NCBI GenBank assembly: GCA_050253335.1
Contig: JBFWJG010000010.1
Span: forward strand, 1-46,044
DNA length: 46,044 bases
Reading direction: 5' to 3'
From: Deferribacterales bacterium
GTDB lineage: Bacteria; Chrysiogenota; Deferribacteres; Deferribacterales; Geovibrionaceae
Shown: one piece after another, positions 1 through 46,044 of the stretch
Layout of the letters: the number at the start of each line of letters is the position of its first letter
Position numbering within the stretch: position 1 is the stretch's first letter
Position numbers and translations under genes: made by a program
Notes under the pieces: generated by a model
Databases searched by the model: none
Seen by the model: the letters and a program-made list of their open reading frames with translations, nothing else
What the model was told of the DNA's origin: nothing

Positions 1-161
1 CGCAGAACCTCAAGGTGCGGAGCAGTCTCCGCCCTTTTGTAGATCCACTTAAACTTAGAACTCATGTAGGTTTCAAAGCTGTTCGGGTTCAAAAGCATCT
101 CCGTACTCAGACGTTTAATCAACTCGCCTGCACTCCCGCATATGTTTGCGGGAAAAAACAC
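1..161 (-). CDS. Possible hypothetical protein, 5' part only (runs off the left edge)
   Basis: Open frame from GTG at 161 (MFFPANICGSAGELIKRLSTEMLLNPNSFETYMSSKFKWIYKRAETAPHLEVL...), just downstream of the 183..398 gene. Weak RBS and no recognisable family. Confidence 0.3.
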   Translation of the reverse strand, partial: MFFPANICGSAGELIKRLSTEMLLNPNSFETYMSSKFKWIYKRAETAPHLEVL

Positions 162-182
162 TTTCCGAACAGAAGAACGTGC

Positions 183-398
183 CTAAAGGAAGCTCACCGG
201 CTTTATCGGCTTGTATGACTTGGTAACGGGGAGGCTTTCAGGTGTCTGAAGCCTGTACTTGTCAACTATTTTGGTTTCGATAACCTTTCCCTCATTGTCA
301 TACAGGGTCAGCTCATACTGACTGACAGCAGCATTGTTCACAAGGGATGCCACAAGCCATGCCATACTGATTATAAATGCGACGTACCAGTACTTCAT
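183..398 (-). CDS. Small hypothetical membrane/secreted protein (71 aa)
   Basis: ATG at 398 preceded by GGAG. Hydrophobic N-terminus MKYWYVAFIISMAWLVASLV. Confidence 0.6.
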   Translation of the reverse strand: MKYWYVAFIISMAWLVASLVNNAAVSQYELTLYDNEGKVIETKIVDKYRLQTPESLPVTKSYKPIKPVSFL

Positions 399-605
399 GC
401 TGGCTCCGCCGAAGATATCCCTTAATTCAGGCATTATTCCACCGCCGAAATTTAATACATTCTATTTATACTTCAACGGAAGTAAAAATACAAGTACGGT
501 TCGGCAGTTTAATCGGAAGCAGAAAAAGCCTGAGTCTTTGAACATTAATTATTTCAGCATTAAACCATCATTGTATTTAAGAGTGAAATCAGGTTATATA
601 TTCTT

Positions 606-1526
606 ATGGGTGAAATTTTCTTTCTCGTGCTTCCGGTTTTCATAGTGCTTGCGACCGGAAACCTGCTTAAAAGAATGAAGATAGTCGATGACAGGTTCAT
701 TGCCTCGTCCAATACCCTTATCTTCAAAGTCACACTCCCCGCACTTCTTTTTCTCAGTATCTCCCGCTCAAATCTCAAGGCGGTTTTTGACTGGCGGCTT
801 GTGGCAATAATTTTCGCATCCGTTTTTCTGGTCGCAGTGCTCAGCTTCATCACGGCAAAAATACTCCGCCTCAGTCCGGATATAACAGGCACATTCGCAA
901 TGAACAACTTCCGCGGCAATTACGCAAACATGGGGTTCCCTGTGTTCTTTTATGTCTTTGGGCAGGAAGGACTTATGTACGCCAGCGTCCTTATGGCGTT
1001 CATTGTACCTTATGTGAGTATGCTGGCAATAATCGGCCTCAGCCTCACCTCCGGCGACAGAACCAAGATAGCTCCCATGATGAAAAACGCGGTGCTGAAC
1101 CCCCTCGCCATCGCCTGCATGGGCGGACTGCTCTATTCATACATCGGCATACCCATGCCAGCATTCATCAACAAATCCATCTCTATTATCAGTGATGTAA
1201 CGCTCCCCCTCGCGCTGTTCTGCGTGGGCTCCACAATCACGCTTGAATCAATGAAGAATGACTTTTTCCTCAGTTCCCTGAGCTCGTTCTTCAAAATGCT
1301 GGTCGGACCCGCCATAGCCTTCTTCATGCTGAAAGCATGGGGAATTGAGATGACCATCGGCGCTAAAGCCCTCGTGGTTCTCCTCTCCTCACCTTCCGGC
1401 ACGGTAAACTACGTGTTCGCCGCGGCAATGGGGGGCAACACACGCCTCACCGCAAGCACAATAGTCACCACACACAGCTTCTCGATCCTTACATTCATCA
1501 TGTGGATCATGATAGTAGGCGTATAG
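606..1526 (+). CDS. AEC (auxin efflux carrier) family transporter
   Basis: About 10 TM segments. Motifs VTLPALLF, GNYANMGFP, NPLAIA and LPLALF are typical of AEC/Mem_trans. Confidence 0.88.
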   Translation: MGEIFFLVLPVFIVLATGNLLKRMKIVDDRFIASSNTLIFKVTLPALLFLSISRSNLKAVFDWRLVAIIFASVFLVAVLSFITAKILRLSPDITGTFAMNNFRGNYANMGFPVFFYVFGQEGLMYASVLMAFIVPYVSMLAIIGLSLTSGDRTKIAPMMKNAVLNPLAIACMGGLLYSYIGIPMPAFINKSISIISDVTLPLALFCVGSTITLESMKNDFFLSSLSSFFKMLVGPAIAFFMLKAWGIEMTIGAKALVVLLSSPSGTVNYVFAAAMGGNTRLTASTIVTTHSFSILTFIMWIMIVGV

Positions 1527-1773
1527 CCTCCAGAATCTCGCTTTCGCTGAGTTCCGCATCTATCTCAATGGTCTTATGCCGCGAAAGTCCGCCTGCGCAT
1601 ATCCTCACCGAAGACTTGGGCAGTTTCAGCGCCTTAGCGAAAAACTGAACCACCGCCTCATTCGCCGCACCCTCAACAGGCGGGGCTGCGACCCTTATCT
1701 TCGCCTTTCCGTCAAACTCTCCCGCATACCCGCTCTTCTTCGCGCCGGGCTGGATATAAACATGATATTTCAT
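1507..1773 (-). CDS. DUF167 / YggU family protein
   Basis: VYIQPGAKKS...KIRVAAPPVEGAANEAVVQFFAKALKLPKSSVRI..G..SRHK signature. Start trimmed to MKYHV. Confidence 0.9.
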   Translation of the reverse strand: MKYHVYIQPGAKKSGYAGEFDGKAKIRVAAPPVEGAANEAVVQFFAKALKLPKSSVRICAGGLSRHKTIEIDAELSESEILEAIRLLS

Positions 1774-1817
1774 ACAGATATAATACATCATCACCCCTTG
1801 CGGATAAAACAGGTATC

Positions 1818-1846
1818 TTTACATTTAATATAACGGGTGCTAATAT
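1818..1846 (+). promoter_or_regulatory. Putative sigma70 promoter for argC
   Basis: TTTACA-N17-TAATAT with an extended -10 TGn, ~30 bp upstream of the argC start. Confidence 0.5.
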
Positions 1847-1876
1847 CCTGCACTGACAAGCCTTCGGAGGTATATT

Positions 1877-2881
1877 TTGAAAATCGGAATTATCGGAGCC
1901 ACCGGGTACACCGGATTTGAACTGGTGAAAATTCTTGCGAAACACCCTGAATTTGAAATAGCGGCACTTACTAGCACCACCCTTGCGGGTACGCCCTATT
2001 CCTCAGTTTATCCCCAGCTCCGAGGCATTGTCGATAACATCATAGAAACCGATGACTATGAAAAATGCGCTCAGAAAGTCGATGCGGTTTTCCTCTGCCT
2101 GCCCCACACGGCAAGTCAGGAAGCGGCGGACTTCTTCCTCTCCAAAGGGAAAAAAGTCGCCGACCTCAGCGCCGATTTCAGACTGGGCAGCAAAGACCTG
2201 TACGAGTTTGTGTATAAAGTGCCCCACACAAAGGAAGCTCTCTTCTCTGAGGCAGTCTACGGTATGCCCGAAATATTCGGCGAGCAGCTTAAAACCGCAA
2301 AACTGGCAGCCATACCCGGCTGCTATCCCACTTCCGTTATCATGCCCCTGTTTCCTCTTCTGAAAGAAGGACTTATAGACGGCGAGTTCATAGTTGCGGA
2401 CAGCAAATCCGGCATAACCGGAGCAGGAAAGACACCATCAGATAAAACACACTTCTGCAATGTGCAGGAAAACTTTCAGGCATACGGCGTCCTCAGCCAC
2501 AGGCACAACCCCGAAATAAACTTCATTCTCGGCAAGGCGGGCAAACCGGTTGACGTAACCTTCACACCACACCTCGCACCCATAAATAAAGGTATCGAAA
2601 GCACAATTTACGCACGGTCACACACAGATATATTCCAGCTCGCGGAATGCCTCAAAACATTCTACAAAGGAAGGAGATTCGTCCGAATACTCGACTTCGG
2701 GAACGTCGCCGCCACAGCAAACGTCCGCGATACCAACTTCATAGACATCGCACTGTTTAAAAAAGCGGATAAACTCGTCATCACCTCTGCAATTGATAAT
2801 CTCGTGAAAGGAGCAAGCGGAGCCGCTGTGCAGACCATGAACGTTATGTGCGGACTGGATGAAACAACAGGACTGATATAA
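1877..2881 (+). CDS. argC: N-acetyl-gamma-glutamyl-phosphate reductase
   Basis: GATGYTG, DLSADFR, PGCYPTS catalytic Cys, IDNLVKGASGAAVQ. GGAGG RBS and TTG start. Confidence 0.97.
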   Translation: MKIGIIGATGYTGFELVKILAKHPEFEIAALTSTTLAGTPYSSVYPQLRGIVDNIIETDDYEKCAQKVDAVFLCLPHTASQEAADFFLSKGKKVADLSADFRLGSKDLYEFVYKVPHTKEALFSEAVYGMPEIFGEQLKTAKLAAIPGCYPTSVIMPLFPLLKEGLIDGEFIVADSKSGITGAGKTPSDKTHFCNVQENFQAYGVLSHRHNPEINFILGKAGKPVDVTFTPHLAPINKGIESTIYARSHTDIFQLAECLKTFYKGRRFVRILDFGNVAATANVRDTNFIDIALFKKADKLVITSAIDNLVKGASGAAVQTMNVMCGLDETTGLI

Positions 2882-2916
2882 AAAGTATATTTTAAATTTC
2901 TTTGCTGAGCATAAGA

Positions 2917-3026
2917 GTTTTTGAGGGGGTTCGGGGGGACTTTGTTCCAAAAAGTTCCCCTGAGAAAAAGATGAGAAACCCTTTTTTAACGGAAAAAAAG
3001 TGTTTCTCAAACTCTTCCCAAGAAAC
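2917..3026. repeat. Inverted pair of REP-like palindromic elements
   Basis: 2917-2963 reads GTTTTTGAGGGGGTTCG followed by the hairpin GGGGGACTTT..AAAGTTCCCC. The reverse complement of 2972-3026 has the same architecture (GTTTCTTGGGAAGAGTTTG followed by the hairpin AGAAAC..TTTTTT..AAAAAA..GTTTCT). Confidence 0.6.
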
Positions 3027-3113
3027 CGAAATTGCTTCGCAAAACAAAATATTTCAGGAGAATTTATCATGGAACATATAAAAGGCGCAGGCGTATGCGG
3101 CTCTTGTTTTACC

Positions 3114-3208
3114 GGCTCGGATTTCACATCCGTGTAATTCCTCGCCACACGCTCGCGGGCGGGTAAACCGCCCTTCGCTTCGCACGGCGTGTTTCCATCC
3201 ATGGAAAC
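3114..3208. mobile_element. Structured non-coding element, type B, copy 1 (hairpin - 43-bp core - hairpin)
   Basis: Core ACACGCTCGCGGGCGGGTAAACCGCCCTTCGCTTCGCACGGCG at 3147, shared with 3331, 22931, 45784 and 45935. Mobility is inferred from dispersal. Confidence 0.7.
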
Positions 3209-3297
3209 TTAAAAGGTGCGCAGTACAAATTACAGATTAAGGAGAATTTATCATGGAACATATAAAAGGCGCAGGCGTATGCGGCTCTTGTTTTACC

Positions 3298-3392
3298 GGC
3301 TCGGATTTCACATCCGTGTAATTCCTCGCCACACGCTCGCGGGCGGGTAAACCGCCCTTCGCTTCGCACGGCGTGTTTCCATCCATGGAAAC
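3298..3392. mobile_element. Structured non-coding element, type B, copy 2
   Basis: Identical to 3114-3208. Confidence 0.7.
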
Positions 3393-3436
3393 TTAAAAGG
3401 TGCGCAGTACAAATTACAGATTAAGGAGAATTTATC

Positions 3437-4636
3437 ATGGAACATATAAAAGGCGCAGGCGTATGCGCACCTTTGGGATTTTCGGCATCGAGTGCGGTTG
3501 CGGATGTTAAGGGGAACGGCAGGGGGAAGAAGGACATGGCTCTTCTTTATTCCGAGGTTCCGTTTAATGCGGCGGCTGTTTTCACATCCAACAAGTTCTG
3601 CGCCGCTCCGGTTATTCACGGGCGGGAGCTTATCGGGAAGAAGGGTAAATTCAGCGCGATAGTTGTAAACAGCGGCAACGCCAATGCCTGTACAGGCGAG
3701 AAGGGTCTTGCCGCCTGCGGTGAGATAACTAAGGCTTTTGCCTCGGAGCTTGGTGTTGATGAAAGGGCAGTGCTTATTTCATCAACTGGTGTAATCGGCG
3801 TTCAGCTTCCTGTGGAAAAAATGACGGCTAAGGCGGGTGAGCTGATAGACGAGCTTGATTCCTCAAACTCGAATGAGTTTGCGGAAGCGATCATGACCAC
3901 TGACGCTGTGAAGAAGGAATATGCCGTACTGGTGGAGACAAAGAACGGCGCTTATGTTGTTGCTGGCGCGGCAAAGGGTGCGGGTATGATTGCCCCTTCC
4001 ATGGCTACTATGCTTGGCTTTATCACAACAGATGCGGCGGTGAAGACGGACGCATTGCAGGAAGCGCTGAACTACGCAGTGGCTGACAGCTTCAACAGCA
4101 TCACAGTTGACGGGGACATGAGCACAAATGACACGGTATTTCTGTTCGCGAACGGCATGAGCGGCATTATCCCAAACAGAGAGGAGTTCTTCGAAGCGGT
4201 GAAGACCGTGTGTGTTGAGCTTGCAAAAATGATCGTGAGGGACGGCGAAGGCGCTACCAAGTTCTGCACGTTCAAGGTCGTGAACGCGGCAACGGAAGAG
4301 GATGCGAAGAAGTGCGCCTTTGCCCTTGCCAATTCGCCTCTGGTGAAAACCATGCTCCACGGGGAAGACCCCAACTGGGGAAGAATTTTCGCAACGGTGG
4401 GCGCATGTGGCATAGCGTGCAGACAGGACAATGTTGACCTGTATTTTGAGGATCTGAAATATGCGGAGAACGGCGTGATAGTGGACTATGCCCTTGAACC
4501 TAAGGCTGCTGCGATAATGAAAAAGAAGGATATAGAGATCACTGTGGATCTGAAAGAGGGCTCGGCTTCAAAAACAGTGTACACCTGCGACTTCACGAAG
4601 GAGTACATATCCATCAACGCGGATTACAGAAGCTAG
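3437..4636 (+). CDS. argJ: Bifunctional ornithine acetyltransferase / N-acetylglutamate synthase
   Basis: VNSGNANACTG, STGVIG, KGAGMIAPSMATML (autocleavage Thr), DGDMSTND, NADYRS C-terminus. Confidence 0.97.
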   Translation: MEHIKGAGVCAPLGFSASSAVADVKGNGRGKKDMALLYSEVPFNAAAVFTSNKFCAAPVIHGRELIGKKGKFSAIVVNSGNANACTGEKGLAACGEITKAFASELGVDERAVLISSTGVIGVQLPVEKMTAKAGELIDELDSSNSNEFAEAIMTTDAVKKEYAVLVETKNGAYVVAGAAKGAGMIAPSMATMLGFITTDAAVKTDALQEALNYAVADSFNSITVDGDMSTNDTVFLFANGMSGIIPNREEFFEAVKTVCVELAKMIVRDGEGATKFCTFKVVNAATEEDAKKCAFALANSPLVKTMLHGEDPNWGRIFATVGACGIACRQDNVDLYFEDLKYAENGVIVDYALEPKAAAIMKKKDIEITVDLKEGSASKTVYTCDFTKEYISINADYRS

Positions 4637-4689
4637 ACGGCTGCGGATTCTTCAATTAAAATAAGTAGAATATATTATTTGTTATAAGC

Positions 4690-4721
4690 CTAAAAGCGGC
4701 AGGAGTTCCTGCCGCTTTTAG
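4690..4721. terminator. Bidirectional intrinsic terminator between convergent argJ and flaG
   Basis: CTAAAAGCGGCAGGA-GT-TCCTGCCGCTTTTAG perfect inverted repeat with A/T tails. Confidence 0.85.
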
Positions 4722-4746
4722 ATATTTTCAAATCTCGTTAAATTCA

Positions 4747-5130
4747 CTAAAACCTTTCGTCCAAAATCAGTCCGAGCATTTCGTCAATATTTTTGGCAAG
4801 CCTCAGGGCGTCCTCGGAAGGTATCTGCTTAACAACTTCGCCCTGCTCTTTGTCAATTATCTTGACCACAACTGCATTAAGCTGCTTCTCAACACTGAAC
4901 TCTCTTTTTACATCAAGAGATTTCAGGCTTTCATTGAGAGTTTCCACAGCTTCCTGAACTTCTTCGAAATCGGGTTTCCTTTTCTCGGAGTTCACCTTTT
5001 CGGCAGCGCTGCCGAAGAGTTTTTCATTAACCAGTTTTGTTGACTGCGAAACACTCTGAGTGGTCTGTGCTCTTGCTCCGCTGCCTGAATCAGGTGTACC
5101 TTGTTGAACGTTCTTTACAGATTCAATCAT
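4747..5130 (-). CDS. flaG: Flagellar protein FlaG
   Basis: EAVETLNE..L...EFSVE....VVKIIDKEQGEVVKQIPSEDALRLA...GLILDERF. Lies directly downstream of a flagellin. Confidence 0.93.
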   Translation of the reverse strand: MIESVKNVQQGTPDSGSGARAQTTQSVSQSTKLVNEKLFGSAAEKVNSEKRKPDFEEVQEAVETLNESLKSLDVKREFSVEKQLNAVVVKIIDKEQGEVVKQIPSEDALRLAKNIDEMLGLILDERF

Positions 5131-5155
5131 GATAGCACCTTCTCAAAGTTATAAG

Positions 5156-5184
5156 AGTCAGGCAGGTTTAAAACCTGCCTGACT
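5156..5184 (-). terminator. Hairpin between flagellin and flaG (mRNA stabiliser or partial terminator)
   Basis: AGTCAGGCAGGTT-TAA-AACCTGCCTGACT perfect stem with a weak U-tail. Confidence 0.55.
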
Positions 5185-5202
5185 TTAATTTTACTTATTT
5201 TA

Positions 5203-8200
5203 TTATCCCAGGAGTGAGAGAGCCATCTGCGGAAGGCTGTTAGCCTGAGCAAGCATACCGATGTTAGACTGCATAAGAATCTGATTCTTGGTAAACTTGG
5301 CCATTTCATCTGCCACGTCAAGGTCACGTATCCTTGATTCTGCCGCTGTCAGGTTTTCCCTTGTGGTATCAAGGCCTGTCATAGTGTACTCAAGCCTGTT
5401 GATCTGAGCACCTATTGTGGCTCTAACACCGGAAACAGTTTCCAGAGCCTTGTCGATTTTGGTGATAGATGACTGAGCAAGTTCCTGATCAATCATGTAA
5501 ACATCGTCAAGACCAAGTGAAGCTGTGTTGATCTGAGGTATGTTTGCAAGTATTGTCTGGCCTTCGTTAGCACCTATCTGCATTTCCATTGCGTTGTCCA
5601 CAAGGTGAAGCTTAAGGTTCTGGGTCTGTCCTGTTGTGCTTACGGACATAGTTTTTGATGTATCATCCCAGCTTATGTTGATGCCTACGTTGCTGTCTAT
5701 TTCAACATCAACGCCGTCAATCACGCCTCTGAGAGTATAGTCATTAACTCTGTCAGAGCCTATGAACTCACCGGTGTGAGCATCAGTAACGTTAACAGTC
5801 ATTTCGCTGTTTTCGCCTTCCTGAATGTTCACTATGGAAAGTGCTTTTATAAGGTTTTCATCGCCTATGAAGGACAGTTTGCTGTCGCTTCCGAGGCGTG
5901 CTGACTGGATAACAAATGTTCCTGCGAGAGCTTCGTTGGATTCCGCAGTAGCATTTGTGACATAATTCACAAGGTTTTCGTTAACTTCATCAGGAGTTCC
6001 GCTTGAATCAGCAGTGGCGCCCATTCCAAGAGTTACGATCGCGTTCGTAAGTTTTTCTTCCATTTCTCTGACGGTGTCATCACCTTCAAGGTAGATGGTA
6101 GTGGACTGGCCGTTACCGAACAGTGTCAGTTCCTGAGTTGTGCTGTTAGCGAATATGTTTACGCCGTCAGCGCTCACGAATCTGTCGATATCTTTCAGTT
6201 TGGTGCTGAGTCTTGCTATGCCTGTGCCGTCTGAGCCGCCGTAGGCTTTGTCAGTGAAAGCGATTGTGCTTTCAGAAGTAACAAGTTCCGCTTCGGCAAA
6301 TTTAAGCTCGATGCCGGATTTTGTAACCTCGCCTGTGTCTTCGTCAAACACAACGTTGTAAACTTCCGCTGTACCGCCGGCTTCAAGTTCAGCATCAGTG
6401 TAAGTAGCATTAACGCTTGCTCCTACTGTTGCGGATCCTGAGTAGCTTATTGATGCATCAGCAGCGCCTGCGCTTCCGTTCTGGGCTATGAAAAGTTTAG
6501 AGCCCTGACCGAGAACAGCATCAGCACCGCCGAGGTCAAACACGATGTTCTGAGAAACTGCGCCTAAGCCGAGAGTTGCAAAGTTGGCGGCAGTGAAAAC
6601 TATCTGCTCTTCAGCAAGGACTACTGTAGCGTTCATACTCGAACTTGTTTCTTCGCCTGTTTTCGCATCAACAAAATTAACTTTAAAGCTTACTGTTGTT
6701 GAAGAACCTGCTGAAGTTCTTACATCACTCAGTGCCTCGAATGTGTAGTAACCGGCGTTGCCTGTTGTTGCTGCGGCTGTGTAGGCTACTGCAACTGATG
6801 AAACAGTTGTGCCGTCTGCAGCGTAAAGACCCGCAGTTGCGGAAACAAGTGTTGCTGCGGCTGTTGTAACTGCACCGTCAACATTTACTGTCACATCGCC
6901 TTCTATAGCGTTGCCGTCGGTTGTGCTGCCGTAAGCGGCAACTATTGAACCGGGGTTGGTGATTGAAGCAGTTATGTAGCTTACGCTTTCGCCTGCTTTT
7001 GTAACAACGGTTCCTTCTGTGGCTGTAGTGCCCGCTTCGTTGCCGTCAAAGGTGAGGGTCATGGAACCAGTGGTGTAGGTTCCGTCAACTTCGTTGAACG
7101 TAAGGTGAGTAACGGAAGCTGATTTTGCTGTTTCCCCGTCAGTGTTTGTGAGTTCACCTGCACCGAAAGCAATTGTGGGGCCGTCAGCCGTGTAGTCACC
7201 GTTTACGTCGTTAAGCTGAAGAACGCCGCCGCCGTTTTCGAGTTTGTTTGCATTTTCCTTAATTTCGCCGGAAACCTGCAGAGCTACCGTGTCACCGGTG
7301 TTCATTTCCCAGCCTAAAGCAGCAGTCAGTGCGAGGTCATCGCTGAGACCGGCCGCTGTGGCAACTTCACCGAGGTTATCAGCAGTAAACGTAATAGAAG
7401 TGCCTAAAAGATCGCCTGTCACTTCTGCTGTGGTTTTTGCACCGGTTTTAGCATCAACAAATGTTACGTTGAATGTTCCGGTAGTATCTGCCGCAGTTAC
7501 GCCGTCTTCAGTAGCCTCAATAATGAACCAGCCGGAGTTTTTGGCTGTAGCGCCTGCAGTTGCAGCCGTAATATCGAAGGTAGATGCTCCGCCGTCTGCC
7601 TGATAGGAGCCGAGAACTTCCACAGAAGCGTCAACATCCGCTGTGGAGTCACTGATCTCAACTATGGCTGATTTCACGTCTCCGGTGAAGGCAGCATCAA
7701 TGATGTTGCTTGCTTCGCCTTCTATTGAAGCGAGGTTTGCGTTTGATGATGACATAACGTCTGATTTGTAGACGTTGTTTGTTCCGCCTGATACAGATAC
7801 TTCAAGGTTGTAGTTGCCTTCCGCAACTTTGCTCTTGATGATTGCATTGAGGCTTGTTGAGTCTGATGACCACAGAGCAGTGGCATCACCGTTAAGAAGT
7901 TTTTTGGTGTTGAACTCTGTTGAAGAGGATATTCTGTTGATCTCTTCTTTGAGCTGGTCAACCTCTTTCTGGATCTCTGCACGGTCGTTTGTGGTGTACG
8001 TACCGTTACCCGCCTGAACAGCAAGCTCTCTCATCCTCTGAAGCATGTCCTGAATGTTCTGCAGTCCGCCTTCAGCAGTCTGAAGGAGTGATATACCGTC
8101 CTGGGCGTTGAGTGAAGCTCTTTTGAGACCGCTTATCTGGCCTCTTAATTTCTCAGAAATAGCAAGACCGGATGCGTCGTCCGATGCCGAGTTGATTCTG

Positions 8201-8307
8201 AGACCGCTTGAAAGTCTTTCAAGGGATTTTGCTACCGCGCTGTTTGTCTGTCCCAGGTATCTCTGTGCTGTGAGTGAAGGGACGTTAGTGTTGATATACA
8301 TTGCCAT
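5203..8307 (-). CDS. fliC: Flagellin (giant, 1034 aa)
   Basis: Flagellin_N ([25 protein letters not shown]) and Flagellin_C ([30 protein letters not shown]) flank a ~700-aa Ala/Thr/Ser-rich insert. Confidence 0.97.
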   Translation of the reverse strand: MAMYINTNVPSLTAQRYLGQTNSAVAKSLERLSSGLRINSASDDASGLAISEKLRGQISGLKRASLNAQDGISLLQTAEGGLQNIQDMLQRMRELAVQAGNGTYTTNDRAEIQKEVDQLKEEINRISSSTEFNTKKLLNGDATALWSSDSTSLNAIIKSKVAEGNYNLEVSVSGGTNNVYKSDVMSSSNANLASIEGEASNIIDAAFTGDVKSAIVEISDSTADVDASVEVLGSYQADGGASTFDITAATAGATAKNSGWFIIEATEDGVTAADTTGTFNVTFVDAKTGAKTTAEVTGDLLGTSITFTADNLGEVATAAGLSDDLALTAALGWEMNTGDTVALQVSGEIKENANKLENGGGVLQLNDVNGDYTADGPTIAFGAGELTNTDGETAKSASVTHLTFNEVDGTYTTGSMTLTFDGNEAGTTATEGTVVTKAGESVSYITASITNPGSIVAAYGSTTDGNAIEGDVTVNVDGAVTTAAATLVSATAGLYAADGTTVSSVAVAYTAAATTGNAGYYTFEALSDVRTSAGSSTTVSFKVNFVDAKTGEETSSSMNATVVLAEEQIVFTAANFATLGLGAVSQNIVFDLGGADAVLGQGSKLFIAQNGSAGAADASISYSGSATVGASVNATYTDAELEAGGTAEVYNVVFDEDTGEVTKSGIELKFAEAELVTSESTIAFTDKAYGGSDGTGIARLSTKLKDIDRFVSADGVNIFANSTTQELTLFGNGQSTTIYLEGDDTVREMEEKLTNAIVTLGMGATADSSGTPDEVNENLVNYVTNATAESNEALAGTFVIQSARLGSDSKLSFIGDENLIKALSIVNIQEGENSEMTVNVTDAHTGEFIGSDRVNDYTLRGVIDGVDVEIDSNVGINISWDDTSKTMSVSTTGQTQNLKLHLVDNAMEMQIGANEGQTILANIPQINTASLGLDDVYMIDQELAQSSITKIDKALETVSGVRATIGAQINRLEYTMTGLDTTRENLTAAESRIRDLDVADEMAKFTKNQILMQSNIGMLAQANSLPQMALSLLG

Positions 8308-8352
8308 GACATCCTCCTTGCTGGCAACCGCTGGACTTCCTTGTCTGCGGCT
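8308..8352 (-). promoter_or_regulatory. Putative CsrA-binding sites in the flagellin 5' UTR
   Basis: mRNA strand has a GAC-AAGGAA-GUC hairpin and GCAAGGAGGAUG overlapping the SD. This is the two-site arrangement known for CsrA/FliW-controlled flagellins. Confidence 0.65.
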
Positions 8353-8457
8353 GGACTCATTTCTGCGAAGCCGGAATTTCCACGCCGAAAGAGGCTTCTT
8401 GAGTCCTGTTTGTTTTATTTTCAGAAGTGCTTGAAAAACCGCTTCAGCAGTAAGGGT

Positions 8458-8495
8458 AAAAAAAAAGGCCGATGGCTATTTCTAGCCATCGGCCT
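8458..8495 (-). terminator. Intrinsic terminator inside the flagellin leader
   Basis: Minus strand reads GGCCGATGGCTA-GAAA-TAGCCATCGGCC followed by T9. Confidence 0.85.
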
Positions 8496-8583
8496 GATTA
8501 TTTCAGTACCGAAACTGCATATTAAGTTTTTTCAATCTTCCTTTTTCACTTTTTCACTGTGAGATTCTGCTCACCTGAATTGT

Positions 8584-8610
8584 TTATCGGCAATCTGATA
8601 GAAAACTTTA
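8584..8610 (-). promoter_or_regulatory. Sigma28 (FliA) promoter
   Basis: Minus strand TAAA-N15-GCCGATAA, an exact consensus match. Confidence 0.9.
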
Positions 8611-8662
8611 GTTTTTTGAGCCGCTCTTTTTAAATTTTTATTTCTTATGCATCCTGCTCAAA

Positions 8663-8691
8663 TTGACTGCCTGATTCTTTTCTTATATGCT
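8663..8691 (+). promoter_or_regulatory. Putative sigma70 promoter for maf
   Basis: TTGACT-N17-TATGCT. Confidence 0.55.
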
Positions 8692-8716
8692 TAAAAAAAT
8701 CGGCAGAGGACGGAAA

Positions 8717-10633
8717 ATGATAAGAGAAAAAAACATGAAAGCACTCAAAGAGTGCCGCCCTGAACTTTATGAACTGATAAATAACACTAAACAGACGGGC
8801 AGATATAAAATAATCTCATCAGCGCACCCCACAAAATATCCGAACCTGCTGGATACGCTCACAGGAAAAACTTTTTATAATAACGCAGACCCCGTCGGCG
8901 GTTCAAAACGCCTTATCATTGATAAAAAAATAAAAGTGCCCAACCTTGCTGTCTTTTTGGGCGCAGGACTTTTTTATAACATAATAAACTATGCAGCTGT
9001 CTTCGGGACAGCGAACTCCACATACATTGTAGTGGAAAAGGACCCTGAAATCTTTGCCCTTGCCCTAAGTGTTATTGACCTTGAGCAGATAATACGCAGC
9101 AAAAATATTTTCCTGTTTGCGGGGCTTGAGGCAGACAAGCTTTACCCGCAGCTGAACACAATAATAATCTCCGGAGGCAACAAATACTTCGCCAAAGCCA
9201 TAAACTTCATAGAAGAGCCTGAGGCTTTTGCTCAAAACAAAAGCTACTACCTGCAGGCGGTGCGCACCACCGGTGAAGCGGCAAAACAGGTGCTCCTTTT
9301 CTTCGGCAACGATCCGCTGGATTCCCTTATAGGCATTGACCACACTTTTGTGAATATAAATGAAATTATCACAAACCCCGGTATAGACAGCCTCAAAGGC
9401 ATTTTTAAAGATAAAACAGGGATAGTCGTTGCTACCGGACCCTCGCTGAATAAAAATATTCACCTGCTGAAAGATCTGTACGGAAAAGCAGTTATCTGCG
9501 CGGCGGATGCTTCCGTAAGAGTTATGAAAAGCCACGGCATCAAGCCCCATATTGCCACATCCCTTGAAAGAGTGGAGGCGACAAGCAGACTTTTTGAAGG
9601 CCTGAGCGAAGAGGATGTGAAAGATGTGTTCCTTGCCGCCTGCCCCGTCATACACCCCCTGACATATGAAAATTTCAAAGGGGAGCGGATTGTTGTCTAC
9701 AGAAACTTCGCCACCTTCGAGTGGCTTAACATACCCAAAGGCACCCTTGAGATAGGCGCCTCTGCCGCTAATATGGCATTTAAGGTGCTGGAATATCTCG
9801 GCTGCAACCCAATAATACTCATCGGGCAGGATCTCGCCTTCGGGGAGGACGACCTTACCCACGCAAAGGGGAGCACATTCGGAGAAAAGGAAGAGCAATA
9901 CCACACAAAGCGTAAGATACTTACGGTTGAAGGAAACTATGTTCCCGAAATAAAAACCACAGATGTGTGGGAGATGTTCAGGAAACATTATATAAAAGAT
10001 GTGGCCAACTTTCAGGGGTGTGTAGTTAACGCTACGGAAGGCGGAGCAAAAATCCCCGGAACCCAAATAATGAGCCTTGCGGAAGCGGTTAATAAGTACA
10101 TAAAAGACACTCCGCAGGAAAATATAACGGATACCATCAAACATCACCTCCGGTATCCAAACAGAAATGATATGCTGGAACAATATTCAAAAACCCTTGA
10201 AAAGGTTACCGAAAGCATAATCTATTGCGAGAGTGCGGTGCAGAGGCTGTATGATGGCTATCTGATTACAAACCAGTATAATGATGAAATAACACAGAAT
10301 CTTGTGAACAACAAACCGTATGACCCGAAGCTCGGGCAGTCTCTCATGGCAAAAACTCTGAATATAAACACTATTTTTGATGAAAAGAACTTTTTCGAAA
10401 TCCTCATGCACTATGTGCAGTCTTACTACATCAGGACTATGGTGGAGGTAAATGGCGTTAAAGCAGGAAATGATTCTCCGGAGATCACCAATGCAAAAAT
10501 AATGGCTTTGATGAATGAGATGTTCGCAGTCATGGTGGAGCTGATTAAAAAGATGCTGAACATGCTCCATGTCCTTAAAGCTGTTCTTGAAATCAACCTG
10601 AAAAAGATAAAGGAAGAAAACGGGGAGGCTTAG
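8717..10633 (+). CDS. maf: Motility-associated factor (Maf, DUF115/MptE-like) flagellin glycosyltransferase
   Basis: IVVATGPSLNKNI, ICAADAS, LGCNPIILIGQDLAF and NATEGGAKIPG motifs. Located between flagellin and pse genes. Start placed at ATG 8717 after GAGGA. Confidence 0.88.
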   Translation: MIREKNMKALKECRPELYELINNTKQTGRYKIISSAHPTKYPNLLDTLTGKTFYNNADPVGGSKRLIIDKKIKVPNLAVFLGAGLFYNIINYAAVFGTANSTYIVVEKDPEIFALALSVIDLEQIIRSKNIFLFAGLEADKLYPQLNTIIISGGNKYFAKAINFIEEPEAFAQNKSYYLQAVRTTGEAAKQVLLFFGNDPLDSLIGIDHTFVNINEIITNPGIDSLKGIFKDKTGIVVATGPSLNKNIHLLKDLYGKAVICAADASVRVMKSHGIKPHIATSLERVEATSRLFEGLSEEDVKDVFLAACPVIHPLTYENFKGERIVVYRNFATFEWLNIPKGTLEIGASAANMAFKVLEYLGCNPIILIGQDLAFGEDDLTHAKGSTFGEKEEQYHTKRKILTVEGNYVPEIKTTDVWEMFRKHYIKDVANFQGCVVNATEGGAKIPGTQIMSLAEAVNKYIKDTPQENITDTIKHHLRYPNRNDMLEQYSKTLEKVTESIIYCESAVQRLYDGYLITNQYNDEITQNLVNNKPYDPKLGQSLMAKTLNINTIFDEKNFFEILMHYVQSYYIRTMVEVNGVKAGNDSPEITNAKIMALMNEMFAVMVELIKKMLNMLHVLKAVLEINLKKIKEENGEA

Positions 10634-10643
10634 CCTCCCTTTA

Positions 10644-11645
10644 TCAGTCTACAATGCCTATTTTCGCAGTCCAGTCCCTGAGTTCCTCAACCGAGAGGAA
10701 GTGGGTGTTGCTGTCTGATTTATAGAAAAATTCAGGTTCCACCTTCTTCCCTCCTTCCGTGAAATGCCTCTCAAGCGACCACCAGGAATAGTTGGGATAT
10801 ATTATGTAGTAATTTCCGTATTCATAAGTCATGGGAGCATCCTCAACGGTTATCATCTCCTCATGCATCTTCTCCCCTTCACGGATGCCTATCTCCTTCA
10901 GATGAGCATCGGGAAGCATCGCTTTGGCAAGGTCGGTGACATTGAATGAGGGGATCTTCGCCACATACACCTCTCCGCCTTTTGCCTCGGCTATTCCCCT
11001 CATAACCATCTGTACGCCCTCCTCAAGGGTGATCCAGAAGCGGGTCATGCGGAAGTCAGTTATTGGGAGGGTCTTTTCGCCGTTTTCTATAAGCTTTCTG
11101 AAAAACGGAATGACGGAGCCCCTGCTGCCTGCCACATTTCCGTAGCGGACAACGCTGAACTTGGTCTTTTTTGAACCGGCATAAGCATTTGCGGAGGTGA
11201 AAAGCTTGTCGGAAACAAGTTTTGTGGCGCCGTAAAGGTTAACCGGGTGGACAGCCTTGTCCGTGGAAAGGGCGATAACCTTCTCCACGCCTCGGTCTAT
11301 GGCCGCGTCAATAACATTTTCAGCACCTGTGATGTTGGTTTTTATGGCTTCCATCGGGTTGTACTCAGCGGCGGGAACCTGCTTCAGCGCGGCGGCGTGG
11401 ACAACAATATCCACTCCGTCGAAGGCGCGGTACATCCTCTCCCTGTCACGGACATCCCCTATGAAGAAGCGCATCTTTGAGAGATGTGCGGCAAAATCAC
11501 CCTGCATAACGTACTGTTTGTATTCATCTCTGGAATAGACTATCACTTTTTTGGGATTATGGTTTTCGAGGATATACCTTATAAATTTCTTGCCGAAGGA
11601 GCCTGTTCCTCCGGTCACAAGAACCGTTTTGCCGTCTATGTTCAT
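10644..11645 (-). CDS. pseB: UDP-N-acetylglucosamine 4,6-dehydratase (inverting)
   Basis: VTGGTGSFG, HAAALKQVPAAEYNP, STDKA, YGATK, RYGNVAGSRGSVIPFF, MTRFWITL. Confidence 0.95.
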   Translation of the reverse strand: MNIDGKTVLVTGGTGSFGKKFIRYILENHNPKKVIVYSRDEYKQYVMQGDFAAHLSKMRFFIGDVRDRERMYRAFDGVDIVVHAAALKQVPAAEYNPMEAIKTNITGAENVIDAAIDRGVEKVIALSTDKAVHPVNLYGATKLVSDKLFTSANAYAGSKKTKFSVVRYGNVAGSRGSVIPFFRKLIENGEKTLPITDFRMTRFWITLEEGVQMVMRGIAEAKGGEVYVAKIPSFNVTDLAKAMLPDAHLKEIGIREGEKMHEEMITVEDAPMTYEYGNYYIIYPNYSWWSLERHFTEGGKKVEPEFFYKSDSNTHFLSVEELRDWTAKIGIVD

Positions 11646-11706
11646 CAATGTCTCCGATGAGAAAAATTTACCTTATACTTCTGATTTAGCAAATAATATT
11701 CCACGC

Positions 11707-12762
11707 TCAGCCGGAAAAAAGCTCAAATGACGCCGGCGTGCCTTTTTTAATATCCTTCGCCGCTTTTTTCCCCAGAAGCTCCTTGTAATGCTTGGTGTGC
11801 AGGCCGTTCGAAGGTCTGACCGAACGCAGGTTGCGCGGGGTTATCTCCTCACCCGCCTTCACATCCTCTGCAATAAACAGCGAGCGGGAAAAGACGCGGT
11901 TTTTTTCCGCCTTTTCAGTAAGAACATAATCCGCCCTGCCGAGGGAGGCCTCAGCGGTGCGCACATTCTGAACCATTTTCTTAAACTCTTCAGGCTCCAT
12001 GGAAAAAGCGGCATCGGGTCCGCCGAGCTTTCTGTCCAGTATGAAGTGCTTCTCGATCACTTTCGCACCCAGACTCACAGCCACCACAGGAACAAGGGAG
12101 CCGTCCGTGTGGTCGCTGACTCCGGTTATGACCCCGAAACGCTTTGACATATCCGGAATTGTGAGGAGGTTTGCCTCCTCCGGTTTCGCAGGATACGCGC
12201 TTGTGCATTTCAGGAGCATTATCTGATCATTTCCTGCTCCGCGCACAGTTTCCACCGCAAGCTCAATATCTTCCAGACGTGCTATGCCGGTGGACATGAT
12301 CACGGGCTTGCCCTTAGAGGCAACATATTCAAGAAGCGGAATATCATTTATTTCAAACGAGGCGATTTTATAAGCGGGAACATTCATCTCTTCCAGAAAG
12401 TCCACAGCGGTGAAATCAAAGGGGCTGGAGAAACACACCATGCCCAGTTCATCCGCAAGCTTTTTCAGCCTGGGCTGCCACTCCCACGGGGTGTAGGCCT
12501 CGCCGTACAGCTCATAAAAAGTTTTTGAATCCCAGAGAGTTCCATGGGATATGCGGAAAATATCATCCGAGCATTTGAGAGTTATCGTATCCGGAGTGTA
12601 GGTCTGAAGCTTTACAGCGTCCGCACCTGCCTCTTTCATGGCTATGATTGTTTTCTCCGCAAGGGCGTAGTTCTGGAGGTGGTTGCAGGAAAGTTCCGCA
12701 ATAATAAACGCCGGACTGTCCTCAGTGATTATATATCCGCCTATGTCTATTGTTTTATTCAT
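11707..12762 (-). CDS. pseI: Pseudaminic acid synthase
   Basis: IIAELSCNH, KLQTYTPDT, YTPWEW, KIASFE, SDHT, C-terminal SAF domain. Confidence 0.94.
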   Translation of the reverse strand: MNKTIDIGGYIITEDSPAFIIAELSCNHLQNYALAEKTIIAMKEAGADAVKLQTYTPDTITLKCSDDIFRISHGTLWDSKTFYELYGEAYTPWEWQPRLKKLADELGMVCFSSPFDFTAVDFLEEMNVPAYKIASFEINDIPLLEYVASKGKPVIMSTGIARLEDIELAVETVRGAGNDQIMLLKCTSAYPAKPEEANLLTIPDMSKRFGVITGVSDHTDGSLVPVVAVSLGAKVIEKHFILDRKLGGPDAAFSMEPEEFKKMVQNVRTAEASLGRADYVLTEKAEKNRVFSRSLFIAEDVKAGEEITPRNLRSVRPSNGLHTKHYKELLGKKAAKDIKKGTPASFELFSG

Positions 12763-13349
12763 TTTATCTCCGCGCAGAGTTTCTTGAACTCCTTCAAAGG
12801 AATGCCGTAGCCTTTCTCGGTCAGAATGTGCCTGTATTTATCAAGATCCGCCGATTTGTGGCAGGAGCCGCCCTTTTTCTGTCTGGCGGGGATAATTCTT
12901 TTTTCCCGCAGATACTTCCAGTTCGCCTTGAACATATCCTGAATCGCTTCATGAAGCTTGGCGTATGAACTGGCCAGAGTCTCTTCGGCTTCGTTAAACA
13001 CAAGCTCTTCCTGAACAAGTATGTCTCCGGTATCGAGCCCTGCGTCTATCTTATGTATTGTCACGCCCTTAGGCGTGTTTTCCAGAAAGCTCCATATGTT
13101 CGGGTCCGCGCCTTTGTTCCAGGGCAGGTATGATATATGAAGGTTTATTATTCCTCCGTTCATCGCCTTTATCACATCTTCCCTTATTATGTATCTGTAG
13201 CTGTAGCTTATTATTAAGTCAGGCTTTATTTCTTCAAGAAGCGGAAGGTCTATCCTTTCGCTCAGAACCACCACCGACTCCTCGTTTTCCCTGAGCCAGT
13301 CTATGAGCGGTTTTGAAACATCATTGTTTGTAAGAACGGCAATTTTCAC
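12759..13349 (-). CDS. N10-formyltetrahydrofolate-dependent sugar N-formyltransferase (PseJ-like)
   Basis: INLHISYLPWNKGADPNIWS, GVTIH, D.GLDTGDILVQ formyltransferase motifs. Lies between pseG and pseI. Confidence 0.85.
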   Translation of the reverse strand: MKIAVLTNNDVSKPLIDWLRENEESVVVLSERIDLPLLEEIKPDLIISYSYRYIIREDVIKAMNGGIINLHISYLPWNKGADPNIWSFLENTPKGVTIHKIDAGLDTGDILVQEELVFNEAEETLASSYAKLHEAIQDMFKANWKYLREKRIIPARQKKGGSCHKSADLDKYRHILTEKGYGIPLKEFKKLCAEIK

Positions 13350-14287
13350 TCTGCCACCTCCGCAATCATCCGAACCACTCTGCGTACCCCCTGCCCGTCT
13401 ACATAGAGAGGGCCCAGAACCGACATTGAGCGGTTTTTTTCCGTGTCTTGTATATCAGCGATCGCCTGCTTCATAATATTATCAAAATTTTTATTCCCAT
13501 AAAAGCCTGCTGACAGTGCAAAGCCTGTTTTTTCCCAATTTTCCAGATTAATCCTCTGATTTTCGGCAAAACCGAACAAAACAGCAGGAACAGCGGTTCG
13601 GGCAAGTTCATATGAGGTCTGCCCCGCAGCGGAAACCGCAAAAAGCCTTTTTGACATCAGCTCCGCCATCTCCGCAGCCTGAAGACCGAAAAAGGCTTTC
13701 ACCCTCGGAGAATCAACAGGCCTGCTTCCGCTTATAATAAATATATCCTCATCGGTATTATCAAGGAGCAATCTGCATATATGAGAGGAAATCTCCTCTG
13801 CCCCCGAACCGCCCGCACTCAGGAAGATGCCGCTTCTCTCCTCCGCATAATCGTCAAAGTCCCAGAAAGGCCTGCGGAGCATGGCGTATCTGCTTCCGGC
13901 AAGAATCATCTGGGAGGGCTTACCCTTGTAGGGAAGCTTTTCCGCACTGACCGAGCCGTTTACAACTATCCCTTCAGGGTAGTCAAGCCGCATGTCATCA
14001 TCGATAAACACGCATAAACCGCCGTATGAAGCTATTTTATTAAGCACCGCTTCCGATGTGAGGTATGAATCAGCAATGCAGACATCATAGCCCTTGCAGA
14101 TGCTTACATCGCTTATCCAGTCGGTTATGGCGGAATCTTCACCCGTTATGCTTCTGTCGCAGTCTCCCTGAATGAAGAGATCCGCATTAATGTCCAGCTC
14201 CGCAAAGCCTTCTTTCAGAGCGCGGCACCTGCCGTAGTGGCCGTAGCCTATACCTTTTCCGGCGGAGGTGAAGATTCCCGCTTTCAC
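13346..14287 (-). CDS. pseG: UDP-2,4-diacylamino-2,4,6-trideoxy-beta-L-altrose hydrolase (PseG/SpsG)
   Basis: IGYGHYGRCRAL, DSY, FIDD, LRRPF, SAAGQTSYELA, AENQ, VDGQGVRRV. Confidence 0.85.
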   Translation of the reverse strand: MKAGIFTSAGKGIGYGHYGRCRALKEGFAELDINADLFIQGDCDRSITGEDSAITDWISDVSICKGYDVCIADSYLTSEAVLNKIASYGGLCVFIDDDMRLDYPEGIVVNGSVSAEKLPYKGKPSQMILAGSRYAMLRRPFWDFDDYAEERSGIFLSAGGSGAEEISSHICRLLLDNTDEDIFIISGSRPVDSPRVKAFFGLQAAEMAELMSKRLFAVSAAGQTSYELARTAVPAVLFGFAENQRINLENWEKTGFALSAGFYGNKNFDNIMKQAIADIQDTEKNRSMSVLGPLYVDGQGVRRVVRMIAEVAE

Positions 14288-15102
14288 TTCATTTCCCTTT
14301 TCAGAACAGCCGCAGCCCTATACATATCCTGCTTTTCCAGAAGCCTCACCGCGGCTTCCAGCTCTTCTTTTTCGTCTTTGAAAACAGCCTTCTGAACAAC
14401 AGGCTTAGTTATATATGACAGCCAGGGCTTCTGGGCGAAGAGCCCTTCAAGCTCCCTCAGCCCGAAATCATCACCGAGAAACTCGAAAACCGCAGTCAGA
14501 AGAGCGTAGTCCTCGGGCGTGTCCAGAGTAACCCTTATATCTGATGTATTTCTCTCCTGAACAAGCTGAACAGTTTTGAATATGCCTGATTTATAAAGAT
14601 AAGGGGTGACATGCTCCCTGTACTGCTTCAGTTCAGCCTCTCTGTAAGCCCTTTCCAGAGCGGCGAAGGTAAATATCTCCGCATCCAGCCCGTGCGGATA
14701 CGTGCGGTCGACAGTGTTGGATACATAGTCCGCCCCAGTGCCCGTAAACTTCCTCACCATATCCCCTAGAACTTCCGGATCATGGCAGGGGCAGTCGGAG
14801 GTTATGCGCATAACCGCATCAAGCCCTGTTTCCCTCGCCGCGAGATAGTAGCGCTCCAGCACATCGTCCTCGCTCCCCCTGAAGGAGCGGACACCGAGCC
14901 TGGCCGCCTCATTAACCACCATGAGATCCGCCTCTTCCGTGGTTGTGGCGATTATGACCTCCGAGGCTTCCTGAACTTTCAGACAGCGGCGCACAACATG
15001 CTCCAGCGCTGTTCTCTCCCCCTTTTCGGGCAGTTTCTTGAGAATCTTGCCGGGCAGCCTGCTTGAGCCCATGCGTGCCTGAATTATTATCCCAAGACGC
15101 AT
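14284..15102 (-). CDS. pseF: Cytidylyltransferase, SpsF/PseF type (CMP-pseudaminic acid synthetase)
   Basis: IIQARMGSSRLPGK, FRGSEDDVLERY, RITSDCP, REHVTPY, VTLDTPED. Confidence 0.8.
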   Translation of the reverse strand: MRLGIIIQARMGSSRLPGKILKKLPEKGERTALEHVVRRCLKVQEASEVIIATTTEEADLMVVNEAARLGVRSFRGSEDDVLERYYLAARETGLDAVMRITSDCPCHDPEVLGDMVRKFTGTGADYVSNTVDRTYPHGLDAEIFTFAALERAYREAELKQYREHVTPYLYKSGIFKTVQLVQERNTSDIRVTLDTPEDYALLTAVFEFLGDDFGLRELEGLFAQKPWLSYITKPVVQKAVFKDEKEELEAAVRLLEKQDMYRAAAVLKREMK

Positions 15103-16244
15103 TTCAGCGCCTCCATGACTGATTCTATGACATAATCCTGATCCCTGTCAGACAGTGACGGGAACATGGGGATGCTGAGTTCCGATTTATAGAACTTCTC
15201 CGCCTCAGACAGAGTGAAGTTTTCAAACCCGTTCGCCCTGTAGTAAGGGTGCATGTAAACCGGAAGGTAATGAACCTGAGCATATACCCCTTTTTTCCGG
15301 AGCAGATCATAAACCTCTCTGCGTCCGTGCTCAATGCGCAGCGGATAAAGATGGTATGCATTCAGCCTTCCGTCTTTATGCGGAGGGGTTTTTACTCCTT
15401 CTGCACCCCTGAAAGCTGAGTCGTATTTCGCGGCGATCTCCCTGCGTCTGTTCACCGAGGCCTCCGCCCTTGAGAGCTGGCTTATGCCCAGCGCGCACTG
15501 AATATCCGTTATGCGGTAGTTGTAGCCCAGTTCCTGCATCTCGTGATACCAGCCCCCGTGAGACTCGTTCACAAATCCCTCTCTGGTTATGCCGTGGCTC
15601 CGGAAACGCATGAGTATATCCCTGAGGTTTTCATCATTTGTAAGAACTGCCCCGCCTTCGCCCGTAGCCACATGCTTCACCGGATGAAAGCTGAAAACAG
15701 TCATATCAGAATAAGCGCAGTTTCCTATTCTTTCACCTTTGTATACCGCGCCAAGAGCGTGACAAGCGTCCTCAATCACCAAAAGCCCGTTCTCATCAGC
15801 CAGCGCTTTTATCTTTTCCATATCAGCGGGCATTCCGGAGTAATGCACAGGAGCTATGAGCTTTACCGACTTGTCAATAAGAGCGGGAATCCCGTCTGAA
15901 TCAATGTTTCCTGTGTCCGCCTCAATATCGCAGAAACGGGGCGATGCACCGAGGTAAAGCCCCGCGTTTGAAGTGGCGGCGAATGTCATGGGGGTGGTTA
16001 TGAAACTGTCCCCCTTTTCAAGACCGGCAGCGTAATAAGCGCCGTGAAGGGCGGCTGTTCCGTTGGCGAAGGCAACTGCGAAGCGGGCTCCGCAGTATTC
16101 GGCAAGCTTTTCCTCAAACTCCGCTACCCTAGGTCCCTGAGTGAGGTATTCCGAGCGGAGTGTTTCCGCCACTGCTTTTATGTCTTCTTCCGTAATTTCC
16201 TGTCTTCCGTAAGGGATGATTCTTTTATCGGACACTGTATTCAC
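15087..16244 (-). CDS. pseC: UDP-4-amino-4,6-dideoxy-N-acetyl-beta-L-altrosamine transaminase
   Basis: IPYGRQ, LTQGP, EDACHALG, FSFHPVKH..TGEGG, LGYNYRITDIQCALG. Confidence 0.94.
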   Translation of the reverse strand: MNTVSDKRIIPYGRQEITEEDIKAVAETLRSEYLTQGPRVAEFEEKLAEYCGARFAVAFANGTAALHGAYYAAGLEKGDSFITTPMTFAATSNAGLYLGASPRFCDIEADTGNIDSDGIPALIDKSVKLIAPVHYSGMPADMEKIKALADENGLLVIEDACHALGAVYKGERIGNCAYSDMTVFSFHPVKHVATGEGGAVLTNDENLRDILMRFRSHGITREGFVNESHGGWYHEMQELGYNYRITDIQCALGISQLSRAEASVNRRREIAAKYDSAFRGAEGVKTPPHKDGRLNAYHLYPLRIEHGRREVYDLLRKKGVYAQVHYLPVYMHPYYRANGFENFTLSEAEKFYKSELSIPMFPSLSDRDQDYVIESVMEALKCVLG

Positions 16245-16342
16245 CTGAATCTGCTTATATGATCTGTATAGCTTTTAGAAAAGGAAATGTCCAGATGTTG
16301 AAAAAAAATTTACGGATATGCCTGTGTATGCCCGTAAAAAAA

Positions 16343-16371
16343 TAAAAAAGGGGGCGCTTCCTGCGCCCCCC
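16343..16371 (-). terminator. Intrinsic terminator after flagellin 2 and the small ORF
   Basis: Minus strand GGGGGCGC-AGGAA-GCGCCCCC-TTTTTT. Confidence 0.85.
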
Positions 16372-16384
16372 TGACTTAAACTTA

Positions 16385-16552
16385 CTATATTTTCAATGAC
16401 TGAGTCTTTTTAACTATAGTGACTTTTCCGCCTTCAAACTTCACTTCCACCGATCCGTAGAAATTGCTCTGGAACATCTCTCTCAAGAGTTCCTGAAGCT
16501 GATTAAGCTGAGAATTTTCACCTTTTGTTTTCTGAACACTCACTGCAGCCAT
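16385..16552 (-). CDS. Small protein, DUF2292 (YezD/OscA)-like, 55 aa; not in the ORF track
   Basis: GGAGGT RBS. Translation MAAVSVQKTKGENSQLNQLQELLREMFQSNFYGSVEVKFEGGKVTIVKKTQSLKI; the YGSVE....GKV..I.K...K pattern is DUF2292-like. Followed by a terminator. Confidence 0.78.
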   Translation of the reverse strand: MAAVSVQKTKGENSQLNQLQELLREMFQSNFYGSVEVKFEGGKVTIVKKTQSLKI

Positions 16553-16555
16553 AGC

Positions 16556-16588
16556 ACACCTCCATGTTTTAAGGAACTACATCCATGT
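16556..16588 (-). promoter_or_regulatory. Putative CsrA sites upstream of the small ORF
   Basis: mRNA has ACAUGGAUGU (near SELEX consensus) and ACAUGGAGGUGU over the SD. Confidence 0.6.
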
Positions 16589-16598
16589 TTTCAATGAC

Positions 16599-19500
16599 TT
16601 AACCCTGAAGAAGCTGAAGAGCCATCTGGGGTATCTGGTTAGCCTGTGCAAGCATTGCTGTGCCTGACTGGCTGAGTATCTGATACCTTGTGAATGTCGC
16701 CATCTCATCCGCTACATCAAGGTCGCGTATGCGTGATTCGGCGGCAGTCATGTTCTCTCTTGCCGTATCAAGGTTAGTGATAGTGTATTCAAGCCTGTTG
16801 ATCTGCGCACCGATTGTCGCTCTCACAGTTACAACTTTGCTGAGAGCGGCATCAATATCGGGGATTGCTCTCTGCGCATTTTTCTGTGAAACAAGGGTAA
16901 CATTCTCAATTCCAAGCCCGACTACATCAAGCTGGGGGATGGAAACTGAAATTGCCTGCCCCTGGTTCGCTCCGATCTGGAGGTCGGTGGAGTTATCAAC
17001 AATATGGAGGAAGTGTTCTTTTGACGCATCAGTAAGATTGATGCTGAATTCAATCTTCTGTGAATCCTTATTCCATGTTTCAGTAACACCGGCTCTGGAA
17101 TCCAGAACTATTTCAACACCTTCAATTATTCCGTAAACCCTGTCGTCACCGGTTTCATCAGTTCCGACAAGAATACCCGTGTGAGCATCCTTAACGGTTA
17201 CGGTTGTGGTGTTGTTTGTAGCTTCCTGAATTTCATTCAGAGACAGCGCATTTATAAGCCTCTCATCGCCGCTGAACGATATTTCGCCCTGCTCGCCTGT
17301 GAGGGCTGTCTGAATTATGAAAGTTCCGGCTACCGATTTATTGCCGCCGTTTGGATCAGCTGCGCTTTCAGTAACATAGTCTGCCAGATGTTTGTTAACA
17401 TCAGCCGATTCAGAACCCATGCCAAGTTCAATTATCGCAGCTTCAAGTTTTTTCTCAAACTCAGCAACAGTGTCATCGCCTTCAAGGTATATAGTTGCGT
17501 TTTTTCCGTTGCCCCATATGGTGAGTTCCTGCTTATTCAGGAAAACATTGTTCCCGTCAGCATCGGTAAACACGGAAATGTCTTTCAGCTTGGTGTTAAG
17601 CCTTGCTATTCCGCCGCCGTCCTCACCGCCGTAACGCACTTCATTAAAAGTGATTTGAGTCGTGCCGGTCACAATTGTTGCACCTTCACTGAACTCAAGC
17701 TCTATGCTGTTCTGGGTGTACTCACCGGTTGCGGGGTCAAAAACGACATTATGCACTTCTACCGGCTCACCTGTGGAAAGGTCTGCGGGGTCATAAGCCA
17801 CTCTTGCGCTGTTTTCTCCTGCATCATCAGTATAGCTGATTCCTGCATCGTTTGTCGGAACCTGACCGTTTGCTGTCACAAAGAACTTGGAGCCCATTCC
17901 GAGTCTGATTCCGTTTGCTCCCAGATCCCCAAGGTTAAGAGTCAGTGTGGGAGAACCGCCAACTGTGAGACCGGCCAATGCTATTGTTTCATCGTTGGCG
18001 CCGCCGTCATCTGTAACAGTTGCGTTTACAGTCTGAATCGATTCCTCACCTGTGGCAGCATCTATGAACGTTACCTTGAAGCTGATTGCTGAAGCTGCAG
18101 CGCTGACATTAACATCGCTCAAAGCTTCTATAACATAGTATCCGCCGACAGTTGCAGCCGTGAGATCTTCCACGGTAACAGCTCCGCCGTCAACGGTAGA
18201 GACTGCGGTGGTTTTGAAAAGCTGTGCGGTTCCCGCAGCAGTTGTAGGCGCACCGCTGGCACTTATTACAGTGACACTTGCACTTGTTACGCCTTCTGCG
18301 TAAGCGTCGGTTATTGAGCCGGGGTTAGTGATAGTTGCACTTATGAGGGTTATGCTCTCATTAGCTTTTGTTATCACAGTACCGGTTGTGGGGGTTGTGC
18401 CTTTTTCATCAGCAACAAAGGTTAAATTTACATTGCCGATGGTATATGTTCCGTCCTCTTCGTTGAAGTTGACGTGTGTTACATTTACGCTTGTATCAGT
18501 TTCGCCGTCTCTGTTGGTAAGCTGATCAGCACCGTAAGAAACAGTCGGACCATCGTTGCCGTGCTCTCCGTTTACGCTTGTAAGCTGAAGAACGCCGCCG
18601 CCAAGATTTGCATCATGGACAACATTATCAATGGCGCCTGAGTTTGTGAGGAGGATCTTATCCCCCTGAGCCATTGTTGAGCCTGTGCTGAGAGCAACCA
18701 CAAGATCTGCGCTCATGCCGCCTGTTGCCGCAAGAAAATCAGCATTGCCTTCAAGATCGGCCTCTGCAAAAGTCACACTGTTTGCCGCCGCCGTACCTGT
18801 GACGCCTTCAAGTGTGGCTTTTTCACCGGTTTTAGCGTTTACGAATGTAACATTGAAAGTACCGTCGGTAGGGCCTGCTGCATCGAATGTACCGTCTGCC
18901 GCCTCTATTATGAAATAGCCGGATTCAGCAGCGGTTCCTGTTACTCCGGTTGCCTCAAAGTTGGAGCCGAACTGGCCTGCAACCTTGGATTCTGCAACTG
19001 CGGTCATAGTGGCATCAGGATCGGTTATCTCAACCACGGCAGCGGTCATTGTGCCGCCGAAAGCAGCATCATAAATGTTGCTTTTCTGACCTTCGATAGA
19101 CGAGATGTTTGCATTTGCAACGGTCATGATGTCTGTTTTGTGAATTTGGTTTTGTCCAGGAAGCGTCGAAAGCTCAATTTTGTAGTTGCCTTCCGCGACA
19201 TCATCTCTGATAATCGCCTGAATTTTCTCGCTGCTTGCTGACCAGAGAGCGGTTCCGTCACCATTGAGGAGTTTTTTCGTGTTGAATTCAGTTGATGTTG
19301 AGATTCTGTTAATCTCGTCTTTAAGCTGATCAACCTCTTTCTGAAGCTCGATTCTGTCATTTGAAGTGTAGGTGCCGTTCGCGGCCTGAACTGCGAGTTC
19401 TCTCATACGCTGAAGCATGGAGCTTACTTCGCCGAGGGCGCCTTCTGCGGTCTGGAGCATGGATATACCGTCCTGAGCGTTCATTGACGCTCTTTTGAGA

Positions 19501-19679
19501 CCGGTTATCTGTCCTCTGAGTTTTTCGGATATCGCCAGGCCGGAAGCATCGTCCGCTGCGTGATTGATTCGCAGACCTGATGAGAGTCTCTCAAGAGACT
19601 TACTGAGTTGGTTCTGTGTTTGTCCGAGGTATCTCTGCGTATTCAGAGACATCACGTTCTGATAAATTGTGAGTGCCAT
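16599..19679 (-). CDS. fliC: Flagellin 2 (giant, 1026 aa)
   Basis: Flagellin N and C domains. Start MALTIYQNV at 19679 after AAGGAGG. Central region homologous to flagellin 1. Confidence 0.96.
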
Positions 19680-19763
19680 GTCATCCTCCTTGATTCTTTC
19701 AATAGAGGCATCTCGCGCTTCCTTGCGCATATTCACAATCGTACAGAACTGATCAAATCTTTA
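19680..19763 (-). promoter_or_regulatory. Weak sigma28-like promoter and CsrA-type sites of flagellin 2
   Basis: TAAA-N16-TACGATTG; GCGC-AAGGAA-GCGC hairpin; AUCAAGGAGGAU at the SD. Confidence 0.5.
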
Positions 19764-19828
19764 GAAAAAAAATTCAATAAAAATGATCTTTTATGCAAGT
19801 GTCTGATTAATAAGCTGATTTCAGACAC

Positions 19829-19853
19829 AAAAAAAGGCGGGGAAAACCCCGCC
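19829..19853 (-). terminator. Intrinsic terminator after rseP
   Basis: Minus strand GGCGGGG-TTTT-CCCCGCC-T7. Confidence 0.85.
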
Positions 19854-19884
19854 CGAGAAACCGTATATATCTGAGTGCGCTTTA

Positions 19885-20955
19885 TCAGCTTTTGATTATC
19901 CTTACTATGTCATTATAGAAAGCGAAAAACATCAGTCCGAAGATGAGCATCATGCCTGCCATATTGGCATATTCCCTGACCTTGATGCTTACAGGTCTTC
20001 TTGTCACCGCCTCAACAGCGTAAAAAAGAAGATGCCCGCCGTCCAGAACGGGAATGGGAAGCAGATTCAGTATGGCAAGGTTTACGCTTATGGCTGCCAT
20101 AAGCCCCAGAAGCATAAGTACTCCCTGGTCTGCGGAGCTTTTTGCCATCTGAAGGATCATTATGGGTCCGCCTATGGAATCAGCGGGAACAGATTTCTGG
20201 AATATCTTAACTACTCCGGTTACGATCAGCCCCGTGACCTCGGCGGTTTTCTCCACGCCCATTTTAAGGGACGGGAAAAAGCCGTAATTCACGCTTATAT
20301 ACTCGCCCGATACTTTGACACCGACCAGCCCGACCTTTACATCTTCACCGAAAACGTTCTTCTGCACGCTCTCCCTCGGAGTAACGACAATCTCCATGCG
20401 CTCCCCGTCCCTCTGGATTTCAAAGACTATCTCCCTTCCCGGGCGCTCTATGACATATGAGCTCATTTCATCCCAGAAGACAACAGGGTTGCCGTCAACA
20501 GAGAGAACCTTGTCCCCCTCCAGAAGTCCGGCCTCGGCAGCGGGCATATCCGGCATAAGCTCGCCGATGACCGCGGTAGAGCGGGGAACGCCTGCCATAA
20601 ATATCACTGCGTAGACCACTGCGGCCAGAAGAAAGTTGGCAAGGGGTCCTGCGAAAACAATCAGCGCGCGCGCGTAAAGAGGCTTGTTGTTGAACGCCCT
20701 CTCCTTCATCTCCGGAGCGGCTTCGGTGTCGCCTTCTGAATTATAATCCGGCCCGTCGCCGTACATCTTGACATATCCGCCCAGCGGAATCGCCGAAAGC
20801 ATGTATTCGGTCTCGCCTCTTTTCCATGAGAAAAGCTTTGGGCCGAAGCCTATGGAAAACTTCTCCACATATACCTTAAAGTATTTGGCAACCAGAAAGT
20901 GGCCGAGCTCATGAAAAAATATGAGGAGTCCTAAAAGTATTATCGCCTGAATCAT
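19885..20955 (-). CDS. rseP: RIP metalloprotease RseP
   Basis: HELGH, PLGGYVKM, PDZ domain, NLLPIPVLDGGH. Confidence 0.96.
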   Translation of the reverse strand: MIQAIILLGLLIFFHELGHFLVAKYFKVYVEKFSIGFGPKLFSWKRGETEYMLSAIPLGGYVKMYGDGPDYNSEGDTEAAPEMKERAFNNKPLYARALIVFAGPLANFLLAAVVYAVIFMAGVPRSTAVIGELMPDMPAAEAGLLEGDKVLSVDGNPVVFWDEMSSYVIERPGREIVFEIQRDGERMEIVVTPRESVQKNVFGEDVKVGLVGVKVSGEYISVNYGFFPSLKMGVEKTAEVTGLIVTGVVKIFQKSVPADSIGGPIMILQMAKSSADQGVLMLLGLMAAISVNLAILNLLPIPVLDGGHLLFYAVEAVTRRPVSIKVREYANMAGMMLIFGLMFFAFYNDIVRIIKS

Positions 20956-20962
20956 TTCGTAA

Positions 20963-22066
20963 TTATCTCCGAGCCGTTATTAAATCACTGCACCTGCGTC
21001 TGGCGGCTCCGTCCAGATCCAGTATTTCATCCATACCTTCCGCTGTGCATTCGCCGAAGGCATCCAGCACATTTTCTATCACCGGAGCTATATCTATGAA
21101 ACTGATTGATTTGCGCAGAAAATGTTCAACGGCAATTTCATTTGCCGCATTCATTACAATCATAGGACCGTTCATATCCTTTTTCAATACCTGAAAAGCG
21201 ATCCTGAGACATCCGTATTTATTAAGATCCGGCTTGAAGAAGTCAAGCCTTGAAATTTCGCAGAGGTCAAGCTGCCTGACACCGCTTTCTATTCTCTCCG
21301 GCAGACCGAGGGCAAAGGAAATCGGCGTGCGCATGTCGGGGTATCCCATCTGCGCAAGCATACTGCCGTCCGTGTAGCTCACCGCGGAGTGAACAATGCT
21401 CTGCGGATGTATCACTACATCCAGCCTGTCAGGCTCTATGTCAAACAGATAGCGGGCTTCGATCAACTCAAGCCCTTTGTTCATCATAGTCGCCGAATCC
21501 ACGGTGATCTTGCTCCCCATGCTCCAGTTGGGGTGTCTGAGCGCCTCCTCAACCCCCATGAACTCAAGGGCGTCATTGGGAGTCTTGCGGAAAGCGCCGC
21601 CTGATGCGGTGAGGATAATCTTCGCCACATGCTCTTTCCTGTGCCCCATGAGACACTGATATACGGCGGAGTGTTCGCTGTCCACGGGGATAATTTTCGC
21701 GCCGCTTTTTTTAGCCGCGTCAAGGATCAGTCTCCCCGCGGCGACTATGGACTCTTTATTCGCAAGGGCTATATCTGTCCCTTTTTTAACTGTTTCATAA
21801 GCGGGCAGTATTCCCGCTGCGCCCACAGCGGCTATGAGAACAAGCTCCGCATCGGTTTCATTAAGCCGTGCAACCAGTCCTCCGCTGTTTCCCTGAGTGA
21901 GGCAGGATTTCTTCACGCCGAATTCAGCACACTGGGATTCAAGGAGATCTCCGTTGGAGTTTGCCGAAAGGAAAACCACATCAAAAAGCCCCCTGTTGCG
22001 GCGCACCACATCAAGCGCCTGCCTGCCTATGGACCCTGTGGAGCCTATTATGGCAATTTTTTTCAC
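20963..22066 (-). CDS. dxr: 1-deoxy-D-xylulose-5-phosphate reductoisomerase
   Basis: GSTGSIG, LANKES, PVDSEHSA, HPNWSMGSKITVDSATMMNKGLE. Confidence 0.97.
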   Translation of the reverse strand: MKKIAIIGSTGSIGRQALDVVRRNRGLFDVVFLSANSNGDLLESQCAEFGVKKSCLTQGNSGGLVARLNETDAELVLIAAVGAAGILPAYETVKKGTDIALANKESIVAAGRLILDAAKKSGAKIIPVDSEHSAVYQCLMGHRKEHVAKIILTASGGAFRKTPNDALEFMGVEEALRHPNWSMGSKITVDSATMMNKGLELIEARYLFDIEPDRLDVVIHPQSIVHSAVSYTDGSMLAQMGYPDMRTPISFALGLPERIESGVRQLDLCEISRLDFFKPDLNKYGCLRIAFQVLKKDMNGPMIVMNAANEIAVEHFLRKSISFIDIAPVIENVLDAFGECTAEGMDEILDLDGAARRRCSDLITARR

Positions 22067-22067
22067 G

Positions 22068-22862
22068 CTACACCGCCAGCGTCACATAAAAATACAGCAC
22101 AGGGGCAGCGAAGGCTATGGAATCCGTCCTGTCCAGTATTCCGCCGTGACCGGGGAAAACCGTGCCGCTGTCCTTGATTCCGCTTTTTCGCTTGAACATG
22201 GATTCGATCAAATCGCCCACCACTCCGGCGCCTGTGAGAATAATCGAGGAGATCAGAACATGGATAAACGGAACTTCCATGAAAAAGTGCGTATAAAGGA
22301 ATGCGCCCGCAATGCCTCCCGCGAATCCTCCCGCAAGACCTTCCATGCTTTTTTTCGGGCTGATCAGTTCATACATTTTTCTTTTGCCGAACATAACGCC
22401 GACAAAATAGGCAAATGAATCGCTGAACCAGATAACAGCGCAGAGATAAAACAGCCAGTGGAAATCTATTTCCCTGAGAGGGATGAAAAAAGACATGAAA
22501 AACGGATAGTACATTATGGCGATCATAGAGACAGAAAGGTGTTCGTATGTCTCGTCAAGGGGAGCTCTGCCGAACAGCTTAATCACAAACACCATGGCCG
22601 AGGCGAGATAAAGCCCGAAGAGCGCGCCTGATGTTCCCCCGAGGAAGAAACCCGTGGGAATAAGCACCGCTCCTGCCATAACAGGAAAGGCGAGAAGCGG
22701 CTTTCCGTCCGCGGTGAGCAGTTTGTAGAACTCCCATGTTCCGCCCATAATAAGCAGAAGGAGTATGAGAAAAAAAATTATATCATTAAGCCAGATTATG
22801 CCTGCTATCACCGGAGGCACAACGGCGATTGCCGTTAGAATACGCGTCAGTCTGTTGCTCAC
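22068..22862 (-). CDS. cdsA: Phosphatidate cytidylyltransferase
   Basis: DSFAYFVG..GK, ISPKKS.EG, GDLIESMFKR..GIKDSG..PGHGGILDRTDS. Confidence 0.96.
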   Translation of the reverse strand: MSNRLTRILTAIAVVPPVIAGIIWLNDIIFFLILLLLIMGGTWEFYKLLTADGKPLLAFPVMAGAVLIPTGFFLGGTSGALFGLYLASAMVFVIKLFGRAPLDETYEHLSVSMIAIMYYPFFMSFFIPLREIDFHWLFYLCAVIWFSDSFAYFVGVMFGKRKMYELISPKKSMEGLAGGFAGGIAGAFLYTHFFMEVPFIHVLISSIILTGAGVVGDLIESMFKRKSGIKDSGTVFPGHGGILDRTDSIAFAAPVLYFYVTLAV

Positions 22863-22897
22863 TAATACCTGCCTTGTTTAAAAAATAAAACCTGATT

Positions 22898-23039
22898 GCG
22901 TTAATCCGTACATCCTGCCTGAATTAACGCACACGCTTGCGGGCGGATAAACCGCCCTTCGCTGCGCACGGCGCAGCTTCTTCCATGAAGCTGTTAAGAA
23001 GCCGTCTTGCCTCATCTGTCCGCACATCCTGTCGGACAG
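22898..23039. mobile_element. Structured non-coding element, type B, copy 3, plus an extra CATCCTG hairpin, between uppS and cdsA
   Basis: Core at 22931. Flanking hairpins GCGTTAAT..CATCC..ATTAACGC and CAGCTTC-TTCCAT-GAAGCTG. Extra hairpin CTGTCCG-CACATCCTGT-CGGACAG at 23016-23039. Confidence 0.7.
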
Positions 23040-23762
23040 CTATGCCTCAATCTGCTCGTCTGTCTTCCCGAAGCGGCGTGTGCGCCCCGCGAAGTCTTCC
23101 AGTGCGGCGTCTATGTCCTCTTCCGTGATGTCCGGCCAGAGCTTGTCGGTGAAGAAAAGTTCGCTGTAGGCTATGCGCCAGAGCATGAAATTGCTTATGC
23201 GCAGTTCACCGCTGGTGCGGATCAGCAGATCAACATCGGGGATCTCGGGATGATACATGAAAGCGGGAAAACTCTCTTCCGTTATGTCATCCGCATTCAG
23301 GCCGCCCGCTGCGGCAAGTTCGGCTATTTTTCTGGCTGCGCTCACTATCTCCGCCCTGCCGCCGTAGCTGAGAGCAAGGTTAAGCGTCATGCCCGTATTC
23401 CGCAGGGATATATCCGCTGCATCCTGTAGTTTTTTTCTCGTACCTTCAGGGATAAGCTCCATGTTGCCGGTAACGGAGAAACGGATATTCTCTTTCAGGA
23501 TGGTGCTGAGTTCTTTTTCGATATATTCATCAAGAAGGCGCATGAGAAAGCTGACCTCATCGCCGGGACGTTTCCAGTTTTCCATGCTGAAGGCAAACAG
23601 AGAAAGGTACTTTATGCCTATTTTCGAGGAGTGGCGCACTATCCTGTTGACAACGTCCACCCCTCTCTTATGCCCCATTATCCGGGGCATTTTCCTCTGT
23701 TTGGCCCATCTGCCGTTTCCGTCCATGATTATCGCCAGATGAACGGGCAGTATGTCGGGCAT
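23040..23762 (-). CDS. uppS: Undecaprenyl diphosphate synthase (isoprenyl transferase)
   Basis: HLAIIMDGNGRWA, FSMENWKRP, YGGRAEI, DLLIRTSGELRISNFMLW, RRFG. Confidence 0.97.
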   Translation of the reverse strand: MPDILPVHLAIIMDGNGRWAKQRKMPRIMGHKRGVDVVNRIVRHSSKIGIKYLSLFAFSMENWKRPGDEVSFLMRLLDEYIEKELSTILKENIRFSVTGNMELIPEGTRKKLQDAADISLRNTGMTLNLALSYGGRAEIVSAARKIAELAAAGGLNADDITEESFPAFMYHPEIPDVDLLIRTSGELRISNFMLWRIAYSELFFTDKLWPDITEEDIDAALEDFAGRTRRFGKTDEQIEA

Positions 23763-24319
23763 CAGATCTCCATTATTTCCTTTTCTTTAGTGTCAATGGC
23801 GGAGTCAATCTTCTTCACGAAATCATTGGTGATTTCCTGAACCTTGTCCTGCCCTTTCTTGCAGTCGTCTTCGGAGATGGCTTTATCTTTTTCGAGTTTT
23901 TTCAGTTCGTCATTGGCGTCACGGCGGATGTTGCGCACAGCGACCTTGGTTTCCTCGCCCATTTTTTTAACAAGCTTGACAAATTCCTTCCTGCGCTCCT
24001 CTGTGAGCTGGGGGATGGGAATGCGCACAACCTTGCCGTCATTCTGGGGGTTATAGCCAAGATTGCTGGCTATTATAGCTTTTTCTATGGCGGGAATGAG
24101 GCTTGAGTCCCAAGGCTGGATAACTATAAGGCGCGGCTCGGGGGCGCTCAGTGTGGCCACTCCGCTCAAAGGAGTGGGTGTTCCGTAGTAGTCAACCTTT
24201 ACGTTGTCAAAAACGGAGATGGAGGCTCTGCCTGTTCTCACCGCCTTAAATTCATCTTTAAGATGGTTAAGGGCCTTCTCCATTTTAGATGATGCCTCGT
24301 TAAGCACTTTATTAAGCAT
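23762..24319 (-). CDS. frr: Ribosome recycling factor
   Basis: [36 protein letters not shown]. Start at ATG 24319 after GGAGG. Confidence 0.97.
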
Positions 24320-25034
24320 TATCAACCTCCACAATGGTTCCTATCTTTTCGCCTGTAATTATTTTTTTCATGTTTCCTTTTCCGTATATGTCGAAAACTA
24401 TGATGGGCATGGCATTATCCATGCACATGGAAATTGCCGTTGAGTCCATAACCTTCAGACCTTCGTTAAGCACTTTCAGGTAGCTTATGCTGTCGTACTT
24501 AACCGCGCATGAGTTCTTTTTGGGGTCGCTGTCGTATATGCCGTCAACCTTGGTGGCCTTCAGCACAACCTCTGCGTTGATTTCCGATGAGCGGAGGGTA
24601 GCCGCCGTGTCTGTCGTGAAGTAGGGGTTGCCTGTTCCTGCGGCGAATATGACCACCCTGTCTTTTTCGAGATGGCGCATCGCCCTGCGGCGTATGAAAG
24701 GTTCTGCTATCTGCCTCATTTCTATGGAGGTCTGAACACGGGTCGCACAGCCTGCGTTCTCAAGGGCGTCCTGAAGAGCAAGGGCGTTTATAACAGTTGC
24801 GAGCATACCCATGTAGTCCGCGGTTACCCTGTCCATGGACTTTGATGCATCGGAAACTCCTCTGAAGATGTTTCCGCCGCCCACGACAATCCCGATCTTG
24901 ACACCGAGTTCCTGAACCCCTTTTATCTCCTGAGCGATGAAATTCACCGTGTTGACATCTATGCCGTATTCGCCTTCGCCCATAAGCGCTTCACCGCTCA
25001 GCTTGAGCAGCACCCGTTTGTATTTAAGCTCCAT
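24312..25034 (-). CDS. pyrH: UMP kinase
   Basis: [30 protein letters not shown]. Confidence 0.97.
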
Positions 25035-25357
25035 TACTCCGCCTCGATATTTTTATAACCTTCTACAGTATATGTAAATTTAAGTGTTTTGAATGGAATT
25101 TCCGCCTCAGCCTCGTATGTGACCGAGTATTTCAGCTTATCCACATACTCTTCAATCAGAACATCTTCCTCTGTTATTGGAATTCCGGCATCAACTGCGG
25201 CCTTGGCTATGTTGACCGGGATATTTTCCACGTTTGAGGAATCCACGGCATTTTTAAAGGCGTTCTCGAACATCTTGAACTTGACCCACGGAAGAGCCGC
25301 CGTTCCGCCGATGTAAAGCACGATGATAAAAATAATAACCCGTACAAAAGTTCCCAA
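25034..25357 (-). CDS. Hypothetical membrane-anchored protein (possibly DUF4845-like)
   Basis: N-terminal TM helix ending in P. Follows lepB and overlaps the pyrH start. Confidence 0.65.
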
Positions 25358-25448
25358 ATTTTCACCGCCTCATGCGCATTTCCGGCGTAAAGCCCCGCTG
25401 TGCGGGCACTTTCCATCCTCATGATTATTGCATGAAACATACTCAAAT

Positions 25449-26123
25449 TCAATGAATGAGTTTAAAGACCCTGTCGAAACGGTCATACTTGGGGTTAAGG
25501 AACCGCAGAGCGCGCAGAGGCATTTTCGACCAGACCGAATCATACTCGGGCGTTTCCAGAGACCAGTAGATAAGAAGCGCCTTGCCCTTGACCATATCTT
25601 CGGAGATGAAGCCCCAGAAACGGCCGTCGTAGCTTGCGTCCCTGTTGTCGCCCATCATGAAGTATTTTCCTTCCGGAACAGTGAATTCCTCTATGTTATC
25701 CCTGTTGGTAAGCTCCGCGGGAAAGTAGGCGTCATCCTTAATCTGCTTGTAGTCCTCGCCGTAGGGCAGTCCGTTTATGAAAACCTGCTTGTCCTGTATT
25801 GCGATTTTGTCCCCCGGAACCCCTATCACCCTTTTTATGAAGCTTTTCGCGGGTTCAAGAGGATACTCGAAAACCAGAACATCGCCTCTTTCGGGATCAC
25901 CGAACTTGTAGGCGAGCCTGTTCACAATTATATAATCCCCGATGAGAAGAGTGTCCAGCATTGAGCCGGACGGAATTGTATATGTCTGAATAAGAAACGT
26001 TTTTATGAACAGCGCAATAACCACCGCCACAACAAGGGAGTCAAAAAAGCCGTCCTTCTTTTTTTTCGGTTTCGCTTCTTCCGTATTTTCCGGCGCTGTC
26101 TTTATATCTTCATTTTCTGCCAT
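25449..26123 (-). CDS. lepB: Signal peptidase I
   Basis: IPSGSM..TL..GD, FIKRVIG.PGD, YFMMGDNRDASYDGRFWG. Confidence 0.96.
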   Translation of the reverse strand: MAENEDIKTAPENTEEAKPKKKKDGFFDSLVVAVVIALFIKTFLIQTYTIPSGSMLDTLLIGDYIIVNRLAYKFGDPERGDVLVFEYPLEPAKSFIKRVIGVPGDKIAIQDKQVFINGLPYGEDYKQIKDDAYFPAELTNRDNIEEFTVPEGKYFMMGDNRDASYDGRFWGFISEDMVKGKALLIYWSLETPEYDSVWSKMPLRALRFLNPKYDRFDRVFKLIH

Positions 26124-26124
26124 C

Positions 26125-27927
26125 TTAATCCTGTCCTATCCTGAGCACTGCGAGGAAGGCCTCCTGCGGAATCTCCACGTTGCCTACCTGCTTCATACGT
26201 TTTTTACCTGCTTTCTGTTTCTCAAGGAGTTTGCGCTTACGGCTGATGTCCCCACCGTAGCACTTGGCGATAACGTTTTTCCTGAACGCCTTAACTGTTG
26301 AGCGTGAAAGAATTTTATTGCCTATCGCCGCCTGAATGGCTATGTCGAACATCTGCCTGTGGATAACCTCTTTCAGCTTTTCTACCAGATCGCGCCCTTT
26401 GTAAAACGCGTGATCCTTATGAACGATGATGCTCAGGGCGTCCACTGCCTCTCCGTTTATAAGTATATCAAGCTTAACGAGATTCGCCTGCCTGTAACCC
26501 GCGAATTCATAATCGAAGGATGCATATCCCCTTGAAATCGATTTAAGCTTGTCATAAAAGTCCATGACAACCTCGCCGAGGGGGAGTTCATATTCAAGAA
26601 TCACCCTGCCCTGAGTGAGGTAGCGCATGTTCTTCTGAGTTCCTCTTTTTGCCACCATAAGCTGGATTATTCCGCCGACATAGATTTCGGGAAGGATCAC
26701 GGTAGCCGCGATTATAGGCTCCTCAATGAAATCTATCTCCGAAGGTTCGGGCAGATCCGCCGGATTGTCCACCTCAATCATCTCGCCGTTTGTCCTGGTC
26801 ACTTTAAAAACAACCGTGGGAGCGGTGGTGACGAGATCAAGGTTAAACTCGCGCTCAAGCCTTTCCTGAATGATCTCCATATGAAGCAGTCCGAGGAAGC
26901 CGCAGCGGAAACCGAAGCCCAGAGCCACGGAGCTTTCAGCCTCGTATGTTATGGAGCTGTCGTTCAGTCTCAGCTTGTCCAAAGCGTCGCGCACATCTTC
27001 AAAGTCCGCCGAATCAACAGGGTAAAGCCCGCAGAAAACCACCGGCTTAACAGTCTTGAACCCCGGGAAAGCCTCTTTTGCGGGGTTGGAGGCAAGCGTA
27101 ACCGTGTCCCCTATGTTGACATCGTTTATATCTTTGATAGCCGCGGTGAAGAAACCGACCTCACCCACGGAAAGGTCATTGACCATAAGCGGTTTGGGGG
27201 TGAACACACCCACCTTGTCTATCAGATACTGCTGGTTTGTGGACATGAACTTTATTTTGTCGCCCGCTTTCACGGTTCCGTCGATGATTCTTATAAGCAC
27301 CACGACACCCTGATAGCTGTCGTACCATGAGTCAAATATCATCGCCTTCAGCGGGGCGTTTTCATCCCCTTTGGGCATGGGGATGCGGCTGACCACGGCC
27401 TCAAGGATCTCCTTGATCCCTATGCCGTCCTTGGCGCTTGCCAGAACCGCATCGCTTGCGTCAATTCCGACTATGTCCTCCACCTCTTTCTTCACCCTGT
27501 CCGGATCGGCGCTGGGCAGATCGATTTTGTTGAGAACGGGCACAAGCTCCAGATCCTGATCTATCGCCATATATGCGTTGGCTATTGTCTGCGCCTCCAC
27601 ACCCTGAGCGGCGTCCACAACAAGCAGGCCGCCGTCGCAGGCGGCGAGGCTTCTTGAAACCTCATATGTGAAATCCACGTGCCCAGGAGTGTCGATCAGG
27701 TTGAGCTGATAGGTTTTGCCGTCATCGGCTTTATAGAAAAGGCGCACGGTCTGCGCCTTGATTGTGATTCCGCGCTCACGCTCAATATCCATGCTGTCCA
27801 GAACCTGTTCCTTCATGTTCCTTTTGTCCAGACCGCCTGTGAACTCAATGAGACGGTCGGCAATGGTGGACTTGCCGTGGTCAATGTGCGCTACAATACT
27901 GAAATTGCGAATAAGTTCTTTTTTCAT
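26125..27927 (-). CDS. lepA: Translation elongation factor 4
   Basis: [43 protein letters not shown]. Confidence 0.98.
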
Positions 27928-28085
27928 TTAAACCTTTTTATGCGGATATTTTTAGCCTGCTGTACTGCGGGGTGCGGGGAGCTTTCTGCGTTCATACCGG
28001 CTGTCGGCAGCAAAAAGCGGGAATTCAGGCACACCTTCACTTAAACGAATATGTTCATACTACAAAACTGTGCAAATGTAAAAAA

Positions 28086-29282
28086 TTATCTGACGAGGGT
28101 ATTAAGCGAGAACAGCGGATCCATTATCGAAATCACTATGAATCCTATTATTATCCCTATGAACATTATAAACAGGGGCTCAATAACGGAAACAAACCTT
28201 GATGTAAGCTCTTCGGACTTCTTGCCGAAAAATGAGCTTACCCTTTCAAGAAGCTCCGCAACATTGCCCGACTGTTCCCCTGTCGCCGCAGCCGCCTCGA
28301 AAAGCTCGGTGAACCCGCCAACTCTCCTGACAGCGTCTGAAAACCTGTCACCGGAGCGAACCTTCTCTGCCACGGCGTCCACCTTGACTGTAAAAGCCCT
28401 GTTCCATGAAACCTTGGCCGCGTTGTCCAGAGCCTCGGTGAGAGGGAGCCCCTCGCTCACCTGAAACGCAACAACGTGAGCGAAACGGGCTATGAGAACA
28501 TGGTTTATAAACTGGATTTCAAGAAGCCTTGAATCCACTTTCATTCTGAATTTGATGTTGTTGCGGTAATACCAGCGCAAAGCCACAGCGGAAGCCAATA
28601 TGAGGATGAAGATGAAGACCCCGTAAGACTGGAGAACGGAGGAGATGGCGATAAGCGCCTTTGTGCTTGCGGGGATGTCCGATCCTGCGGCTGCGAAGAT
28701 GCCCTCAAGCTTGGGCACAACATAGCTGAGGAGGAAACCCACAACACCCATACCCATTATAAGAACCGCCATGGGGTACATAAGCGCGCTGGTGAGCTTG
28801 CCTTTGACCTTCTTCTTCTCCTCCTCAAAACGGGCAATGTCCATGAGGACTTCGGGCAGTCTGCCCACTTCCTCCGCCGTTCTGATGAGGTTTACATACA
28901 TTTCCTCAAAGGTGTCGGGGTATTTTGAGAGAGCCTCGGAAAACCGTTTCCCCTCGGAAACAGTCCCCGCCACATCCATAACCACATTGCGCATACGCCC
29001 CCTTGCGGAGGAGCCTGCCATAACCTTCAGTGCGTGAACAAGGGCAATGCCGCTTTTGAGCAGGAGGGAAAGCTGGAAGAATATATCAGGAACGGCGTTC
29101 TTGCCGCTGAAAAACTGAAAAGATGAGAGAAAGCTCTTCTTATCACGGACGGAGCGGATTTCGGAAACCAGAACGCCTTCAGCCATGAGCTTGGAGACAG
29201 CGGAGTTCTTCGTGTCCCCCTCCAGTACGCCTTTGACCTTTTTTCCGCTTTTATTTACGCCTGTGTATGTGAAAGTAGGCAT
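28086..29282 (-). CDS. gspF: Type II secretion system protein F
   Basis: Two T2SSF domains; SALMYP, VVPKL, GEQSG, IEP. Confidence 0.93.
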   Translation of the reverse strand: MPTFTYTGVNKSGKKVKGVLEGDTKNSAVSKLMAEGVLVSEIRSVRDKKSFLSSFQFFSGKNAVPDIFFQLSLLLKSGIALVHALKVMAGSSARGRMRNVVMDVAGTVSEGKRFSEALSKYPDTFEEMYVNLIRTAEEVGRLPEVLMDIARFEEEKKKVKGKLTSALMYPMAVLIMGMGVVGFLLSYVVPKLEGIFAAAGSDIPASTKALIAISSVLQSYGVFIFILILASAVALRWYYRNNIKFRMKVDSRLLEIQFINHVLIARFAHVVAFQVSEGLPLTEALDNAAKVSWNRAFTVKVDAVAEKVRSGDRFSDAVRRVGGFTELFEAAAATGEQSGNVAELLERVSSFFGKKSEELTSRFVSVIEPLFIMFIGIIIGFIVISIMDPLFSLNTLVR

Positions 29283-30739
29283 TAATCAATCCTTGTTACA
29301 GCGATAAGCTCCCACGGAGTGGTTATTCCGTCACGCACCAGTTCATATCCGTAGTCAAACATGCGCTGATAGCCGTGATTTTTGGCCTCCTTCATCAGTT
29401 CTGACGATGAGGCGCGGTCGTTTATCATTTTGCGGATGGGGTCGTTCACGGTCATAATCTCGAATATGCCCGTCCTGCCTTTATAGCCTGTGTTGAAGCA
29501 CTGGTCACAGCCTTTGCCCATGAAGTGTTTAGGCAGTGTGAAGCCTTCCGTGGCAAAATAGTTTTTCACGTAGTCGTCCGATTCCACTTCGGTTTTGCAG
29601 TTAGGGCATATCCTGCGCACAAGCCTCTGCCCCATTGTGCAGAGAAGTGACGAGGAGATAAGAAAAGGCTCCACATTCATGTCTATAAGTCTCGCCACGG
29701 CAGTGGGCGCATCGTTTGTGTGGAGGGTGGAGAGCACAAGGTGCCCTGTGAGCGATGCCTGAACAGCGGCCTGCGCTGTTTCCTCGTCCCTGATCTCGCC
29801 CACCAGTATTATGTCCGGATCCTGACGGAGGAAGGAACGGATAGCGTTCGCGAATGTGATATTAACCGCGGGATTCACCTGAACCTGCGTGATCTTCTCC
29901 ATCTGGTATTCCACCGGATCCTCGATTGTAACTATGTTGGTGTCATCCGAAACAAGCTCAAGGAGTGATGCGTAAAGGGTTGTGGTTTTACCCGAACCTG
30001 TGGGGCCTGTGACGAGGATTATTCCGTTGGGGCGCCTGAGCGCAGCCCTGTAAGTTTCGAGATTTTTTCCGTTCATGCCGACTTTTTCAAGTGTCGCCAT
30101 GCTTTTTGAACGTTCAAGGATACGGAGAACCGCTTTCTCGCCCGTAACGGAAGGAACAGTGGAAACACGCACGTCTATGGTGCGGTTGCCTATCTTCATG
30201 TTTATCCTGCCGTCCTGAGGCTTCCTTGTCTCCGCCACATCAAGGGATGAAATGACTTTGATTCGGGCAATGACGGAATCCTGCATTTTTTTGGGAAACT
30301 GGCGGATTGTGCTGAGCTTTCCGTCCACCCTGAAGCGAACTGCAAATGCATTGTCCTTTCCTTCGAAGTGGATGTCGCTGGCTCCGTTTTTAACAGCCTG
30401 AATCATGAGCTGATTCACGAGCTTGATGATGGGGGCATCGTCATATGAGGCGGAGAGAATGTTCCCCTCGCCGTCCTCAAGGATCTCCTCATCGCTTCCG
30501 TATTCCTCGCCGCTGACATCGCCGCCGAGGGTTTCGAGTATTTCAAAAATCTTTTCCTTTTCCGAAGGAACAAGAGCGGCGTTCACCCCGAGATAAAATG
30601 TGAGGAAGCGGGCTTTTGCGAGTCCGCCGCTTCCGCTGTATAAAAGAGACACTCCGCCCTCTCCGCCCGCAACGGGCACAAAGTCGCTTCTGTCCGGAAA
30701 TTTGAGATAGTGTTCAAGCACCTGCTCGTAGGCTGTCAT
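29282..30739 (-). CDS. gspE: Type II secretion ATPase E
   Basis: ASDIH, PQDGR, GPTGSGKTTTLY, LRQDPD..LVGEIRD, CxxC..CxxC. Confidence 0.95.
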   Translation of the reverse strand: MTAYEQVLEHYLKFPDRSDFVPVAGGEGGVSLLYSGSGGLAKARFLTFYLGVNAALVPSEKEKIFEILETLGGDVSGEEYGSDEEILEDGEGNILSASYDDAPIIKLVNQLMIQAVKNGASDIHFEGKDNAFAVRFRVDGKLSTIRQFPKKMQDSVIARIKVISSLDVAETRKPQDGRINMKIGNRTIDVRVSTVPSVTGEKAVLRILERSKSMATLEKVGMNGKNLETYRAALRRPNGIILVTGPTGSGKTTTLYASLLELVSDDTNIVTIEDPVEYQMEKITQVQVNPAVNITFANAIRSFLRQDPDIILVGEIRDEETAQAAVQASLTGHLVLSTLHTNDAPTAVARLIDMNVEPFLISSSLLCTMGQRLVRRICPNCKTEVESDDYVKNYFATEGFTLPKHFMGKGCDQCFNTGYKGRTGIFEIMTVNDPIRKMINDRASSSELMKEAKNHGYQRMFDYGYELVRDGITTPWELIAVTRID

Positions 30740-32571
30740 TTAAAGCTCTTTTCTATCGTTTTCTTCGATTCGTTTTTAAAGTCTACGGATTCCTGCCTTT
30801 TCTTTTCTGAAAGCTCTTCCGCCTCTTCCTGATTGTTAATGATTTGCGCGTTGATGAAGACCATCAGGTTGGTTTTCTCAAAGGTTCTGCTGGTGTTTTT
30901 GAACAGCCAGCCGATAAGCGGAATCTTGGAGAGCCCGGGAACGGCTGAGCGCTCCTCGGATGAATCGTCCTTCATAAGACCGCTGATAACAACCATTGAA
31001 CCGTTTTTAAGCTTCACTTTTGTTTTGGTGTTCCTTGTGAGAGTGACAGGCTGTGTTGAGTCAAACGTGCTTGCGCTTACCTTTTTCACTTCCTGCTCAA
31101 TGGCAAGGGTCACATAATCGTTTGCGGATATATGGGGCTGAATTTTCAGCTTAACGCCCACGTCACGGTAGTCGTAAGACTGAACGGGGTTGTTGTTGGA
31201 ATCGTATTTGGTGCTTGTGAGGAACGGTCTGTTCTCTCCTGCGAAAACCTCTGCCTCTTCGTTGTCAAGGGTGAGTATCTGCGGGTTTGAAAGTATGTTC
31301 ACGCCGGAGGCTGATTTAATAGCGTTCACAAGAAGCCCGAGGGACGGGAACTTAACGCCGTCATACTCTATGATGTCCCCGAGGATCCCGAGGTTGAATC
31401 CGCCCGCCATGGCAGGGAGCGATCCGTCGCCGAGAACGGAGCTCTGGAAGCTGTTGAGTCCGCCGTTGTCGTTGATATAGCCGACGCTTCCCACGCCGTT
31501 TTTGTCCCCTGCTGTCGCCTGCCACTCAACGCCGAATTTGTTTCCGCTGTCCAGAGTGGTTTCGATGATGAGCGCCTCGACATAGACCTGTCTTCTGGGG
31601 ATGTCGAGCTTTTCTATCATTGTTTCAACATTCTGATAAAGCTCCTGATCCCCAACGACTATTATGGAGTTTGTTGCTTTGTCCGCCGCGACCTGAGACT
31701 TCACAACCGCCTGTGTTTTCGGATCCGTAACAGCGGAAAGAAGCTTGTTGAGCACTTTTTCAACATCTTCGGCGTTTGAGTTGTTCAGGTAATATACCTT
31801 GGGCTGGCTGTGGCCTGAGGAGGCTGAGCTGTCCACCTGATCTATTATGTAGTTTATTCTTTCAAAATCGCCCTCTTTGGCGGCGATCACGAGCACGTTT
31901 GAGTAGTCGTCCGCGACAATCACCGGATCCGCCGCGGTCATGAAGTTTTTCTGAAGTTCAGCGTAAAGCTTGGAAACGATCTTCTCAACATTGGAGGCGA
32001 GGCCGTTTTTGATCATAATGCTTTTAACGGTGTAGCCTGCCGCTTCCGCCTCAAGGGTATCGAGGATGCTTATTATTTTCTGCACTCTGTCAGCGGAATC
32101 ACGGATAACTATGGCGTTCATGCCGACCAGTATATCTGCGTTGCCGCTTCTGGAACTGAGGTTTTTAAGCACGGAGACAAGCATCCGCACATTGAAGTTT
32201 TTCGGTGAAACAACGGTGGTGAGAAAGCCGTTCTCTTTTCCTGTCATGCTGTCCACATAGCTGTCGCCGTAGAATCTCACATCGCCGCTTTTGACAATCT
32301 GGATGTAGCGCTGCTTGTCAACCGCGGTGAGACCGTTCAGTTCAAGGGTTGCGTAGAAGATGTCCATGACATCCTTGGAGTTCATCTTCATTCCGGTCTG
32401 AACAGTAACCTGTCCCCTCAGGTCGTTTTCGTCATAAACAAAGTTCTTCCCCGTGAATTCAGCGGTGAACTTAACGAAATCCTTCAGAGACATGTTGTTG
32501 AAATTTACATCGTACTGGGCATACGAATTAACGGAGATCAGTAATAAAACTATGACTATAAAACGCTTCAT
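30736..32571 (-). CDS. gspD: Type II secretion secretin D
   Basis: N0-N3 domains, LDIPRRQVYVEALI, NILSNPQILTLDN, VPGLSKIPLIGWLF. Confidence 0.95.
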   Translation of the reverse strand: MKRFIVIVLLLISVNSYAQYDVNFNNMSLKDFVKFTAEFTGKNFVYDENDLRGQVTVQTGMKMNSKDVMDIFYATLELNGLTAVDKQRYIQIVKSGDVRFYGDSYVDSMTGKENGFLTTVVSPKNFNVRMLVSVLKNLSSRSGNADILVGMNAIVIRDSADRVQKIISILDTLEAEAAGYTVKSIMIKNGLASNVEKIVSKLYAELQKNFMTAADPVIVADDYSNVLVIAAKEGDFERINYIIDQVDSSASSGHSQPKVYYLNNSNAEDVEKVLNKLLSAVTDPKTQAVVKSQVAADKATNSIIVVGDQELYQNVETMIEKLDIPRRQVYVEALIIETTLDSGNKFGVEWQATAGDKNGVGSVGYINDNGGLNSFQSSVLGDGSLPAMAGGFNLGILGDIIEYDGVKFPSLGLLVNAIKSASGVNILSNPQILTLDNEEAEVFAGENRPFLTSTKYDSNNNPVQSYDYRDVGVKLKIQPHISANDYVTLAIEQEVKKVSASTFDSTQPVTLTRNTKTKVKLKNGSMVVISGLMKDDSSEERSAVPGLSKIPLIGWLFKNTSRTFEKTNLMVFINAQIINNQEEAEELSEKKRQESVDFKNESKKTIEKSFK

Positions 32572-32578
32572 CTCACAC

Positions 32579-33454
32579 CTAATTTATTTCCACGAATATT
32601 GTTTTCTTCTGTCCCGCCCTTTCGAGGTCAAGGGTCACGGCGGTGACATTCTCAACAGAGCTGAGCATACTGAAGAGAACCTCAGGACTTTTCAGCTCCT
32701 CACCGTTTATGCGCATAATGGCATCGCCGTTTTTAAGGCCGAGGCTGCGCAGAACCGAGTCCCTCGTCATGCGTGAAAGCCGGAAGCCGACTATCTGCCC
32801 GTCTTTTTCGTACGGACGCATGAGAACAGACTTAATTATATTGTTTATATCACCCAGATTGCTGACAAAGTCAGCGCGGGTCATGCTTACTTTTTCCGTG
32901 GGGGTCATGTCGCCGGGTTCCGGTTCATCACCCGAATCCTCAGCGGCGGGCGCGGGAGCGGCATTCGGCTGCGCGCTCTGAAGCACAGAACCTTCGCTGT
33001 AGAGCTCAAGCTTTGTCCTGCCTGTTGCGGTGAGCACGGTTCCGCTCACTTTATCGAGGCTTTCGAGCTTAACGCCGGAGAATGTCTCGCCGACGGCCAA
33101 AAGAACCTTTTCGCCGTCAAGATCAAAAAAAGCGTAGGACTTGTGTCCGTGACCTAAAAGTATGCCGATTAGTTTGATGTTTCTGGGAGGGGGGGCGGTG
33201 ACCGCCTCGCCGCTTTCCGTCACGAAAGTTTCGGAAGAGCCTGAAGCGGAAGCAGTTTTGAGGGAGAATATATTCTTCTCCGTTATAAGGGAAATATCCG
33301 CAGTTTTCACAGCAGCGGATTTTTTGCCTCCGAGCTTGATCCCCTCCATCACGGTCGGGGTGTGTTTATAAGAGATATACCCCGTAATAAGCCATGCAAA
33401 GGAAAAAGCCGCAAGAACCGGATAAATAAACCATGGGATCTTTATAGTATTCAT
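32579..33454 (-). CDS. gspC: Type II secretion protein C (HR + PDZ)
   Basis: N-terminal TM, LIGIL HR region, GFRL...LGLKNGDAIMRING PDZ. Confidence 0.88.
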   Translation of the reverse strand: MNTIKIPWFIYPVLAAFSFAWLITGYISYKHTPTVMEGIKLGGKKSAAVKTADISLITEKNIFSLKTASASGSSETFVTESGEAVTAPPPRNIKLIGILLGHGHKSYAFFDLDGEKVLLAVGETFSGVKLESLDKVSGTVLTATGRTKLELYSEGSVLQSAQPNAAPAPAAEDSGDEPEPGDMTPTEKVSMTRADFVSNLGDINNIIKSVLMRPYEKDGQIVGFRLSRMTRDSVLRSLGLKNGDAIMRINGEELKSPEVLFSMLSSVENVTAVTLDLERAGQKKTIFVEIN

Positions 33455-33517
33455 GAGAATAGAAATAGCATGAATGAGGGAAAAATCAAATTAAAATCAG
33501 GGACAGGGCTTTAATAT

Positions 33518-33922
33518 TTATACAATCATCACATTGAGATTGTAAAAGGCGTGGCACACCGCGGAGGGCAGAACAGAACGGTATTCGGAGTAGAGACTCC
33601 CGAACACGAGAGACGGAAAAAACACAGCAAAAGCGTGAAGCGGCGTGCCCCCCCAGAGATGAAAAACCGCAAAAACAGCGGAAACCGCTATATTCGCAGC
33701 CGAGATAAAGTAAAAGGACCGCCATTTGCGCCTTTCCAGCCATTCCTGCAGAACCCCTCTGAAAAAAAGCTCCTCCGCAAGGGGCGCCAGAAGCAGAAAC
33801 CTGAAAACCAGCGAGGAGTCAAAAACAACCCTGCCTCCGAAAAACAGAATCCTCCCTGAGAAGTAAAGCAGTCCGAGAGCAAAAGCGGTTATGAGGAGCC
33901 TGTGTTTTCTGTCCATATCCAT
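33518..33922 (-). CDS. CPBP (CAAX/Abi-type) glutamic intramembrane protease, JDVT-CTERM/myxosortase-like
   Basis: APLAEELFFRG, FAVFH, FFPSLVFG, HAFYN motifs. Confidence 0.85.
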   Translation of the reverse strand: MDMDRKHRLLITAFALGLLYFSGRILFFGGRVVFDSSLVFRFLLLAPLAEELFFRGVLQEWLERRKWRSFYFISAANIAVSAVFAVFHLWGGTPLHAFAVFFPSLVFGSLYSEYRSVLPSAVCHAFYNLNVMIV

Positions 33923-34085
33923 CAAATACCACGCCGGAAAGAAAAAAACAAACCTTTGCCGTCTGAGGGCGTCTTTAAAAGCAAGGGAACAGATATGATT
34001 TATGGATTTTATGCATTAACTGTTGTGCAGTCAGGGCATGTTGTCCTATAATTCCCCGTAAAATTTATTTCATGGAGCAGATATA

Positions 34086-34517
34086 ATGAACAGCAAAGGT
34101 TTCACTATTATCGAAGTGCTGGTGGTTATCGTTATCCTCGGCCTTCTCGCCACTTTTATGGTGCCTAAAATAATGGGCAAACCGGACGAGGCGAGAGTCG
34201 CCAAGGCAAAAAACGACATACTCGCCATTGAATCCGCTCTGAAGATGTACAAACTCGACAACGGCTACTACCCCACGACAGAACAGGGGCTTGAATCTCT
34301 GATTCAGGCGCCGACAATCGAGCCTATCCCCAAAAACTACCGCAAAGGCGGCTATCTGGACACTTCCAAAAAGCCCCTTGACCCATGGGACCGCGAATTC
34401 ATCTACAGAAGCCCCGGTGAGGACGACAGGGATCTGGAAATCATCTCCCTCGGCGCTGACGGCGTGGAAGGCGGCGAAGACTTCAACGCCGACATCAGGA
34501 GCTATGAAATAAGATAA
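34086..34517 (+). CDS. gspG: Type II secretion major pseudopilin G
   Basis: [10 protein letters not shown] prepilin motif; [23 protein letters not shown]. Confidence 0.96.
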
Positions 34518-34933
34518 TGTCTGCCAGAGGCTTTACTCTCGTAGAACTCATTATTGTTCTTCTCATAATCGGCATCGGCTTCATGACCGTGACACCGCTC
34601 ATGGTGGAAAAGGCCGCAGGCGAAGCTGAAGAAACAGCCTTTTTCAATGATCTGCTCAGGAAAACCGCGGACGAGGCGGAGGAACTGGGCAGAGCGCTTC
34701 CTTTAAGGGGTGTGAAAGGCTCTGCCTCGCTGTTTCTGCATGACGGGGAAACAGTGAAAATCCCCGGCATATCAGGAGTTCTCTCCGCTGAAATAAACGA
34801 TGAGGAGCAGTCCGGGCTTGACTATGTGATCATGGTTTATCCGCAGGGCATATGCGACCGCTTTGTTTTAAGGGTGTCTGATACGGAAGTTATCGAGTCC
34901 CTCCCCCTTCTCCTTCTGACGAGGTTTCAATGA
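34517..34933 (+). CDS. gspH: Minor pseudopilin H
   Basis: GFTLVEL prepilin motif; position after gspG. Confidence 0.8.
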   Translation: MSARGFTLVELIIVLLIIGIGFMTVTPLMVEKAAGEAEETAFFNDLLRKTADEAEELGRALPLRGVKGSASLFLHDGETVKIPGISGVLSAEINDEEQSGLDYVIMVYPQGICDRFVLRVSDTEVIESLPLLLLTRFQ

Positions 34934-35256
34934 AAAAAGGGTTTACCCTCCTTGAGCTGCTTATCGCCATGGTTGTCCTCTCCATAGGCATGATGGGGAT
35001 ATTCACCCTCGTCAGGCAGTCGCTGGACATGAACGACTACGCCAAGAAAAAACTGAACCTGCTGGGCAGAGGCTACGAAAGGATCATACTGACCCTCTCC
35101 GAAAAGCGAACCCTTGAAGATATAATCAACGATAACGGCACAGTCTATACATATAAACTCGAAAAACAGGACACCGGACTTCAGGGCATTAAGGAATGCG
35201 AGCTTAAAGTGTCCGACGGAAAAGCGGAAATGGCTTTGTTTTATTATGAAAGATAA
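34930..35256 (+). CDS. gspI: Minor pseudopilin I
   Basis: KGFTLLELLIAM motif; gene order. Confidence 0.82.
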   Translation: MKKGFTLLELLIAMVVLSIGMMGIFTLVRQSLDMNDYAKKKLNLLGRGYERIILTLSEKRTLEDIINDNGTVYTYKLEKQDTGLQGIKECELKVSDGKAEMALFYYER

Positions 35257-35797
35257 CAATGGCTTCACACTGGCGGAACTGATAATTGCTGTCGCTCTTG
35301 CGGGGATAGTCCTCACGGGGGCATACGCCGTATTCAACACTATTATAACATCACGGGATGTTTCCATAAAAGCCGGTGACGCTGTTACAGTGAACGCTAA
35401 GCTTGCCTCACTCCTTTCCGCGGACTTCAGGCAGGCGGTGAGTGATTCCGCTGATGTCCGCTCCGCTCAGGAAGGTGTCGCACTGCGGCTTCTCACCCAT
35501 AATTCGCTCTATTTTCAGGGCGCAATACCCGTTGAAGTGCTTTACTACATTGAAGATAAATACCTCATCAGGGAGGAACGGCTCCCCCTCATGGACTTTG
35601 AGCAGAAGATGCAGATTCTCCCCGACGCGGACAACTTCACCGTGCTTTTTTACGAGGCCGGAGAATATCATGACAGAACAATTCTGGGTTCCCGCATGAT
35701 GAAAATAAGGCTGAACACGGCGGGAATCCCCGTGGAGGCGCTTGCGGGCAGCTACCACCAGAATAAAATGTTCAACTCTCTGGGGATAGGCGAATGA
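35246..35797 (+). CDS. gspJ: Minor pseudopilin J
   Basis: GFTLAELIIA motif, L..DFRQA; gene order. Confidence 0.82.
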   Translation: MKDNNGFTLAELIIAVALAGIVLTGAYAVFNTIITSRDVSIKAGDAVTVNAKLASLLSADFRQAVSDSADVRSAQEGVALRLLTHNSLYFQGAIPVEVLYYIEDKYLIREERLPLMDFEQKMQILPDADNFTVLFYEAGEYHDRTILGSRMMKIRLNTAGIPVEALAGSYHQNKMFNSLGIGE

Positions 35798-36702
35798 ACA
35801 ATAAGGGAAGCGTTCTGGTTTTCGTCCTGATTTTTGTCGCCTTCACCCTCGGCATAGTAACCTTCATGCACAGTCACGCAGGCAGCGCCCTTGAGAACAG
35901 CGCGGGTCTTCAGTTTGAATACCAGTCCTCGATATATGCAATGTCTGCCATTGAAGCCATAAGAGAGGTTCTTGAGGATGACGACAACAACTACGACCAT
36001 GACGGCGAGTCCTGGGCGCTTATTCCCCCTTTTCCGGTTCCCATGGGGTTTATATCGATCACAGTAACTCCCACCAACGGACGCATACCGCTCAACATGC
36101 TTGATGTGGACAACAAGTCCGAAGCCTATCTTTCCGGATGCATAAACACACTGTCTGAGCTTGAGATAGAAGAATCGGTCTGCTCAATAATAAAAGACTG
36201 GATAGATACGGACGGAGAGGTTTCATCCCTCGGTGAAGAGAACATAGACTACGACACGGACGGCAAAACCTACTCCACAAAGAACGGCAAGCTTGAGACC
36301 CTCAAAGAGCTGAGCTTCATCAACGGCGCGAAGGATCATTACGATGTGCTCTCCCGCCACTTCACCAACCACGGGGACGGAAAGCTTAACCTCAACTTCA
36401 TCACAAAGGAAGCCCTGATCGGACTGGTTCCGGGCATAGCCCCATATGCGGACAGCATAATAGAGCACAGGGGCGGAAATATATACAAAGATGTGTCAAA
36501 CATAATGAACGCGGCCAGCATACCGCAGGATATCTACACCACCGCGCTGGACTATCTCACGGTAAAAAGTTCTTTATTTTATGTAAAGACTGAAGTAAGT
36601 TTGAATGATAAATCACGTTTTTACCATGTTCTTCTGGAAAGAAACGGCTCACGCACAACCGTAGTGAAATATATTGAAGGGAATGATGGCGTCTTCTTCT
36701 GA
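35794..36702 (+). CDS. gspK: Minor pseudopilin K
   Basis: NKGSVL, E.WA, GRIPLN, IKDWIDTD, LNLN, VKSSLF. Confidence 0.88.
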   Translation: MNNKGSVLVFVLIFVAFTLGIVTFMHSHAGSALENSAGLQFEYQSSIYAMSAIEAIREVLEDDDNNYDHDGESWALIPPFPVPMGFISITVTPTNGRIPLNMLDVDNKSEAYLSGCINTLSELEIEESVCSIIKDWIDTDGEVSSLGEENIDYDTDGKTYSTKNGKLETLKELSFINGAKDHYDVLSRHFTNHGDGKLNLNFITKEALIGLVPGIAPYADSIIEHRGGNIYKDVSNIMNAASIPQDIYTTALDYLTVKSSLFYVKTEVSLNDKSRFYHVLLERNGSRTTVVKYIEGNDGVFF

Positions 36703-37687
36703 CAGAAATTTATTGATTAAAAACAACAGGCTTTACAACATCGAAAACGGACGGGCGGATTTCCCCGCAAGTGCTGAACAGAGCGGTTCGTTCACCCTGT
36801 TTCTTGATGATTCGATGTTTTTTTACCTCTCCATGGATCTCCCCTCATCAAACAGGAAAAAGGCCAGAGGGTTCATAAGCAACTATCTCAGCACCCTTTT
36901 TCCCGAGTACATGACGGAGAATTTCGGTTTCGTGCTTCACGGCGGAACGGCACTGATCTATCTTCCGACGGATCAGTTCAGAACCTTCGTGGAGGAAAAC
37001 CTTCCTCTGCTCAAAAAAGCCTCCAGAATTACCTCGCCTTTCATAGAGATGTTCACGAGGGAAGCCTCGTTTGACTATACTGACGGAAGCAAGTGCTACT
37101 CCGTCTCCGGCGGGGAGATACACCAGCTTTTTGACGAGCCCGAAGACGCATACACCGCGGAAAAGGTTCTCGGCAGAGTTATCCCTGCAAAAATATCACT
37201 GAATATAAAAGGCGTGGAGAAGGAATCATTCGTTCCGGCGGCGTTCAAGATTCCGGCAGCCGTTCTTGCCGTGTGCTATCTTGTCTTCATCGGCGGTGAA
37301 TACCTCCGGCTTAAAGGCTACGCCACTTCCCTCAAGCTTCGTGAAAACAAGCTTGCGGAACTTTATACTCTGGCCGGAGTTCAGGGCTCAAACGACCCCT
37401 ACGGCACTCTGCTTTTCAAGGCCAGAGGCGGCAGGGAAACGGCTCAGGGAATCAGCATTCTCAATGTTTTTGAAGTAATGAGCAGAGCGGCGGACAAAGG
37501 AAAAATCAACCTTGAGGATGTCACCGTAAGGGACACAACAGTGAACTGCACGGGCACAGCGGCGGACTTTCAGGCCGTGGAGGACTTCAAGCAGAAGCTT
37601 CAGGAAGCCGGAGCCCAGAGAGCAAACATAGAAGATACCGACAAGCAGGGCGAAATCATTAAATTTTCAGTGAGGTTCGGATTATGA
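36686..37687 (+). CDS. gspL: Type II secretion protein L (putative)
   Basis: Cytoplasmic domain, single TM and periplasmic PilN-like domain; lies between gspK and gspM. Confidence 0.7.
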   Translation: MASSSDRNLLIKNNRLYNIENGRADFPASAEQSGSFTLFLDDSMFFYLSMDLPSSNRKKARGFISNYLSTLFPEYMTENFGFVLHGGTALIYLPTDQFRTFVEENLPLLKKASRITSPFIEMFTREASFDYTDGSKCYSVSGGEIHQLFDEPEDAYTAEKVLGRVIPAKISLNIKGVEKESFVPAAFKIPAAVLAVCYLVFIGGEYLRLKGYATSLKLRENKLAELYTLAGVQGSNDPYGTLLFKARGGRETAQGISILNVFEVMSRAADKGKINLEDVTVRDTTVNCTGTAADFQAVEDFKQKLQEAGAQRANIEDTDKQGEIIKFSVRFGL

Positions 37688-38166
37688 ACATAAAACTGGA
37701 TCAGGCACTGAAAGAAAAAGTGCTCATATGGTTTGTGGCTTTTTTCGCCGTCTTCTTCCTTTTTTACTGGACCCATATGTTCTTCGCCTCCAGAGAAAAC
37801 AGCTACGTTCAGAGACAGAAATCCTACACAGAGCAGATAAACAAAGCCGCGGAACTCATTTCGGAAATATCAAGCGGAGCCAACTCAACCAAAAGGGTCG
37901 ATAGCGGACTCCTCTCTTTCATACAGAACACCGCCGCAAGAACAGGAATAGCAGGGCGCATACTTGACCTCAAGCCCGTATCAAACGCATCCGGCGCGGA
38001 GGTTGTTTCACTGCGCATTCAGGCGCTGAACCTCAATGAGCTTAACTCTTTCCTCGGGCTTGTGGAAGGCTACCAGAACCTTACCATCAAGAACTTCGCA
38101 CTCAAAAAAAGGTTTGACGACCCCACGCTCGCGGACATCAATCTGGAGCTTGTGAAAAACAGATGA
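37684..38166 (+). CDS. gspM: Type II secretion protein M (putative)
   Basis: N-terminal TM, coiled coil, LLSFIQ..A...G ferredoxin-like region; gene order. Confidence 0.75.
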   Translation: MNIKLDQALKEKVLIWFVAFFAVFFLFYWTHMFFASRENSYVQRQKSYTEQINKAAELISEISSGANSTKRVDSGLLSFIQNTAARTGIAGRILDLKPVSNASGAEVVSLRIQALNLNELNSFLGLVEGYQNLTIKNFALKKRFDDPTLADINLELVKNR

Positions 38167-38867
38167 TAAAAAAAATTCTCATAAACACAGCTATCTTTCT
38201 CGGGTGCAGCGCCGTATTCACGCTTTTCTTCTTTCCTTACGGAAAGGTTCTTGAATACTACGCTGAAACAGCGGCGGCAAAAGCGAATGTCAGCCTCTCC
38301 ATAGGCAAGACAGAGGCAGGCCCTTTCGGCGCCGAGCTTTCTTCCATAAAACTCAGCGAATTCACCGCTGACAAGCTTGAACTGTCCTACTCGCCTCTTT
38401 CCGTAATCACACGCAGTGCGGCAGCCAGAATAGAATCTGAGATTGTCACAGCGGAAGCAGATCACAAGGGCGGGGAAATCAGCGCAAAAGCCCTGATAGA
38501 GCTTGATAAGATACCGCAGATCGCAGAAAGCGGCCTCGGCGGAGAGGTCGGGTTCAGCATCTCTGTTAAAGACTGGAAAGGAAAAGGCACAGTCTCATCC
38601 CCCAGACTGACCATTCCTTCGGATCTGGGGCCTGTCACGTTTAATGACATAACAGGGGATATCCTGATAGAAAAACAGATGATCGGCATAACCAACCTGC
38701 AGTCGCAGGGAGCCGCAAAAATAAACCTGAACGGAAATATAAGAATAAATCAGGTGAATGCAGGAAAAAGCGTTCTGGCGCTCACAGGGACTGTCGGGGT
38801 AGCCGGAATGAACAAAAAAATCACCATTACAGGCACAGTTCTCGAACCCAGAATAACTCTTAACTAA
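38163..38867 (+). CDS. gspN: Type II secretion protein N (putative)
   Basis: TM ending FFPY, beta-rich body; last gene of the operon. Confidence 0.72.
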   Translation: MIKKILINTAIFLGCSAVFTLFFFPYGKVLEYYAETAAAKANVSLSIGKTEAGPFGAELSSIKLSEFTADKLELSYSPLSVITRSAAARIESEIVTAEADHKGGEISAKALIELDKIPQIAESGLGGEVGFSISVKDWKGKGTVSSPRLTIPSDLGPVTFNDITGDILIEKQMIGITNLQSQGAAKINLNGNIRINQVNAGKSVLALTGTVGVAGMNKKITITGTVLEPRITLN

Positions 38868-40287
38868 TCAGTGTTCCCCGCAGGAACCGAGACGGGTTCC
38901 TGCTCTTTTTTATCACCTTCTGTTTCTGGCATGAAAAAATAATAAACTCCTCCGTCATGCTCTCTTTTCAGCATGATGTGAGTTTCAGACGAGTTAACCT
39001 CTTCCGCAAAATCAAGAAAAACATTCCCTTCATCATCAGTAATTCTGCCGCGGCGGAGCTCTTTCGGAACACAACCGTCAGGGAAGTCCTTCATTTCAAG
39101 GGTCACGCTGTTCTCCGTGCAGTATTTCCTGCCGTCAAAATCAGTGTAGCAGACCCTTCCGCCTGAAGAGCAGAACTTGAGTTCATCACGGTTTATGAAG
39201 ATCTCTTTGTTAAATGAATCCTCCGTTGAGTGCGCCGTCAGTGCGCCGTCTTCAAGGTGCAGGGTGAAGCCGTCTGCAACTGCGGCTTTTTCAGAAGGCA
39301 GACCGGCATAAATGTCCGCCCGCAGGAATTTCCCCCCGCAGTAAGCATCGGCACTTCCGGAAACTGTCACGCAGTCGGTCATATTATCCGCAGGAAAATC
39401 CAAAATCTCAGGCGCACCGCCTTTGTTGACCTCCTGATAGTTTATGCTGTAGAACCTGTCCCTTCCGTATCCGTTGAGCCTTCCCCCCGATATATACGGC
39501 GACGAGAAGTCCACAGGCAGGGGGCTGAGTCCGGTGAAGCGTCTCTGGTTGAAATCTAGGGTGACAAGCTTCTCGTCCAGAATGAACACAGCGAAACCAT
39601 CATCAAGAAAAACATCCTCTATATTCTCTTTAAGCTGGCCGGAGATCACCTCCTCAGTGGAATCTATACGGTAAACCCTGAATGACTTGCCTTCAGCAAA
39701 GGCAAAATAAGGCGGAAAAAAAGCAGGTCTGCCGGGTTTATTATTGGTTCCCGTAACCTCTGCGCAGGAGGAGAGGCTGAAAATGCTTATGCCTTTTTCA
39801 TTCTCAGCGAGAAGAAAACCGCCCTTGAGCTTTATGGAGGTGAAATTATCAGAGAGAAGAGAGGGGCATTCTGAGGAGGATATATTTATGGAAGTATCTG
39901 TAAGAACTGCAAGAAGCCCGTCTTCATAGACAAAGTCCCTTACGTTCTGCGCGATTACCCTAGATGTTTTTTTTTATCGAAGCTGATAAGCGAGCCGAGA
40001 AGCAGACCGCTCTCGGGCATTGCCGCCTCAAACTCCGCTGTGCTGTCTGATGCGTGAAGCTCCGTTTTGAGCTCCTGAATGTAGCTGCTGCCTGTGAAGA
40101 GATTTTTCTGGGTTACAACAGCCTGCTGAACGGGTGCGGCGGTTGTGCAGGAGATGACAAGTACCAGTGAGGGGATGACCAGTCTCAGGAATCTGATTAT
40201 CCAGCCGGGGCAGCTTAGTTTCGAAAATACTTCCGTTTCCAGTGCCTTACGTTCATCAAAAGTGAGTTCGCAGTCTCTTCTTTCCAC
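38864..40287 (-). pseudogene. Putative lipoprotein gene interrupted by a frameshift at an A9 tract (39967-39975); ~474 aa if A10
   Basis: The upstream ORF (LVISC lipobox-like) stops 4 codons after GAT-A9. The -1 frame is open from the tract through the 38864..39649 ORF. Confidence 0.75.
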
Positions 40288-40317
40288 CTAAAATCCCCCG
40301 GACGCGCATTAACGCCG

Positions 40318-41178
40318 TCAGAAGCCGAGGTACTTCACCTCTTCTTCAAGCTGAACGCCCGTTTCTTTCAAAACAATTAACTTAACTTCTTCAATCAGGT
40401 TCTTAATATCTGACCCGGTAGCACCGCCAGCATTAACAATAAAATTGGCGTGCTTCTCGGAAACCATGGCTCCGCCGATGCGTTTTCCCTTTAAACCGCA
40501 CCGTTCGATGAGCTCTCCGGCGTAATGACCTTCGGGACGCTTGAAAACCGAACCGCATGAGGGATATTCCAAAGGCTGCTTCTGCAACCTTTTGCGGAGA
40601 ATCTCCTTCCTGATGCGCTCGCTTTCCGTCCTGTCCCCTTCTTCAAAGAGGAATTTCCCGCCGAGAACTATGCTGCCGCCCACTGCCGCGGTTCTGCGGT
40701 ATGAGAAACCGGCGTCAGCACCCTTCACTGTGAAAACCGAACCGTCAGAACCGAGGAGATCTATCTCGTCAGTTAACATACCGATTTCGGTTCCAAATGC
40801 ACCTGCGTTCATTGCAAGGGCACCGCCCACAGTGCCGGGAATACCGCTCATATTCTCGGCTCCGGTCATGTAAGATCTTATCGTATAAACGATCATTGAG
40901 TCAAGAAGAACTCCTGCCCCTGCATAAATTTTCTTATGTTTCTTTAAAATGTGCCGATTAAGATTACTGAGAACTATTACAAGATGATCCAAAATTTGAT
41001 CTGAGATCAACAGGTTACAGCCGCCGCCCATTATAAAATGTTCAACAGACTTTTTTTTCGCCCAATCAAGACATTCAACTAATTCTTCCGTTGTGGACGG
41101 TTCGGCAAGAAATTTTGCCGTCCCTCCGGTGCGGTAGCTTGTGTAATTTTTAAGTGATACGTTTTCACGGATTCTCAT
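40318..41178 (-). CDS. murB: UDP-N-acetylenolpyruvoylglucosamine reductase
   Basis: GGGCNLL, GIPGTVGGALAMNAGAFG, QPLEYPSCGSVFKRP, VSEKHANF. Confidence 0.96.
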   Translation of the reverse strand: MRIRENVSLKNYTSYRTGGTAKFLAEPSTTEELVECLDWAKKKSVEHFIMGGGCNLLISDQILDHLVIVLSNLNRHILKKHKKIYAGAGVLLDSMIVYTIRSYMTGAENMSGIPGTVGGALAMNAGAFGTEIGMLTDEIDLLGSDGSVFTVKGADAGFSYRRTAAVGGSIVLGGKFLFEEGDRTESERIRKEILRKRLQKQPLEYPSCGSVFKRPEGHYAGELIERCGLKGKRIGGAMVSEKHANFIVNAGGATGSDIKNLIEEVKLIVLKETGVQLEEEVKYLGF

Positions 41179-41960
41179 TTGCTGATCTTTGTTCCTTCAA
41201 GGGCATCTTTGCAGAAGCATTTTCTGTTCACTGTGTATGAATCGGGCAGAGCGCTTACGATCGCCTTGATCCTCTCTGTCGCTCCCTTCATGGTTTCCAC
41301 CACTTCCACAGTGGTTAACTTGGAATCTGATGTGCCTGCGGCGTAATTGGTGATAATGCTCACATTGGCGTAGCATATCTCTTTCTCACGCGCCAGAGGA
41401 GCTTCCGGAAAGAGAGTCATCCCCACCGTGTCCCCGCCTATGGAAGCAAAATATTTTATCTCCGCCGCCGTTTCAAGTCTGGGGCCGTTGGTGCAGACAT
41501 ACACGCCGCTGTCTTTCACCTCAACCCCTGCCCTCTGCGCACTTTCGGTAAGCAGCACTCTGAGCTCAGGACAGAAGGGCTCTGTGAAATCTATGTGGTG
41601 GATAAGACCGCCGTCATAGAAGGTATGTGCCCGTCCTGATGTCATGTCTACAGCATTTGAGGATATTACTATATCGCCGGGCTTCACGCTCTTTATTCCG
41701 CCGACCGCGGTGAAGGAGACAATGCGCTCCACGCCCAGCTTCTCAAATCCCGCTATGTTTGCCCTGTAGTTTACGCTGTGGGGCGGAATGCCGTGACTGC
41801 GACCGTGTCTGTTGAGGAAATAAAAGTCAACGCCCTTGTAGCTGAAATGCCTGTACGCATCGGAAGGAGCGCCCCACTCAGTTTCCACTGATTCCTCGCC
41901 GACAAACTCAAAACCTTCTATGTCGTAAAGTCCGCTTCCGCCTATTATGCCAAGTTTCAT
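41175..41960 (-). CDS. mtnP: S-methyl-5'-thioadenosine / purine nucleoside phosphorylase
   Basis: GIIGGSG, RHG..H..PP, NYRANI, GPRLETAAE, VGMT..PEA.LARE. Confidence 0.88.
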   Translation of the reverse strand: MKLGIIGGSGLYDIEGFEFVGEESVETEWGAPSDAYRHFSYKGVDFYFLNRHGRSHGIPPHSVNYRANIAGFEKLGVERIVSFTAVGGIKSVKPGDIVISSNAVDMTSGRAHTFYDGGLIHHIDFTEPFCPELRVLLTESAQRAGVEVKDSGVYVCTNGPRLETAAEIKYFASIGGDTVGMTLFPEAPLAREKEICYANVSIITNYAAGTSDSKLTTVEVVETMKGATERIKAIVSALPDSYTVNRKCFCKDALEGTKISK

Positions 41961-41990
41961 AATATACCCACTGTTCTGATAAGCCGATAC

Positions 41991-42647
41991 TCAGCTCTTT
42001 TCTATTCTGATAATCCTGTCGCAGGAGTTTGCTATTCCGTCTTCGTGGGTGACTATGAGGATTGTCACACCTTCATCGCGCATGAGGCGGATCATGTCCA
42101 GAACCTCATCGCTGTTTTTCTTGTCGAGGCTGCCTGTGGGTTCGTCAGCGAGAAGGATTTTCGGACTGTTCATCATAGCCCTTGCTATCGCCGTTCTCTG
42201 CTGTTCGCCTCCGGAGAGCTCCGCGGGGAAGTGCGTGGTTCTGTTTTCCAGCCCGACCTTGGTGAGCAGTTCTTTTGCCCTTTTGGCCGCGTCCTGAATG
42301 TTCATTCCGCCTATGAGGGCGGGCATCATTACATTTTCCAGTGCGGTAAAATCTTCCAGCAGATAATGAAACTGGAACACAAAACCGACATCCTTATTCC
42401 TGAACTGGTCAACCGCCTTTCCTTTAAGTTTGAGGATGTCCTCGCCCTGAAACATTATGGAGCCTGAGTCAGGCTTATCCAGACCGCCGATTATGTGCAG
42501 AAGGGTCGATTTGCCTGCTCCTGATGGGCCGACTATGGCGAGCATTTCGCCTTTGCCCACGCTCATGTTGAAGCCGCTGAGAACATTCAGCCTGTAATCC
42601 CCTTTCAGGAAGCTTTTGTTAAGATCTATTATTTCGAGCAGACTCAT
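41991..42647 (-). CDS. lolD: Lipoprotein-releasing ABC transporter ATPase
   Basis: GPSGAGKST, GFVFQFHYLL (LolD motif), LSGGEQQR, LADEPTG. Confidence 0.92.
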   Translation of the reverse strand: MSLLEIIDLNKSFLKGDYRLNVLSGFNMSVGKGEMLAIVGPSGAGKSTLLHIIGGLDKPDSGSIMFQGEDILKLKGKAVDQFRNKDVGFVFQFHYLLEDFTALENVMMPALIGGMNIQDAAKRAKELLTKVGLENRTTHFPAELSGGEQQRTAIARAMMNSPKILLADEPTGSLDKKNSDEVLDMIRLMRDEGVTILIVTHEDGIANSCDRIIRIEKS

Positions 42648-43874
42648 CTAATCACGCCTCAATGCTTCTATGGGGTCGAGCTTGGCCGACTGTCTGGCGG
42701 GAAACAGACCCGCAACATATGTGATAACCAGTGCGCAGACCGTAACCACTATGAACACCGAGGGCTCTATCTTCACGGGGATTCTGTCCATGAAGTAAAC
42801 ATCCTCCGGCAGGCTTATTAGCTTGTAGTTTTTCAGCACGAAGCAGGCTGTGTAGCCGATAACGTTGCCGAGCGCCGTCCCCACAAAGCCCACCACAAGA
42901 CCCTGACGGATGAAGATGCGGTATATGCTTTTTTCGGGTGCGCCCATGGCTCTGAGTATGGCTATGTCGCGCTTTTTATCCTTGACCGATACCGTGATCA
43001 TGCTCACCACATTGAACGAGGCGACTATGATTATCAGCGTGAGGATGATGAACATGGCTATTTTTTCCAGCTTGAGGGCTGAAAAAAGACTGCCGTTCAT
43101 GCTTATCCAGTCCCTTGACCAGTAAGGAAAGCCGAGTTCCTCTTCTATCTTTTTTGCGAGGGGGATTGCGTTTGCGAAGCTGTCCGCCTTGACGCTGAAG
43201 CCAGAGACAACATCAGTCATCCCGAAGAATTCCTGCGCCGCCTCAAGGGATATGTAGCCGAGGGAGGAGTTGTACTCATACATCCCCATGTCAAACCAAC
43301 CGGCGACCTCAAAATGCTTCATCTTGGGAACCATGCCGAAGGGGCCTTTGCGCCCGAAGGGAGAGACCATGACCACATCATCACCGGCATTGACCGCCAG
43401 CGAATGGGCTAGTTCCTTTCCGAGAACAATCTTCGGTTTCTCGCCCTTGTCAGCTATATCCAGAAACTCGCCGTCCTTCATAAACTTCTCAATGGAGGTA
43501 ACGCCGAGCTCTTTTTCAGGGATAACGCCTCGGATGATAACTCCGCTGACATTGTTCTGGCTTGTGACCAGAACCTGACTGAGGACAAACGGCGAGACCC
43601 CCGCTACCTTGTCCGTCACGCGGATTTTTGCGTCAACAAGCTGCCAGTCGCTGATGGGAGCGGCATCCAGACGGTTTACGATTATATGCGCGTTTGCGCC
43701 GAGGATCTTGTTCTGGAGATTGTCGGAGAAGCCGATCATCACGTTCAGAACAATTATAAGAGTCGCCACCCCCACCATTATGCCGATTACGGAAATGGTG
43801 GAGATGAACGAAAATATACGGTTTTTCCTGCGGGAGCGCAGATAGCGCGTGGCTATCAGATTCTCCGTTTTCAT
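42648..43874 (-). CDS. lolC: Lipoprotein-releasing ABC transporter permease (LolC/E/F)
   Basis: IA.RYLRS, MacB-PCD plus FtsX domains, IAILRAMG, LDPIEALR. Confidence 0.9.
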   Translation of the reverse strand: MKTENLIATRYLRSRRKNRIFSFISTISVIGIMVGVATLIIVLNVMIGFSDNLQNKILGANAHIIVNRLDAAPISDWQLVDAKIRVTDKVAGVSPFVLSQVLVTSQNNVSGVIIRGVIPEKELGVTSIEKFMKDGEFLDIADKGEKPKIVLGKELAHSLAVNAGDDVVMVSPFGRKGPFGMVPKMKHFEVAGWFDMGMYEYNSSLGYISLEAAQEFFGMTDVVSGFSVKADSFANAIPLAKKIEEELGFPYWSRDWISMNGSLFSALKLEKIAMFIILTLIIIVASFNVVSMITVSVKDKKRDIAILRAMGAPEKSIYRIFIRQGLVVGFVGTALGNVIGYTACFVLKNYKLISLPEDVYFMDRIPVKIEPSVFIVVTVCALVITYVAGLFPARQSAKLDPIEALRRD

Positions 43875-43875
43875 A

Positions 43876-45426
43876 TTACTCCCATTCGATTGTCGCGGGC
43901 GGTTTGGAGCTTATGTCATAGACGACACGGTTAATGCCCCTTACCTCGTTTATTATGCGGTTGGAAATTTTGCCCAGCACATCATAGGGGATGTGTGCCC
44001 AGTCCGCCGTCATGCCGTCTGAGCTGTAGACAGCCCTGATTGCGCAGGCGTTTTCATATGTTCTGCCGTCGCCCATTACGCCCACGGTATTTACAGGGAG
44101 CAGAACGGCGAAGGCCTGCCATATGGTGTTGTAAAGGTTAGCGTTGTGAAGCTCCTCGATAAAGATGGCGTCCGCCTGACGGAGAACATCGCACCTTTTC
44201 TTGGTGATCTCGCCCAGAACCCTAACGCCCAGACCGGGGCCGGGGAAAGGGTGACGGCCGACCATCACTTCCGGAAGACCGAGCTTGCGTCCGACATCCC
44301 TTACCTCATCCTTGAAGAGCTCACGGAGGGGTTCCACAAGCTGAAACTTCATATCATCCGGCAGACCGCCCACATTGTGGTGGGACTTGATTGTGGCGGA
44401 GGGGCCTTTGAAAGAGACGGATTCTATAACATCGGGGTACAGAGTGCCCTGCGCGAGGAAATCGAAATCGCCTATTTTTCTCGCCTCTTCCTCAAAAATG
44501 CGGATGAAGAGGTTGCCTATTGTCTTTCTTTTCTGCTCGGGATCGGTCACGCCCGCAAGGGCAGTGAGGAAGCGTTCCTCAGCGTCAGCCACCACGAGGT
44601 TTATCTTATAGTTTTCCCTGAATGTTTTTTCCACATACTCACGCTCATTGAGCCTGAGCAGACCGTTGTCAACAAAAACGCAGACGAGGTTATCGCCTAT
44701 TGCCTCATGGAGAAGAACGGCAACAACGGAGGAATCCACACCGCCGGAAAGACCGCAGAGAACCTTTCTGTTCCCCACTTTTTCACGGATGCGTTCAATC
44801 TCCGCCTGAATAAAGTTTTCCGTTGTCCAGATCTGTCTGCATCCGCAGATGCCCACAACGAAGTTCTCAAGGATAGTTTTGCCCTGCTCAGTGTGGGTGA
44901 CTTCGGGGTGAAACTGTATTGCGTATATTTCACGGCTGTGATGCTTCATGGCGGCGGCGGGAGCATTGTCCGTTTTTGCCACTATGTCAAAGTTTTCGGG
45001 CATTTTCTCAAGCCTGTCGCCGTGGCTCATCCATACGGTAAGCGTCCCGTTTCCTTCAAGCCCCTTGAAGAGCCTGCATGAAGGCTCATAGCTGAGAACC
45101 GCCCTGCCGTATTCCCTGTGGTTTGAGGGAGCGACAACGCCGCCGAAATGCTGTCCGGCAAGCTGCATACCGTAGCAGATGCCCAGAACGGGAAGCCCCA
45201 TCTCAAAAACACGCTCATCAACTCTGGGCGCGTCTTCTTCATAAACGCTGGAAGGGCCGCCGGAAAGGATTATGCCTTTCGCCTCGAATGCCTTTATCTT
45301 CTCAAAATCCGCGTTGCAGGGGAAAATTTCGCAGTAGACATTCGCCTCGCGCACCCTGCGTGCGATAAGCTGGGTATATTGTGAGCCGAAGTCTAGTATC
45401 AGTACCTTTTCCGAGTGAATGTCCAT
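43876..45426 (-). CDS. guaA: GMP synthase (glutamine-hydrolysing)
   Basis: [43 protein letters not shown]. Confidence 0.98.
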
Positions 45427-45486
45427 CGGTTACAAAACTCCTTTTTATAATATTCAGTGAGTTTAAGTGCTAAGATGCACACCTGA

Positions 45487-45555
45487 GCGTCATCCTGAAC
45501 GCAGTGAAGGATCTCAGGTGCTCAGGGATTCTTCGGCTTTGCCTCAGAATGACGC
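45487..45555. repeat. Palindromic REP-like element, type A, copy 1
   Basis: GCGTCATCCTGAACGCAGTGAAGGATCT...GGATTCTTCGGCTTTGCCTCAGAATGACGC branched palindrome. Confidence 0.8.
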
Positions 45556-45622
45556 ATCACAGCTTATTTAAGTGTTCACCCAGTAGTTGGGTGCTTACTT
45601 TGTTAGTTGACTGTCACGGAAA

Positions 45623-45690
45623 CGTCATCCTGAACGCAGTGAAGGATCTCAAATGCTCAGGGATTCTTCGGCTTTGCCTAAGAATGACGC
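45623..45690. repeat. Palindromic REP-like element, type A, copy 2
   Basis: Near-identical to 45487-45555. Confidence 0.8.
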
Positions 45691-45751
45691 ATCACAGCTT
45701 ATTTAAGTATTCACCCAGTAATTGGGTGCTTCCTTCGTGAGCTGACTCTCA

Positions 45752-45845
45752 ATCACAAACCGCACATCCTGTCGGTTTGTGATACACGCTCGCGGGCGGA
45801 TAAACCGCCCTTCGCTACGCACGGCGGGCTCCCGTCATGGGAGCC
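45752..45845. mobile_element. Structured non-coding element, type B, copy 4
   Basis: Core at 45784. Flanks ATCACAAACCG-CACATCCTGT-CGGTTTGTGAT and GGCTCCC-GTCAT-GGGAGCC. Confidence 0.7.
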
Positions 45846-45902
45846 TTTATAATTTAAGTATTCACCCAGTAATTGGGTGCTTCCTTCGTGATCCGACTGT
45901 CA

Positions 45903-45996
45903 ATCACAAACCGCACATCCTGTCGGTTTGTGATACACGCTCGCGGGCGGATAAACCGCCCTTCGCTACGCACGGCGGGCTCCCGTCATGGGAGCC
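45903..45996. mobile_element. Structured non-coding element, type B, copy 5
   Basis: Identical to 45752-45845. Confidence 0.7.
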
Positions 45997-46004
45997 TTTA
46001 TAAT

Positions 46005-46044
46005 TTAAGTATTCACCCAGTAATTGGGTGCTTCCTTCGTGATC
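46005..46044 (-). CDS. guaB: Probable 3' end of IMP dehydrogenase (or one more copy of its tail)
   Basis: ATC ACG AAG GAA GCA CCC AAT TAC TGG GTG AAT ACT TAA = ITKEAPNYWVNT*. This matches the conserved IMPDH C-terminal ITKEAPNY motif and lies upstream of guaA. The rest of the gene is outside the window. Confidence 0.6.
   Translation of the reverse strand, partial: ITKEAPNYWVNT

Follow-up and report, generated by a model that had tools for sequence, protein, structure and literature searches.

The element at argJ, uppS and guaB

The window, by which we mean the whole stretch of 46,044 nucleotides that was analysed, carries a repeated DNA element at three loci: at the start of argJ, in the gap between cdsA and uppS, and at the 3' end of guaB (Table 1). 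The identity of argJ comes from an NCBIfam match, and that of guaB from an orthologous tail upstream of guaA in a relative, which matches IMPDH. The 43-bp core of the element was located at five positions, all on the + strand, and a sixth copy (G000:C10:46071) lies behind an N gap just past the window end. A sequence-only reading of this DNA had described the core as shared by five copies at three loci. All five copies are real, but the core is not invariant, as its middle hairpin varies, and only the three loci are independent, since two pairs of copies are tandem duplicates with units of 184 and 151 bp.

The same reading placed the copies beside duplicated gene termini, in the case of uppS only possibly. 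This is correct for two of the three window loci: the argJ start is present in triplicate (3056-3099, 3240-3283 and, as the live copy, 3424-3467), and so is the guaB tail, in three identical segments. The cdsA/uppS locus has no such duplication. A duplicated uppS tail was considered and rejected, the longest flank repeat being 7 nt and the candidate sequence being a left-hairpin fragment of another copy. At this site, the related genome G001 has three copies and G002 a partial one, while only a remnant is left in G003 and G004 has none. The uniform orientation relative to the adjacent gene body applies to the side of the DNA only, whereas the GGA strand is antisense to argJ and sense to uppS and guaB. 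No mobiliser was found among the 40 window proteins scanned, in agreement with the earlier statement that the window holds no transposase, integrase or reverse transcriptase (RT).

At argJ, the inverted copy of the junction-spanning sequence is also preserved in each of the three remaining genus genomes. Inverted junction copies of 10-12 nt occur at the same offset at argJ and fliM; they are rare (3 of 53 junctions, two independent loci) and were seen at both 5'-end insertions. The 22-codon frame that fuses the duplicated argJ start to the element is preserved in relatives and may be a by-product.

Table 1. Positions of the element copies, duplicated gene ends and neighbouring repeats in the window
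Feature	Position	Strand	Details
argJ ribosome-binding site and first 10 codons, duplicate T1	3053..3099	+	repeat family D10
ORF of 22 codons, T1 fused to element left end	3069..3137	+	recurs at 3253-3321
Element copy 1	3100..3208	+	left end 3100, left hairpin 3115-3145, core 3147-3189 (motif 1, middle hairpin, motif 2), right hairpin 3190-3208; GGA loops read on minus strand
Inverted copy of argJ junction-spanning sequence	3212..3222	+	complement of 3464-3474
argJ start, second duplicate	3237..3283	+	
Element copy 2	3284..3392	+	core 3331-3373; tandem duplicate of copy 1
Inverted junction copy, second	3396..3406	+	predicted pairing with argJ codons 9-13 in mRNA
Live argJ	3421..4636	+	start codon 3437; contains live copy of duplicated segment
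Element copy 3, cdsA/uppS gap	22898..22993	+	left hairpin 22898-22930, core 22931-22973, right hairpin 22974-22993
Fragment of a further copy (left end and left hairpin)	23001..23039	+	abuts uppS stop codon
Family B CGTC-tagged palindrome dimer, copy 1	45488..45554		no strand
guaB-tail duplicate, older	45566..45605	-	88% identical; inside family-B unit; repeat D9
Family B dimer, copy 2	45623..45689		no strand; repeat D8
guaB 3' end duplicate with stop codon	45701..45740	-	
Element copy 4	45741..45845	+	left hairpin 45752-45783, core 45784-45826, right hairpin to 45845
guaB 3' end duplicate	45852..45891	-	
Element copy 5	45892..45996	+	core 45935-45977
guaB 3' end duplicate	46003..46042	-	followed outside the window by N gap, sixth element copy, live guaB

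Structure and covariation

The element is a three-hairpin DNA element of about 110 bases, present in 150-300 copies per genome in the bacterial group of the host. In the window copies, the left and right hairpins vary between loci and retain their pairing and TCC-containing loops, and the middle 16 nt of the core fold into a further variable hairpin, of which 343 distinct copies show 130 variants. All three stems show strong covariation: substitutions are two-sided (at 6 of 6 pairs of the right hairpin in the RNAalifold register), and wobble pairs are nearly absent on both strands. The earlier proposal that the flanking hairpins covary was thus borne out. The only fixed parts are two short motifs and the GGA loops. 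Of the 343 distinct copies, 322 have TCC, which is GGA on the opposite strand, in the left loop and 264 have it in the right loop; the exact hexamer AYGGAY is found in 71 left and 96 right loops, and GGA in nearly every loop. The idea that motif 2 folds into a DNA mini-hairpin is disfavoured, as compensatory changes pair motif 2 with motif 1 in 3 of 63 sequences.

Copy number, distribution and strand preference

A search for the element gave 156 matches in the host genome G000 (142 contigs, with many copies at contig ends) and none in the reversed genome, so the element is not a product of chance. The 2.8 Mb read of the relative G003, all but its last 0.2 Mb, contain 298 copies. The family is genus-wide, and diverged forms occur in 22 of 68 Deferribacterota genomes. 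A GTDB-wide pattern scan returned at least 65 stretches, which were scored afterwards with the element model; among the matches listed, 23 from outside the Deferribacterota scored at most 21.7 bits compared with 43-74 bits for five Deferribacterota controls, and were therefore treated as chance. The viral contigs, phages and plasmid collections searched gave no match.

Copies are arranged in tandem, with only 2 opposite-strand neighbours among 133 loci. Convergent gaps hold 40 of the 133 loci as opposed to 11% of all gaps, and co-directional gaps mostly have the GGA strand in sense orientation (64 of 83 in G003, 39 of 49 in G000). The GGA strand is also the leading-strand sequence at 91 of 133 loci: sense and antisense copies number 53:10 on leading-strand genes against 11:9 on lagging-strand genes (Fisher P 0.013). 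This replication-strand effect gives P 0.057 with an alternative origin, and the ratio in convergent and divergent gaps (29:21, P 0.32) is not significant.

Duplications, junctions and gains

Direct repeats flank 27 of 81 element loci but only 5 of 384 gene-boundary controls. The target duplications are 16-71 bp long and variable in length with one junction fixed; 43 of 62 duplicated segments contain a 3' gene end. In 41 of 45 flank duplications, the left junction precedes the core by 36-47 nt (36 being the search floor). The variable junction falls within 4 nt of a stop codon in 29 of 43 cases, against 13.7 expected, which random nicking followed by survival does not explain. No convincing donor locus was found for the 11 runs of at least 14 nt of extra bases at this junction. 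Locally, the element is amplified in tandem with a unit of the element plus its right-hand flank, and in array spacers, copies of the right flank outnumber those of the left by 51 to 10. Dead gene-end duplicates were shown to be refreshed from the live gene: at 19 of the 28 sites with differences between species, the dead duplicate agrees with its own live counterpart.

Two insertions found only in G003, with duplications of 26 and 23 bp, have clean empty sites in G000, G001 and G002, from which we conclude that the element moves. Another copy with a 21-nt duplication adjoins a phage tail-tube gene. Two thirds of loci carry no duplication; several flank duplications are preceded by a remnant of a right hairpin and thus represent collapsed arrays rather than insertion footprints, and many seemingly empty sites are decayed or collapsed copies. 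The association with gene-end duplications that the sequence-only reading proposed is real, as the comparison with controls demonstrates, but was overstated as a general rule. Insertion at gene ends without breaking the gene is supported by the 3' gene ends in duplicated segments and the two polarised gains. The majority of loci are of long standing and were inherited vertically, 51 of the 61 that are syntenic being common to a relative. Altogether, our observations support a structured, covarying, non-autonomous and mobile element.

Conservation

Most element loci are old and under purifying selection. Orthologous copies kept 1152 of 1170 motif positions, whereas identity is down to 24 of 45 at the only free position and to 55.5% at fourfold-degenerate sites. 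Single hairpin modules were swapped at 7-10 of the 45 orthologous loci. Antisense copies match sense copies in their conservation (233 of 234 motif positions, with 9 of 9 sites still filled), which argues for recognition at the DNA level rather than a CsrA role in mRNA only. Per-locus constraint this strong would also be expected from a host function.

Search for a mobiliser and the neighbouring repeat families

No gene for a mobilising enzyme was found beside the element in G000, in the 2.8 Mb of G003, at the loci of G001 and G002 or at 26 metagenome loci. The suggested inspection for copies beside HUH/RAYT, GIY-YIG, recombinase or RT genes thus revealed no enzyme in cis, consistent with a non-autonomous element. 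The small ORFs listed near copies in G000 and the genes without orthologues beside copies yielded no mobiliser. Neither did a Pfam search of 149 of 170 small proteins that are G003-specific or repeat-adjacent, in which the matches were parts of IS3-type transposases, Cas1, Mrr and toxin-antitoxin genes, none linked to the element. Profile searches for RT, Y1, IS110, GIY-YIG and DUF559 identified no mobiliser of the element either. Y1 transposase (PF01797) is found in none of the four genus genomes and in 5 of 16 family genomes, and IS110 is absent from these 16. RVT_1 has no match in G000, G002 and G003 and one in G001, a profile that highly diverged RTs could escape.

The element shares its gaps with two other repeat families, in 23 of 30 gaps for family B and in 13 of 17 for family C. 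Small GIY-YIG and DUF559 genes are flanked by these two families, which contain duplicated gene tails as well. Among the four genus genomes, a small GIY-YIG gene occurs only in G002, where it is flanked by family B and not by the element. Family-B-like dimers flank such genes in relatives as well, and at four small GIY-YIG loci there are family-B dimers but no element core; at one locus (L173), a diverged element stands on one side only of the small GIY-YIG gene. The family-B dimers of the window carry the CGTC tag and miss the strict SRM pattern. The habit of duplicating gene ends is common to the neighbouring repeats beside small GIY-YIG and DUF559 genes, with tandem units carrying gene tails.

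Proposed mechanism and alternatives

The explanation we favour, at about even confidence, is a non-autonomous repeat that is recognised as folded single-stranded DNA and spreads by nick-primed copying, much like REP/BIME and Ssn/SRM repeats, with the enzyme supplied in trans. A protein would bind the folded GGA strand where it is single-stranded, either as lagging-strand template or as the non-template strand of transcription. A nick would then yield a 3' end from which synthesis would proceed over the element, starting at its left end; the copied strand would rejoin the target 16-70 bp back, leaving the target duplicated. Insertions within genes would survive only where the duplication rebuilds the gene end, and the structure would be maintained by re-amplification of intact copies in place and decay of damaged ones. 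Judging from the neighbouring families, the enzyme would most likely be a small, sporadic nuclease acting in trans. CsrA binding at the GGA loops would be a plausible second role.

It is rather unlikely that the element is primarily a domesticated RNA element, whose two hairpins with GGA loops serve as binding sites for CsrA or a different RNA-binding protein or make transcripts more stable, with rare or historical mobility and arrays built by host recombination. The GGA loops, their sense bias in co-directional gaps, the excess of convergent gaps and the strong constraint on each locus are in line with such a role, as is the presence of csrA in 16 of 16 family genomes. Moreover, the commonest left loop, ACA-GGA-UGU, resembles the SELEX consensus RUACARGGAUGU (PMC7652899). 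According to a review, the high-affinity SELEX hairpins had mostly at most 4 contiguous pairs, fewer than the 6-11 of these element stems, and csrA also exists in families where the model found no element. Furthermore, antisense copies including those at argJ and fliM are equally conserved, the GGA strand is nearly free of wobble pairs, and the fixed junction and new gains would be left unexplained.

The junction geometry recalls a different process. Target-primed reverse transcription, as in LINE and R2 elements, gives one fixed and one variable end, with extra bases at the variable end. A short GGA-strand RNA with its 3' end at the fixed junction, reverse-transcribed from a target nick by an RT in trans, would produce a 3' junction that is precise, a 5' junction that is ragged and a target duplication of variable length, which fits the one fixed and one variable end and the donorless extra bases; template switching, perhaps on mRNA, is suggested by the sense bias, by the stop-codon coincidence and, at argJ and fliM, by the inverted copies of the junction. 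We consider this quite unlikely, as RVT_1 was detected in G001 only and G003 has private gains without it, antisense copies are kept equally, and family B, which is tied to a single-stranded DNA nuclease, makes the same duplications. A dedicated enzyme might also be dispensable: hairpins would stall forks, and host repair through slippage, template switching and RecA-dependent conversion would make the duplications, arrays and occasional ectopic copies. The failure of the searches to find a mobiliser, the swapped hairpin modules, the accumulation of several repeat families in the same gaps and the many apparent empty sites that are decayed or collapsed copies are compatible with this, but a breakpoint fixed relative to the element, one-sided duplication, invariant unpaired motifs implying a binding partner, and whole copies at formerly empty sites render it quite unlikely too. 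A joint reading appears unlikely: the element would belong to an unrecognised class of structure-defined mobile DNA that spreads by target-templated, nick-primed copying by a host or unnamed enzyme, with the inverted junction copy as guide or footprint of that reaction, the GGA loops tying the element to CsrA and making one structure both a mobility signal and a genome-wide regulator, and TwoAYGGAY as another branch.

For the problem of how REP-like and TwoAYGGAY-like repeats multiply to hundreds of copies, this element offers measurable footprints: a fixed junction, long one-sided duplications, polarised gains, dead gene ends refreshed from live genes, and, at each of the two 5'-end insertions, an inverted copy of the junction. 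Hundreds of structured elements have been kept under selection inside core operons while about 45% of fourfold-degenerate sites changed. As the element shares its genus with two repeat families that have nameable nuclease genes, the missing enzyme and its reaction are directly testable.

Comparison with known systems

The claim that no named family matches held in all tests run, which gave no membership in Rfam, TwoAYGGAY, SRM, REP-tag or MITE groups. Rfam 15 at gathering score had no match in the whole window, and at E<=10 none over 45400-46044 and one unrelated sub-threshold match at eight further loci. Among 366 distinct copies, none contains the degenerate SRM motif, one has a GTAG tag near an end, and five show a 6-nt inverted match between their ends of the MITE type. 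No description of the element family was found in the literature, largely papers outside subscription.

TwoAYGGAY (RF01731) resembles the element in its two GGA-loop hairpins, multi-copy intergenic occurrence, large differences in copy number and adjacent REP arrays (bioRxiv 10.64898/2026.09.22.753630; PMC2864571); Csr/Rsm binding has been proposed for it, and its expansion is mobile-like but unresolved (same sources). Its best match in G000 reached 22.4 bits against a cut-off of 43 and was not at an element. Its loops are adjacent on one basal stem, whereas those of the element sit on outer hairpins with the core between, and element copies are tandem, not divergent doublets. With Csr/Rsm-binding RNAs, the element shares GGA in hairpin loops and a host carrying csrA. 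MITEs differ in their short duplications of fixed length. The Yersinia YPAL/RU-2 elements, compared by description only, are structured, about 170 bp long, without true terminal inverted repeats, and have variable target duplications of 3-26 bp and filled and empty sites (PMC2229807); the element shares these traits in kind, with variable duplications, and is set apart, again by description only, by its duplications of 16-71 bp, covarying variable stems and tandem amplification.

Closer parallels exist with REP/BIME and REPIN-RAYT systems, which are likewise non-autonomous and show dispersal followed by local amplification. For BIMEs, the published model is one of nick-primed amplification (PMC3333891), and REPIN clusters are tandem repeats that include flanking sequence (PMC3116915), as do the element arrays. 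In contrast, the element does not consist of two inverted REPs, makes long gene-end duplications and lives in a genus without a Y1 gene. From the Ssn/SRM system (GIY-YIG cd10448; CGTC REPs), it differs by the absence of the CGTC tag, by three hairpins with freely varying stems, where SsnA loses activity when the stem sequence is altered (PMC11893778), and by the lack of a flanked nuclease gene in our searches. SsnA cleaves single-stranded DNA upstream of its repeat (PMC11893778). Both repeats are oriented, hairpin-forming, intergenic and high in copy number, and form gene-adjacent clusters (PMC11893778; PMC3733652). The small nuclease is sporadic across genomes, and family B of the window is of the Ssn/SRM type and carries the same gene-tail duplications as the element.

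Copies of the element and neighbouring features in the window

The five copies of the 43-bp core noted in the sequence-only reading are present in the window, all in the same orientation, and they represent three loci (argC-argJ, cdsA-uppS and guaA-guaB) because two of the core pairs are tandem duplicates, with unit lengths of 184 and 151 bp. Of the gene termini thought to be duplicated beside them, those of argJ (start) and guaB (tail) were recovered. We rejected a duplicated uppS tail, for which the longest flank repeat is 7 nt; the segment following that core is a left-hairpin fragment of another element copy. Beyond the window, on the far side of an N gap, are a sixth copy and the live guaB; an older guaB-tail duplicate is carried by the two dimers of a separate repeat family, B, within the guaB array.

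A 22-codon ORF runs from the duplicated argJ start into the element. Its frame is preserved in the relatives examined, and it may encode a leader peptide. Upstream of the argJ array lies a further hairpin repeat family (D) with poly-T/poly-A stems and 36 pattern matches in G000, the genome of the window. The window also encodes two very long flagellins of about 1030 aa each, both with a weak match to a flagellinolysin-type HExxH domain, and a pseudaminic-acid glycosylation cluster lies between them.

Features in the window and in other sequences compared
Feature	Source	Position	Strand	Remark
43-bp core	window	starts 3147, 3331, 22931, 45784, 45935	+	five occurrences
Left-hairpin fragment	window	23001-23039		other element copy
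22-codon ORF	window	3069-3137, 3253-3321		argJ start into element
Family B CGTC-tagged palindrome dimers	window	45488 and 45623 (span 45488-45689)		part of guaB array
Family D repeat	window	2915-3040		upstream of argJ array
Long flagellins	window	5203-8307, 16599-19736
Longer-core variant	G000	C45:2447-2850		also L211, L296
Nucleotidyltransferase-type gene	G000	C80		adjoins element copy
DUF559 gene and family C	G003	L059:1330-2200
ParD/ParE pair	G002	L273:187-697		guaB-guaA gap
Diverged element copy	G021	L179:1450-1750		another family

Anatomy and covariation

The element spans about 110 nt and runs from a ragged T-rich left end through a left hairpin (11 + 2 pairs and a single bulged base), motif 1, a middle hairpin (6 pairs) and motif 2, which includes one free position, to a right hairpin (6 pairs); two additional base pairs form between motifs 1 and 2. 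The covariation of the flanking hairpins, first suspected from the window copies, was borne out, since two-sided changes occurred at 12/13 pairs of helix 1 and at all 6 pairs of the right helix. Helix 1 was 94.1% paired; helix 2 was 97.1% paired, with two-sided changes at 5/6 pairs. None of 500 shuffles reached the covariation score, and slid controls dropped from 0.65 to 0.27 or less. The middle hairpin occurred in 130 variants among 343 distinct copies, of which 322 had TCC in the left loop and 264 in the right loop, so that these loops read GGA on the minus strand. One-sided (wobble) changes were rare on either strand (G-T 47, A-C 34), a scarcity that differs from typical RNA helices.

Family size and distribution

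An iterated profile detected 156 copies at 95 loci in G000, with none in the reversed genome. G003, the complete relative from the same genus, has 298 copies at 133 loci in the 2.8 of 3.0 Mb covered. For an exact pattern, the four genomes of the genus had 91, 52, 84 and 223 matches, one other genome had a single match and 36 had none. For the phylum-wide search proposed in the sequence-only reading, we built a covariance model from 63 copies; with 56 candidates scored per genome, it matched 22 of 68 genomes, and the matches were confined to two families (11/15 and 10/21 genomes). Diverged copies kept the layout and were often placed after a stop codon and ahead of the ribosome-binding site that follows. 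Outside the phylum, scores were at chance level among the matches listed in the GTDB pattern scan, and the viral, phage and plasmid collections held no match. All but one of the 27 metagenome loci came from a single assembly.

In G021, a genome from another family, a diverged copy lies between apparent tRNA genes. Some arrays also contain a longer variant in alternation with the main element; its outer GGA hairpins are unchanged and its core differs (G000, 10 matches; G003, 3).

Mobility and gene-end duplications

The element is real and mobile. Two G003 copies, at 563756 and 1931296, are flanked by 26- and 23-bp duplications, respectively, and their targets are single-copy and remnant-free in G000 and in the other two genomes of the genus, G001 and G002; both are therefore gains by parsimony, which bears out the mobility proposed earlier. 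A third candidate gain is ambiguous because G001 carries a diverged copy there. Among syntenic loci, 51 of 61 from G000 were filled in G003 and 10 were empty, and 44 of 96 from G003 had no detectable core in G000, many via decay. Each of the four genomes of the genus carries the argJ insertion with an identical junction, and two other genera lack it. A copy from a metagenome has a 21-nt duplication and adjoins a phage tail-tube gene.

The sequence-only reading had proposed testing each hit for a flanking duplication of a gene end. We found a direct repeat common to the outer flanks at 27 of 81 testable loci, as opposed to 5 of 384 gene-boundary controls, and none at the remainder. By a stricter score, single-copy loci carried a flank duplication in 15/43 cases in G000, after dropping 16 edge loci, and in 14/51 in G003. 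The duplicated segments measured 16-71 bp, and the left junction lay 36-47 nt ahead of the core in 41/45 flank duplications. Among 62 segments, 43 contained a 3' gene end, 16 were called intergenic, one was called internal, and two were called 5' ends, namely argJ in each of the two genomes; the gene caller misassigned a third 5' end, that of fliM. In 29/43 cases, no more than 4 nt separated the stop codon from the variable junction, against 13.7 expected, a count in which orthologous pairs are not independent, and this sharp placement is unexplained.

Array spacers were copies of the right flank in 51 cases and of the left flank in 10, and 34 of the 51 right-flank copies break 38-46 nt ahead of the next core. 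Some flank duplications derive from collapsed arrays, as a right-hairpin remnant precedes them; others are clean, with no such remnant. Among 28 sites that differ between species at nine shared loci, the dead duplicate agreed with its own live gene at 19; arrays therefore continue to expand, collapse or convert.

The 5'-end duplications found were those of argJ and fliM only, with the start codon 64 nt after the core at each locus. In both, a 10-12-nt reverse complement of the junction-spanning target sequence lies a few bases past the right hairpin. This inverted copy occurred at 3/53 junctions (argJ twice, fliM) compared with 0.45% in shuffled pairings, is conserved in relatives, and is predicted to form a duplex with coding sequence within the mRNA. 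Two cases are too few to distinguish between a guide, a footprint of template switching and a regulatory stem under selection.

Selection and strand bias

Across 45 orthologous pairs, motif positions were identical at 1152/1170 and stem pairs at 763/853, with 20 compensated, and the free position in 24/45, all of which are upper bounds because detection needs near-intact motifs and the best pair per locus was taken; fourfold sites were 55.5% identical. The GGA strand was sense in 64/83 and 39/49 co-directional gaps. Convergent gaps were enriched for the element. Antisense copies were conserved as much as sense copies, which speaks against a role confined to mRNA. Orientation also leaned toward the leading-strand sequence (91/133). 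The sense:antisense ratio was 53:10 for genes on the leading strand and 11:9 for those on the lagging strand (P 0.013; P 0.057 if another origin is assumed), and the strand lean was not significant when convergent plus divergent gaps were tested. Both biases would fit an element whose GGA strand functions in single-stranded form.

Enzyme search and neighbouring repeat families

No mobilising enzyme was found among the genes near element copies, where the sequence-only reading had proposed to look, by RT, Y1, IS110, GIY-YIG and DUF559 profiles, or among G003-specific small proteins. Because the GIY-YIG and DUF559 nuclease genes are patchy in the genus (1/4 and 2/4 genomes, respectively), failure to find a partner gene in these assemblies carries little weight.

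The element occupies 130 of 831 intergenic gaps in G003 and co-occurs there with family B (23/30 gaps), family C, a CCCC-AAAGGGG repeat (13/17), and family D (9/19). Small GIY-YIG genes are flanked by family B, whose units repeat the gene's own tail. Such dimers flank these genes in G002 and in two further genomes, G006 and G007, and the gene is absent from G000 despite its family B dimers. A DUF559 gene in G003 is flanked by the C-rich/G-rich palindromes of family C, followed by their tandem array, which suggests a second nuclease-repeat pair; family C has 79 matches in G000. A ParD/ParE toxin-antitoxin pair adjoins family B repeats in G002, and a nucleotidyltransferase-type gene adjoins an element copy in G000. 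The repeat mosaics may be landing sites for small cassettes.

Comparison with known systems

The element belongs to the structured non-autonomous repeats, with a mobilising enzyme not found in the genomes examined. Our literature search found no description of the family, which is apparently undescribed, and two of its footprints, the variable junction at stop codons and the inverted copy of the junction, are unexplained. We compared it with known systems from published sources, which also included PMC2229807, PMC2718517 and PMC7652899. The element works like the REP/BIME/REPIN (PMC3333891, PMC3116915) and Ssn/SRM systems (PMC11893778, PMC3733652), but fails the defining tests applied for either group. 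Those applied for TwoAYGGAY (bioRxiv 10.64898/2026.09.22.753630; PMC2864571) likewise set the element apart, but the two are alike in their loops and copy-number behaviour.
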